NCBI RefSeq assembly: GCF_009914755.1
Contig: NC_060928.1
Length of the DNA: 64,000 nucleotides
Direction: 5' to 3' (one strand)
DNA from: the human T2T-CHM13v2.0 reference genome, Homo sapiens
The notes beneath the pieces were generated by a model. The model searched no databases and had not been told where the DNA came from. It saw only the letters and a list, made by a program, of their open reading frames with translations. A program made the translations under genes and the position numbers. How positions within the stretch are numbered: position 1 is the first letter of the stretch; every line of letters starts with the position of its first letter. This document shows, in pieces, positions 1-64,000 of the stretch.

Positions 1-2639
1 TACACTCACAGCTGACTGGGGATGGGGGAGGTCTCACGCTCACATACAGGGGCACCTGCCCATCCCGCCAGACAGATGGCCTCATGGGCTCTCCCAGCCT
101 GGACGACCTCCTCCCCAGGCCGTGCTGCCGTAGAAAGGGTGGGGCTCCCATGGGCCTTCCGCTGGGGAGGGCATCCAGAGATGGAAGATGCCTGGGCAGG
201 GGCATGAGAGGAAGTTCTGCCCCTAAAAATTCCTTCCCCTAAATGGTCAGGGCTGTGTGTAAAAACCCCAAAGGGCAACAGAATCCTGCCAGCTGATGAA
301 TCACTCACTCTCGTTTGTATTCTAAATACAACTGGGTCAGCGGTGGGGGCTGAGATACTCCAAACTGCAGATAATGACTTACATCTGAGTCAGAGCAGCC
401 TCCTCCCCAGCTCCTCAGCTCGCAGAGGGAGGCTGCTTACTACACCCAGAAAGATACCTCACACCCCCACGTGTCACTCGGCCTGTGAGGCTCTGTCCCC
501 ATCAGCTGGGTCGAGATGGCACCTTGACACCCTCAGTGTGCCCCTCTCCCCCCAGCCTCCTCCCCCTCCTTCCATCTTGGGGAAGAAGAATGAGATTGGG
601 GGTTGAGAAGCTTATTTGGGGAAAAACTCTGGAATGGGGAAAACGAGACAGGGAGGGCAGGAAGCCAATTCCAGGAGCCCCAGTGCTACTGTAGGCAAAA
701 GTTCTGTCTCCCCATCTCCCTGGGGGCCTGGGGGAGACCACCATGAGCAGCCTTGGAGTTGCCCACTCAGGGACACCCCTCCTCCCAGGCTTTCTTCTCA
801 TGCTGCTGCAGGCTGGGCCAGCTCTGGCAGTGGGAGGCTGCCGTTCAGTCCTCACCACAGGCCTGCCCAGTTTTCCTTGCCAACTCCCAACCCATCTTCT
901 CTTTTACCTCCACCATTTTCAATGCAGTCCTCCTGTTCCTCCTGGGAAGAGCGATAACTGCTTTGGAATGCATCTCCACCCTCCACCAAGCCGGTAGTCT
1001 TCAAATCCCGACCCTGATTACCTCACGGTCCGGCTTGCAACCCACCCTTCCTGAGCTCCCTCCAGGCTTCAGCCCACTCATCGCTACCCTGCTGCCGCCC
1101 TGACGTTGCCAGCCACTCCTTGGGCTGACTACCCCAACCCATGGCCCCTCACCCCAACCCTTGAGGATAGAACAGGTGCAGCCCCTCTACCTTGCTGGCC
1201 CCAGACCCCTTCCCCAGTGGCCTCCACACCTGGGGGCTAGGGCCTGTGAGGGCCAGAGCTGGGGCTGGGATAAGACCTCGAGACAAGCCCCAGAATTCTG
1301 CCACCACCCCTGGAGGAGTCCGGGGGCCTCTGAGGACATGAAGGACACCAGCCAGCAATCAAGGAGTCACACACGCGAGCAGACCCAGGACCCACGGACT
1401 TCGGCAAGTGACAGCATGTAACAGCACCCAGCCCTGCCAACACAGGGCCTGGTTCAAGGCCCAGTGGTGCCCATTTGAAGCAGAAGCTTTGGACTTGACC
1501 CGGGAGGCCATTCTACTCTGTCACACTATGCTCAGGTCCCACCAGCCCCCACCTCCCACCTGTGCACTGAGGCATCCTGCCCAGGAATAGCTGGTCTTTT
1601 TCTGAGAATCCTGTTGAATGGCAAACCTAAACATACTCCCCCCCGGCACCTGTACAATGTCTGTGCCGCCTTTGAGACTCGCTATAATACACAGGTCATG
1701 CAAACAAGCACACAGAAGCGACATTTCCGTAACTCTGTTATGCCCCAGGCAGCAACATTTACAATTAGTGAGCCCTGAGCCCCTCAAAGCTCTCTTACTT
1801 TCCTATGTCCTCCCAGTCTCAGGTGGGTGACGGAGGGGCCAGAGGTCACTACTCCAATTTACAGGTAGGCTGTGATGACCCTGGGTCCTGGGGCTTGGGT
1901 CTCAAGGCTTGCCACTGGTATCTCAGCTCCTGGCCCACAGTGAACCTGATGGAACATGCTAGAAGGTTGGAGATACCTGCCCAAGCAAAAAACATTTCAG
2001 CAGATGACGACACAACACTGATGAAGGGGCCTGCTGTGCCCTCCTTTAGCTGCCAACTGTCCCCGGGAACCCCAGAGAAAGTCTCAGGCGTCCTCCATGG
2101 TCCACCCAGGCCAAGTGAGCGTGAGCTTCCAGTCAGGGCACTGGCTTTGTAAATACTCCAAGTTCCTGCAAGCAACAGAGGCTGAAAGCTGTTACTGCTG
2201 TAACTGACCTGTGCAAATATAACTGGCCAGGGCCCTTATGTTCACTGGTGACTACAACTAAGGCCAAGGCTGAATGACAGCAAAAAACCTCAGCTCCAAA
2301 GCAGGAATGTAAACTTCTGCGACAACACAACGCCTTCTCCTAATTATCTTTTAAGGCCCAGGCAAAGGGCTTCTCCTCCAAGCAGCCTTCCCTGATGCTC
2401 CAAGCTAGAAATCATCTCTCCCACCCTGAACCCCCACCTTCCCTGACTCCCACCCCACTGCCCTCACTACTTTCCACCTTGGACTACACATCATTTGTGC
2501 CCCACCTGCCTTCTGCACTACGTGGACACCAGAGTGGGGAAGGTTCACACTTGATTCACCACAGCAGCTGCCAAATACCGACAAAGACCAGAACTTGGCT
2601 GGAGCCTGGTAGCTGTTTATCAAGAAACAAATCCCCACC

Positions 2640-2840
2640 GGCCACTTACTATTCACTCTCAGACAGGCCCTGGGTGGGCCCCTCAGTGGATTCTCTTTGA
2701 AACCTCACAACACCTGCTGTAAGGAAGGTAACCTCATAATCCCACATGACAAAGAAACCAAGGCAGACACTGGGCGATACGCCCCAGGCCACCCAGCTGT
2801 TAAGTGGCAGCGCCAGACCTGAACTCAGGGCCAGTTGCTG
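2640..2840 (-). mobile_element. MIR SINE remnant
   Basis: Degenerate MIR motifs: aacctcacaacacc...gaaaccaaggcagac...ggccacccagctgttaagtggcag...gacctgaactcagg. Confidence 0.6.
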
Positions 2841-3339
2841 ACTCACCTGGGTTATGAGCATATAACTAACAGCACGGTGAGTCAAGGGAGGTAACAAATG
2901 CTCAACACCTTCACACAATCCCAGGTCACGTCACTGCAAATCAGGGACCATATGTGGCGGCCTTTACTCCTCCCTGTGGTTTTGTTGTCTTCCTTACGGT
3001 TGGTCTCAATGTTAGTGTGATTCTTTAATACAGAGAATAAAGTCTGCACTGGCCAACCAGCTGTGTGCTTCCAAACAGTGTACAGGCAGCTCCTTGAGCT
3101 GGCTGAGGACGGGGTGGTCACTCACAGGCCGCCATGCCCTGAACGACTTTCCCCTCCTGCCTCCCAGCTCGGCCTCAGATGCCTTGAAACAGGCCTGGGG
3201 GTACTCACCGTGTGGCCCTGCACAGCAGCACCCCTCATTGGACTACGTGTGAGCGGGACACCACCACCTCCGTTTTCAGTCTTCCCCTCTCCTACTCCCC
3301 ACCCAGGGCCCACCAGGGCCTTAACTGATGAGTTGCAAA

Positions 3340-3500
3340 GGTAGACCTGGGGGTGGCTCCCAGGGTTCAAATTCCAGCACCTTCCAGAGGTTCAGCATCC
3401 TCACCTCTCAAAAGAGAGATGAGGGTATCCACCCAACAGGGCAGTCATGAAGACAAGAGCAGAGGTCCCTGCCAGGGCCCAGACAACCTTCTGAAGATGC
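3340..3500 (+). mobile_element. MIR SINE remnant
   Basis: gggttcaaattccagc...cagcatcctcacctctcaaaagagagatgaggg resembles the MIR B-box and core. Confidence 0.45.
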
Positions 3501-4313
3501 TTTACGAATTAGCTCCGTTAAATCTTACACTGATCCCATGATAACATTCCTCCCACTCTCGCAGGCATGGAAACAGAAGAGGCAAGCACACCAAGTTTCA
3601 GCCACAGACCAGCACAAAATACACTCAACAAAGAACAGAGAGGTGCTCAGGGGTATACACTGGATTGGACAGTGGGGCGGGGGTAGGGGTGGGATGCTGG
3701 CCTTTCCCTGGAGAGCAGGCAGGACCCATACGTAGAAGTGACAAGCAAGGTGACGAAAGCTAAGGACCCACAGGTCTAAGGAGCAGGCACATCGCCAGGG
3801 CAGGGAGTGCCCGCCCATCACTGAGACGGCGAAGAGACGCACACAGGGCCCTTTCCTGTGTCCACAGCTGTCCCTAACAAGGGCCTTGCAGAAGGTGGAG
3901 GTCACTCTCCAAAGAAGCATCTCCAACTACTCTTGGGCAAGGCCATCTCTCCAGTAGTCTTACGCATGAGGCTAAACCTCTTCTCTTACCTCAAAGATGG
4001 CTTCAGTATCCCTCCCGTTACCTCCAACAGGGCAAGAAATGTACCAAAAGCAACACACAGGAGGCCACAGTGGGGCTGAGAGGACCCAGGTACACATGCT
4101 GTTTCCTGCCTGGTTTCTCCCCACCTCTGCCGTGTGTCTCAACGCTCCTCCTGGAGAACTCTTATTCATCCTTCAAGACCCAACTCAAATGTGCCACTTC
4201 TCCAGCAGCTGTCCCCGCTCTGTGGCACAGCTGGCTCCTCCCTCACATTCCCAGAGCACCCAGGGCATTGTTCTTTTGAAGCACTTAACCTGGTGCCTTC
4301 GAAGGTTCTTTAC

Positions 4314-4508
4314 CAGAGTTTTCAACCTTGGTACCCCTGGCATTTGGGGCTGGACAGTTCTTTGTGGAAGGACGGCCATGTACCTTGTCGGATGTTTGGC
4401 CACATCCCTGACTTCAGATACCAGTGGCACAAAAATGTCTGCAAACGTTGCCAGATATCCCTCAGGGGAATGAGGTGGGGGAAATTACCCCTCCCTGAAA
4501 ATCACTGA
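4314..4508 (-). mobile_element. MER20 (hAT-Charlie) DNA transposon
   Basis: cagagttttcaacct...ggctggacagttctttg...aaaaatgtctgcaaacgttgccagat...gaaaatcactg is colinear with the reverse complement of the recalled MER20 consensus, including both TIR remnants. Confidence 0.75.
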
Positions 4509-6359
4509 TTTTAATCCTGGTCCTCTGTGGCTTAGGGTATGGCTTGCCAAGACAGGGGTTTAGTGAACATGTGTGGGAAACGTGAGAGCCAGAGATGGCT
4601 GCACCACGCAACGGAACCTGCGCTGACGCCGCCTTCATCTTTGAGCAGCTTCCTAATTGGCTTCCCTGCCTCAGATCTCAGATACAGAACTTCTTACCGT
4701 AGGCTGGATCTGATTACTTGTCTGTGAGACCTCTGAATGGCTCCAGTGGCCTTCAGAGCAGGGCTGCGCTATGGTAGGGCTGTGTGAGCCACCTGCCACC
4801 ACTGCACACCAGCACCTCTCAGCCTGGGTCCTGTCCACTCCCCTCACGCTCAGTGCCACAGTAACAGCCCATAAGCACCCGGCCCTTCGGTCCTCCCAGA
4901 TGTGGTCCCATCTGCAGAAGCCCAGCGTCCTGACTGGCACCTGCAGCCACTCAGATTCTCCTGAGATGAAGGCCCCCCACCACCCTCTGCTTCCCCTGCC
5001 GTCAGGTGGTCAGACTGAAGGCCTAGAGGTTCCTGGCTCTGCACCTGGCAGGCGCTGCTGCCAGCTCGTTTGCACCCAGGTGATAATCCAACGCACCACT
5101 TCCTTCTGCCACCTAGAGTTTATTTCACTCCCACCCAGGACAGTGAGCTCCATGTGGGCAGGGCCTCCATCCTGCACCCCCACAGGCCAATGGCCATCTG
5201 GATACACGCAGGTAGTCAGCAGGCGTCCAATTCCGGAGAAGCAGCTAGGTCAGTCCTCAAGCCCTCTGTCATGCCACCATTACCCCCAACCCGCAGGAAA
5301 CACAGGTGAGTCCTCTGCATGTGAATGGTGGCAGCTCACACCAAGGGAAACCAAGAGTGAGCCCAATACCCTCCCCAACCCCCCACTTGGTCTGCCCCCT
5401 GTTCAAGGAGAAAAGTCCACTGATACTGCGCCTGGGTTCCCAGCAGTGTCAAATTGCTATAAACCTTGCACTCCCGGAAACTCAATTTTATAGACATCAT
5501 TTTTCCAAATGTGTATTTTAGTTCTGGAATCTAGGAACTGGATACTTTAAAAACCAGGCCCCAAACTTGCCTGCATAGCAAATCTGCTGGCTGCCTGGCA
5601 GCACACAAGAGGGCCTCTGTTGTGAGGCAAAAGTTGCTTTTTTTTTTTCTTTTTCTAAACAGGGACTACTGGCACTACTGGCATTTTAGGCTGGGTAATT
5701 TTTATTGTAGGATGGTCCCGTGCCCTGTTTAGAATCACAAACAGGTTCGTTCACAGCCATTGGGGGTGACCCTTCCCAGTCTTTGCACAGAGGTCATAAG
5801 AGGCAGAGGTGATGCAGGCAGGGTAAGGAAACTTAGAAGGAACCACCCCAGACCTAAGGAGGTACCAGCACCTGCAGGAAGCCTTCCTTAGACCCCCGAA
5901 GCACAGACTATCCATCCCTTCTCCGTGGGGAACTAATGTCTCTCAAACACAGTGTACATATGGTTCACTGGAATCCCCTTCTTGGAGCTCTCTCCTTCTG
6001 GAATATTAGTTTCTACATGGCCACCATTATAGTCTTTCACTCTACAGAGGAGAGTTGCCTCTCCAGGTGAGGCAACGAGATGTGTTGAAATAAACAGGTA
6101 AGAAACACCCTTTTTCTACAAGTTTAAGAAGTGCCATTATGCTGGGTTCACAAAACAGCTTTTAAGTCAACAAAATAAATGACAGAGGGGGCTCCAAGTG
6201 CAAAGCTGGCAACGGTGCTCGCCTCTTAGGTATGAAAGGCGATTCCACAAAATTTAGGTCCGGCAATCTACACTGAGCTGAGCTTTCCTTGTTCTCATGC
6301 AGTAAGACCTCAGTGGCTGCCTATTATCTTCACGACACAGCCTGGTTTTCCAGGCTTTT

Positions 6360-7520
<1,161 letters not shown>

Positions 7521-9372
7521 TTCCATGATCTGGTCCTCCATTTCTTCCCTCTTCCCTCCCTGAGCCTGCATTCCAAACAGACCATCATCCTTCCTGAACG
7601 GTCATGCCAATTCATGTCACTTTTTTTTCCAAGAGTACTTTGCCCTAAAAAAAATCATACCCACCTTTACTTGAGTACCCAGTCCACCCATCCAACTAAC
7701 AAGAGACTCAGTGCCTGATCTACATCCAGCCCAGGGAGGGCTATATTAGTAGCATCTCGTGCTGACCTGGCATTGCAGAAACTTAAAAATAATTGAGAAG
7801 GGAAACAGGGTAACCCCTGAGAAGAAAATGGCAAACCACGGGGAAGGGGTAAGAATACAGAGCTCAGAAACAGGCAGAATGGGTTTCACAAGCTGGGAAA
7901 TGCTTTCTGCAAAGGGGTGCCTGTCCCTGAATGACCACTCCATTAGAAGCAGCTCCAGTTACTGGCCTGCCTCACCTTGCTAAGTCTGACTCCTCTTTAG
8001 AGTAACGGACCCATGTGGGGTGGAAAGAGATGCTACAGTTTAAGAAGCTATCACAGGGCCAGATGCACAGCAGGTACTTTATGTGAGGCCCCCTCCCTGG
8101 AAGTCAATGTGGACTGCAACGACAGGGAAGGCCTGGTTAGGGGCAAAACGAAATATCCTACTGCTCTGTATCCGAGGACGTGTTAGTGGATTTTATTTGC
8201 CAAACTACTAAATATCTCTTTAGGGTTGTCTCAATTTTTATTTTCTCAAAAGCCTCAGGACCTGCCTTCGGAGACTTCCAGATCATTACCATTAGATCCC
8301 TGGTGATTTTCTCCAGTTCTAAGCAAGGCCCTTCGGCTTTCTAGGAATCTGTGTGACTAGCAAGTTGTTAGCACCTTCAAAGCACATTCACACCCGCCCA
8401 CCCCCTCATTTGAGGGGCCCAGCAATCCAGGGCAGGTAGAGCTCTGTCTTCCAGCAGAGGAACAGCAGCGACTGCCTGGGTTAACGAGACAGATGCGGGC
8501 AGAGCCAGCAGCTCTTCGGACCAAGAGGCTTCTCCTTTCACAGAGAAGGAAACTGAGACCCAGAGACCCCTTCATTCCCTCAGCCAGTTGCTGGCCTCCT
8601 GGAGGGCAAGTGTGTCCGATCAACAGTCCCAACCTACCAAGGGAAATCAGGCTGACTTTAAGTTGACAACCCTTGTATGCCTATGGCATCAATCAAAACA
8701 TACATCTTTGTGCCAGCCGCCCCCACTAAGCACAGCACAGGAGAAATCACCCAACGGCCGGGCCGGCACCTCCAACTCCCACCCCACCAATTCCATCACT
8801 CAGGCTGAGGAAGGGAAAAGCAAAATTTAAGCGTGTAACCCAGGAAGGGAGGGAGACTGACAGACTGGGTCACCCCAACAATTACAGAGGAATAACATGA
8901 ATTTGCAAGGATTTCCCAAGGAGCTGGCTCTAGAAGCCTTTTCAGCCTGGGTACCGGAGGCTTGCAGAGAATGATTCATGGGAAAACACTGCTTCCTGTT
9001 TTTGCTTTGGGGCTTAGATCCATGGTGGCAGATCTGGCTGGCCCAGAGGCCCGGGTGTTTTTCCGGGCTCTGCCATACTGGAAGACCAGGGTATTAACAG
9101 CGAGTTAGCTGAGTGCCATTCCATTCAGCAAGGGCTCAAAGTGCACCAGGCACCGCTGGGCTTGAGGGACGCCAGCAGCTCATTCATTCCATCTGCCCAG
9201 CCAGCAGGCGAAGCGAGAGTGGTCATCATCTCATCATCTGTTTTACAGACGAGAAAACTGGGGCTCAGAGATGCCCAAATCGCCAATCTTCTCAAGGTCA
9301 CGCAGCGGCCGACCGGGTCAGTCTGATCCCTCAAATCCGGAGCCCTTGCTTTTAAGGAATGAACTAATCTAA

Positions 9373-9462
9373 TCTCCCATCCACGTACTAACCAGGCCTG
9401 ACCGTGCTTAGCTTCCAAGATCAGAGGCGATCCGGCGCTTTCAGGGTGCTATGACCGTAGAC
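9373..9462 (-). pseudogene. RNA5SP155: 5S rRNA pseudogene, 3'-truncated (~90 of 121 nt), probably RNA5SP155
   Basis: Minus strand GTCTACGGTCATAGCACCCTGAAAGCGCCGGATCGCCTCTGATCTTGGAAGCTAAGCACGGTCAGGCCTGGTTAGTACGTGGATGGGAGA is colinear with 5S rRNA nt 1-90. The symbol is from memory of the locus. Confidence 0.9.
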
Positions 9463-9690
9463 AGAAACGAACTAAGACTCAGTTTCCTCATCAAGAAGGA
9501 GCAGACAAGGACCTGGGTGAATCTGAGGCCGGCTTCCGGGGCTCCGAGGTGTGGCTCCCGGTAGAGGGGGCGTGGCGCCCTCACCCTCCCCGGGCCAATG
9601 GGCAGGAGGTGAGAAGTGGAGAGGAAGGCGAATTATCCCATCCCAAGGTGGCTCCGGAGCAGAACCGCGCCCGGGGTAGGGGGTACTCAC

Positions 9691-9812
9691 GTCGATGTTC
9701 CTTAGGATGACGCACTTTCCATTGGTGTACAGAAAATTGTTGCCCTTAGGGTCGCCGCCGATGATCTTGGAGACGCCCCTCTCCACCTGCGGGAGGCTGG
9801 CGAACACCTTCT
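9691..9812 (-). CDS. WDR1: WDR1 coding exon 2 (122 nt), (K)[40 protein letters not shown]
   Basis: Acceptor ctccgcag| at 9813-9820 and donor |gtgagt at 9685-9690. The peptide matches the known WDR1 N-terminus. Exon 3 lies outside the window, left of base 1. Confidence 0.97.
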
Positions 9813-10228
9813 CTGCGGAGACACAAATGCGGCGGGGCATGTCAGGGCAGGGCGGGGACGGCGGGGACAGAAGGGAGAAGGAGCCCCGGACCGGTCTCGG
9901 CCGGTCACCTGTTGACTGCGCCGGGAGGGCGGCCTCCACTTTCCACGAGCGCCAGGAACCGCGCGACTTCCTGGTCCGCGCCCCGGGCCAGGCCCTTGGG
10001 GGCAGCGGGGCTCCTCCGGCTCGGCCCACGGCGCCAACTTGGGGGCGCACCCCCCGTCGGGGGTCCCGCCCTGCACCACCGAGGGCGGCCCCGCCACGCC
10101 TCCGGCCGGCGCCCGCACCCCTCCCCCGCGCCGAGGACTCCCCCGCCACCCGCACGGCGCCTAGGGGCCGGGGACCGGGGCCGGGGCAGCGCGGCGGCCG
10201 CTCGGGGGCCCCGCGCCGCGGCACTTAC

Positions 10229-10244
10229 TGATCTCGTACGGCAT
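10229..10244 (-). CDS. WDR1: WDR1 (AIP1, actin-interacting protein 1) coding exon 1, encodes MPYEI plus the first base of K
   Basis: Minus strand reads gcgaggATGCCGTACGAGATCA|gtaagt: A at Kozak -3 and a canonical GT donor at 10228. The 16 nt join in frame to exon 2 to give [18 protein letters not shown]. Confidence 0.97.
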
Positions 10245-10487
10245 CCTCGCCCACTTGTTACCGCGCCGCGCTCGCCGAGAGCCTCCGGGGCCGGCCCGCG
10301 CTGCGAATTACACCTCGCCGAGGCCGAGCCCGGGGACTGGAGCCGGAAGGCGGCACCGGGCGTGCCGGGAGTGGAGTGGGCGGTCCGAGGCCGGGGCTCA
10401 GAGGCCAGCTCGCGCCTGCCCTGCGCGCTGTGGTTGCGGACGCCCCGAACCCGGAAGCGCGGTCCCGCGCGCGGCTCGCCCCCAGCT

Positions 10488-10505
10488 TTGACCATATATA
10501 GTCAA
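10488..10505 (-). promoter_or_regulatory. TATA-like / CArG-like element inside an 18-bp near-palindrome; WDR1 TSS expected around 10460-10470
   Basis: ttgacCATATATAgtcaa. The minus strand reads CTATATATGG, one mismatch from the SRF CArG box CC(A/T)6GG. It is a short AT island within the CpG island, ~250 nt upstream of the ATG. Confidence 0.6.
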
Positions 10506-10604
10506 GCGCTCGGCTCGGCGGCTGCGGTCCCGGCGAGCCTGCGCGGACCTGGCGCTCCCCTCCCCCGCCGGCCCCGGCCCCGCCCCCGCCTTGCTCGCCC
10601 CGCC

Positions 10605-10617
10605 CCGGAAGTGACGT
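10605..10617 (+). promoter_or_regulatory. Composite ETS-CRE motif CCGGAAGTGACGT (GABPA + CREB type)
   Basis: Exact overlapping ETS core CCGGAAGT and half-CRE TGACGT, as found in housekeeping and bidirectional CpG promoters. Confidence 0.7.
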
Positions 10618-10910
10618 ATAGCACGCCCCGCGGGCCCTTGAAAAGGCGGCGCAGACGAGCAGCCGCGTCAGAATGCTTCTGGGAGTTGGGGGGTGGGTTC
10701 CTTTCTGTTGCTAGCTTGTAGGAGAAGCTGGGCTGTAGGAAGTTTATTTGCGGGGGGGTCTTAAAGACGCTGAAAGTACTGGCGGGCTTTGGTGGGGGTC
10801 TGGAAAAACCTCTCTGTACCTGTGACCGCGTTGCGTGGCGGGCGCTCCCCGGCCTCTCCTTTTTGACCGGTCCCGGGCGTTGCCCAGCCGCCAGTCCTCC
10901 TGCTCGGGTT

Positions 10911-12120
10911 TTGTAAGCAGGAGAGGGATGCTTTTTACGTCTTCTTAAAGTACGGTTAAGTGCCCTTGCTTGAAGTAGTTGCTGGCAACAAGAACGTAGG
11001 GGTTACTCTTTGTTGGGCCTGAACTCGTGCTTTTTCTCTCAAAAGTTGAGCTTTTGAAAGGCAAAAAAGGCGTGGGGGATGGGGGAGCTGTCGGTCTTAA
11101 GGAAGTTAAAGGTTATTTCCTAAGCAAAACAAGTCTCACTCCTAAAACCAGGGTAGTGGCTCAGTTGTGGCGGGAGAGCAGGGGCTGTAAAGTGTCCAAG
11201 TTTCTAGTCTCATCTTTCAGTAGGATGGGTACAAGCTTTCCCCTTGGGGCTCTGGGGGCTGGGAGGGTTGTAAAAGTGGGAGAAAGCAAAGTATTTGGCG
11301 GGGTGCGGGCGGGTAGCTGAATGTTGTTGTAAGTGGAAGAGGAATGCTGTTGGCGTCCTTCTCTAAGCACGGTTAAGTGCTTTTTCTTGAAGTAGTTGCT
11401 GGCAACAGGAACGTAAGGGTTACTCTTTGTTAGGCCTGAACTCGTGCTTTTTCTCAAAAGTTTAGCTTTTGAAAGGCAAAAGTGGGGGTGGGGGCGCTGC
11501 TGCTTTTAAGGAAGTTAAAGGTTATTTCCTAAGAAAGCAAAACAAGCCCCACTTTTAAAACCCGGGTAGTGGGTCAGCTGGAGAGCAGGCGCTGTGAAGT
11601 GTACAAGTTTCTAGTCTCATCTTTCAGTAGAATGGGTACAAGCTTTCCCTCGGGGCTCTGGGGGTGGGAGGGTTGTAAAAGTGGGAGAAAGCAAAGTACG
11701 TGGGTGGGGGGTAGCTAAATGTTGTTGTAAGCGGGAGATGGATGCTTTTGGCGTCTTTTTTTAAGCACGGTTAACTGCCCTTGAAGTAGTTGCTGGCAAC
11801 AACGTAGGGGTTACTCTGCTGGGCCTGAACTTGTGCTGTTTCTCTCTCTCAAAACTTAAGCTTTTTAAGACGCAAAGGCGTGGGGAGAGGGGTAGGGGAA
11901 CTGCTACTTCTAAGGACGTTAAGGGTTACTTCAGAGCAAAACAAGCCCCACTTCTAAAACCAGGGCAGTGGCTCAGTTGTGGAAGGGAGAGCAGGGAATG
12001 TGAAGTGTCCAAGCTTCTAGTCTCGTCTTTCAGTAGCGTGGGTACAAGCTTTCCATTGGGGCTCTGGGGGCTAGGAGGGTGGTAAAAGTGGGAGAAACCA
12101 AAGTACTTGCGGGTAGCTAA
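10911..12120. repeat. Three tandem diverged copies of a ~400-bp unit (10911-11326, 11327-11724, 11725-12120)
   Basis: Each copy starts ttgtaag and shares acggttaa, gaagtagttgctggcaac, gggtacaagctttcc, taaaagtgggagaaa and gggtagct. Confidence 0.95.
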
Positions 12121-13359
12121 AAACTCTGAAACCCACGCTGTGAGCGGTTCCTGCTTCTCTGAAAGGTCTGTTCTGCTTAAGGTTGTATCAAGGTTAGTCT
12201 CTTGCTACCTACTTCCGTAGAGCAGTCTCTCGTGGCTCACCTGGGTTAGTGGCCATGTTGCCTGTCTCCTATTCTTCCTAACCTTGTGTGTTCTCCAGGT
12301 AGCTGAGTGATCCATCCGAAGTAAAATATTCCTGAGCTTGTCTGTAGGGGCTCCAAGTTTCATGAAGTAAAAGCTAGTCTTGAAAACGGCCCATTAGGGT
12401 CCTGGATGACAGTCTCCGGGTCACTTAGACTCCGTTGTCCGCCTCCCCTCATCTGTATCATCTTTGCCTTGGGTACTGGCTTCGGAGGGTGTTTTCCTGA
12501 AACTCTTACCTGAGATCTACTTAGCTGACTCCTGTGTCCTTCAGAAGTACTTAATTGCTCAAATGTCAGTTGATGAGTGTCACCGGTCTCATTTTAAATT
12601 GCAACTTCAACTCCTTGCAAACACTGCTTCTCATTCCCGCGTTCCCTAACTTTAACTCTCAGGAATAACCCTGACACCTGGAAGATGCTCCTAGGGATGA
12701 CCCCACTCCCCACCCACAACTGTTAATCAGGAAATAACGGATATGAAAGTAGCTCTGCGAACTGAGGAGCCGTGGAGAATGTACAAAACAGATTCCTAAA
12801 GTAAGATACGCAGGCCCGGCTTGTAGGCCGCTGCATCTGCTTTGATAACTTAGAACTCATCAAATCACCTTGAGACCCTTAAAACAAATGGTATAATTGC
12901 ATTCACAGGTAGTGCATTCGTGTAACAAGATTAAGAAAACGAAGGACCAACTTCAAGCTCTTGCAAGCTGGTAACCTTTACACTCGTGCATAAAGCCTTG
13001 CTGGAGTTGACACTGAAAACTAAACAGTCGAACTTGAGTAAAACATATCCAAACTCCCAGCTGCTGGGCTCTACAGCTTATTTTTAGCTTGAAAGTTACA
13101 TGTTGGAGCTGCAGAGGCTTTATGGTGGTGGTGGGGGAGCTGTTTGTTCGTAGTCACTTGAGTCTATATGAACGTGGCAGGAAATCTGAAGGATTTGAAA
13201 GGAAAATGGGAAACACCGGGGTGTTCCAGGATTTTCCCTGTGGGGCGAGCTCAGTTTGGTGTTGTCAGCTGTGGGAGCTTTAACACTTGAACCGTCTTTA
13301 CTGTGGGTCTAGCCTATTCGTTGGGCTCCCCTAGTCACCACTCATGCCTTCGTGTATCC

Positions 13360-13780
13360 TGTTGTGTTGGGCCCCCACTGAATTAAATAGGGATGGCACC
13401 ATGTTCGAGAAGCCGAGGCGACCCAGAGCCAATGAACACATATGGTGTATGGAGGGGACTTGAATACAGAGTGGTCCAGAGCAGCCAGCTGGGACAGAAC
13501 TGCGCTTCAAAAAGCAGTTGATACAGATCAGGTACACCTACACTCCCAAGGTGTGGCTAAGCCGCTATCAGGTGTCAAGCGTGTAAGAGTCACTGCCAGG
13601 ATATACTTGAGTTGCTTTCAGCTGTCATAACTCTAATAGGATGGGGATCCTGAGGTCTGCATACACCAGTGGTTCACATCTCTGAGGACCCAGCTACTTC
13701 GCTGGCCCTTTCTGGAACCTGTCTACTTGGAGCTCCGTAGGAAGGGTCTGAAAGGCCCCTTACTCGCACTGAACGACAGC
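13360..13780 (-). mobile_element. Probable ERVL-class solo LTR remnant (LTR47-like)
   Basis: tgttgtgttgggcccc...atagggatggcaccatgttcgagaagccga...gacccagagcca resembles the reverse-complemented U5 end of this LTR group. The right boundary is uncertain. Confidence 0.4.
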
Positions 13781-16700
13781 CAGAATAAGACTAATTTGCC
13801 TTCCCCTTCCCTGCTGATTTCTCTGGGGTGCTGCTTCCGATAGTGACCAGCGTCCTTGCATCTCCAGCTGCACTGACCAGAAATCTCACCCCCCACTTAG
13901 GTTAAAGCCTTCACTAAATCTAGTTGCTTAGAACCTCTGTATCAAATCTTTCTGTAGCCACAGCCCTGCTTTGGTGCTCTTTAACCTGGGTTATTCTAAT
14001 TTCTTCCTGACCAGTTAATCTGTATCTGCTTGGAGCCCCTTACTGCAGCCAGAGAAACTTTAAAAGCTTGTTGAGCCTTGGGTAGCCTAGGTTTCTATCT
14101 TGAGACCGAACATCCTCCCTGGGCTTCTGAGACACTGGCATGCTGAGGCTCTGCCTGGCTCAAGGAGCAAGTCTCCTGGGTCATTCTGTTGTGGCACCTG
14201 TCTCTGGGTCTTCACTGATGCCTCAGTTTAAGGCCAATCCACCCTCAAGCTATACTCCCATTTTGTTGCACACTGGTTTGCTTATGACTATGGGGTTCAT
14301 CAGCGTCTCGACTCTCCCCTTTTTAGGGATTGAGAGCAGGGACCTTGTTGCTCGAGCACTTGTTGCAGGGGCCCACCCAGACAATTGGAAACAGAACGCA
14401 GGTGTGCCAGATCTATGAACACCTGCGTGCTTTTCAGACAGTGGCAATTCTTCCTTTTGCTGTGTGAGCGAGCAACATAAGTATCACCTGAACTTAATTC
14501 TAAAGTGGCAACAATGTGTTCTTGAAACTTCTAAGCAGCAGCAGCTTAGGATACTTAACTCTTCGACTACCTTTGGGGTAAACTAGCTCCAATTGGGTAA
14601 CTTGGGCAAACCGCTAACTGGCGTCAGGTGCTAAATGAGCTGTTTAACAGCTTTCCACTCAGGGGAAAACAAGTTTGGAGTGGGTTCCGAACGCTTTATG
14701 TAACGCAAACAGTGGGGGCGTGTGGATTCCTGGAATGCACCTTGTCCTCTGAGCACGCTGAGTCCTGGCTTCTAGAGCCACAAACTGCAAATACGTCAGA
14801 TGTGTGAGGCCTATACTGGAAGCTTTGGGGAGGAACAAAGCCACAGGAGAGCTGAATTTCTCTCCAAAGCCTGTCAAGCTGCTTCCTCACTTTCAACCCT
14901 CATGGGTTCTGTCCAGGCTCAGGAAAAGGGGGCTTTCTCTTTCCTGTTGCTTCAACTGTATCAACCCCCTAGGAAGAGCCCTATGCAAGGGTAGCGCTGC
15001 TCCCGTCTAGCTCACCCTGTGGACTGAACCCCCGCCCTTTCCACAAAGGACTGTTGGGTATAGTGGGGGAAGCCTTTCTGCTCCAGGAATTTCAGTCCCT
15101 TTTGCAGGCCTGTCCCTGTCTCATAAATAAGCTCAAGTCATACTCAAAGTTTCATCTCCGGAGTGTCCCTGGAGTAAATCACCTTTATCTACTACCTCAA
15201 GCCAGTCTCGCTGCCTCCACCTCCCCATCTGCACAGGGAGTTGGAGTGATTGCCAGTGAGTCCTCTAGAGGGTCTGACACATGGTGGGAAGTGGCTGCCC
15301 ACAGCCTGAGTTAATGTGTAACGCTTTTGGCTATGCTGTCAGGCTTTCAGATCTTTAATTCTCAAATCTCACTGGTTGGATCGAGTCCATAGTCCGTTAC
15401 TAGCTGTGACTAGGGAGGGTGGTGAAATGCATGGCAAAAGCAGCTACTGGTATCCACCTTTTGACCTGGAAAAATCCGGGTTGTGGGGCCTGGGCTGTCC
15501 CTCCAAAGTGAACTGGAAACCGGGCTACCTTGCCAGAAGTGCTTGGATGCCTTTGTCAGAGGACTGGTAACAAAGCCTTTAACCTGCTAGCATAAACCTT
15601 ATGCAAAAGGGGTTAGTCCGGTTAATTCTGCCAAGGCAAGAAATGAGTTATCTGCAACCCTCCAGTGAACTCGTTTACTGAATCCCTTCTTGGGGGGCCC
15701 TATGTGTTGTAAATACCTTTCTTTCCAGTTGAGCAGCCCATTGGAAAGTGGGTTTTGCAAATAAGCAAATAACTAACACCTGCATGCTGCAGCAGCTTTA
15801 AATCCCTGCAAGTCATGGAAGCTTGGGCATAACTTTTCAGTTTGAGGTTACTGAAGGATGTACTTCTAAACAGCTAATCAACGGCATAACTTCAGTAACA
15901 CAGTACAAGGAATATATCCTACTTGGGTTGTCTACCCTTGTTTCTTAACCATAGCTTCAGGCAACGAAAGCTATCTGATCATCTTCAAGATCCCGGTGAA
16001 GGGGGTGGTAACTGGGTGGAGTTGAGCCTCCACACTGGAGGACCTAAGGCCGTGTCTTGCACTGCTTCGAAGCTCCTGTAGCTGCAAAAGAACTCTGGGG
16101 ACAGTTAAACAATTCCCCTGTCTCATTCTTTCTTCTTAAACTCCCATAAGTGATAGAACACAGTCGCTTCTGTCTACCTGCTGCCTGAGACTTGGTGTGT
16201 TGCTGTGAGGCCTGGTGACAGCCCCGGCCTGTCCTTTCCCGGGACCCTTCCTGGAACGTTTACTTACCCTCATACTTGCAAGCACTTCGTGTGAGCTAGA
16301 TGCTGGGTTTGTGGGCCCTTGCCCTTCATCTTACATCAGGGAAGGGAACTTGGGTTGGAACTTTGCCGAGTTGAAAAGCAAGTGATGCAACCAGGAGTTA
16401 AACAGGTTGGGTCTACAGAGTCTAAACTGTCCTTTACACGTGAAAGGGCTGAAATGGATAGATCAGATATGGAAGTTTTAATTGTGCCCCTAAATAACCA
16501 ACTTTTCCAGTGAAGGTAGAATCTTAGCATGCTCTCACCCAAGTTCAAGGATAGCGTCAGTCGCTCTCCAGTTGAAAGCTTTGTCTTTGGGTAACTACTT
16601 ACCGTCCTAGGGTTTCTGCCTTTTCCTTCTGACTCAGTCCACAGTGCCTGGGTCTTTGCTGGCCTCCAGTTGTGTGGTCAGAGCTAACGTGTTTGGCTGT

Positions 16701-17514
16701 TGAGCACCGGTGTCTGGCTTGTTTTGTGCCCACAGTGCAGGGGCTTGGCTACGTGGTCACTGGGCATCCTGTGGTGCTGTGGGGGTCTGGTCTGAGCGCT
16801 GTGCCAGTGCCTGTTGCTGATATGGAGATTCCGGTCATGAGGCTGTTCGCTGCAGCGAGTCTCCTTGTACAGACCCTGTGGTGTGGCCTTCTTGCCCATT
16901 GGCCTGAGGGCTTGGGTCCTTCCTCTGCTCCATGAGCATAGAAACTCTAGATCTCAACACCCTGTGTTTGAGTGTTCAAGACTGTTAAACAGAACTGGAT
17001 CCCAGCCCTCTTTTCCAGGAGTGCTGAGGATCTTTGAGCCCTGACACAGCCACAAATCCATCACAGCTCCTGCCAGCACCTCCCAATGCTGCCCCTGGTT
17101 CCTTGGCGGTGGCCTCCGGCCATTTCCAAACACTTCTGCTATTAGCTGCCTTTATAGTCGGCTTCCCTCAACACGTGGACCAAAGGGTCAGCTTTTCTGC
17201 GAAACAGGATGGATATAGATTGTTAGTGGAGGAGGGCTCTTGTATTTGTTGCCATGGAGACAGTGACCAGCTGGATGCCCTGCCTCTCCGTTCTCATGCC
17301 TCCCTGTGGGGGAGGGGGGGAATCGCACTGCGGATGGGCCTAGGGAACTTGGACATGTGTCATTCAGCCCTTTGCTCCTTTGACTCAGGCTCTGCCTGCC
17401 TGTGGTAAACAGGTGCTCTGATCTGCTCCCTCCAAGTGGGTGGTGTTTCTGGGTAGACATTGCCCATCCCAGCAGTGGGGATCTGGTAGTTGAGATCTGC
17501 ATGTGGCTGGGAAG

Positions 17515-17930
17515 CTGTACTGCTCTGCTAGGGCTGGCATAACAAACTGCTATGAACTTGGTGGTTTCAACGGAAATTCTTTTCTGGAAGCCAGGAAATC
17601 TGAGATCAAGAGGTGGGGTGTGGTTGGCTCCTTGCCAGGCTGTGAAGACTGTTTCAGGCCTCTAGCTTCTGATGGTCTGCTGGCATCTCTGCTCCTTGGC
17701 CTGTGGGACCACCACCCCATCCCTGTTTTCATCCTTAATGTCTTCTCCCTGTGCCTGTTTCCGCTTCCCTGTTTAAAGGACACTGGTCCTATGGGAGTAG
17801 GGCCCACTTTGAGTTTTACTTCATCTTAATTGCAGCAGCAGGCCACCCTGTCTCTAAACAAGGTCACACACTGAGAAAATACTTCACTGTAGGGGCTGAG
17901 TTTCATCTATATTGAAGGTAGGGCTTGCCC
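17515..17930 (-). mobile_element. MLT1 (MaLR) LTR
   Basis: ctagggctggcataacaaa...gaagccaggaaatctgagatcaag...taaaggacactggtc...ctaaacaaggtcacacactgag are diagnostic MLT1 motifs in reverse orientation. Confidence 0.75.
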
Positions 17931-19499
17931 TGTCATCCTCCCACCCGTAAAGCCCCAACCACCAGCCTCTCAGCGCCTTGGGGACAAGGCAGAGGCGGTT
18001 GAGTTGCGGTGACCCACCTTGTTGACAGTGGCAGTGGTCACACTGTAAAGTGTTGCCACCCATTCTGGGGCACCAGCCCTTGGGGAAACTGGACTTAAGG
18101 CACAACCTGGATCAAGAGGCTAGGTGCCTGCACTATATCTGCCTGGCAAAGGAATCACTGAGGAAGTGACTGAAAAGTGCTTCCCTATCTCTGCCCCTGG
18201 TTTTGGCTTTCATCCTAAAATGCTCTAATGAAGCGGCCTAAAACACATGGCTGCCTTAGAAAACAACCACTGGAGCATTTGAGGAGTTGGCATCTCCCCC
18301 CTGCCTTTGGGGACCGTGGGACCAGTTTCTTAGCTCGGCTGCTGTGGCCATAAAAGTACTCCTGCTTCTAGGCATGACCCGGAGGATGGTGGTGGCCACA
18401 AAGCAACCAGGAGTGGGTGCTGTCTCAATGTCCCTGGCTTGGGCCCTAGGTCTAGACAAGGACCTCGGTCCACTTTGTTCCGGTCTGGGAGGGTTCCAGT
18501 CATTCCCGATGGCATTGCTGGGATTGGACAGGAAGTCCCTACCATACACAGGCAACTCAGGTTCATGTAGAAGGAGGCTCCTCAATAAGGGAAAACATCA
18601 AAGGGGGAAGTTTTAGATGAATGAGCTCAGACTCCGATGAAGCTGATAGACCGAGTAGCACGACACATTCTGGAATATCTGGCAACTGGCATGGACTCCG
18701 TAAAAGGATTTTAATTTTTGTCTGCTTTTCGAGGTACATTTAGGCACAGCTGTTAAATTGGTAGTTATGTCCTATTGGGAAAGATGCTGCAGTTGTGGCC
18801 ACAGTGGAGGCTTCTACACACGTGGGACACGGGGGACCCTGAGAGACTTGGCCCTGCTGCAGATTAAAGATGACCGAGGCAGTATAGTGTCGGCAGGTCA
18901 GCCACATACCTAGTGCTTGCCTGGCATACTGGATGTTACATGATTTTCAATCTCATCTTAGGTAGTACGGGAAAGTGGTCTCTAATTTGTTCCCCATATG
19001 ATTTGTAGGAATGGTCTTAAAATGCTGGGTGGTGAAATCAACGTTGTGTTCCTTGTAATATTTGAAACCTGGAAACTGCAAGTGCTCAGTCATAAGAGCT
19101 GATGTCAGCCACTGGGTGTCTATTTGGTTCACAAAGCTTACTTCAGCCCTCCCAAATGTTCTCCCACTCCACATCAATACCCAGCTTCAAAAGGAGCCTC
19201 CAAGCAAAGTGTTTTTGGGTATCAACCTTGACCGTGGAGGAATTGTGAAGCCAACGTAGCAAGATACCTTGATCATGTGGACTATCACAACCTGTGGGAT
19301 TGTGAACATCTAGAGTCATGTATGCACCTCACATGTCTACCGAACACCAAAGGGTCAGACACGAATGCAGTATTCTGGAGCTTGGTGCCTAGTCACTTAT
19401 TCCCCCTCTGTAATACAAATTGTTGGTGCGTTATAAGGATAAAACGCAGGCTCTTAAGGCCTGGTCATATTAGAAGTGCTCGAATGTCATGTACATGTT

Positions 19500-20050
19500 A
19501 GGTGGCTGGAGGTACTATGGAAAATAGGAACATGTTATCTCTTCTGTGTGAAGGTCAGGGAGGCTCTTGTAGGACTCTAAAGTTGATATGTGAAGGATGT
19601 GAAGAGCATAGAGTAGTATGTGATATGCTTGGCAAAGGAATGGAGTCTCCCTGAATACCCGTGTGGAATGGAAGTAGGGCTGGGAAATTAGAGCCAGGGC
19701 GAGTGGCTGGGGCTGCTTCATGGAGGTTCCCCAATGACCTCATGATCAGATGCCATCAGGATGTGTCAAGCGTGATGTGGATCAGATTGACTTGTTGGGG
19801 TCACTACTCCCTGTGGAGGGTGGGGTTAAATGGACCAGCCTGGGACACTGGAGTTGGGCCATTGTGAGTGGTGGCCTACGGAGGATTGGAGGGTAGCAAG
19901 CCTGACATGTGCAGGCAGGGGACACACGCAGCATTGTCCTGGATGTCAGAGGAAAGGAGCCCAGGGATGATGAAGCTATGGTTTGGACAATACAGTGGGT
20001 GGTGGGTGATGCCAGTCACTTAAAAGTGAAGGCAAGCAGCAAGGGATCTG
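19500..20050 (-). mobile_element. Degenerate L2 fragment
   Basis: Purine-rich L2-like motifs: gaaggtcagggaggc, gaggaaaggagcccagggatga, gatgccagtcactta. Confidence 0.4.
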
Positions 20051-20961
20051 ACTGCCTCCTTTGCATGCACTATTAGAATTGATCCTTCTATATCAGCAAT
20101 CTCGTAGTCCCAGAAGCCCTACCCCACTGTACGGTGAAACACCTGGGTGTGTAGCTGGTGGCTTCAGGTAATACTTAAGTTGTAACTTTCCCAAACCCTT
20201 TGCATGTTAAACAGTGATGCTCTCAACTTACATGCAAGTTGGATCATTGTTTTGAGAAAGCTTTGCGGTCAAGTCGTTCCTCAACAGATACATTGTATTT
20301 CAAGTTCCTCTGTTAGAATCACAAGTATTGAGAATGTGGGTTTATGGTCATCATGCTGTTAGCTTGCGGATATCAAGGTGATGGCATTATCAGGTGTACT
20401 ACACTGGGATCTGTCATGCTAACGACTCAGCAGCTAGACCACTTCTACTTGAGTTGTCACAAGGTGGGCCCTGATTGTCTCCTTGGAACCATGTCCTGTG
20501 TCTCCTGCTTTTTCCCACTCAGCACAAACATCCTGGATTTAGGATGCACAACTAACTTATAGCTATCTTTAATTGCACAGGAATAAAAACTCCTGTGAGG
20601 TCCTCATCTTAATGTTGAGGCATTAGTCCCGAAGTTAGTTCCCACAGTGCTGTATCTGACTAGGTAGCAAACAGATTTCCTCTGGCTTGAGGATGAGTTC
20701 TAAGTTACGTGTTTTGTGTTAAAGGGAAATTGGCTGAACTAACAGGGCTAGGATAGTACACAAATTCTAGTGTTGGTAAATTAGGTCTAGGCTTAAGGTG
20801 GCGGGTATCTTGGCCATAAAGATACAAATTTCCATTCTATAACAAAATCACTAACATGATCAAAAATGGTTTGACAGGATACCAAATAGAACACTTGAGG
20901 GTAGCGACTCTTGATAATCAACTGCTGCTTGAAGTCACTTATGCACGCAGTCTTTGAGATT

Positions 20962-21889
20962 TGAAGGGGCGGGGTTGCCCCTCCACATCCGTGGGTGTTT
21001 CTCGTTAGGTGGAACGAGAGACTTGGGGGGAAAAAGAGAAAGTATAGAGAAATAAGGGGACCCAGGGAACCAGCGTTCAGCATATGGAGGATCCTGCCAG
21101 CCTGAGTTCCCTTAGTATTTATTGATCATTTTTGGGTGTTTCTCAGGGGGTTGTGGCAGGGTCATAGGATAATAGTGGAGAGAAGGTCAGCATATAAACA
21201 CATGAACAAAAGTCTGCATCATAGACAAGGTAAAGAATTAAGTGCTGTGCTTTGGATATGCATACACATAAACATCTCAATGCCTTACAGAGCAGTATTG
21301 TTGCCCGCATGTCCGACCTCCAGCCCTAAGGCGGTTTTCCCCTATCAGTAGATGGAACATACAATCGGGTTTTATACCGAGACATTCCATTGCCCAGGGA
21401 CGGGCAGGAGACAGATGCCTTCCTCTTGTCTCAACTGCAAAGAGGCATGCCTTCCTCTTATACTAATCCTCCTCAGCACAGACCCTTTATAGGTGTCGGG
21501 CTGGGGGACAGTCAGGTCTTTCCCTTCCCTCGAGGCCATATTTCAGACTCTCACAGGGGGAGAAACCTTGGACAATACCTGGCTTTCCTAGGCAGAGGTC
21601 CCTGCGTCCTTCCGCAGTGTTTGTGTACCTGGGTACTTGAGATTAGGGAGTGGTGATGACTCTTAACAAGCATGCTGCCTTCAAGCATCTGTTTAACAAA
21701 GCATATCTTGCACCGTCCTTAATCCATTTAACCCTGAGTTGACACAGCACATGTCTCAGAGCACGGGGTTGGGGGTAAGGTTATAGATTAACAGCATCTC
21801 AAGGCAGAAAAATGTCTTAGTACAGAACAAAATGGAGTCTCCTATGTCTACTTTCTACACAAAGTAACAATCTGATCTTTTTCCCCACA
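20962..21889 (-). mobile_element. HERV-K (HML-2) solo LTR5 (older LTR5_Hs/LTR5B type), 928 bp
   Basis: Minus strand runs TGTGGGGAAAA...GGGGCAACCCCGCCCCTTCA, with TATAAAA (~21370-21376), AATAAA (21118-21123) and the characteristic LTR5 U3 sequence. TSD is imperfect (agatt/aaatt). Confidence 0.95.
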
Positions 21890-22609
21890 AAATTTAAGTA
21901 GACTTGGCCTTGTCATTCTGTCCTTTGGAGCTGATCTGGAACAAGCTTTTAATCTAGTCTTGCAGATGGAAAAGCTCTTTACCCAGATGCACACAGGGCA
22001 TAAATGTGGGTGAGTCTTGGACCTATGAGTAAAAAGACACCAAGGTATCAATCGCTGTAGCTTTGCTCGACACCTGAGTCTACCTCACTTACAAAAACGG
22101 ACAATTTGGCAGGACTGGCTTTTGAGACTCGGAGACAGATCAAGATGCTTTGCAAAGGGAATGTGTTCTCCAGTCGTGGGACAAAACGTGTCTATTAAAT
22201 TCTTACTACGTCGTAGGTATTACAGTACCCAAATACCCAAGATGTCTCGGCTGAAAGGCCAAGGTGGACTTAAGACCGAGGAATACCATGTGCCCAAGTC
22301 CATGGTCACAACTATTCTGTGTAGAGAATCATGGCCTAGTGCAAGATCGACCTCATATCCCTGAGTTAAGGCACTGACTACTTGTGGGGAGATGAAAAGG
22401 TGGTAATCTTGAACCAACTTGAGAATGGGGGTAAGCTCAGATGCAAGTGTGTGCTTCCCCTACCCGTTATGACTTGGAAGGACTTAGCAGAAGTGGCATT
22501 TGGAGCTCTTACATTGAGTGAAGGGATGGAAAAAACCCTTCCCTGGTAGGGGAAGTATGCAGACCACAGGTGGAACAGATTACTGCTCTGCAGGTACAAG
22601 TGTGCAAGC

Positions 22610-23022
22610 CCAGTAATTGGGGTTCTCCAGAGGGAGAAAGATACACTATAGTTTTTTGTAAGACCTTGTGGTCATGTAAGTTAGTACTTAATAGGGTGTC
22701 TGCAAGCTGAGGAGCAAGGAGAGCCAGTCAGATAGCTCTGAAACCCTGCAGAAAACTGAAGAACTTGGAGTCCAGTGTTCGAGGGCAGGAAGCATCCAGC
22801 ACAGCACAATGATATAGTCTGGGAGGCTAGGCCAGTCTCCTTTTCACGTTTTTCTGCCTGCTTTTTATATTAGCTGGCAGCTGATGAGTGTGCCCACCGG
22901 ATGTGAAGGGTGGATGTTCCTTCCCCAGCCCACTGACTCATGTTCTTTGGGCAACATCCTCAGACACACCCAGGATCAATATTTTGTATCCTTCAATCAA
23001 GTTGACACTCAGTACCATCACA
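22610..23022 (-). mobile_element. MLT2A (HERV-L) solo LTR
   Basis: tctgcaagctgaggagcaaggagagccagtc...actgaagaacttggagtcc...caagttgacactcagtaccatcaca matches the reverse complement of MLT2A. Confidence 0.85.
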
Positions 23023-25089
23023 CCCAGTGAGTCACAGTGCCGGGGGCTATCGGAGGGGACTTACTAGAGAGGGCTGGCCGTCAAAGCATACCCCACAGGG
23101 TTTGGTGGGGGGATGCGATTGGGGCCTTCAAGACTAGACAAGGTATTACAGCTCTTCCTGACCGTGTCCTTGGGAAGCCTTTGAGACCTCTTGGCAGGGA
23201 AAGTTCACCCAGAGACTATTGCTTAAAGGTTTGGCTCATATGTCATTCAGTCCCACAGATGGGCAGAGAGCTTGGGGAATGCTTGTTCTCCTAGGACATC
23301 CAGCTGGCAGCTGTGCTATGTGGTCTATGCAGATGGAGCAGCAGGGATCAGGGGTCACTGCTAGTGAATTGCATCTGCAGGAAAACTAAGTCCTGAGTCC
23401 AAGAGGGGATGGCCTCTGTTCTGCCATGGTGACTGCCAAGCTCAAGTTGGCAGATAACAGGGACTTCTCTGGAGAATTGTAGGCATAACTTCTAGTGCTT
23501 CTCGGGCTAATTCTAAGTACTTCGGTTGAGTGACTCCGTGCTGGGCAGCCACTGTGATTCCAGTGTAGAGATGAGGAAACTGGCCAGTGTCAGACCAGTC
23601 CGGGTATTATAAGACTTGACACTGGCTGAGTGCTTCACTTCTGTAAAACCGTAGATCCTACGTGGAAAAGATGACTGAATTGCTGCATTTAAAACCACAA
23701 GTCCAAGAGTATTTAAGAACTTGAACCCTTAACTTCAGGAAGTCTTATTTTACTTAGATCTTCTCAGTTCGTTTATTGAATCATAGCTCTCTACTTCGTG
23801 TGAAGATCAAATCTCTGCCAAACTTGATAATCACAGTTCATTTTAGACAGCCTAGCTGTTTATGGCATTTTAGATGCTGACATTTCTCAGCACAACTGTG
23901 CTGGCTTTTGAGACTAGATTAAGCTGCTTTCTGATTGACCGACAGGACAAGCTGTTTCTGGATGTGTTTTGGAAATCTGGTGCCAGAGTCTGGATGGTGT
24001 GTACTCGGCCCTAGGAAAAGCTGCTCTGTTTCAGTTATGGGGAAATCATTCAGGGATGTTAGGGTGAACGGATAACTACTCACCTCTTCCATGTGGGTGG
24101 ACTGTTCACCCACCCTTCTGGAGCGGGGGGAGCCATGTTGACCTTGGACTTTGCCCTCTTAATCCTCATGGTTCTCATCACTAGGAAGTAAAGGCTAGCC
24201 TGGGTAGTGAAGCCACAGTTCGTACCTGTCCTAGTTTCTGTCGTGGCGTTGGGTCTGCGTGGCTGCCCTGAAATGGTGCCCTGCAGTGTACTTCCTCACG
24301 TGCACTCACCTGAGTGGAGCTTCCTGTGCTTGTGTTGGAGGGCTGGTGCCTCATCTCCCTCCCCTTGAGGTCTTGATGGGGAGAACCTGGCTGAAATTTC
24401 CAGCTGGCAGAGGCGTCCTACTTGGCCACCACAGGCAGTTTTTATGATCTATCGCAGCAGGAGGCCAATATGTTGGGAGAAGGAAGCCTCCTGGGCTGGT
24501 TAGGGTAGTGTCTAAGTCTGTTTTAGCAGATGTGGGCTGCAAAACTCTTGTGGCTGAGTTGGCTGAAGGTGTCACCTGTTAAAGCCATGATGGGCTCTCC
24601 CCAACAGCTGGAGTACTAAACATTGCTCTGCTGGAGGCTGCTCGGGTCCAAGGCTGCAGCTGGACTCAAAGGGGTTCCTTAGGTGTTAAAGCAAACTTAG
24701 ACTGGTCCAAATCTTCTGTCTCAGCAGACCTCAGAATTTCAGCCAAGAGCTGCTTCTCTGGGTTCTAAAGAGGCTTTAGTGGGAGGAGGCAGGGAAGCCA
24801 GGACCCACCCGGAGCCTGGTGCAGAGAAGGAGCCACACTGAGCAGTGTAGAGACCTGAGGAGCCATGCTGCCCTTAGGCTGCAGTTGTGTTTGGGAGGGG
24901 CAGTTTTAGACTTGATAAGAGGGCACGAGTGGGCACAGGAGCCCAGCGTGGCTGCAGGGTGACCTGGAATTGGGCAGGGCACAGGTGGGCGCGGGAATGC
25001 AGTATGACTGCAGGGGTTGACCTCTCTCAGGGTGCCAGGAGTGCAGTGTGGCTGCAGGGTGACATCCAGGAGCGTGCTCAGGAGACTGA

Positions 25090-25352
25090 CCCCAGTGACT
25101 GACGTGGACTCTCCCCAGTGACTGACGTGGACTCTCCCCAGTGACTGACGTGGACTCTCCCCAGTGACTGACGTGGACTCTCCCCAGTGACTGACGTGGA
25201 CTCTCCCCAGTGACTGACGTGGACTCTCCCCAGTGACTGACGTGGACTCTCCCCAGTGACTGACGTGGACTCTCCCCAGTGACTGACGTGGACTCTCCCC
25301 AGTGACTGACGTGGACTCTCCCCAGTGACTGACGTGGACTCTCCCCAGTGAC
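25090..25352. repeat. Perfect minisatellite, 23-bp unit ccccagtgactgacgtggactct, ~11.4 copies
   Basis: Directly visible. Produces the repetitive ORFs at 24776-25410. Confidence 0.98.
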
Positions 25353-28099
25353 GGCATTTACCTAGAGAATCTGCTCCGATATAAGGCTGGCTAATTTCTG
25401 GATGGTGCACTCTGAGCAGGTTGAATCTGTAAACTTCACTCTTGAGCCTTGGCCTAGTGAATCTGGGACTTTTGGGTGTTCTCTCCTGTCCAGCACAGAA
25501 CAGTGAGGGGAGCTGACTTGGTTGTCACAGGACCCTACTTGTCATCCTGAGCAGCCACTATTTGATTCCCTTCTATGTCTGAGTATACATAGACCCTGCC
25601 TGTCACTAAGACTCCACCACACAGGGATGCTGGGCTGCTGATCAGCTGGTTACAGGAATCAGTAGGCTTTTGGGGGGCAGTGGTTGTGGAATTAAAAGAA
25701 CAGGGCTTTGCTGGGCCTTTCTCCATGTAATCCATACAGAGACGTTTGAACCTCCAGAATGGGGTCTTGGGGGGGGCTCAATGAGACCAAGTCTGACCCT
25801 CACCCCCCATCCTGTGAGTCAGACCAGGAAGGACCTTTAGTGACAGACTCCAGTAGTTTATCCCATAAACATAGGGTTGCTGCTATTGGGAGAAATCCTT
25901 GAATGTCCTCAGTGTGAACAGCCTTCAGTAGTAAGCACTCATCCCGCGACATCCTAGGGGATGCAGACGGAGAAAAAAGGAACATGGGAGAATGTGGGAT
26001 GGAGCTGCCTTGGGGGACAAACTCCAAAGGCCAGGACTGCAGGACCATCTGGAATGGTCCCATCCCTTCAGAGATGGTTATCCAGTGTGAAGATCCTTAT
26101 GGAAAAGCTGTCTGCTCTCCTATTCTGAGGGAAAACCTGAGTCCCACCCAAAAAACTCTCCCCATGCAACACGTGGTAAACGTGAGTGAGCCCTCACCAG
26201 CACCCTCACTGGAGGGCAACATGGAAGGCAAGCCACGTGGGATGCCCTCTTTCAGTTTGGACTCAGTAGATCGTGCTGGGGTTTAACGTGTTCACCTCTT
26301 GTTTGCTGTAAGTTGGATTAGATTTAGTTCTTCCTGCATGATGGCAGTGAAGATCGCATTAGATCGATTGCCTCTGAAAGCTATGCCCCACTGGGAGGCA
26401 ATCTTCATCCTTCATGGCCCCTTAGATGGGCTAAGAATCCTCACATTCAGCGTGCCGCACTCGCTCTGCAGCAGGTTGTACAGAAGGCAGGAACAAAGCT
26501 GGGACTCTGGGAGTTGGATGTGGGCAGCCTTGGGACTTAGTGGTCAGGTCTGTGAGTAAGGGGACAGTGGTTGTGCTGGTAAGAGTAAGGCAGAGCTCCA
26601 TTGCTGTGCTTTAAGCTCCAATTCTTTGCCAGTGCTTTGCAAGACTATCTCAAATGTCAGTTAAGGCTGCTGGAAGGAGATGGTCTAGGAGAGGTGTGGG
26701 GATGGACACAAGGTGGCCTTGGAAGAGCAGGGACCTGCCCCAGCTTTCCTTCTTACTCAGGATACATGGTTTGTCTGCCAGTATCCTTGTTCCAAATGTG
26801 ACCCGATGTTTGCAAGTCCAAAGAAGTGGTGGGAAGACAAGAGATCCAGAAACACAAATGAGTCCAGCTGCAGGCATCTGGATCCCACCAGCTTGAAAGG
26901 CTTGAGTGAAATGTTCAGCCTCTGAACTGTCATCCTCCTTGAAGACCTTGGGTGGAAGGAGAGCCCCAGACAGTACTTAGGGCCCTGAGGACACCACAGC
27001 CAGGCAGAGCCAGTGGGGAGCAGTCAGTTCAGCACAGAAGTGGCCAGGACCACCGACACCTCTAACAAGGTTAGAATTTGGACCGCGATGGGACGAGCTC
27101 AACTGGAGTCTTGCCCTGGGAGAGCTGGGGCACCTGGGCAAGAGGGGCAAGCTGCTGCCTTCCCATTTCACTTAGGAAATGCCTCCACCCACCCCCATCC
27201 ATGCCCTCTGGAGTCTTAGTGTTCGGGTAGGCTCTGTGCTGAGCCCGCCTACCCTCATGTGAGTTGGTGACTGAGACTGAGCTGATGCCAAGCTGTGCCC
27301 TTACCAGGCCTCACATGGGAACGTGTTCTGGAATTGAGGAACATAATTGCTGGAAAACCTGGACTTCTGGCCTACTGTGGCAATGAGGGCCTGAGGCAGG
27401 TGGACACGGGGGCTCTCTAGGCAGGGCAGCTGCTAGCAAAGGGATGCAGTGGTGGGGGGTACCACCAAGGGGCAGGACCTGTGTTCCTGAAAGGGACTTC
27501 ACTTTTCGGAGTTACTAAACTTGAAAAACGGGTGCTAGGTCTGCTCAGTTCTGGGGTGTAATGGGATATATTTCCCCATGGAATGATATGCTAGTGAACA
27601 TGTTATGTAGAACCAAGACATTCCTGGTAACCTGGCGGAACATGGACAAGACTAAGATGTCCTATGTGACCCTGATCTCACTGGCAGTACATAACTGGGA
27701 ATATCACACCAGGACGAGTCCGGCACTCAGCCCATTGTGGGAGGGGATGACTGTCCTGTGGGGTGCTCAGGCCTGGTTGGTAGCCTTGCTGCCCCCATTT
27801 GTGAAACACATAGGCTGGAGTTCTGAAGCTAAGCGGGGGTTCTTGCTCACTTCCTGTGGAATCCTGATGGGTGAATGTAGCGTGGGCGTGGGCTTGTAGA
27901 CCTTCAGGGCTTCCTGAACCTGCCTGGGAAAGGGATAAGTGATAAGCTCTGTTATCTTTTGGTGTACTGCCTGATGTCTTGGAGTGACAGTCCATGACCG
28001 ATGACGTGGTGGTTTGATAACCAAGAAGGGTATCTTTGGGTGGTGCTGGCCAGCTGTCTGGGGTTGGGAGTGCTGGGGGCATCATGGCAGGTCTTGGGG

Positions 28100-28375
28100 G
28101 TAGCATCCCAAGTGATGTAGCATCCCAAGTGATGTAGCATCCCAAGTGATGTAGCATCCCAAGTGATGTAGCATCCCAAGTGATGTAGCATCCCAAGTGA
28201 TGTAGCATCCCAAGTGATGTAGCATCCCAAGTGATGTAGCATCCCAAGTGATGTAGCATCCCAAGTGATGTAGCATCCCAAGTGATGTAGCATCCCAAGT
28301 GATGTAGCATCCCAAGTGATGTAGCATCCCAAGTGATGTAGCATCCCAAGTGATGTAGCATCCCAAGTGATGTAG
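28100..28375. repeat. Perfect minisatellite, 17-bp unit gtagcatcccaagtgat, ~16.2 copies
   Basis: Directly visible. Produces the repetitive ORFs at 27678-28458. Confidence 0.98.
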
Positions 28376-31300
28376 AATTTTTCCCACTTGTGCCTGTGTG
28401 CATTTAAAGTGAGATGCCTTGGAGCCTGAGGGGGGTGGGTGTGGGGCAGCTGCAGCATGACTAAGGTGTCTGCTGAGCCCAGGGGATGTCCTAATCTAGA
28501 AATCTTGCTCTGGGCATGCAGATGCCTAGGTCCCTAAAACTGACAGCTCGTGGTCTAGGGCTTGGATGGCCCCTTCCCATGAAGGATATGAAGCCAGCTC
28601 ATGATGCTGAGAAAGACCCCCTTCTAGGCAGATTCAGGTGAGATTTTTCCTAAGGCAGACAGGCTAGGTAGAAACATCAGGAGGCCACTTGCCTAGCTCG
28701 GGAGAGGAACCTTGGCAGGAGCCCAAGCCTGTCATCACGGGAAACATGACAATCTCCATTATGCCCTGAGCATAGTCAGAAGTGAGGAGACTTGGTGCCT
28801 GTCAAGTTTCCAACAATCCCAGCAGCCTTGAAGTCTGCTATATTACATTAGTTACTTCCAGTGCTGCTTCCTGGTCTGTTCTTGTGGTCCTTAACTTGGA
28901 TCAAAATTTTCAGGCTTCCAGGGAGAGTTGCCTTTATCTCCAGCCAACTTTCTAGGCTGTGCTGCAGACTAGGAGAAGCATTCTCAAGGTGGTCCTCGGT
29001 GTTGAGGAGAGAGGGGCTTAAACACAGGATGCAGCGGGAATCCCATCAAAGCAGGTCTTTCCTGGAACTTGCACCCTATCCCCTATTATGCAAGGATTGC
29101 CATGTGAGTGACCTTGATTCCAGCTTTCTGGTTTTTCTCACCTGGTGAATGTCAGAGTTGTACCTTGTTAAATGTAGTTGCTGCTTGACTGGGAGCTCAA
29201 GGCTGGGAGAGTGTATTGCTGAAGACTTGTTTTTGTCTCAGTGTTTAGGATCTAAAAACATCCCACGACTATTTCTGGAGGTGTTGAGGGTTTAGGGTTC
29301 AGTCTCTTATGAAGTACAGCCGAATAACATACTAGATCCCAGGATTCCAAGTATACCAGGGTGACGATTCAAATGACCAGGGACTCATGGGAGGGGCTGT
29401 GTTCCTCTGGTCATCTTTCATGGTGGACAGAGTCCTCAATGGAGGGCCATCAAGAGCTGACTCATCTACCTTGAGTGGGATGAGGTTATCAGCTCCTGGG
29501 TGACCACCTGTCTGTCTGGGATGTTCCTGGATTCCAGACCCCTGCTGATCCTCTTCTCAGTATGCAGTCCATCTCAAGACCACCAGGAAAAGGTGATGGG
29601 AGTGAGGAGGGGAGGGGAGGAGGGGAGGGGAGGGGTGGGTCACAGATTTGGCCCTCAGAAGAGGGGGCAAATGACTCACAACTTCGATACCCAAGCTCCA
29701 GACTTAATGACCTTGATCCTGAGGTGGCTATAAACTCACCAGCTGTCTGTCTTCCGGCTGAACTGATCTTAAGACAGGAATTTCATCTCTTCCATAGGGT
29801 ATCTATACTACTTAAATGGTTTCATCATAGTGGCTTTGCACTGACTTCATAATCGCATGTAGATTCCTGAAGATACTTCATTCATGCCAGCTCCAGCCAC
29901 TAGTCTTCACTGGGCTTGGCTTTAACTCCATGCCTTTCGCCTGACCTCTTACATCAGACTGGGGTGTTCAAGCTACATCCATGGAGATACTTAATTCTCT
30001 ATGGCAACAGAATTGGTATATGGGTGAAGGTGGTGGTTATTCATGGGCTTTCCTTACTGTGTGGCCACTGGAGGCCTGAAGCTGTCCACAGATGTCCCTG
30101 AGCTACTAGATGGGGCTCTTATTTGAAGGTTGTTCCGGGATGTTGCCAAAGAGAATAGAGGAAGGCGGCACACCGTCAGTGTGGTCTTTGTACCAATGGG
30201 GTTACTGTAGTCTGTTGAATACCCTGTCATCAGATAGGATTAACCTTGGCCTTGTTTGCTGTCCTCACTCGAGATACTACTGCAGTGACTGAAAGGAAGT
30301 GAGGTTTTCTTCAACCCTTTCTTCCCTTGCAAATCTCAGTGGAGCCTGACCTGAGGTATCCATGGCCAAGAGTTCCTATGCAACCTTAGGGTTGGAGAGG
30401 ATGTTAGTCCCTGGTCTGATGGACCCACCAGGGGCTGTCATCCTGTGTGCCTGCTTCCTGTCTCAGGGGTGTTCTTACCCTCAGCAGTTGGGTGTTCCAT
30501 GGAATGTACTCGGGTCCTGCCAGACGAATTCCCAACAGACCACATCCCACCTCACTCTGAACATAAAGGGCACGTGCTTTGGAGACTGGCATGCCAGGAT
30601 TTTGAGGCGGCCCCTCCCTAAGGTTTCAAGATTTTGGGGTGTTCTTCGTGGATGCTGTTGCCATTCACTACCTTTGGAGGTAGACAAATGATGCCCGAGA
30701 ATAATGGAATGGGTCAAGAGCATGCAGGCCTAAGATGTGGGGAGGTGGCTCTTGGAACTATTATGCCGACCTGTCTCCAGAAGGAGCCTTCTGGATGTCT
30801 TGGTCCTCCTGGTATCTGAGCACTTCTTGCCTCTGGTTGTGTGGCCTCGAAGGATATACAGCAGCCCATGGGGAGTCCCTGCTGGGCCCTGGGGAATGTA
30901 GGCTCCACAGCTCCTCTGCCCTGGGCTAGGTCCTGTCATATGTCAGGTTTTGCTTAGATTTCTTTGCAGTTATGTTCTAGGTATAGATGTCTTGCTCATG
31001 TTACCTGGACCTGAGTTTCCTGGATCTGGTTTGGCGTCTGTCACTAATCTTGGAAAACTCCTGGTTAGCATTACCTCAAATACTTCCCAGATGAGGCAGG
31101 ACGGGTCAAGAGAGCGGGAGCTTATGTTCCCATGTCCAGGTTGGTTGGGCCTGGGTAAAGTAGCCCACAATCCTTGTTAGGGAGAGTCCTGGGTATATTT
31201 CAAAATAGTTTTCCTTGCCAGAGGCATGAGATTCTTCCATCCTCAGTTGAGACTAAGTGTGGGGCTCTTGGAAATAGCCCAAGTCATTTCCGTCCCTGGA

Positions 31301-31654
31301 GCCTGAACTCCTTTTGACTACGTTGAGCCTATACTCACTTTCAGATAGTCAAAGCTGTTCCTGCAGGTACTTTTCCCTGCTGGCTGTGACAGGGTCCTCT
31401 TGTCTGGCTCTGTACTTCCTGGGCAGTGGCTTGCCCTGTTCATCTTTGGCTCTTGAGAATGGTTTACTTACGGGTTGGTTCAACCTTTTTCTAGTCAAGA
31501 GGGGGATGAATTCTAAGCTCTACAAATATCAGACAGTAACCCTCGTCTGGAAAATTTCCTGCTGATCACATCCCGGTGGGTTTCCTCTTCAGCCGCGTCA
31601 TCACCAAGTAGGTGAGCTGCGTTTTCCAAAGTATTATACTCAAATGAACCTAAA

Positions 31655-32125
31655 CAAAACATTTCTATTTCAACCATGTTGAATTTTATAATCGGTGGCA
31701 TTAATCGCATTTACAATGTTGTGCACCTATCACTTGAACTAGTTCTTCACCCCACCAAAAACTGCAACCACTAAGCAGTAATGTTTTCCTTCTCCCTTCA
31801 CCCCCAGTCACCTCCAATCTACTAGCTCTATAAATCTGCCTACTCTACATATTTCATAAGATTATAATCATCTGTCTGGTTTTTATCAGTTTCCATCCAC
31901 GTTGTTGCGTATCACAGCTTTTGATTAACAATCCTTTGCATGGAGATGTCAGTTTCTTCTTGGTATTGACGTTGGGTTGGCTTCCGTGTTCTGGCTGTCA
32001 TGAATAGCGTTGCAGTGAACATTGGGCATATGAAGGTGTTTGCTTCAATCCCTGTTTGCAATTATCTTGGGTAAAAGTGGAACTGTTGGATCATATGGTA
32101 ATTCTTAGGTTTTTGAGGTACTGCT
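31655..32125 (-). mobile_element. Old L1 (L1M/L1MB-type) 3' end fragment
   Basis: catttacaatgttgtgca, ctccaatctact, ctgcctactctacatatttcata, ggctgtcatgaatagcgttgcagtgaacatt and ggatcatatggtaattc match an L1M 3'UTR/ORF2 end in reverse. Confidence 0.8.
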
Positions 32126-33352
32126 TCTGGAGGTGGTTCTAGCTGGAAGACTTATTCCTGAGGCTGCTGAGTAAAATCCCCTATCACATCTACACTCCAT
32201 GTGGCGATTACATGATTGAAATTAGAAGGGAAGGTGGGGTTATCTGCTTCACAAGCCTCCACCCACATTGTTCAGGTGTGTTCTGACTTCATGGTAAGAC
32301 TCAATCGTTGGTAACAAAATACCTTAAAGGATCCATCAGTCCTCAGATCTGATACCTCAAGGATCAGACTTGAGAATCAGGTCCTAACTTGGCCATGAAT
32401 TCTCAGATGTCCTTACTCGGTGACTTCAGATTTTGACGCGGATGATTATCCAGTGGCAAACAGAACAGGCTGAGTCTACTCAGTGTCTCTCATTACTTAC
32501 GACCCTCATTTCTGCACTGAACAGGTGGCACCTGGCTTCACTAGACTTGGAGTTTCTGGGGAGTGTGCAGTTTCCTTAGCTGTTCCTAAGCCTGGAGTGG
32601 TTCTCTGATGCTTATCCTTGTGATTCTTGGATCTTTCCCGGCCTCGTCAATCCTGGGGGTGGGGGAGTCTGTTTTCATCCCACTCCTCAAAACTTTTGAG
32701 TGCTCTTAGGTGTTATTAGTGACCAGTGGTGTTACAGGCTTATCTTTCTTACAGAAGGAGGGTGTCTCTAAAATATGTGGGTGGAGGCCTCTCGACACCC
32801 TAACTCCCCTAGACTGACACTCTGGGGGTCCCAGGAGCATCTTGGGTGGTCACCTTCAGCCTGACAGGCAGCTGCTACTAGAGGCAGGATGTCCTAAACA
32901 TGGGAGCTTCTTAGAAACAGGCCCCCTCTCCTGGTGGCCACCCCTGGGTAAGAAGCTCCATGTGCTTATCTGAAGGTGCACAGTGGGTCCACGAGGATCA
33001 GCCATGTGGAAGAGGGGGAAGGTTCCTATGGCCTGTTGACTTCACCCTAGGACTGACTATGGGGTGCCCTTAACGCTCCTGGGCATGTACCCCTCCTGTA
33101 GACCAGAGTGTCTCCAAAGAGTTGGTATCTAGCACTCTTCTGGGAGGCTTGAAGACTTGCAGAGCGCTTCTGAATTGGAATATGCTCCTATAGAACTCAC
33201 AAGACTGTCTTGAACTGAGGGGGAAGGGGCTGCCAGTCCTTGTGCTAGGATGTCCCATGGAGATAGACTGTTGGCAGGGAATGTGAAGAGGACTCGGCCT
33301 CTTGCCCTTGCCGAAGGGGGGGGCATTTGGGCCCCACAAATGGTAACTTCCG

Positions 33353-33513
33353 TCCAGCCTCCCTGCGCGTCTCCAGCCTCCCTGCGCGTCTCCAGCCTCC
33401 CTGCGCGTCTCCAGCCTCCCTGCGCGTCTCCAGCCTCCCTGCGCGTCTCCAGCCTCCCTGCGCGTCTCCAGCCTCCCTGCGCGTCTCCAGCCTCCCTGCG
33501 CGTCTCCAGCCTC
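33353..33513. repeat. Perfect CpG-containing minisatellite, 19-bp unit tccagcctccctgcgcgtc, ~8.5 copies
   Basis: Directly visible. Absent from the paralogous position (~49660-49690). Confidence 0.98.
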
Positions 33514-36124
33514 AGCTCCAGAATTGTGCAGTCAAGGGCCAGTTGCTGGGGGCTGGGCTCTGGTTCTGCTTGTAGGGATGGGTTGGCTGGGGCAGGGCTA
33601 TGAAAGCAACTTGCAAGCAAACCAGGATTTTCTTTATCAGGATCATCTGATACATCAGGCCTGCTTTTCTGAACTTGCAATAGCATGAATTGTGACTGAA
33701 GAAAACCTGTGAAGCATGAACTCAAACATGGCTTTATCAGACTGAAATTTCTCATCTAAGCCCAATGGCAGTGGGTTTGACAACTGTCTCCTGGCTGCTT
33801 GTTCCTTTCATCTGCTTGACTGTCTTAGTGCCGTAAAGATGAAGCCATTCTTGTACATTGAGCTGTCAGAATTCTGAAAGTGGTATAGGCTTTCAAACTG
33901 GCCCATCTTTACTTGCTCATACACCTTGGAAGGGAAAGTGTGAATACCTGTCTCCACATATCCATTTTAATTTGTAACCTAAGGAAGATGTCTAAGCATT
34001 GACATCTGCTTCATGATGAATTCTAAAGGTTCTCTTAGAAACACTTAGACATATGCACTGAGCTGCTTAAAAGCAAGTCCTTAATTTGGTCTACATATCA
34101 CGTTGCCGACTCAAGTTTGGAAATTCTTTTGGCTTGAGACTCCAGAAAGACCCAGTAGCAGGGTGTGCTGGATGAATATCGATGGGGGAAACCAGGAGAA
34201 ACACCCTCGGAAAGATGGAAGAACGGGTTCAAACTTGCTTAGTGTTCAGTTACTGGTAGTTAGCACTTGTGCTGCTCCTGAAATAGCTCAGCAGTCTGAT
34301 TGTACTTGGAGGTGAATGAGCCACCCAGCTTCCCAGGAAATGTGGATAGAAGTCCTGGGTGCCTGGAGGGTGGGCTCTGGGACACCAGGATAAAGGGATC
34401 TGATGGGAATGCTGGACCATGGACTGGGGATAGGGGGAGCTGTCCCAGGGAAGTGACTCTGGTCGGGTTCTTCGGTATACTTCAATCAATGCCTGTCTCT
34501 CACAACTGACCTTTTTGTTACTCCTTCCCCCACTAGCATAACCGTACATAACTTCCCTTGAACCACCATTTACTAAGAGCTATTACATCAGGAAACAGGC
34601 AATTCTGTGCATAGTGAACCTCTAAAGATAGCCACAGAGGCAATAACTCCTCTCCTGACCTCTTGATGGTAAAAGGGAGTCTTCCAGGCTGAGCCCCTGG
34701 AGGCGCTGCTCTGTGACCCGTGTCTGTCACTGTGCCCCTTCTGAGCCACAGCCTGCTACCTATGCTGATTGTGTGGCCCTGCCATCCCTTATTCGAAATT
34801 CAAGCTTGGCTCACTTTCTAACAGGTTGTCTGTGCCCCCTTTCCCAGAAGGGTTGACTTGCAAAGATTCACATCTTTGTCACGGGCACAGGACCTCCCTG
34901 GGGGAGGGGTGGGGGTTGTCAGACTGTCAAGCTCCCAAGCAGATTTCCTTGTCTTGATGTGCTGCCTCGTGGCCACCAGGTGGGGACGCCAAAGGACTCC
35001 CCTCAGCCAGTGTCCAGGATGGAAAGAAAGCCCCTAGCGCTCTGGGGACTCAAGGATGGATCTTAAGGATGGCACTGGGGAGTCTATCTTATTGTCCTTT
35101 AGAAAGAGGGGCTTGTATCCTGAGACACAGGCAGTGACTCCCACTTGGGAGTGACATCACTGAGCCACGAGAGACTGGCACCTTGGCCCATGTGAGCCAG
35201 AGCTCCACACTCGGGTGTCTGTTTCCTGGGTTAGGGGCTCTGCTGAGTAGAAATGCATTTCCTTGGTCTTGTTGCATGCATATCTCAATATTAAGTGACC
35301 TCTGGCACAGGTGTTTCACATTCTTATTCAACATGTTAATTCAGAAACATAGGAGCCAGGATTGTAAAATCTCACTTGGCAAAGGCAGAAGTAAACATGC
35401 AGTAAAGGGGTGGTGACTCCAAGTGATCATATTCGAGTTTGTGTGGCCATCCATAAGGTAGTTGCCACACTTGAACTTGGTTATGAATCTTTTAGTGTCT
35501 ATAGGGCTAGATCACAAAATCTCGACTTCGACTGACTGTCCACACCACTGGCTTCCAGTAGTGATCTGAATCAAGTATAAATAGTTACTGACACCTCTGA
35601 TATATAAAAGATTAAGCATGCTGCACAGTGGCCCACACCTAGGTTTCACTTCCCAGGCTCTTGCAAGGATCTGGGTCTTTCTATCCAGAGTTCCCCTACT
35701 GTTGGTCTAAATCTCTGAAGACTTGAGTTCAACTTGCCAGGCAGCTGGTTTTGCTTGGAAGACTATCTTTACATCAGATCCAAGCATGGGAGGTTTGGCT
35801 TGGAAATTCAATCAAGATTCCATGGGTGAGACCTCCTTAGAAGCCTGAGGGGCAAGGTGTTGGGAATCCTTGCCAAGAATTTGGCAAACAGCTGTAGGCT
35901 GATATCTCACTGACTGCCTGAGGGCACCATAAAAGGATCCTCAGGTGTGAGGACAAGTGAGCAGTTGACCAAGTCAAGGGGGCAACAAGAAACTATCCAG
36001 ATAGTCTCTGCAGAATGTTTGGGAATGCCTCTGGCCACTTGCCGTTCTATCTAAACATACTAGCTTTCTCTCCCTTAACTGAAAATCCAAAGTGTCAGTG
36101 ACCGACCACTCGCATAATGGTGGC

Positions 36125-36536
36125 TATACTAGTCAGGGTTTCCTAGAGGAACAGAATAGGATGGATACACACATATAAAGGGGAGTTTATTAACTTACAC
36201 AACCATAAGATCCCCAATAGGCTGTCTGCAAGCTTGAGGAGCAGAGCCAGTCCAAGTCTCAACTGAAGAACTTAGTCCGATGTTTGAGAGGTTAGGAAGC
36301 ATCCAGCATGGGACAAAGATGTAGGCTGGGGGTCTAGGTCAGTCTCACCGTTTCATTTTTCCTGCCTGCTTTATATTTGCTGGCAGCTGATTAGATTGTG
36401 CCCAACAGATGAGAAGGGTTGGGTCTGGTTTTCGCAGCCCACTGACTCAAATTTTTATCTGGCAACACCCTCACAGATATACTCAGGAACAATAGTTTGC
36501 CTCCTTCAAGTTGACACTTCAGTGTTAACCACCACA
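36125..36536 (-). mobile_element. MLT2A (HERV-L) solo LTR
   Basis: tatactagtcagggtttcctagagg...aataggctgtctgcaagc...caagttgacacttcagtgttaaccaccaca is an essentially complete MLT2A in reverse. Confidence 0.88.
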
Positions 36537-36629
36537 ATGGTTAATGCTGTGGCAAAGTGACAATATCTATGCGTACCATAAATTATCCCACCCAGTAGCA
36601 AATTCTGCAGGGCAGCTCCTCTGGAGACT

Positions 36630-37080
36630 ATTTTTCCCCCCTCCCGGAAGGCTGTAAACTGAGAGAACTTTGAACAAATTCCCAACATAGCAGCCCGCAT
36701 CATTTCAGCATGTCTTTTAACGCTGATTGCTTTTCACCTTCTGGCAGTTTCCCAGGCTCTGGGGTTTAGTAGGCACATCCCCTTCACATCAGGATCATCT
36801 CCATGCTCATACCCAGTCTTTGAACCAGTTCCTGGCAATCAGCTTTCAGCTCAGGGCTTTGAGCTGCAGATGCTCCGTCGTCCTCTCTCTCCTGAGCAGG
36901 TGAAGAATCTTGACTTGGAGTTGGTGGTTCCACTTCTTCAGGTGGTTCATGACTGAACTGCTTGGGCAGAATAGGCCAGATCACCTTAGGTTGTACAGAT
37001 TGTATTGGTCGAGGCTGATTGATCTTCCTCACTGACTCATTTCACACAGATGAGTCTCAGTAAAGGAGTCAACCGCCGGA
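36630..37080 (-). pseudogene. Processed pseudogene of the GAGE/PAGE cancer-testis family (PAGE1/GAGE-like)
   Basis: ctgtgtgaaATG at 37040, then intronless PRPIQSVQPKVIWPILPKQFSHEPPEEVEPPTPSQDSSPAQEREDDGASAAQSPELKADCQELVQ. Continues (frameshifted) KTGYEHGDDPDVKG...EGEKQS, stop ~36717, GAGE-type 3'UTR (GAAATGATGCGGGCTGC...TTTACAGCCTTC) and a decayed tail. Has an early in-frame TGA and frameshifts. Confidence 0.92.
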
Positions 37081-38603
37081 ATGTGACAGCATATCCTCAC
37101 AGCTCCCCAGGACACTTTCTTGGTGTTGATTCTGCCTCTCAAACTTAACTCACTGTGATGTCCAAACTTTGAAAAGGGAGCCTACTGATACTCATGGAGG
37201 GACAGGCATGCAGGGGACCCGTGTGCAGCGTCAGAAGGTGTGAGGCTGCCTTGTCAGTGTGGTCCCCATCTTTGTGCTAGTAGCTGCTTCTCGCCAAGAG
37301 CCAAAGTTCTTCCAGGTTGGTAGGGGAGGAGGCAGTGCTGAATCTGACTTCCCAGCTTGGACCACGTTACATCCACTGACACTCATGGCTCATGGTGGTT
37401 GTGTGGTTGAATTGTCTGGAAAGTATATGCACTAAATTAGGAATACAAAAGATCTACGATTTAAGAAAAGGGAAGCTGTCCCATCATAATTGAACCTGAC
37501 AATTTTGCCAGTCCAGCAGGGAGCTTTGGAACAAGATAATCCTCAATTTGAATCCCACATTAGGTGGAAATGGCTCAGCTCAATGTTGGCTTGGGGCCAC
37601 CCCAAAAGGAACATGAGCTAACAGCTAGAGCCCTTAGTAGGTAAGCATGCTCACAGCCAGACAGTTCTGTGAAGGTGGTGTGTGACATGTCAGATCTGCA
37701 AGTGATGGGCAGCTATGGTTTCAAATCGGGTTTGTAAGGACTGTCATTCTAAGATGTAGTTGATAGTCACTGTATCTTCTGCCAACTACATCACAGCTGG
37801 CCAACACTTGACTGGTTTATGTGACCAAAGTCTTTTGTTCCTAAGTGGTCTGAGATCCTGGTCTGGTCAGGTTATGGCCATTGTGAAGCCTAGCCACTGG
37901 GAAGCTCCAAAAAGTGCCCTAGTGACTCACCCACATCCCATATACTTTCCTCCATGTATCAGCAACCCCTGATCTCCAGGCAAAGGAGCTCAGAATAACC
38001 TGGTGGCACTGCTTTTGTTCCCTGGTGGAAGTGTCTAGGACTGCAGTGTCTTAGCCTGCCAGAACTAACCTTGCAGGGATGGAACATGAATGGTCTCCCT
38101 CCTGAGTCATTGTGGGTTGTGAGGGAGAAATTTCTCCTTGGATCCAGACCTATACTCTTGCTACTAGATAAATAGTATAGGACATCTGCCCAAAATACTG
38201 CAACACAAATATGCTAGTTCCAGACTGGGTTTCTTGTTAGCAAACTGCCTCAACTGCTGGTGAACCAAGGGTAGGCTATGGAAGAGGCCATCACAAGCCA
38301 GTCTTCTTTCCCCCTTGAGCCAGGTTGGGTCGGCTGTGGAATAGTTCATGGAGATGGTGCAGTTGAGCTCTTGGAGGTGCTGAGTCGAGACTGGAAGAGT
38401 TTGTCTAAAACGTGTAATAGATTTAAAACCTGTGAAAAGGGGAAGGAAGCAGGATCGGGCAGAGGTCAGACTAGGATGTAAAGCTTGACTGAGCCTGTCG
38501 GGGAGCTCCAGAGGCAGCATCTCATTAAGGTGGTTCCAGGTCACAGATGGGTAGGACTGCTGGTTTGGCTAGTTCATGGCTGTGGGCTGCCCTTGGACTG
38601 ACT

Positions 38604-38681
38604 AAGGCTGGCAGACTACTCCCTACTGAGCAGCATGTTGTGAAGGCTGGCAGACTACTCCCTACTGAGCAGCATGTTGTG
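38604..38681. repeat. Perfect 39-bp direct duplication
   Basis: aaggctggcagactactccctactgagcagcatgttgtg x2. Confidence 0.95.
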
Positions 38682-38838
38682 TCTTGAATAGGGATTGGGT
38701 GGTGGATTTGTCTAAGGGATGGTGGCTTTATGGAGGTCTTAATTGAAGTCTGTTACAGGTCAGGACCATGGAGTGGATGGCTGTCAATGGGCCTATTCTA
38801 GGAGCGCTCGGGTGGCCGAGTTACACCTGGCTATAAGT

Positions 38839-38985
38839 CATCCCGTGCACCTGACTAAATGCATCCCGTGCACCTGACTAAATGCATCCCGTGCACCTGA
38901 CTAAATGCATCCCGTGCACCTGACTAAATGCATCCCGTGCACCTGACTAAATGCATCCCGTGCACCTGACTAAATGCATCCTGTG
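38839..38985. repeat. Perfect minisatellite, 23-bp unit catcccgtgcacctgactaaatg, ~6.3 copies
   Basis: Directly visible. Confidence 0.97.
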
Positions 38986-39787
38986 GGAGCTTCATGCCAG
39001 GCTCTGACCGACCTATGACTTGGCCTATATAGGTTTCCTGCCCATTCCCATGGGTTCCTCCCCATTCCCATGGGTTCCTCTTTATGCCTCTTCTCCAGAT
39101 CTTGTTGACTTATCTTCTAATCTCCTAGGGCCTGGACAGCCAGTCTGTTTAATGCATATGATTCAGTATCTTTCCTTAAACTTCTTATAAGAGACAATCA
39201 GGTGAATTTAAATCCTCAGTGGGAAGACGTGGTCCGTTTCTTACGGTGCCCTCTGCATAGTGTTGGAGTGGTTTATATTTAGTGCTCAAAATGAGCCAAA
39301 TCCATCTATAAACCCTGACTCTAACTTTTCCTTTTCTAACTTGCTTAAGAATTCCCAAGGAGGTTAGAGCTATGAGCTTTGAGAGGGGTTGTAGGTACAA
39401 CAGAAGTTGGTGTGGGAATCAAACGCCTGAAAACGTCACTAATATTGTAGGCCCTGGGGTTTCTGCAGGCTTCTCCCTCATTCTTGCATAGGAGTGTTTA
39501 TCCCGTGAGCACTTGTTACTTCCTAATTGCCAAGTGTGACTTATGGCAATAATAGCCCTGCAAGATCTCCCGTGAAATGCCAATCCAGATTCCTGTGGAT
39601 TGGATGGGGGTAGAGATGAGAAGGGTTAACCTGAGGACAAAGACTACATTGCTAGCCTTCCTATTAATATGTACTGATGGCCTTTCCATCTTATTTAAAA
39701 AGCAAATGGATGCTAGCCCTCTTTGGAGCATTGAAATAGTCTATTGCTATCTGGCATGGGTCTTGATTTAAAAAATCACAAGACCCT

Positions 39788-40062
39788 GGTGTGGGGCACA
39801 GTGGCTCACACTTGTGATCCCAGTGCTTTGGGAGGCTGAGGGGGGTGGATCACTTGAGCTCAGAAGTCCGAGACCAGCCTGAGCAATGGGTAGAGGTTTT
39901 GCCAAAAACTAGCCAAGTGTGGTGGTGCATGCCTCTGTAATCCTACCCAGAAGGCTGAGGCAGGAGGATCTCTTGAACCCAGGAGGCAGAGGTTACAGTG
40001 AGCCGAGACTGCACCAGTAGCACTGGACTCTAGTCCAGGTGATAGAGCATGATCTTGTCTCA
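39788..40062 (+). mobile_element. AluJ element lacking its poly(A) tail and most of the A-rich linker
   Basis: gtggctcacacttgtgatcccag...ggatcacttgagctcag...gaggctgaggcaggaggatc...cttgtctca, followed directly by non-A sequence. Confidence 0.9.
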
Positions 40063-41666
40063 TTCTCTGGTCAAAGGCAGGTGTGGACTTTTACTGGCCA
40101 AGTAAAGATCAGACATGAGGTCTGTTATCAATTAGTCAGCTTGAACCAGCTGCCAAAGTAACGATTTCTGTGCTGGAAAGCTTTCCTGGCTTCTACTCAC
40201 TTGGGACAGAATAGAAGTTGTACTTTGAGGGAACTGTCCAGGGTAACTTAAAACATGAGCCCTTGGAGCATCAGACATTAGAAAGCCCGTTCACATTTTT
40301 AAGACTGGGGTCCTGGCCCAGGATATGGCTAGATGTAAAGGCAGGAATGATCCACTCACTTTTCTTTAACCATTGCCCAGGCAGGGAAGATCCCAGCAGC
40401 AATCAAAGGGGGGAGGGTCTGCAATGATGGCTGGACTCCCACTGGGCCTGGGGCCTTATGAACATGCCGTTATCCATCTTATGTCATGAGAATCGTCTTC
40501 CCAGAGTAGATTCTCTGCAAGTCTCTTTACAGCTGGAGTGACTTCACTGTCAAGCCAGCTGGAGGGGAAAGGTAGAACCTGGGAGTGAAAAGGCTGCAGG
40601 CAGAGGTTCAGTGAGCAAAATTGCTTACTGCTGCATGAGGCTGTGACTGACTCTATAGTCTTCAACTCTTGTCTAAACGAGACTAATTCCTCAGTGGATG
40701 ATGAACGTGTATTGGTGTGAAGGTCTTCACCTCATTATGGAGCTTCCCAAAGCATGGGGATGGGAGGCCTCAGTCTTACTGGCTCAATGGCTGGAAACAT
40801 TGTAAATGGCCTTTGTCAAGTGATGAGAGTGGTGGATTGTCGTCCACCACTGTTATCTGAACATACTTGTTCTCATCCATCTCAGGGTGATAAAAAGAGC
40901 ATGCCATGACTACAGAAAGCTCCCCCTAGTCCCCATGGTGTTCTGAATCTGGCAAAGTGGACAAAGCTGGGGGAGGCTTAGCCATCCCCTTTTTTTATAC
41001 AGACATGATCCTCAAAACAGTCCCATCAAATGTGGCCTCTGTTGTCAAATTTATTATAGACCTTCCCAGACTACTTTAAGGAAAAGTACTTATGACTCTG
41101 GCTAAAGAACTGTCAAGTTTTAGACTTCCTAGGTGAAAACACCAGTGATACAACGTAGAAAGAAAAGCCTGCAGTGAGGTGGTATTGCCTAGGGAAGACT
41201 GGGTGGTCCCTGGAATTCAACTGTTATAAGCTGAATAGTCAGTTGCAAATCACGTCTGTCCTGGTAAACCCAGGGGACTTAGGCTAACTCATACTCGTGA
41301 GGGAACAAAGATTCCCTCTCACAACTTGAGTAAAATAGTGGATGTTGTAGCTTTCAAGATGTCCCAAGATGCCACTATGATGTCAGTATCGGAGAGGGAA
41401 ACAAACTCACTCCTGCCTCCGATGTCTATTTGCAGGCCCTTAAAGGTGACAGTGCATTGCAAGGAGTGGGGGCCCTCGGGAAAACTGAAGCAGAGGTGGC
41501 CCCACCCCTCAGCTGAGAGCGAGCTTCAGCAACCAGGGTGGCAGTTCTTCATTGCTGGGTGGTTCACCAGCACAGAGAATCAAATTCTGCAGGCATTGCC
41601 TCTACTCCTATATAGTTTCCAAAAGCTGATTCTTTGGTCTTTTGGTGTCAAAGCTGCCAGCTAGAT

Positions 41667-41832
41667 CAGGACTCCTCAACCTCATTAGCATTGACATTTT
41701 GGGCTGGATGATTCTTCACTGGGGTTGGGGGGGCTGTTCTGTGTACTATAAGATGTTTAGCACCTATGGGCTAATCTTCCTAGATGCTAGAAGCATTTCC
41801 CGTTCATGACAAATGTCTCCAGACACTGCCAT
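41667..41832 (-). mobile_element. MER20 DNA transposon fragment
   Basis: ctcaacctc...attgacattttgggctggatgattctt...aaatgtctccagacactgcca. Confidence 0.8.
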
Positions 41833-44439
41833 AGTGCTGTGGTGCAGCAGTATCTCCCCTGAACGAGGAACTTGGTTCAGTGGCTCTCAACACCTTGAAG
41901 GGTGCCTTGGAGTTCTGCAATGGGGAACCTTCATGGGCTGGAGTTCTGAATGCCTGTGTTCTCCCCATAATCTTAGAAGGCTGGGAGAGAGTATCTTGGA
42001 AAGGAGACACCCCATAGAAGCTCACTTTCTCCCTTCTTGGAAATGTTCCCTCAGTCCAGGTCCTAGGACCTGTGACTTGCAGCGCTTTGGCCCTTCTCAC
42101 TCAAGTGGTGAGGAGGATTCCTGAGTCTTGGCATGAAACTTGAAGTTCAAGGTCATGTCCTCACTGTACATGAGTGGACTCAGGTGCTCAGGGGTCGGAA
42201 TTGTGCCTCCATGTCCTCCTGTGGGACATTGGTTCATATCCAGTTTGTGAAGATGCTGAGATGCTAGTGTGCCTTGTTGCTACTGCTGTGACCTGAGTCT
42301 CTGGCTGTGACACAAGGGCTGGCCCTGAACTGGCTTCCTTGAACCAATGATGCCCGAGATGATTTTCATCCACCATCAGGGGAGGTAGTATAACTTCTGC
42401 AGAACTTAGGCTTTCACCAGGGACAGGAGACCTGCGAGGAGGCTGCCTTGGTGGTGGGGCCTGGTCAGCCAAGCTGGAACTCTGCGGGACAATCCATCGG
42501 GAAGCACGAGCTGTGTAATGTTTCTCCTTCCGCAGGGAACGCTTATGAAGGTTGCCTGCTTCATACCTGGCCCATGCAGTACTGGTGCTGGGAATGGATT
42601 AGATTCCTCCCCTCAAGATGGTGATGTCTGTGGCTGGGGTTTACCCTATGGCAGGCTTCCATGGCCTGTAGTTGAATCAGTGTATGATCCAGGTGGGACT
42701 CTAATCAAGCACTCCCCGTGTATAGACAGATGGCTTCTGTCTTGGTCATTGCCCTCCTGAGGCCTGAGCTTTCTGTACTTGCTGTCGTAGAATGTTCTAG
42801 AGCTTGCTTACAGGATGAATATTTCCATTTTGTGCTGTGGCCAGGAGTAGGCTGCTGTAGTGGCTGTGAGAAGCAGATGGGCAAGCCTGCAGGCATTGGC
42901 CATAGACATCCTACAATTTGAACTATTTGATCAGGATGCATCCTTCCTGGAAGGCTCTGGTATATTCTGACTTCAGGAGAGCATGGCCAGGGTGGGGACT
43001 TCTCAAAAGGTGGGGCTCCTTTTCCATGTCCTCTCATCTGCCAATCAATATCTCCATGTGCCAGGCTTGGCCATACTTGCTCTTTCAAACTCAGAACAAA
43101 GGTTTCCTTTTGTCTCCTGCATGGAGTATCAGGAAGGTGGACCACAGAGTCTGGGGCCTGCCAGTCTGGCCTTGCGCCTCCTGGGGACCCCTGGGTAGGA
43201 TGAATGCTCTTGCACATTGGGTCATGCTGCTTCCTGAATGCTCCCCGATGTCTAATAGCCCCAAGCAGAACATAGACACTGGGACTTGCATTGCTTTTAG
43301 GAGCCCACTCAAAGCAGCTGTCTGTGTGTTGTCCATCTGCTCCTGTGCTAGGTGATAGCAGACCAGGAAGTGTCAGTCACCATTTTTACTCAATGAATGT
43401 GGCCTTTGTTACACAGGGCCAGTGACAGGCCCCATCCTCAGCCCAGCTCTCTGGGGGTGGGTCTCACCTGAGACATGGAATATATCCACTGCCATGTGCA
43501 TCGTCAAGCTGTTTGCTGCCCTTCCCAGGCCAGGAGGGTCTGGTGTGGATTCTATGTGGCTGTTCCCTCCAAGGTCACAATATGCTCCCCTTGGTAGGGC
43601 TGCTGGTTCACACTGTCAGCTCTCAGTGCTGCTGAGGGCAGCTGCAGTTGAACTGATAATACGATGGAACAGTAGAATAAAAGGCTGGGGAAACAAAGGT
43701 CGGCAAGTCAGGGCTGGGAGGAGCAGACAGTTGAGAAGCCCTGAGCAGGCTTTCTCCTCTAATTCTGGGGGCTCTTGGGGCCTGAAATTCTACAGGAAGT
43801 CAGGGGCTTGCCAGGACTTGGAGTTTAGTAGCAACCTGTCTTGTTGGGTGTTCAGGGTCTCCGGTGTCTGCTGGCATAGCTCTGGTACCTTTTGGTAGTG
43901 GTTAGGAGAGCAGGGTTGACTTGGCTGGGGGTGTATGGGAAGGAGACAAATACACCAGCTGGAGGCATCTGTCAGCTCATCTGGGTGCAGTAGTCTGAGC
44001 CTCAGCAGACATGGAGAACATATTTTCACTGAGCTCATGCAGATGGTTAATTTGCACCCCCAGCAACAGTTCTGTAACCTTGGTCCACGCTGACCAAGAA
44101 GCTTCCACTCAGTGCACTCAGTTGTTTGTGGAAGGTGACCCGCCTATAGAACTTGAGGAAGGCAGCAGAGGTGGCTCCTGTCACAAACGGTCAGGATGTA
44201 GGGCTTTTCTGAAGTTACTCTGCATGAAGAAAAAGGATTAGCTTGCCAGTTAGAGGAGGCTAGGGCATATGAGTAACTTCATGGATGCCCCGATCTACTC
44301 AAGCTGTTTGAATTAGCACCTTGGAGGGCTTTATCAGTGCAGATGTGCTTCTAACTTAATGCAGAGTGGACAGGGCTCAGCACAGAAGGAGCACCTGGGT
44401 GGGTTGCAGAGCTCAGGGACCCTGAGGTCTGAGTCCTGC

Positions 44440-45330
44440 ACCCAATCATCAGGACTGGCATCCAGTGGATGCGCCAGTTGGCCCTCGAGTCATATTTCTT
44501 GAAGGCAAAGTAGTCTCCTCTGTCCCTAGAGAAATAAGGGGAAAGCCAATTTTTCAGCATCGACGCACACACCCTTGAAGGCAACGATGCATGGCAGAGG
44601 TAGGCTTCTTGAGGAAACTGAAGAGCCAGGTGGAAGATGTCATAGTGCCCTCTGCTTTGGGAGATAAGCTTGAACAGTTGGGGGTTGAGCTTGATCATCT
44701 GTGCACCTCTTTGGTTCATGAATATTGCAAAACCCAAAACGTCTTAGCTGTGCTCTTGGACAGACTGCATTGTGGCAAGTTCAGATCTTTCCTAAAACTA
44801 CCAGCTTATTCTGACTTTTCTGTTTCAGGGCTACAGACCCTCTTGGGCTTCCTGTTTCTTTGTGTGGGCTATACCCTGCTTTCTAGGATTTTCAGCAGCA
44901 CTCCTGAATTCTTATTGATGTGTACCCTTCCACCAGCTGGGGAAACCAAAAATATCTCTGTCCATAGCAAGTTAGCAGTTTGTGGGGAGCAAATAGCCAC
45001 TCAGTACAGGAAGGAGCTGAGCTAGTTGTTAGGCATAGTGGGAGGGTATCTTGCAGCAATTCTTCTAAAGGACGGATAATGGCAGGTGGCTGGATGATGG
45101 AATGGAAGTCTTCATTGATTCCAAAAAGTAACGGTGAGGGGCTTATAGGGATTTATCAGATGCTTAAGGGAGTTCTCCAAGAGAACAGGCTTTCTGCCTC
45201 CTTGGTTGACTTTTTCTTCATTAAATTTAGCTTCTAGGGCTTCCAATAACTGCCTGAATTTCTCCCCTCTTATATGGGAATCTTTAGGGTTACATCCTAC
45301 ACGATGTAGCTCAATATGTCGTATCACCAA
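44440..45330 (-). pseudogene. Heavily decayed UBTF/UBTFL-like (multi-HMG-box) processed pseudogene, tentative
   Basis: Minus-strand peptide remnants in parent order: KFRQLLEALEAKFNEEKVN...KH.D.PYKPLT.YF (cf. UBTF RKFRTLTELILDA...KHPDFPKKPLTPYF), then FKLISQSRGHY...MLKNWLS...GDYFAFKKY (cf. WQRISQSQKEHY...LDLWVKSLSPQDRAAYKEY). Similarity judged by eye. Confidence 0.5.
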
Positions 45331-48300
45331 GCCAGGGGCCTGCCATCTAAGATGACATCTGATCACATCTAGCTTGTCTGGGCAAATGCAGAACAAAAAC
45401 CAAAAACCTGCCCTGTGGATACTGCACACCCAAAAGGCAGGAGTTGCCTGCTCCTTCAGTTGCTGAGCTGAGCTGCCAACAGCCATCCTTGGTTGACTTC
45501 TGTCCGTCTTCAGGAAACTGAGCATTTTAGTTGGCATCTGTTCTGGATAGGGCAGTCACATAAGCTTTCTTGATGTTCAACACTGCTCAGTCAGCAGCCA
45601 TTCCTTTAATCCTCCAGGTATTATACATCAACCACATGCACTTGTACGGCACAAGTTAGAAACTACTGATGCCCAATTCCTATTCCTGAAATCCTTGTTC
45701 ATGCAGGAAAGCCTCAACTGGAAGAGGATTGTAGAGTTGGGGGCAGCTAGTTGAAGATTCTTGCTCAGAAATGTGATGCTCGCTATTGGGGATCAAGTGT
45801 TCTGCAGTGTCCCACAAGTGGGAAATGACCTTGGCTGAACAAGAGGTCCTAACTCTGGGTACTGGCTGATCTAGGGTGAGGGGAGCTGCATGTGAGAGGC
45901 CTCTCGGGGGTGGACCTCAGACTTTGGGAGAACCAGAGCAGAGAGCTCACGGCTGGCCTCTGCTCAATAAGCAGCCATGTTGTGAGTAATGGGAATTACT
46001 AAAGGTCCCATGACCAGAATGAACGTTGGCATCTTCATGCTAAAATTGTTCCAGTGAAATATGCACAGGTCAGTGACAGGGCATTCATGATCATGGGATG
46101 TTCTAAATGGAATTATAACTTTCACTAAATCCTTTAATCTTCAATTCTCTGTACTACTTGGGTTTCACTGGGCATGAATTACTAGGTGTCTTTTTCCAGG
46201 AAGGCCTAGGCCCATTGTTGAATGGTGTCTAGGTGCCTACCTACAGGAATGCAGATAAGGGATGCAGACTGGGTAAGTCTCAAGCCTTCCCTGAAAGGAC
46301 TTTCAGTGAATCATGACCCAGGACTGGAAACTGACATTGCCACAGGTGGTTACTATGAATATTCTGGGCTTGTACAATTTTGCAGACAATTACTTTGTTC
46401 TTCAATGTCTTCATTCATGACATGGTACTTCAGAGTTGTACAAATTTCTTGACTAAAAACAAAGAATTGGCATCACAACCTCACCATGTGAATTTCTTCC
46501 TGGACAAAGATTCTCATGTCTGACACTTGAGCTGGGTCCAGGATGCAGCCATTCTGAGTTGCAGAGCCAGTCATAATGGTAGAAGTGCACTTGGAGGTGA
46601 CGCCCCACCACCAGGTGGCTGGGTCCCAGGTGCCACCTTTTGCTGACAGTGTAAGTATGTAATGAGTCTCTGGGTTTCAGAGTATCTGCTAGGTCAAGCA
46701 GGACACTAGTGCCTGGACTGCCCTTTGTATCTTCCTGTTTTCCCTTGAGGTCTCTAGACAATGCCATTTCATGTCAGCCTCTTGCTAAACCCCAATATGA
46801 TGTTGGATTTTCCCATCTCTTCGTTCTAGTTGACTCCACTTTAACTCGAGTATTTCAAATTGTAATTAGTATTTCTAAACTGTTCTGAGGCTTAAAGAAG
46901 GTCGTCCTATGTGAGGCTTTAGGGAAAGTGACATAAGGCTAAGTAACCCTAGGTGGAGCTCACTTCTGAATGCTTGACTTAGGGTACCACTGCTAGCTCA
47001 AGGAGTTCTCCATGAACTATCAAGTTCATCTCATTCCAAACCAAACGAAAACACATCCTTTATATAATGATGGTCCTGAGTTATGGTGCTACAAAATCAC
47101 CATGGGATTAGCCTTGTGAAAGCTGATATGGGACCAGGTGAATGTGGTGGATGTCTGGACCTCCCTCTCGGTGGACCTTTCATAGCTGTACAATTTTTGA
47201 TGTCCTTTGAGGCGTGTCTTATGAAAGTTTCTTCTGGGTAAAATCCGATTGGTAGAAGACATCTGACCTTATTCCAAGGGATGTGAGGTTTACCACTAGT
47301 TCATGTGCAGGGCAGGCTTAAGATGGAGAAAGGCTTCTCCCCTACCCATGACTAACACCTCCCCCTAAGGGAGGTACTGGATCTTTGGAGTCTGCCCTCT
47401 GACTTGGGAAACGTTCCTCACCCTGGTCTTGCTGCTAAAAATCCTGTCTTCTCAAATCAAAAAGCTTTGAGAGGACTTTGATGTTAGGAGGGACGTTGAT
47501 TTGTGCAGAAAGCTTCTCTAGTGGTCACTAAGTGGCCCATGTCCTGTCTGAGTTCTAGGTGACCCACATGTCTCCATGAGGACTTCCACTGCTGTTAGAC
47601 CAGAACTGGAGTGGGTGTTGCCCAAATGACCTCATAATAAAAGAGGAATGCACCTGTGCTTAGAGTACATCCAAGCCAAAGTTGCTGAGCTCAGCAGATA
47701 GCTTTTGTACACTTGGCCTCTTCCAAGCATATCCCATGTTTTTATAGTCATCAGAAGATACGGGTCAGTGGGAGATGCCAGTGCAGTTGCTACAGTGGAC
47801 GTCTCCAGTCTGTTTAAATCCAGGACTTGACATTTTGTCATACTCCCATTCAGAATTTGACCTTGTGGGGGACACATTGTTCCAGAAAGTGCCTTGATGA
47901 AATAGGGAAATCATTCCTCTTAAACTGAATGGGCCTTTACATTAACACGAGAGTGCCTGGATGCTCTAGCTGTTTTATCCTGGCTCCTGATCAAGTACCA
48001 TAAGGGCTACCCTGACAACTGCTTGACTTCAGGTATCAGAATGCTATCAACTGGTCATCTCTAAGAACTAGGGGGGCTTTCTTCAAAGAGCAGGAAAACC
48101 CCATTTAGCGGAGATAGAATGAAGGCTGGTATGCCTTGTCATGTCTGTCCTAAGGAACAGCTCATTCCTATGAGCAAACATCCAGGTTTTCTCCTACAGA
48201 TGAACAATGTGGCATAACACATTTTGTCTTGACCTGTGGCTCAGCATGAAGCACTGGTGAGATCTCAGTCATGTAGCAGTGAGCTTTCCCCCTGCAGGCT

Positions 48301-48779
48301 TCTGAGCAGAGGATGCTGCTTCATGACCCCTTGGCTACTCTGTTCTCCACAGGAGTGACTGGAAGGTAGGGGGGATATACAAAATACCCTTCAATGGCCT
48401 GAAGGGTTTTGAGATGAATTGAGTAGCACATTGCACATGCAGTGGAGGAAAGTGAGGCTTTTGTATGCACTTAAGAATAAGCTCACTAAGGAACTGGAGA
48501 TGGAGGCTTCAGTCCCACAGGCTGTTCTAGATTTAGACTTGGATTTTGTGGTACATAACACGCTGCTTTAGTGTCTTAAATGACTGAGGAATGTCGGATT
48601 GTTCTGTCCCTCACTGGCAGGATTCAGTGAGTGGTGCTCCTCCTCCATCTCCTTTGTTCCTTCATCTGCTGGGGTTGAAAGAGGACTTAGCATCAAGAGC
48701 TTTTCTCCCCTCTTCCTCGTGGTGTTCTGGGGCCTGGAACATGAAAGTGGTCTGCTGAGGTCTGACCACTCCCCTCCGC

Positions 48780-51700
48780 TTCTCCCTCATCCAGACATCC
48801 TCAGAGGGAACTGACTGTTCAGAACCAACAGAATAGTTTTTCATCCCACCTTTCAGAAGTTAGGCTTGAGTGCTTTCCTCCCACTTTTTGGGAGGCATGA
48901 TGGACTAGCTGCTGAAGGCGTACCTTCCTTGCTTAGTTATCGGGAAGGAGGGGCATATTCCATAATCTTCGCAGATGAAACCCTGTCCTTGACATCCTAA
49001 CCTCCCTGGGTGGCAATGTTTCGGGGGAAACTGGGAGGTTTTGGATAGTGGTCCCAAGCTTTATCTTCCCTGGTGAGAAGAGGACCCAGAAAGGGCTGTG
49101 GAAGCCATTGAAGTATTTCTGACCAAGATAACTTGATAGTCATTGTGGGCAGCTGCTAATAGAGGCAGGATGTCCTAAACTTAGGAGCCTTCTAAAAACA
49201 GGTCTGCTTTCCCTGGGCCACCCTGGGAATTAGAAGCTCCATGTGCTCATCTGAAGGCAGAGTGGGCCCATAAGAAGTGGCCCTGCGGAAAAGGGAAGGT
49301 TCCTATGGCCTGCTCATCTACCCCTTCCTCCCTAGGACTATAGGGTGCCCTCATCACTTCTGGGGACATCACTTCTGGGCACGTACTTCCTGGAGGACCA
49401 GAGCATCTCCAAGGATTTGGTGTTTAGTGCATTCCCTAGGATGAAATCCCTTCTGATGGGAATCTGCTCCTGTAGAATGATCCCTCAAGAGCAGCCTTTG
49501 GACTGGAGAGAATGGGCTGACAGTCTTCATGCTGCAGAGCCCAGGGGAGATGAATCTGTTGGCAGGGAGACTGAAGAAGGGGCTGAATCTCTTGCCCTCC
49601 CAGAGGGAGAAGCAGTCATGGGTGGGGTGGGGGCGGGGCCCGTAGGACTCTAACTTTCTTCCAGTGCCCGCCGCTGGGCTCCAGCCTGATCCCTAGAATT
49701 CTGCAGTGGAGTGCTGATTGTGCTGAGGCTGGGCTGTGTGATTCCCCTCTTAAGGATGGTTGGCTGGGTGGGACTACAAAAGCAACTTACGGGCCAACCA
49801 GGGTTTTCCTAACATCCTTTGACACATCAGTTCTGCTTTTCTGAACTTGCATGGTGAATTGTGAGGAAAGACTAAACTTGTACAAAATCCTTTGACTTAA
49901 ATGTGCAATGAAGACTATAGAAGATGTGATGTTTTCTATTAGACAAATGTCTCATCTGTTCCAGGTGGAAGTAGATAGGAGTCATCACCTGAACTCGCTT
50001 GTTACTTGACTATGCTGTTATTGAGTACGTTTTAGTGTCTTAAATACAATGAAAGTCATTCTCAGAAAACATTAACTGTCGGCTTTCTCCCAACTGAAGA
50101 GCTTATGGGCTTTCCAACAAGACCATCTCTGCTTGTCAAGACACCTTGGAATGGAAAGTGAATGCTGCTCTGCCTCATTTCCCATCTTTTATTTCTAATC
50201 CCTAAAGGAAGGGGACTGAACTACAGAAACCACTCTATCCTGTTGTTGCATGACAAGGGGAGCCTGATCTGGACAACTGTTTCTTAGCATTTCCAACTTG
50301 GAGTTTGATATGTCTTAATCCTTAGGAGCTACATGTGGCCCCAGGAGGACTGAGCCAGCAGCAGGTGCATTGGATGAAAGTCGATGCAGGGGGGAGACCA
50401 GGGAAGAAGCAAACTCCATGACAGGAAGAGGGGGGTTCAGCTTTCAGGTACAGTGTCTGATCACTGGCAGTCAGCACTTGACCTGTTCTAGAAATGGCTC
50501 CTGGGGCTGCTGTGATCATGCTTGTAGACAAAGGAGCCAGCCTGGCTTCCTGGGAAAAGGACTAGAAGCCTTGGGTTCCTGGAGGTGGCCTTGAGGACTC
50601 TAGGGATAAAGGGATCTGATGGGAATACTTTACCTTGGAATGCAGCCGGAGGAGCCATCCTAGGCAGTGACCCGGGAATCCTTCAGTGTACTTTGTGAAA
50701 GAGGCTGTCTGCTGTCATAACTGATCTCTTCCATACTTGGTGGTTTTTCCTTCCCAGGCACTAGTATTACATACATCTTGTTTCTTAAGTCACTACTTGG
50801 TAAGAGAAGCGTTGCCTCAAAGCAGGTAATTCTGTGTACTGTGAACCTAGAGCCACCAGGGAAGGCCACACTTCTCTAACGGTGAAGTGAGTCTGCCCAG
50901 GCAGTCATCTCCAGTGATGGGTCCTGGAGGCTCTGCCCTCTGTGGCCTGGGGTTGCTGCTGTGCCCCTTACAAGACAGCCTGCTGTGTGTGGCTGCCATC
51001 TCCTAAACTCAAGTTTGGCTCATTTTCTTTGAGCATGGGTGATATATCTTTATCCTTTCCTAGGAGAAGGGGTGACTTCTAAATAATAAAGTTCCATTGT
51101 TGCTAGGGCACATGATCTTTGTTGGGTGGGGTGATGTCAGAATGCTAAGTTCCTAAGAACTTACCATTTCATTGTCTGTTATGATGCCTCATGGCCACCA
51201 GGTGGTGCTTAAGGACCCTCAGCCAAGGGCCAGAATGGAAACAAGCTGATGGCTCTTGGAACTCCTGGACGGATTTGAGGAATACACTGGGGGAGGAGTT
51301 CTTGTTACTCTTATCATTTTCATTAGATTCGTCTGGATCCTGTGTGAACTAATGCCATCCCCCTGAACAAATGGCTTCTGAAATGTGGACAATTCCTGCC
51401 TGGGGAGGCAGCCATGGATGAGCAGGAGAGCCCAGGTTCTCCTGCCTGGCAGGAGTCTGAGCTCAGTGCTTAGAGGCTGCTCTGCGCACCCCACCCCCAC
51501 CCCCACCCCCACCCCCACCCCCACCCCCACCCACCAGGCCGGGCACCGTGCTAAGCAGGCAAATGTTCTCAGTGTTAGGCGAGCATCCCATGTTACAATC
51601 ACGTGATCCCAGGTACCAAGTTTGTTTGCAGTAATTTTCACGGAAAACATGAACACAATCAGCTTGGCTTATGAACTATTTTTTGCCGTGGAAATACGTA

Positions 51701-54700
51701 CAAAGCCTGCTTTGTTCTGTAGACTAGTATCACATGACATTGGTTAGAATGTAAACTTGAAAAACATCCAACAGACTTAAACTCCTTACAACATAATTTA
51801 TACAAAGAGTTTATAGTCTTCAGGACTGAGAACAAGAATAAAAGACCGTTTTTACTTGGTAACTGTATTGCTTAAATTATAACATTTCGTAACTACATTA
51901 ACTATTGTCAAGTAAAGTGGAAAGAACACAAACCATGATGGACATGCTTTTACATAAAAGCACCTCCTAGGCAACTCTGCCCTTCAGGAAGTGTTGCTCA
52001 CCTAGAAGGCTGGCACTGCTGTGTGAGCGGTGTTTCCTAGTTATGTAGGCTGGCCTGATGAGCTATGTATGGCAGCGCTAGCAGGACCTGCTCGAAACGA
52101 CAGAACTCTCCACAATACTTTGAGAAATGATTCCACATCCTAAAGCCCAAAATCATGAAAATTGTCTCAAAGTTGGGGCTTTTTTCAAAAACTCAGGTCA
52201 ACCATGCCATTCAGCTGCTCCTTTGTGGGTCCCCTCAGATTCTGTGGGTCCATGTCCACAGGTGACTCGTTCAAAACACTAGTCCCAGGCAGCTCTCAGC
52301 AAAGGTGGTGGGGGTTGCACACCTGCTCCAGCACAGAGGCCTCCTGGGGCTCTTGACAGGGCAACAGCTGGGGCTGCATCTCCCTTGACATCTCCTATTT
52401 TCAATGGAGAAGCGTCAGGTGACTATGCCCTAAGTGTATGCAGGCCAGGCAGATGTTGGGGTGCCCTTCCATCAAGGTCTGGTGGGGCTTTCTCTGAAAG
52501 GATATATGGCTGCTGTCCTGGTCCGTGGAGATGACTTTGTAGTAGCTGCCTTAGAGACGCCTTCATACAAAGGCTGAGCAGTGGGGTCCTTCATATTCTT
52601 GTATTAGTTATATCTGCTGAGGAGGAGACAATGTCTGAGGCAAGGACTGTGCCAGAACCTTTGTCTTCTGAAGCACAGATTACTTGGGATTTGGTAATGG
52701 CTGACACTTGGGAGTTGTTCTTGTTGCTTTGGTGCTTGTGTTGTGCCGTGTGCTCTAGCTGAGCCTTCTTGGGACATCACTGTCCTATCAGAAGAGATCA
52801 GTAGCTCACAGTCTTCCTGAGGTCAGCATTGTTACATGCAAGCTCTGCAGAGTCCTTTTTCTCCAGCTTCATGTGGATGGCTGTGGGATGACCTGTGGGA
52901 TAGTGCTCCCAGAAGCCCAGCACCATTTCATAGAATTGCATTCCTGGCCCCAGGAGTAAACACTTTTGCAGACTTCTCATCCCAAAGCTGCTGGACTTGA
53001 GACCTGGGTTGCTCTGCAGCTGCTTGCTGCTGCATATCTTGCCCAGGGGGCACTTGTGGAGATGAGATCACTATTGCAAAAGGTATATGCCACAGTTGAG
53101 AGCATAAGAACTCTCCATTACTTGGGAAACACTGGCCATGATGCTGGAACTGAAGTGAAGGTACCTGTTTCCCTCAATCCTTGTGACTCATACATTAGAA
53201 CCTGTTCCTGAAAGACTAGCTTCTGCTGGTAATTGAGGCTGCTAGGGATGACATCCCCATTCTGCTGTCCTTGAAATGGTGAGAGAAGCCCTTTTGTTGC
53301 TCCTGCTGCCTCTTTACCTGCACACCATGAACACAGTGCAAGAGGGAAGGGCCTTGCATGCTGGCTTTCTTGCATCTCAGGCTTGAGAATACTGACATGC
53401 AGAAGGATAAGGAAACATTACTGACATCTAGAAAGGCCACTCTGTCACCTGAATATCCCAAATCCCAGCTTGGTATCCTCTTTAACCCATGGGGCTACAG
53501 TTATTTGGGCCATCTTATTTGCTGGGATTCCCCTGTATTACTACAGAAGAGTGGCCAGCTCCACCCAGTAGAACTTCCTGGGCACGAGAGTTCTGCTCGG
53601 TGTCATCAGTGGGAGATTCCACCTGTTTTTTCTGGATTAAAAATAGGTGACTTGGGCAGAGGGATCATGGTTTCTTGGCAGTGTAGATCGTATGTGCCTC
53701 TAGGTGGTAGTATGGCTCTTGTTTTGAAACCAGTTGTTTGTTACGTAGGACAAGAGACTTCGCTGGCCACTTTTTTTTTGGTTGTAAAATCGGGGTAAGG
53801 GTTCTCTGCAAATGACTGAAGTATTAAATGACTGAAATATTCTTAGTTGATTCTTCATAAACTTATGCTTTGGTTTTCCACTTCCTCTTCCCCATCTTTC
53901 TTCATTGGGATTATCTTCAGAGATCTTGTGTTCAGATCCTGACTGAGGCTGACAGGCCCACAGGGTTGTTGGGCTTGACTGCTAATCACCACATGCTCAT
54001 GTGTGTGGCCTAGTGACAATACCTACACATAGCAAAGTTATCCTACTTGTTTAAAGAATTCTGAGCTGCTTCTCTGACGTGTGGAGACACAAGTTGGCTT
54101 TCTGCCTCTTGCTCTTACTCCTTGGGAAACCAGACTCACTGTCCGAGACTCAAACTTGGAAAAAGGAGCCTACTGACTCAGAAGTGGATGGACAGGTGTG
54201 CACAGGACCTGTGCTCAGCACAAGAAAGTGAGGCTACATTCTGTCAGTGTGTCTTCCCCATCCTTGTGCCAGTGTGCTTACCTCTCACCAGGAGATGAAA
54301 ATTTCTAGCTGGGCTACAGAGGCGGCGGTCCCAAATCTTTCTCTCCGCCTCCTTGCACCATGTTACATTTACTGCTACTGATGCTTAATGGTGGCTTTGT
54401 TGTTCAGTTGTCCAGGAAGTAGATGCTGAGAGAACTAGAAATGCAAAAGACCTAGAATGAAGAGGGAAGCTGTCAGATCATAATGTGAATCAGCCAGTCC
54501 TGCCAGTCCAGTAGGGAGCACGAGAGCAGGATTCACTCAGGAATTCCACATGAGGTAGAAATGGCTCGACTCAGTTTGGCTTGGGGCCATCCCAAGAATA
54601 ACAGCAAAGAGCTTGGAGCCCTTGGGTAACCACACTCCACAGCTGGACAGCAAGTCTGATGAAATGGCTGACAGGTTGGCATGGTTGTCAGTTGATGGGC

Positions 54701-55500
54701 AGCTATGATTTTCAAATCCTAAACTGCAGCTGCAGTTGGTCTGGAAGGACCATAAGATTATCTGTTTTCCTAATGTCAGTCCTCAGAGTCCCTCACACTT
54801 GGCCAATACTTGTCAAAGTTGCTTGTTTCAAAGGTGACCAAACAACCACCTAATGTCTGAGCCCCTGCTGGCCTGTCCTTATCAGGCAATGTTTGCTGTA
54901 ATGGCCTAGCTACTCCTGACCCATCAGGCATTGGGGGCACCAAGAAATGGCCCAGTGTAGCAGCAGTTCCTGCTCACCTTCCGGCAAAAGGAGCCAAACA
55001 TGACCTGGCAGTGTAGTTGGGTCCTCTGGAAGTATCCTGGAGCTACACTGTCTAGGTCTGCTTTGGACCTACGTTTGGGAAGTAAATGCCTTCTAAACTC
55101 ACTATCCGGGGTCATTGTGGGTAATAAGGGAGAAGCATCAGAGAACAGTTGTTGGTTTAAAGTAGGTACTGCAACTGGAGTGCATTGTGCTTGTCATAGG
55201 TTGTTTCCTGGCAGCAAACTGTCTCTTGAAACTGCTGGTGAACTGAGGCAGGCTACGGAAGAGGCTCTTGCAAGCCTGACTGTTCGCTCCTTTGAACCAG
55301 GCTGAGACTACTTCCGTGGGTGGTTTGTGGTGGGGTAGTTGAGCGCTTGGGGAAGGACACTTTAAGCCAACACTAAGTTTGTATAAAATATTCAGATTAA
55401 ATCCCATGAAGAGAGAAAGGAGGCAGGATGGGGCTGAAGTCAGACTGGGACGTAAGACTTGTCAGTCTTGCTGAGCCTGGTGGAGAGGGTCCAGAGCATA
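48780..55500. repeat. Copy B of the ancient local duplication (paralog at ~32600-38520)
   Basis: Same anchors, direct orientation, offset 16.2-17.0 kb. Outer boundaries are approximate. Confidence 0.88.
51488..51533. repeat. (CACCCC)n simple repeat, G-quadruplex-prone on the minus strand
   Basis: About 7 copies of cacccc. Confidence 0.9.
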
Positions 55501-58500
55501 CAAAAAAGGCATTCCTGTACTCCAGCCAGTGGACCCTCTCCCTTAAACCTTCTGTGCTGACCTCATTACAAAGTATCTCCTTGATCTATATTTAAATTTC
55601 TGTCTTTAAGTTTTTAGATTGGCACACAATGTGAATGGACGAATTCTGTAATGTGTTCTAGGTGGTTCATGGTATAGGCTTAAGACACCAATTGTGCAAT
55701 GTGAAAAGTCACACGGTGACACACGTGTCCTCTTGGGAAGACCAGGTGGACCTTGGACTTTACACAACTAAGTTTATAACAACCAGTCTAACACCAATGT
55801 GTACTAGCAAACCCAGGGGACTTCTGCCTACTTCCATACTGGAGGAGCCAAGTGGGTTGTTTGACTTTCTACAGCGATCTGAGAATGAAATAATTGGGTA
55901 TGTGAAGTCAATTTGTGTTCCCTAGAGGCAGACTTGTAGATGGAAATTGTTTAAGGCGTTAGGTTTACTGGTGAAGTGAGCTCTCACACCTGAAAGCAAA
56001 CTGGAACAGGGTGGAATGCAAACTGTTTGTTTTGGAAAAGAAGCTTAAATGAGGCCATAATCTCTGGAGCCAGAGTAGCTTCCACAGCTAGCCTTGAATA
56101 TTACCTGGCTGGGCTTTTGTGTACTCCTCACACTCCTAGCCATTGGAAGTGGCCACATCCAGGGATGTGGCATAACATTGGCTCAAGAAACTTTGCATTA
56201 CGACGAGGGCTGTTGTCCGCAGAAGAATGTTGAAACTTCTAGCCCAGGTATCGGGTGTAGCATAGCACCCAGCTCCTTGGAAAGGGAAGGGTGTACTGCC
56301 TGTCTTCTGAAAAGGGCAGATCCTGAGACCTTTATCTGGGGACCTGTCCTTGAACTGCTGAGGTTTCCCATGCATCCTAGCAGGGCTTTGAGTTCCTCAA
56401 TTCTAGGACCATGGATCCACCTACCAAGGGAAGCTCAGGTGATGAGCTGCAGGGTGGGAAAGGAGGCTCCTAGGTGACCCTGGACTTGGCTTCACCATCA
56501 TTGTGAGATTGACAGCTGGTGGAGCTGGTTGTGTGTACTGAAGTTTGGGTGGGGGTGGTGTTCAAGGGGCTTCTCTGAGTGACTACTTGGGACCTTTATC
56601 ATGTTTTAGATGCCCTCAATCTTGCTAGTGCTCCATTCTTCACTTAGGGGGGACTAGCTGTGAGCCCCCACCTGTATTGCCACAGCCTAAGTGACATCAG
56701 ATGAACTGGGAAGTGGTGCTGTGGACTGGCCACACTCCAGGGCCTTGTACTTGCTTATTATAAACTTGGCTTCTTTCCTGGGGACTAGGCTACAGTAGCT
56801 GGTGGTCCCCCTCCCCCGCTCATTTTGGGGAAGATTCTCTCTACCTGATGTGTTTCAGAAGAATGCCTCAAACTCCTGTTCTTAAGCAGTTGCTAAAATC
56901 TACCTTCATTTAGTCTGAGTCCAGGTGATTTGGGAGATAGAACTGGAAAACATGAGCACGGCCTCACCCCCAAATCAATGTTGGTGATCTGTGCATGCCC
57001 CCAAAGAGCTCAGTGGCCTTTTCTTGGGCCTCAAGCCATAAGAATAAGCCAAGTGGCCCATCTCTAAGCCAGCAGTCCCTCTAGGCATGTGGCATAACCT
57101 GTTGTCTATGCTCGGGTTGGGAACTTCTATGCTTGGTGTTCCCCAAGCCCTTTCGCATTACTTGCAGGATGTATCTGTGCATCCTGTATTCTGGCTGGAA
57201 GGCGTGTGCAAGTGCAGCCAGCCAGGAATAAGGTAGAGGAGGAAATACTGTATAGGTGTCTCGCTGTGTTGCAAGAAACCGCTGGGCAGGGATGGGTTGT
57301 GAGGGTCAAAATCCCCCCTGTGGAAGACAGCTGAGTGGATGTCTCTTAGGAACACTGGAGGGCCATTGGGTTTCTCCACAGGGGAGATGATGTATGCCTG
57401 CTGCCAAATGACTACTTCCAATTCTCAGTGTGGAGAGTCAGGGTAGCTTGGGTCAGGCAAGGAGCATTCCCTGGGGAGCAGACTGCCTGCCTCCTAGAAC
57501 ACATCTCCTAAACTGAGCTCCTAGGGCTTATGATACTGCCTTTTTTCCTCTTGATTTGGGACATCCTTTTCCTATTATGGCCTGGGACTGGGACCGGGAC
57601 CGGCACCACAGTCATAGTGTGTGGGATACAGCCCACTGTGGGTCTGAATGACCTCTGTGCCTTCCTGTAGGCTGCTATCGGGTCACATGTAGCCTGTCTG
57701 GGCAGAGGCTGAGAAGCTGCTCTGATGCTGCTTGCAGGTGAGTCCTTGGAGGACTGAGTTCCTGCTCCCTCTCCATGACCCATGTATGGCTGGCTATCAT
57801 CCCAGGGGGCTTTCTACGTTCCAACATACCTTCAAGAATCTTGCTACATACTTCATTCAGTTTTACCTGTGGATATAACTTTATCTACTAAGACTTTAAA
57901 CTACATATTAACCTTAAAAAAAAAAAAAACTGTATGGCTTATAGTGGGCAGTTTACCTTGACTGAACACATCTTTAAAACAATTAGGAAATGTGGAAAAT
58001 TTGACGTTAATACCTAATTGGCACATATATTCAATTCACTGAAAGAAGTTTGCAATAAGGCCTCAAATTCAATGGCAAGAAACTTCTACACTTCATAGTT
58101 GGGCAAACACCTAAATTCATTGCCTGAATGACTTCCTGAACATCCTCTGGATATTAAACTCAATTCCTGGTTGGTGTCTTGGGAAAAGACAATTGGACAA
58201 GAACATGTCTGAGGAAGAAATGGGTATTATCACTGAAATTCTGACCAACAGCCAGTTGGGGGCAGGGGTGAGCAGCGAACCACAAATCCCCTGCTTCCCA
58301 AGCTTTCTTTTCACCTCGTCTTTGAGGATTCTTCTCCAAAACTAGTGTCTGTATCATGATGGTTACAAACCTTCCTACTCCACCTCTCCTCCCAGTTTGT
58401 CTTCAGTAAAAGCAAAAATTCCCTACTAATAAAGTTGGATACTCATTGACCCAGGACAAGTGAAAAAGATCCACGGCAAGGCTGTAAGTCTAGGAAGCAC

Positions 58501-60129
58501 AGACTAAACTTAGCTGGATACATTATGGTACAGCTTTATGTCAAATCTAAATTTAAAAACGATCCAATTCAACTAAAATGGTGCAAAATTATGCTTGCAC
58601 ATTGTGAATATGGTTCCTTAAATTCATCAGGTAACTTAAAACTCAATTTGAGTGGGAAGCAACCTTAAAAGCTTTAAAAAGCAGAAAAAAACCCACAACT
58701 CAGTAGAAAATAAAGTGCCTTGTGTGTTTATCCTGGAGACAAACCATAAAGGCCTCAGGTTATTGAACTCAAATATCCTGAAAAATGTTTTTTGGGAAAG
58801 AATTTTAAGTAGGGGAGTTGATGCTGTTCTGTGCAATGGGGCTGAGCTCTGTGCCCACTGAGTTGGCATAGTGGTGATGTTCTTAGTCACGTTCATCAGG
58901 GCTCTCTGAAATTCATAACATGTAAACATGCTAGTCTGTAAGTTGTCCTCGTGCTTAGATGAAACTGTAAATGCTCTGGAAGGCAAAGGGAGCTTTTCTC
59001 ATTGGTCGACCATTGTTCCAGTACTGCATTAAACTGCTCTGGTCAGAAGTTGTCAGTGATGCTATAAATGAGCTTTCCATTCCAGTGCAAGGGAATTGAC
59101 CAGTGAGGTAGGTTTTGTGTAACTTTGCACTTGCAGGACACATTTAGTCACCAGTCACTCCATTCCTTGTTAGGATCAGAAATACAAGCGGGAGAAGCTG
59201 AAACCACAGTTAACAGCTGGTAGATCTAGAAGCATTAGGAGGCCAAGTGGGATACATCTTTCCAATATACGGAATATCTTGCATAGGTCAAAAAGGCATA
59301 ATTGAGATGCTTGTTAGCAACTTTTCAAGTTTGGTGTTGAGCATTTTGAGTTTGCTTTTTAACTAAAGTTTTCAACGGCATCATGCACAGTATCAACTTC
59401 TCTAGCCAACTGATCTCAATTCCTTGATATTTAGCATGTCACAGCTTTCATGACTAGGGATTGTTTTTGTCTGCTTTTCATCTCATTCATGAAAGCCTGA
59501 GTGTCAAATACTCAAACTGCTTCCACCCTAGTTCCTTCTTCAGATATAGCCAATGACAAAGCAGGAGCAATGACGTTGAAAGAATCCTCCAAGAGCCTTG
59601 GATTCCTGTAGTCTTGGTCCCTTCATGGAGTTGCTTTGGGATCCAGGGACATCTTGAATGTTAGTCTGAGTGCCGCTGCAGGTGTTGTCTTTGTCTATCA
59701 ATTTCTGGGAAGGAGAATTAAAGGACTCTGTCTTAACACTTACACTTGAAGTCTACAACTAGAGTGAAGCAGTTCTTATGGCAGTATTCTGAGAAATTCA
59801 GTACAGGAGCAAACGGCTATTTCTTCTCTCAACTCCTTTACAATGGTCAGCTGAGGAAGTTCCCAGCTGAGAGCTGCTGAAGTCATGTCTAGAAGAGTAG
59901 ACACCTGGGAGTATGACTTGTTCTACTTATTAACTAGAATCAATGGTAACTTGTGAAATGTTTCCATCTTCAAACCGAGGCTCTGTATCTCAACCTATGA
60001 AGCAGCAGGCACTGCTGTGGGGGGCGGGGGTGTGTCTTAAGTTGACATCTGCCACCCACTGGTATGTGCTTGGCCTGTTAAGGTATGAAGACCGGACTTC
60101 AGAGGTCAGCACCATGGAATCGACTGAGG

Positions 60130-61085
60130 CTTTGTCGTTAAGTGCCATAGATATGCCCTTCTTCCTGATGTTCTATACCTACGGGAGGCTTTTCATCAAG
60201 ACCTCACTTAACACACTAGAGGCACAACGTAGCACCTTCAAGGTATGGGGGTGAAATTGGAGGCAGGAAGCAAAAATACACTGTTGCCTCCTGGCTTTCC
60301 TGGAACTCAGGTGTGTCCAACATGAAACTGGAGATGAGTGAACCCAGACACCTGTGTCTGCAGGGATACTTCTCCCGTGGATCCCACACCACCCAACTCC
60401 ATAGGCCTCTTGTGGCGATTGCACTGCCTCTGGTGTCCTGGCCCTGGTTGTGATTCTATCCCCACAAGGCCAGCAAAGTCTGAGGTGAAAGTTGTCACCA
60501 CGATTGTATAAATCCTCTTGAGAGAAGCAGGCTCTTCCAGGGCAGGCAGTTCCTCTGAGGAAGATGAATCTGCTCTGAATTTCACAGGGATGTTTCCCTT
60601 GTCCACTTCAGACAACCTTTGTGATGTCTGGATTCCAGTCTCAGCTCTGCTGGGAGCATCCTTTTGATGTGGGTAGGCAAAGGTGCAGATATGTATGCCT
60701 CTAACTTTTGGCCTTTGCTCAGCTCTAATAGTTGGCACTGGGCCTACAGAATGTCCTGGTGAAGCAGGTTAACCGGTGGTGGTTTTTGATGGTAATCGGT
60801 GAGCTTGGTATACTGAGGCTTTGGTCAGTTACTGAGCTCTGCCCTCTTTGGGTGGAGTGTTGTCACCTATAACAGACCTTCTGTTTGGTCTCCTTTGCTG
60901 GCGTTCCTGGTAACATGGTTATGCCTGGGGAATTAGAAGCCTGCTGTCCCTCTTCAGTTCCTACTGACGGTTGTTCAAACATGGGATTATCTTCCTCGAT
61001 CTCTCTGAAGGTTCCACTCCTTGCCTCCTGACTTCTCCATACTCAAGTGGAGGTTGATCCAAGAGTCTTTTCTACCTCCCAATGC
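60130..61085 (-). pseudogene. DPPA4P: DPPA4 processed pseudogene
   Basis: Intronless, frameshifted match along the whole protein: SMEK..KEW (ATG 61040), EEGQQASN...LPGTPAK, PPPVNLLHQDIL*AQCQ...KGQKLEAY, FAYPHQKD, VVTT, RTPEAVQSPQEAYGVGWCGIHGRSIPADTG.WVHLQFHVG, FLLPASNF, KSL. Original stop at ~60173, then 3'UTR-like sequence. The exact pseudogene number is unknown to me. Confidence 0.93.
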
Positions 61086-61318
61086 TGGTTGGCATTTCTG
61101 TAAGCGTCCTGAAACCCCCAGGTATTGTCCACCACCTAGATGTTAAGGCATGAGGTAGAAACTCTAAGGCAAAACTCAGATGTATCCCTGACATCTCTGC
61201 TGGTGCAGGAAGGCCTGCCATGGGGAAGATGGCAGTGTAAGGCAACTGGCCTGGAGTCCAGTCAGCAGAGACCTGCCACTGGCTGTGGGTTGATCAAGTG
61301 TCCTTCAGTGTCCCAGAC

Positions 61319-61792
61319 TGCCAAAGACCAGCTTGGTTGTGGAGACCCTAACCCAGTGGCACTAGAGGAATTAAAGACAGAGACACAGGAATGAGAAGTG
61401 GGAATCAAAGAGCTGACAGCCTTCAGAGCTTGAGAGTCAGTCTGACCCATACATTTGACAAAGTCAGTGATAAGCATAGTTTCTACATATTACAGACTAG
61501 CTAAAAGCATTCCTTATGGGAAAGAAAGCATTCTTAGTGAGGAGCAGAGAAACATGCCCTGGCTGATTATCTGCAGCAAAAGCATGTTAAGGCACCGGCA
61601 GCTCCTGCTATTGTTTGTGGTTTGAGTAGTTTTCCTGCTCTGGGTGGGCCAGGTTTTCCTAGCGCTGCTCCAGTAAACCAACCTTTAGCAGTGTGTGTGA
61701 TAGCCATCATGAGCATGTCACATTGCTGCAGAAATCCTGTTTATGGCCAGTTTAACACCTGTTTATGACAGGGTTAGGGCTTGCTACCAGCA
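61319..61792 (-). mobile_element. MER9B-type 3' LTR of an HML-3 (HERV-K9) provirus
   Basis: Minus strand TGCTGGTAGCAAGCCC...ACTGGCCATAAACAGGATTTCTGCAGCAATGTGACATGCTC...CCACAAACAATAGC...GGGTCTCCACAACCAAGCTGGTCTTTGGCA. Preceded by a polypurine tract AAAAAGGAAAAGGGGG (~61796-61811). Confidence 0.88.
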
Positions 61793-64000
61793 AGGCCCCC
61801 TTTTCCTTTTTGTAAAGCGATAAAGGCATAGGCAGCTTTGTCATGGTGGGCTACTTCTCGCAAGATTCGGGATCCGCATCTGTAGGCTACAGACTACACA
61901 GATTAAAAGCACAGTCATAGAAATCAGAGTCTCCAAGTGTCTTGATCCATTTTAATGGGTTAATAGCTGCTAATCCATCTGCAGCTCCTTCAAGCACTGG
62001 CATTAGCGTCAGATGTTCCTGAGAGGCTTCTGAAATACTTGTTCCTTCAGTTTTGCAATATCTGAAGAAAATATCCAGTATGACCTTTTAAATGTTAACT
62101 TTTTCCCACTCATGCTGTTTCATTTCACAGATGAGGAGTAACGTAAAAAGAAGTACTCCAGTCACATTGTAACTGTACTCTATATTCTAACTACTCAATC
62201 TCCTAGCCACATTAGTTTGTTGGAGATCTCGTTGATGTGATTAGCTAGTTCGTGGTCTATTTGGGAACTCCACAGCAAAGTAGAATTTTCTACCAATTAT
62301 TTACATAGTCTGCTGTTTGTACTGTGTAATGCAAAGCAACTCCAGCTACTGTGGCAGCAGCTGTGACAACCTTTTGAAGAATTTTAGTAACAATATGCAC
62401 AGGAGAGGCTTCCCAAGGACAGGAAAGCTTTACGGGTATCCATACTCCTCCTCGGGCTCTTACCACTAAAATAGAATGATCAGTATTATACAAGGAAGAA
62501 TTAACACAAGAAAACTACATTCCTGACAAGTTACATGATTAGGGAGATCAAGTTTTAAAAAACCCACTCTACCAACAGGAAAGGCAGATGGACACAACTC
62601 TGTATCCAGACTGAATCGTTAGGCCAATTCTACTATGTAATTAGGATTATATTGGGCTGGCTTAATAAATTTCCCTTCCCAAATCTTTTTTTCAGTGCCA
62701 TTAAGATTTTCCATAATTCCTTACGTTTAGCTCCTACAGCAGGCCATATCATTTGGGGTTGCGGTACCACTATACCATATGCCCAAATAATAGGAACCCT
62801 TGCTGTACTTAGTGTCCACCATCAGATTATTTTTTGTTTAGATGCAGAGTGACCACTACCTGCAGATTGAGAGGTGGGGCCTCATAGATGCCCCTTTAGG
62901 GGACCAATCAATAACTCCATATGAATCATTATGCAACACCTCTGCCTGCGTTATGATATGATCGTCTGAAATGCCTTCATTTTTTCTGACCATGTCCAAT
63001 CCACTTTACAGATAGGTTTTTGAGGGTGGTAAACCTTGGCTACAGGAGCATAATCATTGTAATAAATACTAAGATTGGAAAGCATATGTAAGTGCCGCAG
63101 AGATACGTTCAGGCACTATCCCCAGCCAAGATTGGGAGGTAAACGCCCATTGGCTTTCCCTAAGCAAATAGGTAAATGCTCAAATCCCAACAAGATATTC
63201 ATAATTGTTCCCTCCTCTTGGGGGTGAGACACGCCTCTATCTGTAGAAAAAGGCATCCAAAAGCTATCATTAGTGTATACCTCCACTAGGGGCTCTAAGC
63301 ATATTACTGGCCGTAGAAGTGGTAGAAAAGGAATATATGCCCAATATAATTGTTTCAGCAGTTACTGGGGCGGGGTGGGGGGAGTACTCATAGCAATGGT
63401 GAGCACAGCCGTCATAGCTATTATTAGATTATTCATCATAGCTGGTCATTCCGCCACCTTCAGATTTTCTTCTCCCATCTTTGTCAACTTCTTGATGTGG
63501 CCCCAGGTGAGTGGCTGTGCCTGGTGAGTGTTGCTTGCCGGGACTGGTGTCTTCCTTACTGTCAGTCTCGACATGGCTGCAATCGGGGGTCCTCGGGTTC
63601 CTTCCCAAATCTCTTCCTCAGCATCTGGCTCATAAGGTTTCAGGTACCTTGATGGTATCCAAGTTGGCTGCTGGTTTTGGCCTGGAGAAACACAAGCATA
63701 ACCTCTACCCCATGTTATTTTACCTATTTCCTAACTTTGTTATCAGACCTCTCCACCAAACCAGTCGTCTTGCTTCTGTCTTTGCCACTGGTTTCTATAG
63801 ATGTTGTTCAGCTGCTTGATAGCATCTGGCCTTTAGGCAGGCTCAGAAAATTTAAAGTCAATAATGCTAGATTCAATTGTATACTTGGAGTTCCATAGTC
63901 ACTGTTACCCGCAACCCCACACTTTGTTTTTGTAATTGCTGTTTTAGGGAGAGATTGATTCTACAATGGCTTGTCCTTATGAATTATGGGATGCCAGTAA
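61793..64000 (-). mobile_element. Defective HML-3 (betaretrovirus-like) internal region: env remnant (~61830-63575) and 3' end of pol integrase; runs off the window end
   Basis: Integrase TGIP.NS*GQAIVE (63960-63998). Env leader PLTWGHIKKLTK...[65 protein letters not shown]. Many stops and frameshifts. Confidence 0.92.

What the first reader, a model, noticed from the sequence alone, without database searches (positions are those of the whole stretch)
10600..64000. Candidate divergent germline transcription unit (pachytene-piRNA-cluster-like) acting as an antisense trap
Seen: right of the WDR1 promoter nearly every recognisable retro-insertion is on the minus strand (LTR47-like, MLT1, L2, LTR5, two MLT2A, L1, GAGE/PAGE, UBTF-like, DPPA4, HML-3 provirus). 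The one plus-strand insertion I found (AluJ) has lost its A-tracts. There is no coding gene over 53 kb, and MYB/RFX-bearing repeats lie at the proximal end. Known: pachytene piRNA precursors are long A-MYB-driven transcripts, often divergent from CpG promoters, and primate clusters carry antisense pseudogenes and LTRs. Inference: a plus-strand transcript would produce small RNAs antisense to HERV-K, HERV-L, GAGE/PAGE and DPPA4 RNAs. I cannot tell from sequence whether this locus is already catalogued.
Basis: partly seen in the sequence, partly recalled or inferred. Interest (0 to 1): 0.9.

Follow-up and report, generated by a model that had tools for sequence, protein, structure and literature searches.

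The report
Known WDR1–ZNF518B germline piRNA cluster

Summary
A 2026 human oocyte study names a unidirectional, plus-strand piRNA cluster of about 320 kb between WDR1 and ZNF518B. [quoted passage not shown] Earlier papers describe a testis piRNA cluster transcribed divergently from the WDR1 promoter in marmoset and human, and a syntenic oocyte cluster across mammals. Window 10.6-64 kb is its first ~53 kb.

My own checks:
- G+T strand asymmetry flips at the shared promoter (minimum at 10673). It is positive in 50 of 53 1-kb windows to the right and in 0 of 10 inside WDR1.
- Minus-strand orientation was confirmed by tools for a GAGE retro-copy, a Dppa2/4-like fragment and a HERV-K-type provirus end. 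An LTR5-like solo LTR was called minus by recall only.
- The single Alu is on the plus strand and lacks its A-tracts.
- LTR47, MLT1, L2, MLT2A and L1 could not be tested because no repeat library was available. No UBTF/HMG match was found.
- My census (4 minus, 1 plus) is not significant on its own.
- X-box (RFX-type) palindromes occur once per copy of a 407-bp tandem repeat. MYB sites are not above chance.

The parts
10229..10377 (-). WDR1 exon 1. Its 5' end marks the left edge of the shared divergent promoter.
   Evidence: Hub annotation given with the finding; sequence read.
10200..10910 (.). CpG-rich shared promoter region. The point where strand asymmetry changes sign (10673) lies inside it.
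   Evidence: Sequence. GC fraction 0.599 in the 10001-12000 window. Minimum of cumulative (G+T)-(C+A) at position 10673.
10911..12106 (+). 407-bp tandem repeat, 2.9 copies, 79% matches. Each copy has one exact X-box-like palindrome (10978-10989, 11395-11406, 11789-11800).
   Evidence: TRF. Pattern search gives 3 exact matches, all here, with 0.49 expected at up to one mismatch. X-box consensus count: 3 of 3 window matches fall here. RefSeq enhancer features 11609-11708 and 11793-11882 overlap it (hub annotation).
10600..64000 (+). First ~53 kb of the plus-strand piRNA precursor transcription unit. It continues about 270 kb beyond the window.
   Evidence: Literature. G+T excess on the plus strand in 50 of 53 1-kb windows, mean S +0.120, and in 36 of 39 windows after recognised elements and arrays are removed.
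20962..21889 (-). LTR5-like solo LTR (HERV-K HML-2 type), antisense to the precursor.
   Evidence: Sequence read. Family and orientation rest on a recalled consensus, not on a tool. It coincides with NCBI-masked stretches 20990-21855 (hub annotation).
36755..37038 (-). GAGE/PAGE-family processed pseudogene, antisense to the precursor.
   Evidence: Pfam GAGE, E 2.3e-17. Profile positions 3-77 and 78-100 lie in two frames, so it is frameshifted and has no intron.
39789..40063 (+). The only Alu in 10.6-64 kb. It is in the sense orientation, with its A-rich linker and A-tail eroded.
   Evidence: Rfam Metazoa_SRP, 28.2 bits, E 0.0016, plus strand. Direct match to the Alu at 6652-6924. Alignment.
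60247..60768 (-). Dppa2/4-like retro-copy fragment (DCR domain at 60247-60363, inside and just past ORF 60310-60768).
   Evidence: Pfam DCR, E 1.8e-4 and 2.6e-5, 24.7 bits. Both are below the curated cut-off of 27 bits.
63128..63718 (-). 3' part of a HERV-K-type (betaretrovirus-like) provirus: integrase C-terminal domain followed by env, read leftwards. The rest lies beyond the window.
   Evidence: Pfam IN_DBD_C, E 1.4e-8, and HERV-K_env_2, E 2.5e-11. Repeated in the read-through with X at stops. The HML-3 subgroup was not testable.
22690..23013 (.). One member of a repeat pair.
   Evidence: Self-blastn, 73.6% identity over 337 columns, direct. Family not testable.

Best explanation
Window 10.6-64 kb is the promoter-proximal sixth of the catalogued WDR1-ZNF518B piRNA cluster.

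Shown in print: RNA polymerase II starts in the CpG-island promoter shared with WDR1 and transcribes the plus strand for about 320 kb. The transcript is processed into piRNAs from one strand only. In human oocytes these are PIWIL3-type short piRNAs and PIWIL1/2-type long piRNAs. In marmoset and human testis the locus is reported as a cluster divergent from WDR1. In hamster oocytes most piRNAs of the syntenic cluster depend on MOV10L1.

Shown here for five insertions, and in print for L1 and ERV over the whole cluster: retro-insertions lie mostly on the minus strand, so the piRNAs are antisense to the RNAs of those elements.

Inferred: these piRNAs guide slicing or silencing of ERV and L1 RNAs, and possibly of GAGE/PAGE and DPPA2/4 mRNAs. 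The 407-bp X-box array may contribute to germline promoter activity. A-MYB dependence is not shown.
For: Literature:
- PMC13111593, passages and Fig. 8 legend: cluster at chr4:10115601-10436958, + strand, hg19. It gives 34.05% of uniquely mapped oocyte piRNAs, is unidirectional, and has abundant antisense L1 and ERV insertions.
- PMC4105748, passages: in marmoset testis, piRNAs come from one strand and WDR1 mRNA from the other, from one promoter.
- PMC5648030, one passage: the same arrangement in human testis, listed among pachytene clusters.
- PMC10964541, passages: piC-ZNF518B-WDR1 is among the top five syntenic oocyte clusters in 11 mammals.
- PMC8437802, legend: MOV10L1 dependence in hamster.

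Sequence:
- S (GC skew plus TA skew) is above 0 in 50 of 53 1-kb windows to the right of the promoter (mean +0.120) and in 0 of 10 inside WDR1 (mean -0.131).
- The sign change is at 10673, about 300 bp from the WDR1 5' end. 36 of 39 windows stay positive after recognised elements and arrays are removed. The young minus-strand elements themselves have S near 0.03.
- This is the polarity expected from transcription-coupled mutational asymmetry in the germline, which is established knowledge recalled by me.
- Minus orientation of the GAGE, DCR and provirus matches.
- No coding gene.
Against: - I saw passages and legends only. I saw no figures and no supplementary cluster tables. Two held supplements of PMC5648030 contain neither WDR1 nor chr4, and one file was not searchable.
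- The paper's coordinates are hg19 and the window is T2T. I could not lift them over, so the link rests on the gene names and the strand.
- My own orientation census (4 minus, 1 plus) is not significant.
- AATAAA is not depleted on the plus strand (9 plus, 6 minus), so there is no sign of sense poly(A)-signal avoidance at that level.
- MYB motifs are at chance level.
- The hamster cluster is called female-specific, which sits badly with a pachytene-testis label.
- A replication origin at the CpG island could produce a similar skew switch.
Confidence: 0.92

Rival explanations
1. The antisense bias of insertions is a passive by-product. Any long Pol II unit loses sense-oriented LTR and L1 insertions because they bring splice and poly(A) signals, as happens in ordinary introns. 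On this view the cluster is not an evolved 'trap', and its antisense piRNAs are a side effect. This rival concerns why the bias exists, not whether the cluster exists.
For: Antisense bias of LTR and L1 elements inside genes is established knowledge (recalled). The single sense-oriented Alu has lost its A-rich linker and A-tail, which would fit removal or decay of sense signals. [quoted passage not shown]
Against: PMC13111593 reports that highly productive clusters show an antisense insertion bias specific to L1 and ERV, compared with flanking windows, and links it to repression of those families. AATAAA is not depleted on the plus strand here (9 against 6), so there is no clear sign of selection against sense signals.
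Confidence: 0.35
2. The compositional switch at 10673 reflects a replication origin at the CpG island (leading/lagging strand asymmetry) rather than plus-strand germline transcription.
For: Upward skew jumps at origins that coincide with divergent CpG-island promoters are described in the human genome (recalled). The jump here is large, from -0.131 to +0.120.
Against: The left arm coincides with a gene known to be transcribed on the minus strand. The right arm coincides with a published plus-strand precursor. The two causes are not exclusive, and the sequence alone cannot separate them.
Confidence: 0.2
3. The locus is chiefly an oocyte cluster (PIWIL3 short piRNAs) driven by an oocyte factor. 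It is not an A-MYB-driven pachytene cluster, and the testis signal is minor.
For: It is the top cluster in human oocytes (34.05%) and a top syntenic oocyte cluster in 11 mammals. It is called female-specific in hamster. No MYB motif excess was found, and there are 0 YAACGG sites in 10378-12200. No paper in the library links WDR1, A-MYB and piRNA.
Against: Marmoset MARWI-bound testis piRNAs and human testis data both show the WDR1-divergent cluster, and the human paper lists it among pachytene clusters.
Confidence: 0.45
4. The interval gives only an ordinary promoter-upstream or lncRNA transcript with no small-RNA output.
For: None from my calls beyond the absence of annotation in the RefSeq table supplied.
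Against: Five independent papers report piRNAs from this locus or its syntenic counterpart.
Confidence: 0.02

Closest known systems
piC-ZNF518B-WDR1 (human oocyte cluster chr4:10115601-10436958, + strand, hg19; also the WDR1-divergent testis cluster of marmoset and human)
   Same: It is the same locus, with the same strand, the same divergent arrangement with WDR1, and the same antisense ERV/L1 content.
   Different: Nothing differs in kind, because the window is its first ~53 kb. Some details were not seen in the passages I read: the 407-bp X-box array, the GAGE and Dppa2/4-like retro-copies, the near-absence of Alu, and the skew switch at 10673.
Mouse-type pachytene piRNA genes with A-MYB-bound bidirectional promoters (Li et al. 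2013, as cited in PMC4105748; recalled otherwise)
   Same: A long single-stranded precursor starts at a divergent promoter, and the piRNAs come from one strand per arm.
   Different: Here the other arm is a protein-coding mRNA (WDR1). The cluster is TE-rich with antisense bias and is dominant in oocytes. A-MYB binding has not been shown and MYB motifs are at chance level.
Drosophila flamenco (uni-strand cluster; recalled knowledge)
   Same: It works alike: one promoter, one strand, hundreds of kb, and insertions mostly antisense, so the primary piRNAs are antisense to the elements.
   Different: It belongs to a different phylum, cell type (somatic follicle cells) and protein machinery. There is no homology, so the resemblance is in logic only.
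piRNA clusters carrying antisense pseudogenes (marmoset, PMC4105748 Fig. 4B legend)
   Same: Processed pseudogenes are inserted opposite to the direction of the cluster, as with the GAGE and Dppa2/4-like copies here.
   Different: The genes differ. Targeting of GAGE/PAGE or DPPA2/4 mRNAs by piRNAs from this locus was not found in print (listing only).

Membership tests
Mammalian piRNA cluster (piRNA-producing gene) | Dense, strand-specific, mostly uniquely mapping PIWI-bound small RNAs with 1U bias | not testable with these tools
   No small-RNA data are on hand. It is reported in print for this locus (PMC13111593; PMC5648030; the marmoset syntenic locus).
Mammalian piRNA cluster (piRNA-producing gene) | Long single-stranded precursor from a defined promoter, here divergent from WDR1 | tested here: inconclusive
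   G+T strand asymmetry switches at 10673 and holds in 50 of 53 1-kb windows. This is compatible with plus-strand germline transcription, but replication asymmetry could do the same. Direct evidence exists only in print.
Mammalian piRNA cluster (piRNA-producing gene) | Dependence on the piRNA biogenesis machinery (MOV10L1, PIWI) | not testable with these tools
   It is reported for the hamster syntenic cluster in Mov10l1-/- oocytes (legend).
Mammalian piRNA cluster (piRNA-producing gene) | No protein-coding gene along the precursor | tested here: met
   370 ORFs of 55 aa or more were scanned. Only the GAGE pseudogene and two provirus ORFs pass Pfam cut-offs. The RefSeq table lists no gene.
A-MYB-driven pachytene piRNA gene | A-MYB binding or MYB motif at the promoter | tested here: not met
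   Motif level only. YAACKG occurs 3 times in 10378-12200 against 2.8 expected by length, and YAACGG 0 times. ChIP is not testable. No paper links WDR1, A-MYB and piRNA.
A-MYB-driven pachytene piRNA gene | Expression from the pachytene stage in testis | not testable with these tools
   It is stated for human testis in one passage. The hamster cluster is called female-specific.
Uni-strand 'transposon trap' cluster | Significant excess of insertions antisense to the precursor | tested here: inconclusive
   4 minus (GAGE, DCR and provirus by tools; LTR5-like by recall) against 1 plus (Alu). 9 of 9 self-matches are direct, but from about 4 independent pairs. No repeat library was available. The excess is reported in print for L1 and ERV over the whole cluster.
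RFX-regulated germline promoter | X-box palindrome near the start site | tested here: met
   Three exact copies of one X-box-like palindrome, one per 407-bp repeat unit, against 0.49 expected. Binding was not tested. RFX4 was proposed in general for piRNA clusters, but its motif enrichment was not significant in human (PMC4408798).

The most novel reading that the evidence does not exclude
Three features beyond the published cluster could be functional.
1. The 407-bp tandem array, with one perfect X-box palindrome per copy and lying 0.5-1.7 kb into the precursor, may be the RFX-dependent element that gives this promoter its germline, plus-strand output in place of A-MYB.
2. The near-total absence of Alu (1 in 53 kb), together with the erosion of A-tracts in the one sense copy, may reflect selection to keep the 320-kb precursor free of sense A-rich or termination signals.
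3. The antisense GAGE/PAGE and Dppa2/4-like retro-copies may yield piRNAs that tune cancer-testis and pluripotency genes in human germ cells.
Probability: 0.15. Interest if true: 0.45.

Novelty: already known. Interest (0 to 1): 0.15.

Why it matters
The locus matters biologically: in print it is the largest single source of piRNAs in human oocytes, and it is conserved in position across mammals. That was established before this scan. This check adds three things. It confirms that a reader could infer the cluster from raw sequence. It shows that the transcription unit leaves a clear compositional footprint that changes sign at the shared promoter. It records a few local details (X-box array, Alu paucity, GAGE and Dppa2/4-like antisense retro-copies) that I did not find in the passages read and that could be tested against public small-RNA data.

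Tried and rejected
1. Six-frame Pfam scans of whole 6-15 kb stretches. I replaced them with ORF references and shorter read-through stretches.

2. Poly(A)/poly(T) tracts as a library-free census of retroposon strand. There is only 1 A-tract and 1 T-tract of 10 or more in 53 kb, so this is uninformative.

3. AATAAA depletion on the sense strand. None was seen (9 plus, 6 minus).

4. Small ORFs of 32-54 aa. Only the first 150 of the 349 listed were scanned, covering 37.0-49.2 kb, with 0 hits at E up to 0.001. The other 199 were not scanned.

5. Search for UBTF/HMG box and L1 domains. None was found in the 370 ORFs of 55 aa or more on both strands, nor in the minus-strand read-through of 43.5-64 kb. 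Minus-strand read-through of 10.4-43.5 kb and all plus-strand read-through were not done.

6. Sub-threshold Pfam hits (RebB, DUF2177, OCRE) in ORFs at 24.9-25.5 kb and 27.7-28.5 kb. I rejected them: all are below their cut-offs, have 0 significant stretches, and lie on perfect minisatellites.

7. Rfam at E up to 0.1 over 10.4-64 kb. Only the Alu/SRP match was found, with no small-RNA retro-pseudogenes to add to the census.

9. Supplement search of PMC5648030 for the human testis coordinates gave no occurrences, and one file was not searchable.
Full report
**What was claimed.** It also saw no coding gene, and MYB/RFX-bearing repeats next to the promoter. From this it inferred a plus-strand germline transcription unit of the piRNA-cluster kind that would yield small RNAs antisense to those insertions.

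**Literature: the inference is right and already published.**

A full-text search for 'WDR1' with 'piRNA cluster' returned 8 papers. I read passages of five.
- Hirano et al. 2014 (PMC4105748) describe a new class of cluster in marmoset testis. MARWI-bound piRNAs come from one strand and an mRNA from the other, out of one promoter. WDR1 is the first example given (Fig. 4A legend). They also note pseudogenes inserted opposite to the cluster direction, and they call clusters 'traps' for TEs.
- Gainetdinov et al. 2017 (PMC5648030, one passage) report human testis pachytene clusters transcribed divergently from a promoter shared with a coding gene, 'e.g., BUB1, WDR1 as in marmoset'.
- Hou et al. 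2024 (PMC10964541) name piC-ZNF518B-WDR1 among the five top syntenic oocyte clusters. Together these give 40-93% of piRNAs in each of 11 mammals.
- Loubalova et al. 2021 (PMC8437802, legend) show the hamster cluster between Wdr1 and Znf518b. They call it female-specific and cite its earlier description by Ishino et al. 2021. Most of its piRNAs are lost in Mov10l1-/- oocytes.
- The 2026 human oocyte study (PMC13111593) says the most productive cluster spans about 320 kb between WDR1 and ZNF518B and gives 34.05% of uniquely mapped piRNAs. [quoted passage not shown] The Fig. 8 legend gives chr4:10115601-10436958, + strand, with reads mapped to hg19.

The window is T2T chr4:10,106,001-10,170,000, with WDR1 on the minus strand ending at window 10377. 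So 10.6-64 kb is the first ~53 kb of that cluster. I could not lift coordinates between assemblies, so the link rests on the gene names and the strand. I saw text and legends only, not figures or supplementary tables.

**Check of the observation: orientation of insertions.**

No repeat-family library is on hand, so only protein-derived and RNA-derived insertions could be typed.
- I scanned all 370 stop-to-stop ORFs of 55 aa or more on both strands to the right of 10.4 kb against Pfam. Three pass a curated cut-off, and all three are on the minus strand:
  - GAGE (36787-37041, E 2.3e-17)
  - HERV-K_env_2 (63119-63361, E 2.5e-11)
  - IN_DBD_C (63449-63730, E 1.4e-8)
- Five further hits (RebB, DUF2177, OCRE) are below their cut-offs and lie on perfect minisatellites, so I set them aside.
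- I read the minus strand through with X at stops. The GAGE copy covers profile positions 3-100 in two frames without an intron, so it is a frameshifted processed copy.
- The integrase end and then env run leftwards from 63.7 kb, so the 3' part of a HERV-K-type provirus enters the window from the right.
- A Dppa2/4 conserved-region match lies at 60247-60363. It scores E 2.6e-5 and 24.7 bits, under the cut-off of 27, so it is probable rather than certain.
- The stretch 20962-21889 reads, by my memory of the consensus, as an LTR5-type solo LTR on the minus strand. That is a lead, not a test.
- No HMG-box (UBTF) match and no L1 ORF1/ORF2 domain was found anywhere I looked. The minus strand of 10.4-43.5 kb was scanned only as ORFs, and the plus strand was never read through.
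- LTR47, MLT1, L2, MLT2A and the HML-3 subgroup could not be tested.

**The plus-strand Alu.**
- Rfam at E up to 0.1 finds one SRP-like match in 53.6 kb, on the plus strand at 39912-40063.
- Self-blastn of the window finds only two Alu-like sequences in 64 kb: this one and one in the WDR1 intron.
- Aligned to each other, the cluster copy has its middle A-rich linker cut to five A and has no A-tail. The intron copy keeps both.
As a single case it cannot show selection.

**Is the strand bias more than chance?**
- My census is 4 minus (one of them by recall) against 1 plus, which is not significant.
- In the library-free test, all 9 self-matches further than 1.5 kb apart are direct and none is inverted. 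They reduce to about four independent pairs, and one set is a collinear old duplication.
- A/T-tract counting is uninformative, with one tract of each kind.
Its statistical weight comes from the published RepeatMasker analysis, not from my calls.

**A compositional footprint.**

Define S as (G-C)/(G+C) plus (T-A)/(T+A) on the plus strand.
- S is positive in 50 of 53 1-kb windows of 10.6-64 kb (mean +0.120) and in 0 of 10 windows of the WDR1 body (mean -0.131).
- The cumulative curve has its minimum at 10673, about 300 bp from the WDR1 5' end and inside the CpG island.
- After the recognised elements and tandem arrays are removed, 36 of 39 windows stay positive (mean +0.115).
- The young minus-strand elements have S near 0.03. 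They do not create the skew.
- G+T excess on the non-template strand is the known signature of transcription-coupled mutation in the germline (recalled knowledge). It fits WDR1 on the left and a plus-strand unit on the right.
- A replication origin at the promoter could add to it or mimic it. The sequence cannot tell the two apart.

**The promoter-proximal repeats.**
- TRF finds a 407-bp unit in 2.9 copies at 10911-12106 (79% matches).
- Each copy holds the same exact 12-base palindrome, which fits the X-box (RFX) consensus on the minus strand. These are the only three consensus matches in the window.
- MYB sites are not enriched. YAACKG occurs 3 times against 2.8 expected by length, and YAACGG does not occur.
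- So 'RFX-bearing repeats' is confirmed as a motif statement, and 'MYB-bearing' is not above chance.
- RFX4 has been proposed in general as a regulator of piRNA clusters, but its motif enrichment was not significant in human clusters (Rosenkranz et al. 2015, PMC4408798).
- No paper in the library holds WDR1, A-MYB and piRNA together.

**How it most likely works.**
- Shown in print: a plus-strand precursor is made from the promoter shared with WDR1; piRNAs come from one strand only; in hamster they depend on MOV10L1; and L1 and ERV insertions have an antisense bias.
- Shown here: minus orientation of the GAGE copy, the Dppa2/4-like fragment and the provirus end; the skew switch at the promoter; and the absence of coding sequence.
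- Inferred: piRNAs antisense to these insertions guide PIWI proteins to ERV and L1 RNAs, and perhaps to GAGE/PAGE and DPPA2/4 mRNAs.
- It is open whether the bias is an evolved trap or the ordinary loss of sense insertions from a long transcription unit. AATAAA is not depleted on the plus strand (9 against 6).
- It is also open whether the testis output is A-MYB-driven, given chance-level motifs and the female-specific label in hamster.

**Novelty and verdict.** The cluster, its strand, its divergent promoter and its antisense TE content are all in print, so the finding is already known. A search for 'piRNA cluster', 'pseudogene', 'DPPA4' and 'GAGE' returned 28 papers holding three of the four terms. 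None of the 10 listed looked relevant by title and abstract start (listing only). The GAGE and Dppa2/4-like antisense copies, the X-box array and the Alu paucity may therefore be undescribed details, but they are small. Interest is low at 0.15.

Noticed in passing
window 10600-64000: There is only one Alu in 53.4 kb of roughly 49% GC DNA (self-blastn; Rfam). There is also only one A-tract and one T-tract of 10 or more. This is far below the usual human Alu density (recalled). The 2026 paper says only that Alu is 'not enriched' in the top clusters.
   Followed up: partly
window 32867-38487 and 49148-55461: Collinear direct similarity in six blocks, 65-75% identical, with an offset of 16.2-17.0 kb. 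It is either an old tandem duplication inside the cluster or two copies of a large old element. The GAGE copy and the 36216-36523 repeat lie in the gap of the first copy only. No Pfam domain was found on the minus strand of the second copy.
   Followed up: partly
window 25090-25352, 28100-28375, 33353-33513, 38824-38985: Four minisatellites with 96-100% identical units lie within 14 kb: 23 bp x 11.4, 17 bp x 16.2, 19 bp x 8.5 and 23 bp x 7.0. They create the longest open frames in the interval and the spurious sub-threshold Pfam hits.
   Followed up: no
window 10495-10501 and 10600-10620: Inside the CpG island to the right of WDR1 exon 1 there is a TATA-like heptamer at 10495. About 100 bp further on there is an ETS-like core next to a CRE-like half-site, read by eye (motif names recalled). 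These are possible core elements for the plus-strand start.
   Followed up: no
window 9334-9462 (-): A 5S rRNA pseudogene was confirmed by Rfam at just above the gathering score (39.1 against 38 bits). It matches RNA5SP155 in the table supplied.
   Followed up: yes
window 10600-64000: The hexamers AATAAA and TTTATT are both scarce (9 and 6). The plus strand is not the poorer one, which goes against a simple model of sense poly(A)-signal avoidance in the precursor.
   Followed up: no

What the first reader, a model, noticed from the sequence alone, without database searches (positions are those of the whole stretch)
10911..12120. Triplicated ~400-bp module with MYB and RFX motifs directly behind the WDR1 promoter
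All three copies keep CGGTTA (= TAACCG, MYB consensus YAACNG) at 10953, 11370 and 11768, and copy 3 has an overlapping double site cggttaactg. All three keep the palindromic X-box-like GTTGCTGGCAAC (10978, 11395, 11789). Copies 1 and 3 add CAGTTG (11162, 11974). These motifs are unchanged while neighbouring bases diverge. A-MYB and RFX2 are established spermatocyte/spermatid regulators. The array may therefore be an amplified meiotic promoter or enhancer grafted onto a housekeeping CpG island.
Basis: partly seen in the sequence, partly recalled or inferred. Interest (0 to 1): 0.8.

Follow-up and report, generated by a model that had tools for sequence, protein, structure and literature searches.

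The report
Old triplication at piRNA precursor start
The three-copy 400-base repeat next to the WDR1 promoter is real and sits in the first 1.6 kb of a known, very productive germline piRNA precursor, but its MYB and RFX motifs are kept no better than chance would allow.

Summary
The array is real. It spans 10911-12120, with a ~407-bp unit in 2.9 copies that are 85-89% identical, and it is unique to this locus in the genome. Every motif lies at the stated coordinate.

The claim that the motifs are specially conserved does not hold:
- 23% of all 6-mer windows are invariant among the copies.
- The X-box lies in the longest invariant run (21 nt), with P 0.05-0.55 depending on the null.
- CGGTTA (= TAACCG) fails the MYB consensus YAAC(G/T)G.
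- Canonical MYB sites number 3 against 2.3 expected, and none is kept in all three copies.

This side of the WDR1 promoter starts a documented divergent piRNA precursor. In testis it is the pachytene gene 4-p16-5577, a single 72.8-kb exon. In human oocytes it is the top piRNA cluster.

By that annotation the array is transcribed, at about +360 to +1570. It most likely arose as an old neutral duplication of promoter-flank DNA. A germline enhancer role through its X-box-like sites stays open and testable. The germline guess is partly right; the motif argument is not.

The parts
10911..11326 (+). Repeat copy 1 (416 bp)
   Evidence: TRF; alignment; nhmmer E 1.1e-143
11327..11724 (+). Repeat copy 2 (398 bp); 89% identical to copy 1
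11725..12120 (+). Repeat copy 3 (396 bp, lacks the last ~6-16 bases of the unit); 85% identical to copies 1 and 2
10978..10989 (.). X-box-like 12-nt palindrome GTTGCTGGCAAC, copy 1 (also 11395-11406 and 11789-11800). It matches 11 of 12 positions of the recalled RFX consensus with zero spacer and lies inside the 21-nt invariant block starting at 10969, 11386 and 11780.
11002..11007 (-). Third RFX half-site GTTACT, 12 nt (copies 1, 2) or 9 nt (copy 3) after the palindrome; kept in all copies (also 11419-11424, 11810-11815)
10953..10958 (-). CGGTTA (= TAACCG), kept in all copies (also 11370, 11768). It fits only the loose YAACNG, not YAAC(G/T)G.
   Evidence: consensus as quoted in PMC2797782
11162..11167 (-). 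Canonical MYB-type site CAGTTG in copy 1 (also 11974-11979 in copy 3; copy 2 has CAGCTG). A further canonical TAACTG lies at 11772-11777 in copy 3 only.
11246..11267 (+). G-quadruplex motif on the sense strand in copy 1 (also 11652-11672 in copy 2; degraded in copy 3). The array has + strand GC skew of +0.2 to +0.4.
9800..10910 (.). CpG island (GC 0.73, CpG o/e 0.94) holding the WDR1 TSS (10377, minus strand, hub table) and the inferred piRNA-precursor TSS near 10550 (plus strand). It also holds TATATA at 10495 and two CCGGAAG sites.
   Evidence: plus a recalled hg19 coordinate for the mapping
10550..64000 (+). Part of piRNA precursor gene 4-p16-5577.1 lying in the window (hg19 chr4:10118745-10191565, single exon of 72,820 nt, class Pachytene); it runs on beyond the window
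   Evidence: Supplementary Data 4 of PMC7782496; the oocyte cluster chr4:10115601-10391984 (+) covers the same stretch

Best explanation
The array is an old, locus-unique, three-copy tandem duplication of about 407 bp, made in two steps: copy 3 split first, then copies 1 and 2. It lies in the CpG-island shore 0.53-1.74 kb from the WDR1 start site.

That is the side from which a long unspliced germline piRNA precursor is transcribed divergently. In testis this is the pachytene gene 4-p16-5577. In oocytes it is cluster piC-ZNF518B-WDR1. The published annotation puts the precursor's start about 170 bp from the WDR1 start. The array is therefore transcribed, at roughly +360 to +1570 of the precursor, and is not an upstream element of the germline unit.

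Most likely unequal exchange duplicated a piece of promoter-flank DNA, and the copies have since drifted at about the neutral rate. Any activity is that of ordinary promoter-proximal DNA (the hub table marks enhancer features in copies 2 and 3). Each copy carries one X-box-like palindrome plus a neighbouring half-site, the only motifs with any hint of better-than-average retention.

Shown here: the array, its uniqueness, the motif positions, the lack of excess conservation or MYB enrichment, and the published piRNA gene. Inferred: the mapping of the piRNA start onto the window, the age, and neutrality.
For: Array and uniqueness. Genome-wide, the unit matches only its own three copies. The 21-nt invariant block is exact only in those three copies; 3 other places match with 2 mismatches, where I calculate about 2.7 by chance.

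Divergence: Kimura distances at non-CpG sites are 0.099 (copies 1-2) and 0.125-0.138 (copy 3 against the others). The copies are not being homogenised.

No special conservation.

No MYB enrichment: YAACNG 8 against 4.65 expected (P 0.08); YAAC(G/T)G 3 against 2.26 (P 0.39); YAACGG 0. The equally long flank 12121-13330 has 4 canonical sites.

X-box-like sites at up to 1 mismatch: 11 in 64 kb against 12.3 +/- 3.9 expected, and none perfect.

piRNA gene and cluster.

CpG o/e is 0.44-0.46 in the array and 0.37-0.51 out to about 13.5 kb, against 0.11-0.29 in the rest of the cluster body. This is an ordinary island shore.
Against: RFX half-sites are kept in all three copies at 3 of 4 positions, where 23% would be expected for a 6-mer. 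The palindrome also lies in the longest invariant run. This hints at constraint and is nominally significant only under the laxer null.

The hub table lists RefSeq enhancer features at 11609-11708 and 11793-11882 inside the array, so the DNA is not inert in reporter-type assays.

The core promoter between the two start sites has no canonical MYB site. If A-MYB acts here directly, the array holds the nearest candidates.

Three copies give very little power, so constraint cannot be excluded. Placing the piRNA start on the window rests on an hg19 coordinate of the WDR1 start that I recalled and did not get from a tool.
Confidence: 0.55

Rival explanations
1. The triplication multiplied a germline cis-regulatory module: one RFX palindrome plus a half-site per copy, with MYB sites in copies 1 and 3. 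This module acts as a downstream enhancer. In spermatocytes (A-MYB, RFX2 or RFX4), and perhaps in oocytes, it turns the upstream-antisense transcription of the WDR1 CpG island into productive synthesis of the piRNA precursor.
For: The locus does start a pachytene and oocyte piRNA precursor. A-MYB plus RFX4 has been proposed for mammalian piRNA clusters, with RFX sites dispersed rather than central (PMC4408798). RFX2 is described as an A-MYB target in spermatocytes (PMC2797782). RFX half-sites are retained at 3 of 4 positions, and the palindrome lies in the longest invariant block. There is no canonical MYB site in 10378-10910, so the array holds the nearest ones. The hub table lists enhancer features inside the array.
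Against: CGGTTA fails YAAC(G/T)G. Canonical MYB sites are at chance level and none is shared by all copies. X-box-like sites occur at the chance rate and none is perfect. Human piRNA clusters showed no significant RFX4 motif enrichment (1.04-fold, P 0.45). About half of human piRNA gene promoters are reported as not bound by A-MYB (passage in PMC9808571). In hamster, A-Myb is barely expressed in ovary and not detected in MII oocytes, and no common motif was found at oocyte cluster starts (PMC7969018). In rhesus the nearest TCFL5 peak is 43,713 bp from the WDR1 start (Table S3 of PMC9808571).
Confidence: 0.22
2. The array acts at the RNA or nascent-transcript level. It forms a G-rich 5' leader on the sense strand, with G-quadruplex motifs in copies 1 and 2. 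This could favour R-loops that keep the promoter flank unmethylated. Alternatively, quadruplex-binding helicases of the piRNA pathway could recognise it and help route the transcript into processing.
For: The + strand GC skew of +0.2 to +0.4 is confined to the array and drops to about 0 right after it. Two of the 11 + strand G4 motifs in the 64-kb window lie in the array. The array is inside the annotated precursor. The link between G-quadruplexes and piRNA precursor processing is recalled knowledge, not checked here.
Against: There is no conserved RNA secondary structure. Fold z-scores are +0.24, -2.81 and +0.81 for the three copies, and the covariation term is unfavourable (+4.25). The G4 motif is already degraded in copy 3. 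The array shows no enrichment of U1-type sites and no depletion of poly(A) signals. Nothing ties this leader to processing.
Confidence: 0.08
3. The array is a copy-number-variable repeat whose dosage tunes somatic WDR1 expression, and it could underlie the disease association at this promoter.
For: It has head-to-tail structure next to a promoter. The hub table lists enhancer features inside it. An atrial-fibrillation sentinel variant is listed at hg19 chr4:10118745 and assigned to WDR1 (table in PMC11759492).
Against: The copies differ by 11-15%, so recurrent unequal exchange and homogenisation are not evident. A search for WDR1 with VNTR found 20 papers, and none of the 15 listed deals with this array. 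I had no population data.
Confidence: 0.05

Closest known systems
Divergent mRNA/piRNA promoters of pachytene piRNA genes (A-MYB type; e.g. mouse 10-qB4-6488.1 paired with Ddx50, as described in PMC7782496)
   Same: A protein-coding gene and a long unspliced piRNA precursor are transcribed in opposite directions from a shared promoter a few hundred bases wide. For WDR1 this is stated for marmoset and human testis, and the precursor is annotated as one 72.8-kb exon.
   Different: The promoter here is a housekeeping CpG island with no canonical MYB site between or just beside the two starts. A-MYB occupancy is unknown to me. A triplicated 400-bp module fills the first 1.6 kb of the precursor, and none of the passages I read mentions it.
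[quoted passage not shown]
   Same: Same genomic interval and strand. The published interval covers the array.
   Different: Those papers describe piRNA output and transposon content. In the passages I read, PMC13111593 does not use the words promoter or transcription start at all. The driver of oocyte clusters is stated to be unknown in hamster.
RFX X-box (recalled consensus GTNRCC, 0-3 spacer bases, RGYAAC; X-boxes of pachytene genes in PMC2797782)
   Same: Two inverted half-sites form a perfect 12-nt palindrome, with a further half-site 12 nt (copies 1, 2) or 9 nt (copy 3) away, in each copy.
   Different: It has a zero spacer and one mismatch in the left half. Sites of this quality occur about once per 5 kb by chance. 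There are no binding data. The block can also be read as a single NFI-type half-site (recalled).
Promoter-proximal minisatellites or VNTRs that modulate transcription (recalled class)
   Same: Head-to-tail repeats beside a promoter, with regulatory features annotated inside.
   Different: The unit is very long (about 407 bp), there are only three copies, and they have diverged 11-15% with no sign of homogenisation. Polymorphism is unknown.

Membership tests
Divergent pachytene piRNA/mRNA promoter (A-MYB type) | An mRNA and a piRNA precursor transcribed divergently from a shared promoter region | tested here: met
   Stated for WDR1 in marmoset and human testis. The hg19 annotation has 4-p16-5577.1 starting at chr4:10118745 on the + strand. 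The roughly 170-bp distance to the WDR1 start uses a recalled hg19 coordinate.
Divergent pachytene piRNA/mRNA promoter (A-MYB type) | Long first exon or unspliced precursor | tested here: met
   Annotated as a single exon of 72,820 nt. 5' splice-site-like GT[AG]AG is depleted on the + strand of 12121-64000 (90 against 123.9 expected, z -3.0) but not on the - strand (100 against 107.0, z -0.7).
Divergent pachytene piRNA/mRNA promoter (A-MYB type) | Canonical MYB site(s) at the promoter centre | tested here: not met
   There are 0 YAAC(G/T)G matches in 10378-10910. The nearest is at 11162, about +610 from the inferred start.
Divergent pachytene piRNA/mRNA promoter (A-MYB type) | A-MYB occupancy in spermatocytes | not testable with these tools
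   The paper with human A-MYB ChIP-seq (PMC6961462) is not held. About half of human piRNA gene promoters are reported as unbound.
MYB binding site | Match to YAAC(G/T)G (consensus as quoted in PMC2797782) | tested here: not met
   The conserved CGGTTA reads TAACCG, with C at the fifth position. Only CAGTTG (copies 1 and 3) and TAACTG (copy 3) match, and none is present in all copies.
RFX X-box | Two inverted half-sites GTNRCC / RGYAAC with 0-3 spacer bases (recalled consensus) | tested here: inconclusive
   It matches 11 of 12 positions with zero spacer in all three copies. Sites of this quality number 11 against 12.3 expected in 64 kb.
RFX X-box | Binding by an RFX protein | not testable with these tools
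   No ChIP or in vitro binding data were available.
Homogenised minisatellite / VNTR | High identity between neighbouring units and variable copy number | tested here: not met
   Identity is 85-89% and Kimura distance 0.12-0.17. Copy-number variation was not testable.
Interspersed repeat (transposon-derived) | Related copies elsewhere in the genome | tested here: not met
   The genome-wide DNA search returns only the three array copies. The tool warns that its counts are lower bounds.
Structured non-coding RNA | Rfam match, or stable and covarying structure | tested here: not met
   There is no Rfam match in the array at E<=1. Fold z-scores are +0.24, -2.81 and +0.81. Only 2 of 111 predicted pairs show a compensatory change, and the covariation term is +4.25.

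The most novel reading that the evidence does not exclude
The triplicated module is the germline switch of this locus. Three X-box palindromes, with MYB sites gained in copies 1 and 3, would recruit RFX-family dimers, and A-MYB in males, just downstream of the shared CpG-island promoter. This would convert short upstream-antisense transcription of a housekeeping gene into the 70-300-kb precursor that supplies about a third of the uniquely mapped piRNAs of human oocytes. It would be the first defined cis-element for an oocyte piRNA cluster in a non-murine mammal.
Probability: 0.15. Interest if true: 0.75.

Novelty: new member of a known kind. Interest (0 to 1): 0.4.

Why it matters
Most mammals, including humans, make abundant oocyte piRNAs. 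What drives transcription of the oocyte clusters is unknown; the hamster study found no common motif at cluster starts and said so.

This window holds the 5' end of the single most productive human oocyte cluster, which gives 34% of uniquely mapped piRNAs. In testis the same locus is a pachytene piRNA gene. A discrete, locus-unique, triplicated module at that 5' end is a concrete object to delete, mutate or overlay with germline ChIP, ATAC and CAGE data.

If it proves inert, the report still matters. It shows that motif-based arguments from three paralogous copies have almost no statistical power. It also shows that the gene table gave no hint of the main function of this intergenic stretch.

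Tried and rejected
- Structured RNA: rejected. There is no Rfam hit in the array, fold z-scores are +0.24, -2.81 and +0.81, and there is no covariation support.
- Coding potential: there is no ATG ORF of 40 aa or more inside the array on either strand.
- Transposon origin or further copies: none were found in the window at E<=10 or in the genome.
- MYB enrichment: rejected.
- X-box rarity: rejected.
- U1-site enrichment or poly(A)-signal depletion in the array, as a device for productive elongation: not seen.
- piRNA sequences from the array: a search of the 10 supplementary files of PMC13111593 for two array motifs found none. Those files may simply not list sequences.
- Human A-MYB binding at this promoter: the source paper is not held. 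Its supplements could settle the point.
- TCFL5: the rhesus table puts the nearest peak 43,713 bp from the WDR1 start.
- Earlier findings of this scan were not open to the session.
- Orthologous primate or other mammalian sequence could not be fetched with any tool, so copy number across species and per-site constraint remain untested.
- Searches for the array in print: WDR1 with VNTR, WDR1 with piRNA cluster or piRNA, ZNF518B with piRNA, and 4-p16-5577, piC-ZNF518B-WDR1 or WDR1 promoter. No listing or passage that I read mentions a tandem repeat here. Supplements and subscription papers were not covered.

Full report
**1. The observation**

The stretch 10911-12120 is a head-to-tail array.
- Tandem Repeats Finder reports 10911-12106, period 407, 2.9 copies, 79% matches and 9% indels, score 1409.
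- Repeat families in register show spacings of 395-417 bp.
- I cut the copies at 10911-11326, 11327-11724 and 11725-12120. Aligned, they are 89% (1-2), 85% (1-3) and 85% (2-3) identical, and 299 of 429 columns are invariant.
- A profile built from the three copies finds only those three in the 64-kb window at E<=10.
- A DNA search of the window's own 3.1-Gb genome with copy 2 returns only the three copies.
- The 21-nt invariant block is exact only in those three places. Three further places match with 2 mismatches; I calculate about 2.7 expected by chance.

**2. Are the motifs kept better than chance?**

They are not, or at least this cannot be shown.
- Among the three copies, 23% of all 6-base windows and 4.8% of all 12-base windows are fully invariant.
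- The X-box-like palindrome lies in the longest invariant run (21 nt). Runs that long appear in 5% of shuffles of all columns and in 55% of shuffles restricted to ungapped columns.
- The motifs were chosen after looking at the sequence, which weakens even the 5%.
- The MYB consensus quoted in PMC2797782 (passage) is YAAC(G/T)G. CGGTTA reads TAACCG on the other strand and fails it at the fifth base.
- Against 300 dinucleotide-preserving shuffles, the array has 8 YAACNG matches against 4.65 expected (P 0.08), 3 YAAC(G/T)G against 2.26 (P 0.39), and no YAACGG.
- The neighbouring 1210 bases (12121-13330) have 4 canonical sites.
- The copies are not independent. Of the 5 alignment positions with any loose MYB match, one is shared by all copies. 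Of the 2 canonical positions, none is.
- RFX half-sites fare better: 3 of 4 positions are shared by all copies.
- An X-box-like site (recalled consensus, spacer 0-3, up to one mismatch) occurs 11 times in the window against 12.3 +/- 3.9 expected. That is about one per 5 kb, and none is perfect.

So the ancestral unit carrying one such site is unremarkable, and its retention is only mildly suggestive.

**3. What surrounds it**

- WDR1 starts at 10377 on the minus strand (hub table). It lies inside a CpG island (9800-10910: GC 0.73, CpG o/e 0.94).
- The array begins where the island ends. Its GC is 0.47-0.49 and its CpG o/e 0.44-0.46, the same as the next 1.4 kb and about twice the 0.11-0.29 of the rest of the window. 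This is an ordinary island shore.
- The array is G-rich on the + strand (skew +0.2 to +0.4).
- It holds two G-quadruplex motifs, in copies 1 and 2.
- It has no ORF of 40 aa or more, no Rfam match and no conserved RNA fold.

**4. The context the gene table did not show**

Full-text searches led to five papers, of which I read passages.
- Marmoset testis: a unidirectional piRNA cluster and WDR1 mRNA are transcribed bidirectionally, and the authors suggest a single factor of the MYB family may drive both (PMC4105748).
- Oocytes of 11 mammals: piC-ZNF518B-WDR1 is one of two syntenic clusters giving a substantial share of piRNAs in most species (PMC10964541).
- Hamster: there is a female-specific cluster between Wdr1 and Znf518b (PMC8437802).
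- Human oocytes: the cluster between WDR1 and ZNF518B is the most productive. It gives 34.05% of uniquely mapped piRNAs and is transcribed in one direction (PMC13111593). It is listed as chr4:10115601-10391984, + strand (Supplementary Data 9). The coordinates are hg19 and the clustering radius is 2.5 kb, so its start is coarse.
- Supplementary Data 4 of PMC7782496 (BED12, hg19) lists the human gene 4-p16-5577.1 at chr4:10118745-10191565, + strand, one exon of 72,820 nt, class Pachytene.

**5. Placing the piRNA start on the window**

I recall, from no tool, that the hg19 WDR1 start is chr4:10,118,573. With window 10377 as that base, the piRNA gene starts near window 10550. That is about 170 bp from the WDR1 start and inside the island. 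The array then spans about +360 to +1570 of the precursor.

Two things fit this placement.
- A GWAS table assigns chr4:10118745 to WDR1 (PMC11759492).
- The papers speak of a shared promoter region.

The oocyte interval starts upstream of the array under any reading. I put about 0.85 on the array being transcribed as part of the precursor.

From sequence alone, the + strand of 12121-64000 is depleted of 5' splice-site-like GT[AG]AG (90 against 123.9 expected, z -3.0), whereas the - strand is not (100 against 107.0, z -0.7). This fits an unspliced sense transcript.

**6. How it most likely works**

The non-CpG Kimura distances are 0.099 (copies 1-2) and 0.125-0.138 (copy 3 against the others). 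They imply two duplication steps.

If I assume 1e-9 substitutions per site per year in each copy, the steps date to about 50 and 65 million years ago. Rates between 2.2e-9 and 0.6e-9 give a range of roughly 25-100 million years. This is inference, and gene conversion would make the copies look younger.

The copies are not being homogenised, and there is no measurable excess conservation. The simplest reading is therefore an old neutral duplication of promoter-flank DNA that is now the transcribed 5' part of the piRNA precursor. Its activity would be ordinary promoter-proximal activity; the hub table marks enhancers at 11609-11708 and 11793-11882.

I give this reading 0.55.

**7. The rivals**

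In its favour:
- the retained RFX half-sites;
- the lack of any canonical MYB site in 10378-10910, which makes the array the nearest source of such sites.

Against it:
- the motif statistics above;
- the non-significant RFX4 enrichment in human clusters (1.04-fold, P 0.45);
- the near absence of A-Myb expression in hamster ovary and its non-detection in MII oocytes, with no common motif at oocyte cluster starts;
- the rhesus TCFL5 table, which places the nearest peak 43,713 bp from the WDR1 start.

*RNA-level role of the G-rich leader (0.08).*

*Copy-number-variable regulator of somatic WDR1 (0.05).*

Both are possible but have little support.

**8. Comparison with what is known, and novelty**

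The locus works like the known divergent mRNA/piRNA promoters. It meets two of that class's defining features (divergent pair, long unspliced precursor) and fails one (a central canonical MYB site). The fourth, A-MYB occupancy, could not be tested.

The piRNA cluster itself is already known. None of the listings or passages I saw mentions the triplicated module at its 5' end. Supplements that I did not open, and subscription papers, may do so.

I rate the finding a new member of a known kind, with interest 0.4. It is not surprising in itself. It does give a concrete, deletable candidate element at the start of the most productive human oocyte piRNA cluster, for which no driver is known.

Noticed in passing
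window 25090-25352, 28100-28375, 33353-33513, 38824-38985: Four short-unit minisatellites lie inside the piRNA precursor body. Three are perfectly homogeneous: a 23-mer x11.4, a 17-mer x16.2 and a 19-mer x8.5, all 100% matches with no indels. The fourth is a 23-mer x7.0 at 96%. Such perfect arrays in a piRNA precursor would yield repeated identical small RNAs.
   Followed up: no
window 10495-10500 and 10605-10618: A TATATA element lies inside the CpG island between the WDR1 start and the inferred piRNA start (0.02 expected in shuffles). An ETS-type CCGGAAG site lies directly next to a TGACGTA half-CRE.
   Followed up: partly
about window 10549-10550 (hg19 chr4:10118745; mapping uses a recalled coordinate): The atrial-fibrillation GWAS sentinel rs3822259, assigned to WDR1, is listed at the same hg19 number as the BED start of piRNA gene 4-p16-5577.1. 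It therefore lies in the shared bidirectional promoter.
   Followed up: partly
window 12121-64000, + strand against - strand: 5' splice-site-like GT[AG]AG is depleted on the sense (+) strand (90 against 123.9 expected, z -3.0) but not on the - strand (100 against 107.0, z -0.7). This fits a long unspliced precursor.
   Followed up: partly
window 9334-9462, - strand: A 5S rRNA-like sequence lies in WDR1 intron 1, just above the Rfam gathering score (39.1 against 38 bits). It matches the annotated pseudogene RNA5SP155.
   Followed up: no
window about 7405 (hg19 chr4:10115601): The published oocyte cluster interval starts about 3 kb inside WDR1, upstream of the testis start site and next to a RefSeq enhancer feature (6901-7401, hub table). 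With a 2.5-kb clustering radius this may be noise, or it may point to a separate oocyte start site.
   Followed up: partly

What the first reader, a model, noticed from the sequence alone, without database searches (positions are those of the whole stretch)
20962..21889. Excess of 2-5 bp deletions in a young LTR5: a possible transcription/TOP1 mutational scar
Against the recalled LTR5 consensus (~970 bp or more), this 928-bp copy shows at least six small deletions at short repeats: CTACTGA(GA)TAGG, AACTCAG(AG)GCTG, GTGCTCT(CT)GA, TTATTTC(TTTC)TCTATAC, AGAAAG(AAG)TAGAC and ATGCA(AA)GAC. The MLT2A, L1, AluJ, GAGE, DPPA4 and HML-3 sequences in the region look similarly eroded. Deletions of 2-5 bp at short repeats or TNT motifs are the known TOP1-associated (ID4-like) signature that scales with transcription. 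This would independently support very high germline transcription here.
Basis: partly seen in the sequence, partly recalled or inferred. Interest (0 to 1): 0.72.

Follow-up and report, generated by a model that had tools for sequence, protein, structure and literature searches.

The report
Oocyte piRNA cluster accumulates short deletions
A retroviral LTR inside the busiest small-RNA (piRNA) locus of human oocytes has lost ten 2-5-base pieces, about seven times more per substitution than unselected copies elsewhere; older inserts in this and two similar loci show a weaker version, likely because heavy germline transcription, probably through topoisomerase 1, keeps cutting bases out.

Summary
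Window 20962-21889 is a catalogued solo LTR5_Hs (HML2.LTR231, 928 bp). It lacks 12 short stretches: ten of 2-5 bp and two of 7 bp, with no 1-bp deletion. None of 48 other copies shares 11 of the 12. Twenty copies chosen only by a 24-base motif hold 21-29 such deletions per 731 substitutions, against 9 per 33 here (odds ratio 7-9.5, p<1e-4). The LTR lies about 10 kb into the most productive human oocyte piRNA cluster (WDR1-ZNF518B). Seven older inserts in this cluster and in the chr12 cluster miss 109 stretches of 2-5 bp against 29 in their outside relatives; 1-bp gaps are balanced (36 vs 40). An LTR in a third cluster is about sixfold up. All ten LTR deletions fit the TOP1 (TN*T) motif, but so do most control deletions. 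There is no strand bias, and 6-30 bp deletions are also raised, so TOP1 is likely but not shown. A substitution excess in this LTR is not established. The cluster, its fast evolution and germline TOP1 deletions are known; I found no report of these clusters as short-deletion hot regions.

The parts
20962..21889 (-). Solo LTR5_Hs of HERV-K (HML-2), HML2.LTR231, antisense to the cluster transcript; 12 deletions, 1 insertion
21020..21215 (.). Six deletions near 21026 (2 bp), 21034 (7), 21047 (4), 21101 (2), 21144 (4), 21212 (2); positions shift by a few bases within repeats
   Evidence: shared exactly by 0 of 48 copies
21340..21350 (.). 2-bp deletion at a two-copy repeat near 21344
21750..21882 (.). 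Five deletions near 21757 (2 bp), 21812 (2), 21850 (3; also in 3 of 48 copies), 21858 (4), 21878 (7)
20957..20961 (.). Left copy of the 5-bp target-site duplication (right copy 21890-21894; 4 of 5 bases match)
10700..64000 (+). 5' part of the oocyte piRNA cluster piC-ZNF518B-WDR1 (hg38 chr4:10,117,120-10,397,432, +), divergent from WDR1; start converted to window coordinates approximately
   Evidence: PMC10964541 Table S6; PMC13111593; skew turns from negative to +0.07..+0.15 in all 11 5-kb bins after 10 kb
22590..23035 (.).
36105..36550 (.). Second MLT2A-like LTR; 5 deletions of 2-5 bp (one shared with the first), 2 longer; 30 outside copies hold 9 in all
36620..37140 (-). Processed GAGE-family copy, antisense; deletion test inconclusive
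39776..40062 (.). Diverged Alu; deletion test inconclusive
51641..53880 (-). Intronless copy of a spliced chr10 sequence (T2T chr10:80.916-80.923 Mb), antisense; 24 stretches of 2-5 bp missing here vs 5 missing on chr10; 1-bp 12 vs 13
58183..60231 (.).
62096..62367 (.). Old interspersed repeat fragment; 6 vs 3 gaps of 2-5 bp

Best explanation
This solo LTR5_Hs sits in the most productive piRNA cluster of human oocytes and carries a real, several-fold excess of 2-5 bp deletions that other inserts of the cluster share; the excess is likely a by-product of intense germline transcription, most likely made by topoisomerase 1. Shown here: the deletions, their excess over unselected copies, their spread over the cluster and two other oocyte clusters, and their fit to short repeats, microhomology and the TN*T motif. 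Known from print: the cluster gives 34% of uniquely mapped oocyte piRNAs from one + strand transcript; TOP1 cutting twice near an embedded ribonucleotide, followed by strand realignment, removes 2-5 bases in mammals, in proportion to transcription. Inferred: polymerase traffic over 300 kb loads TOP1 here generation after generation; the non-coding sequence tolerates the losses, which fix by drift; antisense inserts therefore drift away from their targets faster than copies elsewhere. Whether the events arise in oocytes or in spermatocytes is untested; the locus is reported active in both.
For: LTR: 9 private 2-5 bp deletions per 33 non-CpG substitutions vs 21-29 per 731 in 20 unselected copies (OR 6.9-9.5, p 7e-5 to 9e-6), 6 per 426 in 29 best hits, 8 per 817 in 56 unselected Alus. 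No 1-bp deletion in it. 8 of 10 at tandem repeats vs 4 of 16 in controls (p=0.014). TN*T 10 of 10 (p=4e-5 against uniform placement, 0.036 given a shiftable site). Seven older cluster-vs-outside pairs: 2-5 bp gaps 109 missing in the cluster copy vs 29 the other way, 1-bp 36 vs 40; 0.087 gaps per mismatch vs 0.035-0.037 in 39 neutral pairs (p 8e-11). RAF1P1 against the intact RAF1 frame: 17 vs 3. Among 41 well-anchored deletions in those pairs TN*T is met in 26 (14.8 expected), and in 26 of 28 shiftable ones (20.3 expected, p=0.008). An LTR in the CCNG2-CXCL13 cluster: 5 per 36 vs 9 per 385 in 11 copies (p=0.006). Strong + strand skew starts at the cluster's 5' end.
Against: TN*T does not separate cluster from background: 36 of 38 vs 28 of 32 shiftable control deletions (p=0.4); class-matched p=0.2 for the LTR. 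No strand bias (15:19). 6-30 bp deletions are also lopsided (39 vs 6 in the seven pairs), and the LTR's two 7-bp deletions have no microhomology, which TOP1 does not explain. 13 of 41 well-anchored old deletions have no microhomology at all. In the third cluster only 3 or 4 of 6 deletions fit TN*T. Outside comparators for old elements were best hits, which favours less-deleted copies, and alignments at 17-27% mismatch are noisy (only 7 vs 2 of the chr10 gaps have 4 clean matches each side). The excess falls from 7-9x in the LTR to about 2-4x in older inserts. Alu and GAGE tests were inconclusive. The other two clusters rest on one 6-kb sample each, placed by partly recalled coordinates, with weak skew. 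No polymorphism, de novo or expression data were analysed here.
Confidence: 0.55

Rival explanations
1. Transcription-linked but not TOP1-at-ribonucleotide: R-loops or other damage give double-strand breaks in arrested oocytes (or spermatocytes), and end joining removes a few to tens of bases.
For: 6-30 bp deletions are raised as much as 2-5 bp ones (39 vs 6); two 7-bp LTR deletions and 13 of 41 old deletions lack microhomology; no strand bias; substitutions look raised in old inserts too (chr12 element A 25-27% from three copies that differ by 9-10% among themselves). Maternal point mutations rise with transcription (PMC13439702, abstract and Discussion).
Against: In the cleanest case 10 of 12 deletions are 2-5 bp, six of them 2 bp, all at repeats or microhomology; 1-bp deletions, common after end joining (own knowledge), are hardly raised (0.048 vs 0.034 per mismatch, balanced in direction). 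Some longer gaps in old inserts may be merged neighbouring events.
Confidence: 0.22
2. Chance and ascertainment: the reader picked a short outlier among hundreds of LTR5_Hs copies, and best-hit comparators and noisy alignments make older inserts look deleted.
For: Control counts are over-dispersed (0-4 per copy; 9 or more has p=0.02 at the worst copy's rate). My first controls were biased young: the ratio fell from about 20x to 7-9x with unselected copies. Alu and GAGE tests are flat.
Confidence: 0.1
3. A regional property other than transcription (replication timing, low methylation, meiotic breaks, chromatin) raises small-deletion rates where these clusters happen to lie.
For: Nothing here ties the rate to transcript level; no gradient was measured properly; the window also has many young minisatellites and old local duplications, a sign of general instability.
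Against: Three clusters on different chromosome arms agree in direction; the one Alu on the WDR1 side of the promoter has 0 deletions of 2-5 bp for 18 substitutions (one short element only).
Confidence: 0.08
4. Selection: antisense inserts are pushed to diverge so that their piRNAs stop hitting parent genes, and deletions are favoured.
For: PMC6461890 raises this idea for reverse pseudogenes in testis clusters and sees lower similarity to parents (passages). The inserts whose orientation I could set are antisense.
Against: The same paper found no difference inside vs outside cluster parts. The strongest case is a transposon LTR, where divergence would weaken silencing; single 2-bp losses in a 300-kb non-coding RNA should be nearly neutral; selection would not predict the size and motif class.
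Confidence: 0.05

Closest known systems
ID4 / ID-TOP1 transcription-associated deletions (PMC8866115)
   Same: 2-5 bp deletions, mostly 2 bp, at short tandem repeats and microhomology, TN*T motif, tied to high transcription, present in the human germline.
   Different: That work used tumours, cell lines and de novo indels in genes, correlated with male germ-cell expression; the words oocyte and maternal do not occur in its main text. Here the signal is fixed, evolutionary, intergenic and concentrated in piRNA clusters, with longer deletions added.
Oocyte piRNA cluster piC-ZNF518B-WDR1 (PMC10964541, PMC13111593)
   Same: Same locus, + strand, antisense L1/ERV inserts, lower phyloP than its flanks.
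   Different: Those papers describe fast evolution and TE content; neither main text treats small deletions (0 and 1 unrelated occurrence of 'deletions') or proposes a mutational cause.
HERV-K (HML-2) LTR5_Hs solo LTR HML2.LTR231 (PMC3228705 supplement)
   Same: Same element, strand, length (928) and subgroup.
   Different: Listed only with a divergence-based age of 14.2 My (11.2-17.2); its deletions are not remarked in the row.
Female transcription-associated mutagenesis (PMC13439702)
   Same: Mutation rate rises with transcription in the female germline.
   Different: Protein-coding genes; 'indel' and 'piRNA' do not occur in the main text.

Membership tests
ID4 / ID-TOP1 signature | Deletions of 2-5 bp dominate, mostly 2 bp | tested here: met
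   10 of 12 LTR deletions are 2-5 bp (six 2, one 3, three 4), none 1 bp. Older inserts also have many of 6-30 bp.
ID4 / ID-TOP1 signature | At short tandem repeats or microhomology | tested here: met
   LTR 10 of 10 (8 repeat, 2 microhomology); older inserts 28 of 41 vs 19.8 expected.
ID4 / ID-TOP1 signature | TN*T motif above a context-matched expectation | tested here: inconclusive
   LTR 10 of 10: p=0.036 given shiftable, 0.2 class-matched; older inserts 26 of 28, p=0.008; controls equally rich, 28 of 32.
ID4 / ID-TOP1 signature | Rate scales with transcription | tested here: inconclusive
   Raised in three highly transcribed clusters against unselected loci; no dose-response or boundary measured.
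ID4 / ID-TOP1 signature | Dependence on TOP1 and embedded ribonucleotides (RNase H2) | not testable with these tools
   Needs TOP1cc mapping or genetics in germ cells.
LTR5_Hs (HML-2) | Closest relatives are 968-bp class LTR5_Hs copies; catalogue assignment | tested here: met
   40 best hits 89-92% identical over the whole length; nests among them in a 50-copy tree with weak local support; catalogue type LTR5_Hs.
LTR5_Hs (HML-2) | Solo LTR with target-site duplication | tested here: met
   5-bp duplication, 4 of 5 match; terminal dinucleotides intact.
Oocyte piRNA cluster piC-ZNF518B-WDR1 | Position inside the published + strand interval | tested here: met
   hg19 10,129,000-10,129,928 lies in chr4:10,115,601-10,436,958 +; hg38 interval.
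Oocyte piRNA cluster piC-ZNF518B-WDR1 | piRNA reads from the LTR itself | not testable with these tools
   No small-RNA data here; PMC13111593 notes mainly sense short piRNAs rising for HERV-K.

The most novel reading that the evidence does not exclude
The great oocyte piRNA clusters are the human genome's strongest regional sources of TOP1-type short deletions: transcription in non-dividing oocytes erases the antisense transposon and gene copies they trap, giving piRNA memory a built-in half-life, explaining their negative phyloP without selection, and predicting maternal, age-dependent 2-5 bp de novo deletions there.
Probability: 0.35. Interest if true: 0.82.

Novelty: new variant of a known kind. 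Interest (0 to 1): 0.62.

Why it matters
It would give a mutational cause for the unexplained fast evolution of mammalian oocyte piRNA clusters, and a natural test bed for whether TOP1 mutagenesis works in non-replicating oocytes, which existing germline work (male expression data, point mutations in genes) leaves open. It also means that repeats and pseudogenes inside such clusters are dated too old by divergence, and that trapped antisense copies lose match to their targets faster. The claim can be tested at once with public variant and trio data.

Tried and rejected
Subfamily feature: rejected for 11 of 12 gaps. Assembly error: same 928 bp in hg19. Substitution excess in the LTR: first suggested by best hits (33 vs mean 14.7), not upheld by unselected copies (3.8% vs 4.1%); the tree branch is long (0.098 vs 0.015-0.041 for weakly supported neighbours), so it stays open. 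APOBEC-type hypermutation: no G>A or C>T excess. Replication slippage as main cause: no 1-bp deletions and one insertion in the LTR. Strand bias as TOP1 evidence (non-transcribed-strand bias in yeast, recalled): none (5:5 in the LTR, 15:19 pooled). Exon-by-exon RAF1P1 alignment gave 7 deletions and undercounted; the spliced reference gave 17. Control totals typed by hand (419, 737) were slightly off; searches use 426 and 736. MAFFT merges neighbouring gaps and counts 7 rather than 10 in the LTR. Alu and GAGE tests inconclusive. HML-3 not found (36.6-39.7 kb and 60-64 kb were not searched effectively). A bacterial promoter scan was irrelevant. Two recalled paper ids were not held. No Dfam, gnomAD or primate genomes were on hand.

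Full report
What the element is. Window 20962-21889 is a solo HERV-K (HML-2) LTR on the - strand. Its 40 best matches in the genome are 89-92% identical over the full length and mostly 950-970 bp long. The supplement of PMC3228705 lists it as HML2.LTR231, LTR5_Hs, 928 bp in hg19, estimated age 14.2 My (row seen; part 2 of 8 read; method passages). The ends are intact and a 5-bp target duplication matches at 4 of 5 bases.

The deletions. Against 29 natural copies the element lacks 12 stretches: near 21026 (2 bp), 21034 (7), 21047 (4), 21101 (2), 21144 (4), 21212 (2), 21344 (2), 21757 (2), 21812 (2), 21850 (3), 21858 (4) and 21878 (7). It has one extra base and no 1-bp deletion; the net is -40. 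Projected on one natural copy, 11 gaps are shared exactly by 0 of 48 other copies and the 3-bp gap by 3 of 48; I drop that one from the private count.

Is it more than background? The 29 best hits hold 6 deletions of 2-5 bp and 16 of 1 bp for 426 non-CpG substitutions. Best hits are biased towards little-changed copies, and the catalogue shows many LTR5_Hs as diverged as this one. I therefore listed all 70 exact matches of a 24-base LTR motif, set aside the window copy and the 27 already in the top-40 list, and fetched every second one (20) of the remaining 42. These average 4.1% private divergence against 3.8% for the window copy, so a substitution excess in this LTR is not established. They hold 29 deletions of 2-5 bp, or 21 when gaps that recur in several copies are counted once, for 731 substitutions; the worst copy has 4. 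Nine per 33 against these gives odds ratios of 6.9 and 9.5 (p 7e-5 and 9e-6). 56 Alus lying by chance in fetched flanks give 8 per 817.

Where it lies. The WDR1-ZNF518B interval is an oocyte piRNA cluster conserved in position across mammals, with lower phyloP than its flanks (PMC10964541, section 9 read; Table S6 gives hg38 chr4:10,117,120-10,397,432, +). PMC13111593 (section 12) calls it the most productive cluster of human oocytes, 34.05% of uniquely mapped piRNAs, unidirectional, rich in antisense L1 and ERV. PMC5648030 (passage) reports a pachytene testis cluster divergent from WDR1 too. The sequence agrees: T-over-A plus G-over-C skew is -0.18 and -0.08 over WDR1 and +0.07 to +0.15 in all 11 5-kb bins after position 10,000. 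The LTR is about 10 kb from the start, antisense.

Is the whole cluster affected? I compared other inserts with relatives outside, counting gaps each way. An intronless copy of a spliced chr10 sequence (51641-53880): 2-5 bp stretches missing here 24, missing on chr10 5; 1-bp 12 and 13. RAF1P1, 114 kb into the cluster, against the joined RAF1 exons (open frame of 604 codons): 17 vs 3; 1-bp 6 and 6. DPPA4-like copy 19 vs 7, its L1-like insert 10 vs 3, a fragment at 62 kb 6 vs 3. Two MLT2A-like LTRs have 5 and 7, while 30 outside copies have 9 in all. The cluster Alu (2.6 vs 1.8) and the GAGE-like copy (5 vs 3 over three exons, parent uncertain) are inconclusive and are left out of the pooled counts.

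Other clusters. I took one blind 6-kb sample from each of the next two clusters, placed with gene anchors and partly recalled hg38 positions. In the CCNG2-CXCL13 sample an LTR (MER11-like by recall) has 5-6 deletions of 2-5 bp for 36 substitutions against 9 for 385 in 11 of its 39 listed relatives (p=0.006). In the TBX5-RBM19 sample two old elements miss 16-19 vs 3-4 (3 comparators) and 8-14 vs 4-7 (5 comparators); the three outside copies of the first differ by 9-10% among themselves and by 25-27% from the cluster copy, which may mean faster substitution or an older subfamily. Pooled over seven cluster-vs-outside pairs, one comparator each: 2-5 bp 109 vs 29, 1-bp 36 vs 40, 6-30 bp 39 vs 6. 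Per mismatch, 2-5 bp gaps are 0.087 against 0.037 in 11 neutral non-Alu pairs and 0.035 in 28 Alu pairs with the same aligner (p 8e-11); 1-bp gaps are 0.048 against 0.034 (p=0.04). The caveats are best-hit comparators and noisy alignments at 17-27% mismatch.

Mechanism. PMC8866115 (passages and the germline section) defines ID-TOP1 as 2-5 bp deletions at short repeats or microhomology with a TN*T motif, made by two TOP1 cuts near an embedded ribonucleotide, rising with transcription and common among human de novo indels. In the LTR, 8 of 10 are at tandem repeats and 2 at microhomology, and all 10 fit TN*T (p 4e-5 against uniform placement, 0.036 given a shiftable site, 0.2 class-matched). In 41 well-anchored deletions of older inserts TN*T is met in 26 of 28 shiftable ones, 20.3 expected (p=0.008). 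But control deletions fit as well (28 of 32; p=0.4). The data therefore read as the ordinary germline 2-5 bp process running several times faster, not as a different signature. Against a pure TOP1 reading: no strand bias (15:19), two 7-bp LTR deletions without microhomology, 13 of 41 old deletions without any, and the raised 6-30 bp class. I put transcription-linked mutagenesis at about 0.77 in all, TOP1 as main agent at 0.55. PMC13439702 (abstract, Discussion, term search) finds that mutation rises with transcription in the female but not the male germline, which makes the oocyte the likelier site, but it does not treat indels or piRNA loci.

Novelty. The cluster, its fast evolution, the LTR and germline ID-TOP1 are each known. 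Seven full-text searches combining piRNA clusters, oocytes, small deletions, TOP1/ID4 and 4p16.1 returned no paper describing oocyte piRNA clusters as short-deletion hot regions; the library lacks most subscription papers, and I saw only listings for most hits. PMC6461890 (passages) notes higher transposon and pseudogene divergence in some testis clusters and reads it as age or selection.

Verdict: observation confirmed and extended beyond the element; TOP1 likely but not shown; a new setting for a known mutational process, testable at once with population and trio data. Interest 0.62.

Noticed in passing
window 25090-25352, 28100-28375, 33353-33513, 38824-38985: Four near-perfect minisatellites (units 17-23 bp, 7-16 copies, 96-100% match) in 51.5 kb of the cluster against 1 in 171 kb of control flanks (p about 0.01): young tandem expansion beside the deletion excess.
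   Followed up: partly
window 10911-12121: A degenerate 407-bp unit repeated 2.9 times (about 80% alike) right at the 5' end of the cluster, under annotated enhancers.
   Followed up: no
window 32867-38487 vs 49148-55461, and chr4:10.17-10.20 Mb: Old local duplications at 65-74% identity inside the cluster.
   Followed up: no
window 51641-53880; L061, L062: Unannotated processed antisense copy of a spliced chr10 sequence (T2T chr10:80.916-80.923 Mb; splice signals at both intron ends; an Alu present only on chr10).
   Followed up: partly
window 36620-37140 and 58183-60231: Unannotated GAGE-family (Pfam PF05831 match at 36820-37038, - strand) and DPPA4-like processed copies of germline genes in the cluster.
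   Followed up: partly
window 22590-23035 and 36105-36550: Two MLT2A-like LTRs 13.5 kb apart share a 5-bp gap and an insertion site yet are only 74% alike; possibly one lineage or a local duplication.
   Followed up: no
L078:1150-2760: Element in the chr12 oocyte cluster 25-27% diverged from three copies that differ by 9-10% among themselves: possible several-fold substitution excess.
   Followed up: partly
L099, L104: LTR5 copies at chr5:46.25 Mb and chr12:37.68 Mb (near centromeres, by recall) have 7-8% private substitutions but one 2-5 bp deletion each: the opposite pattern.
   Followed up: no
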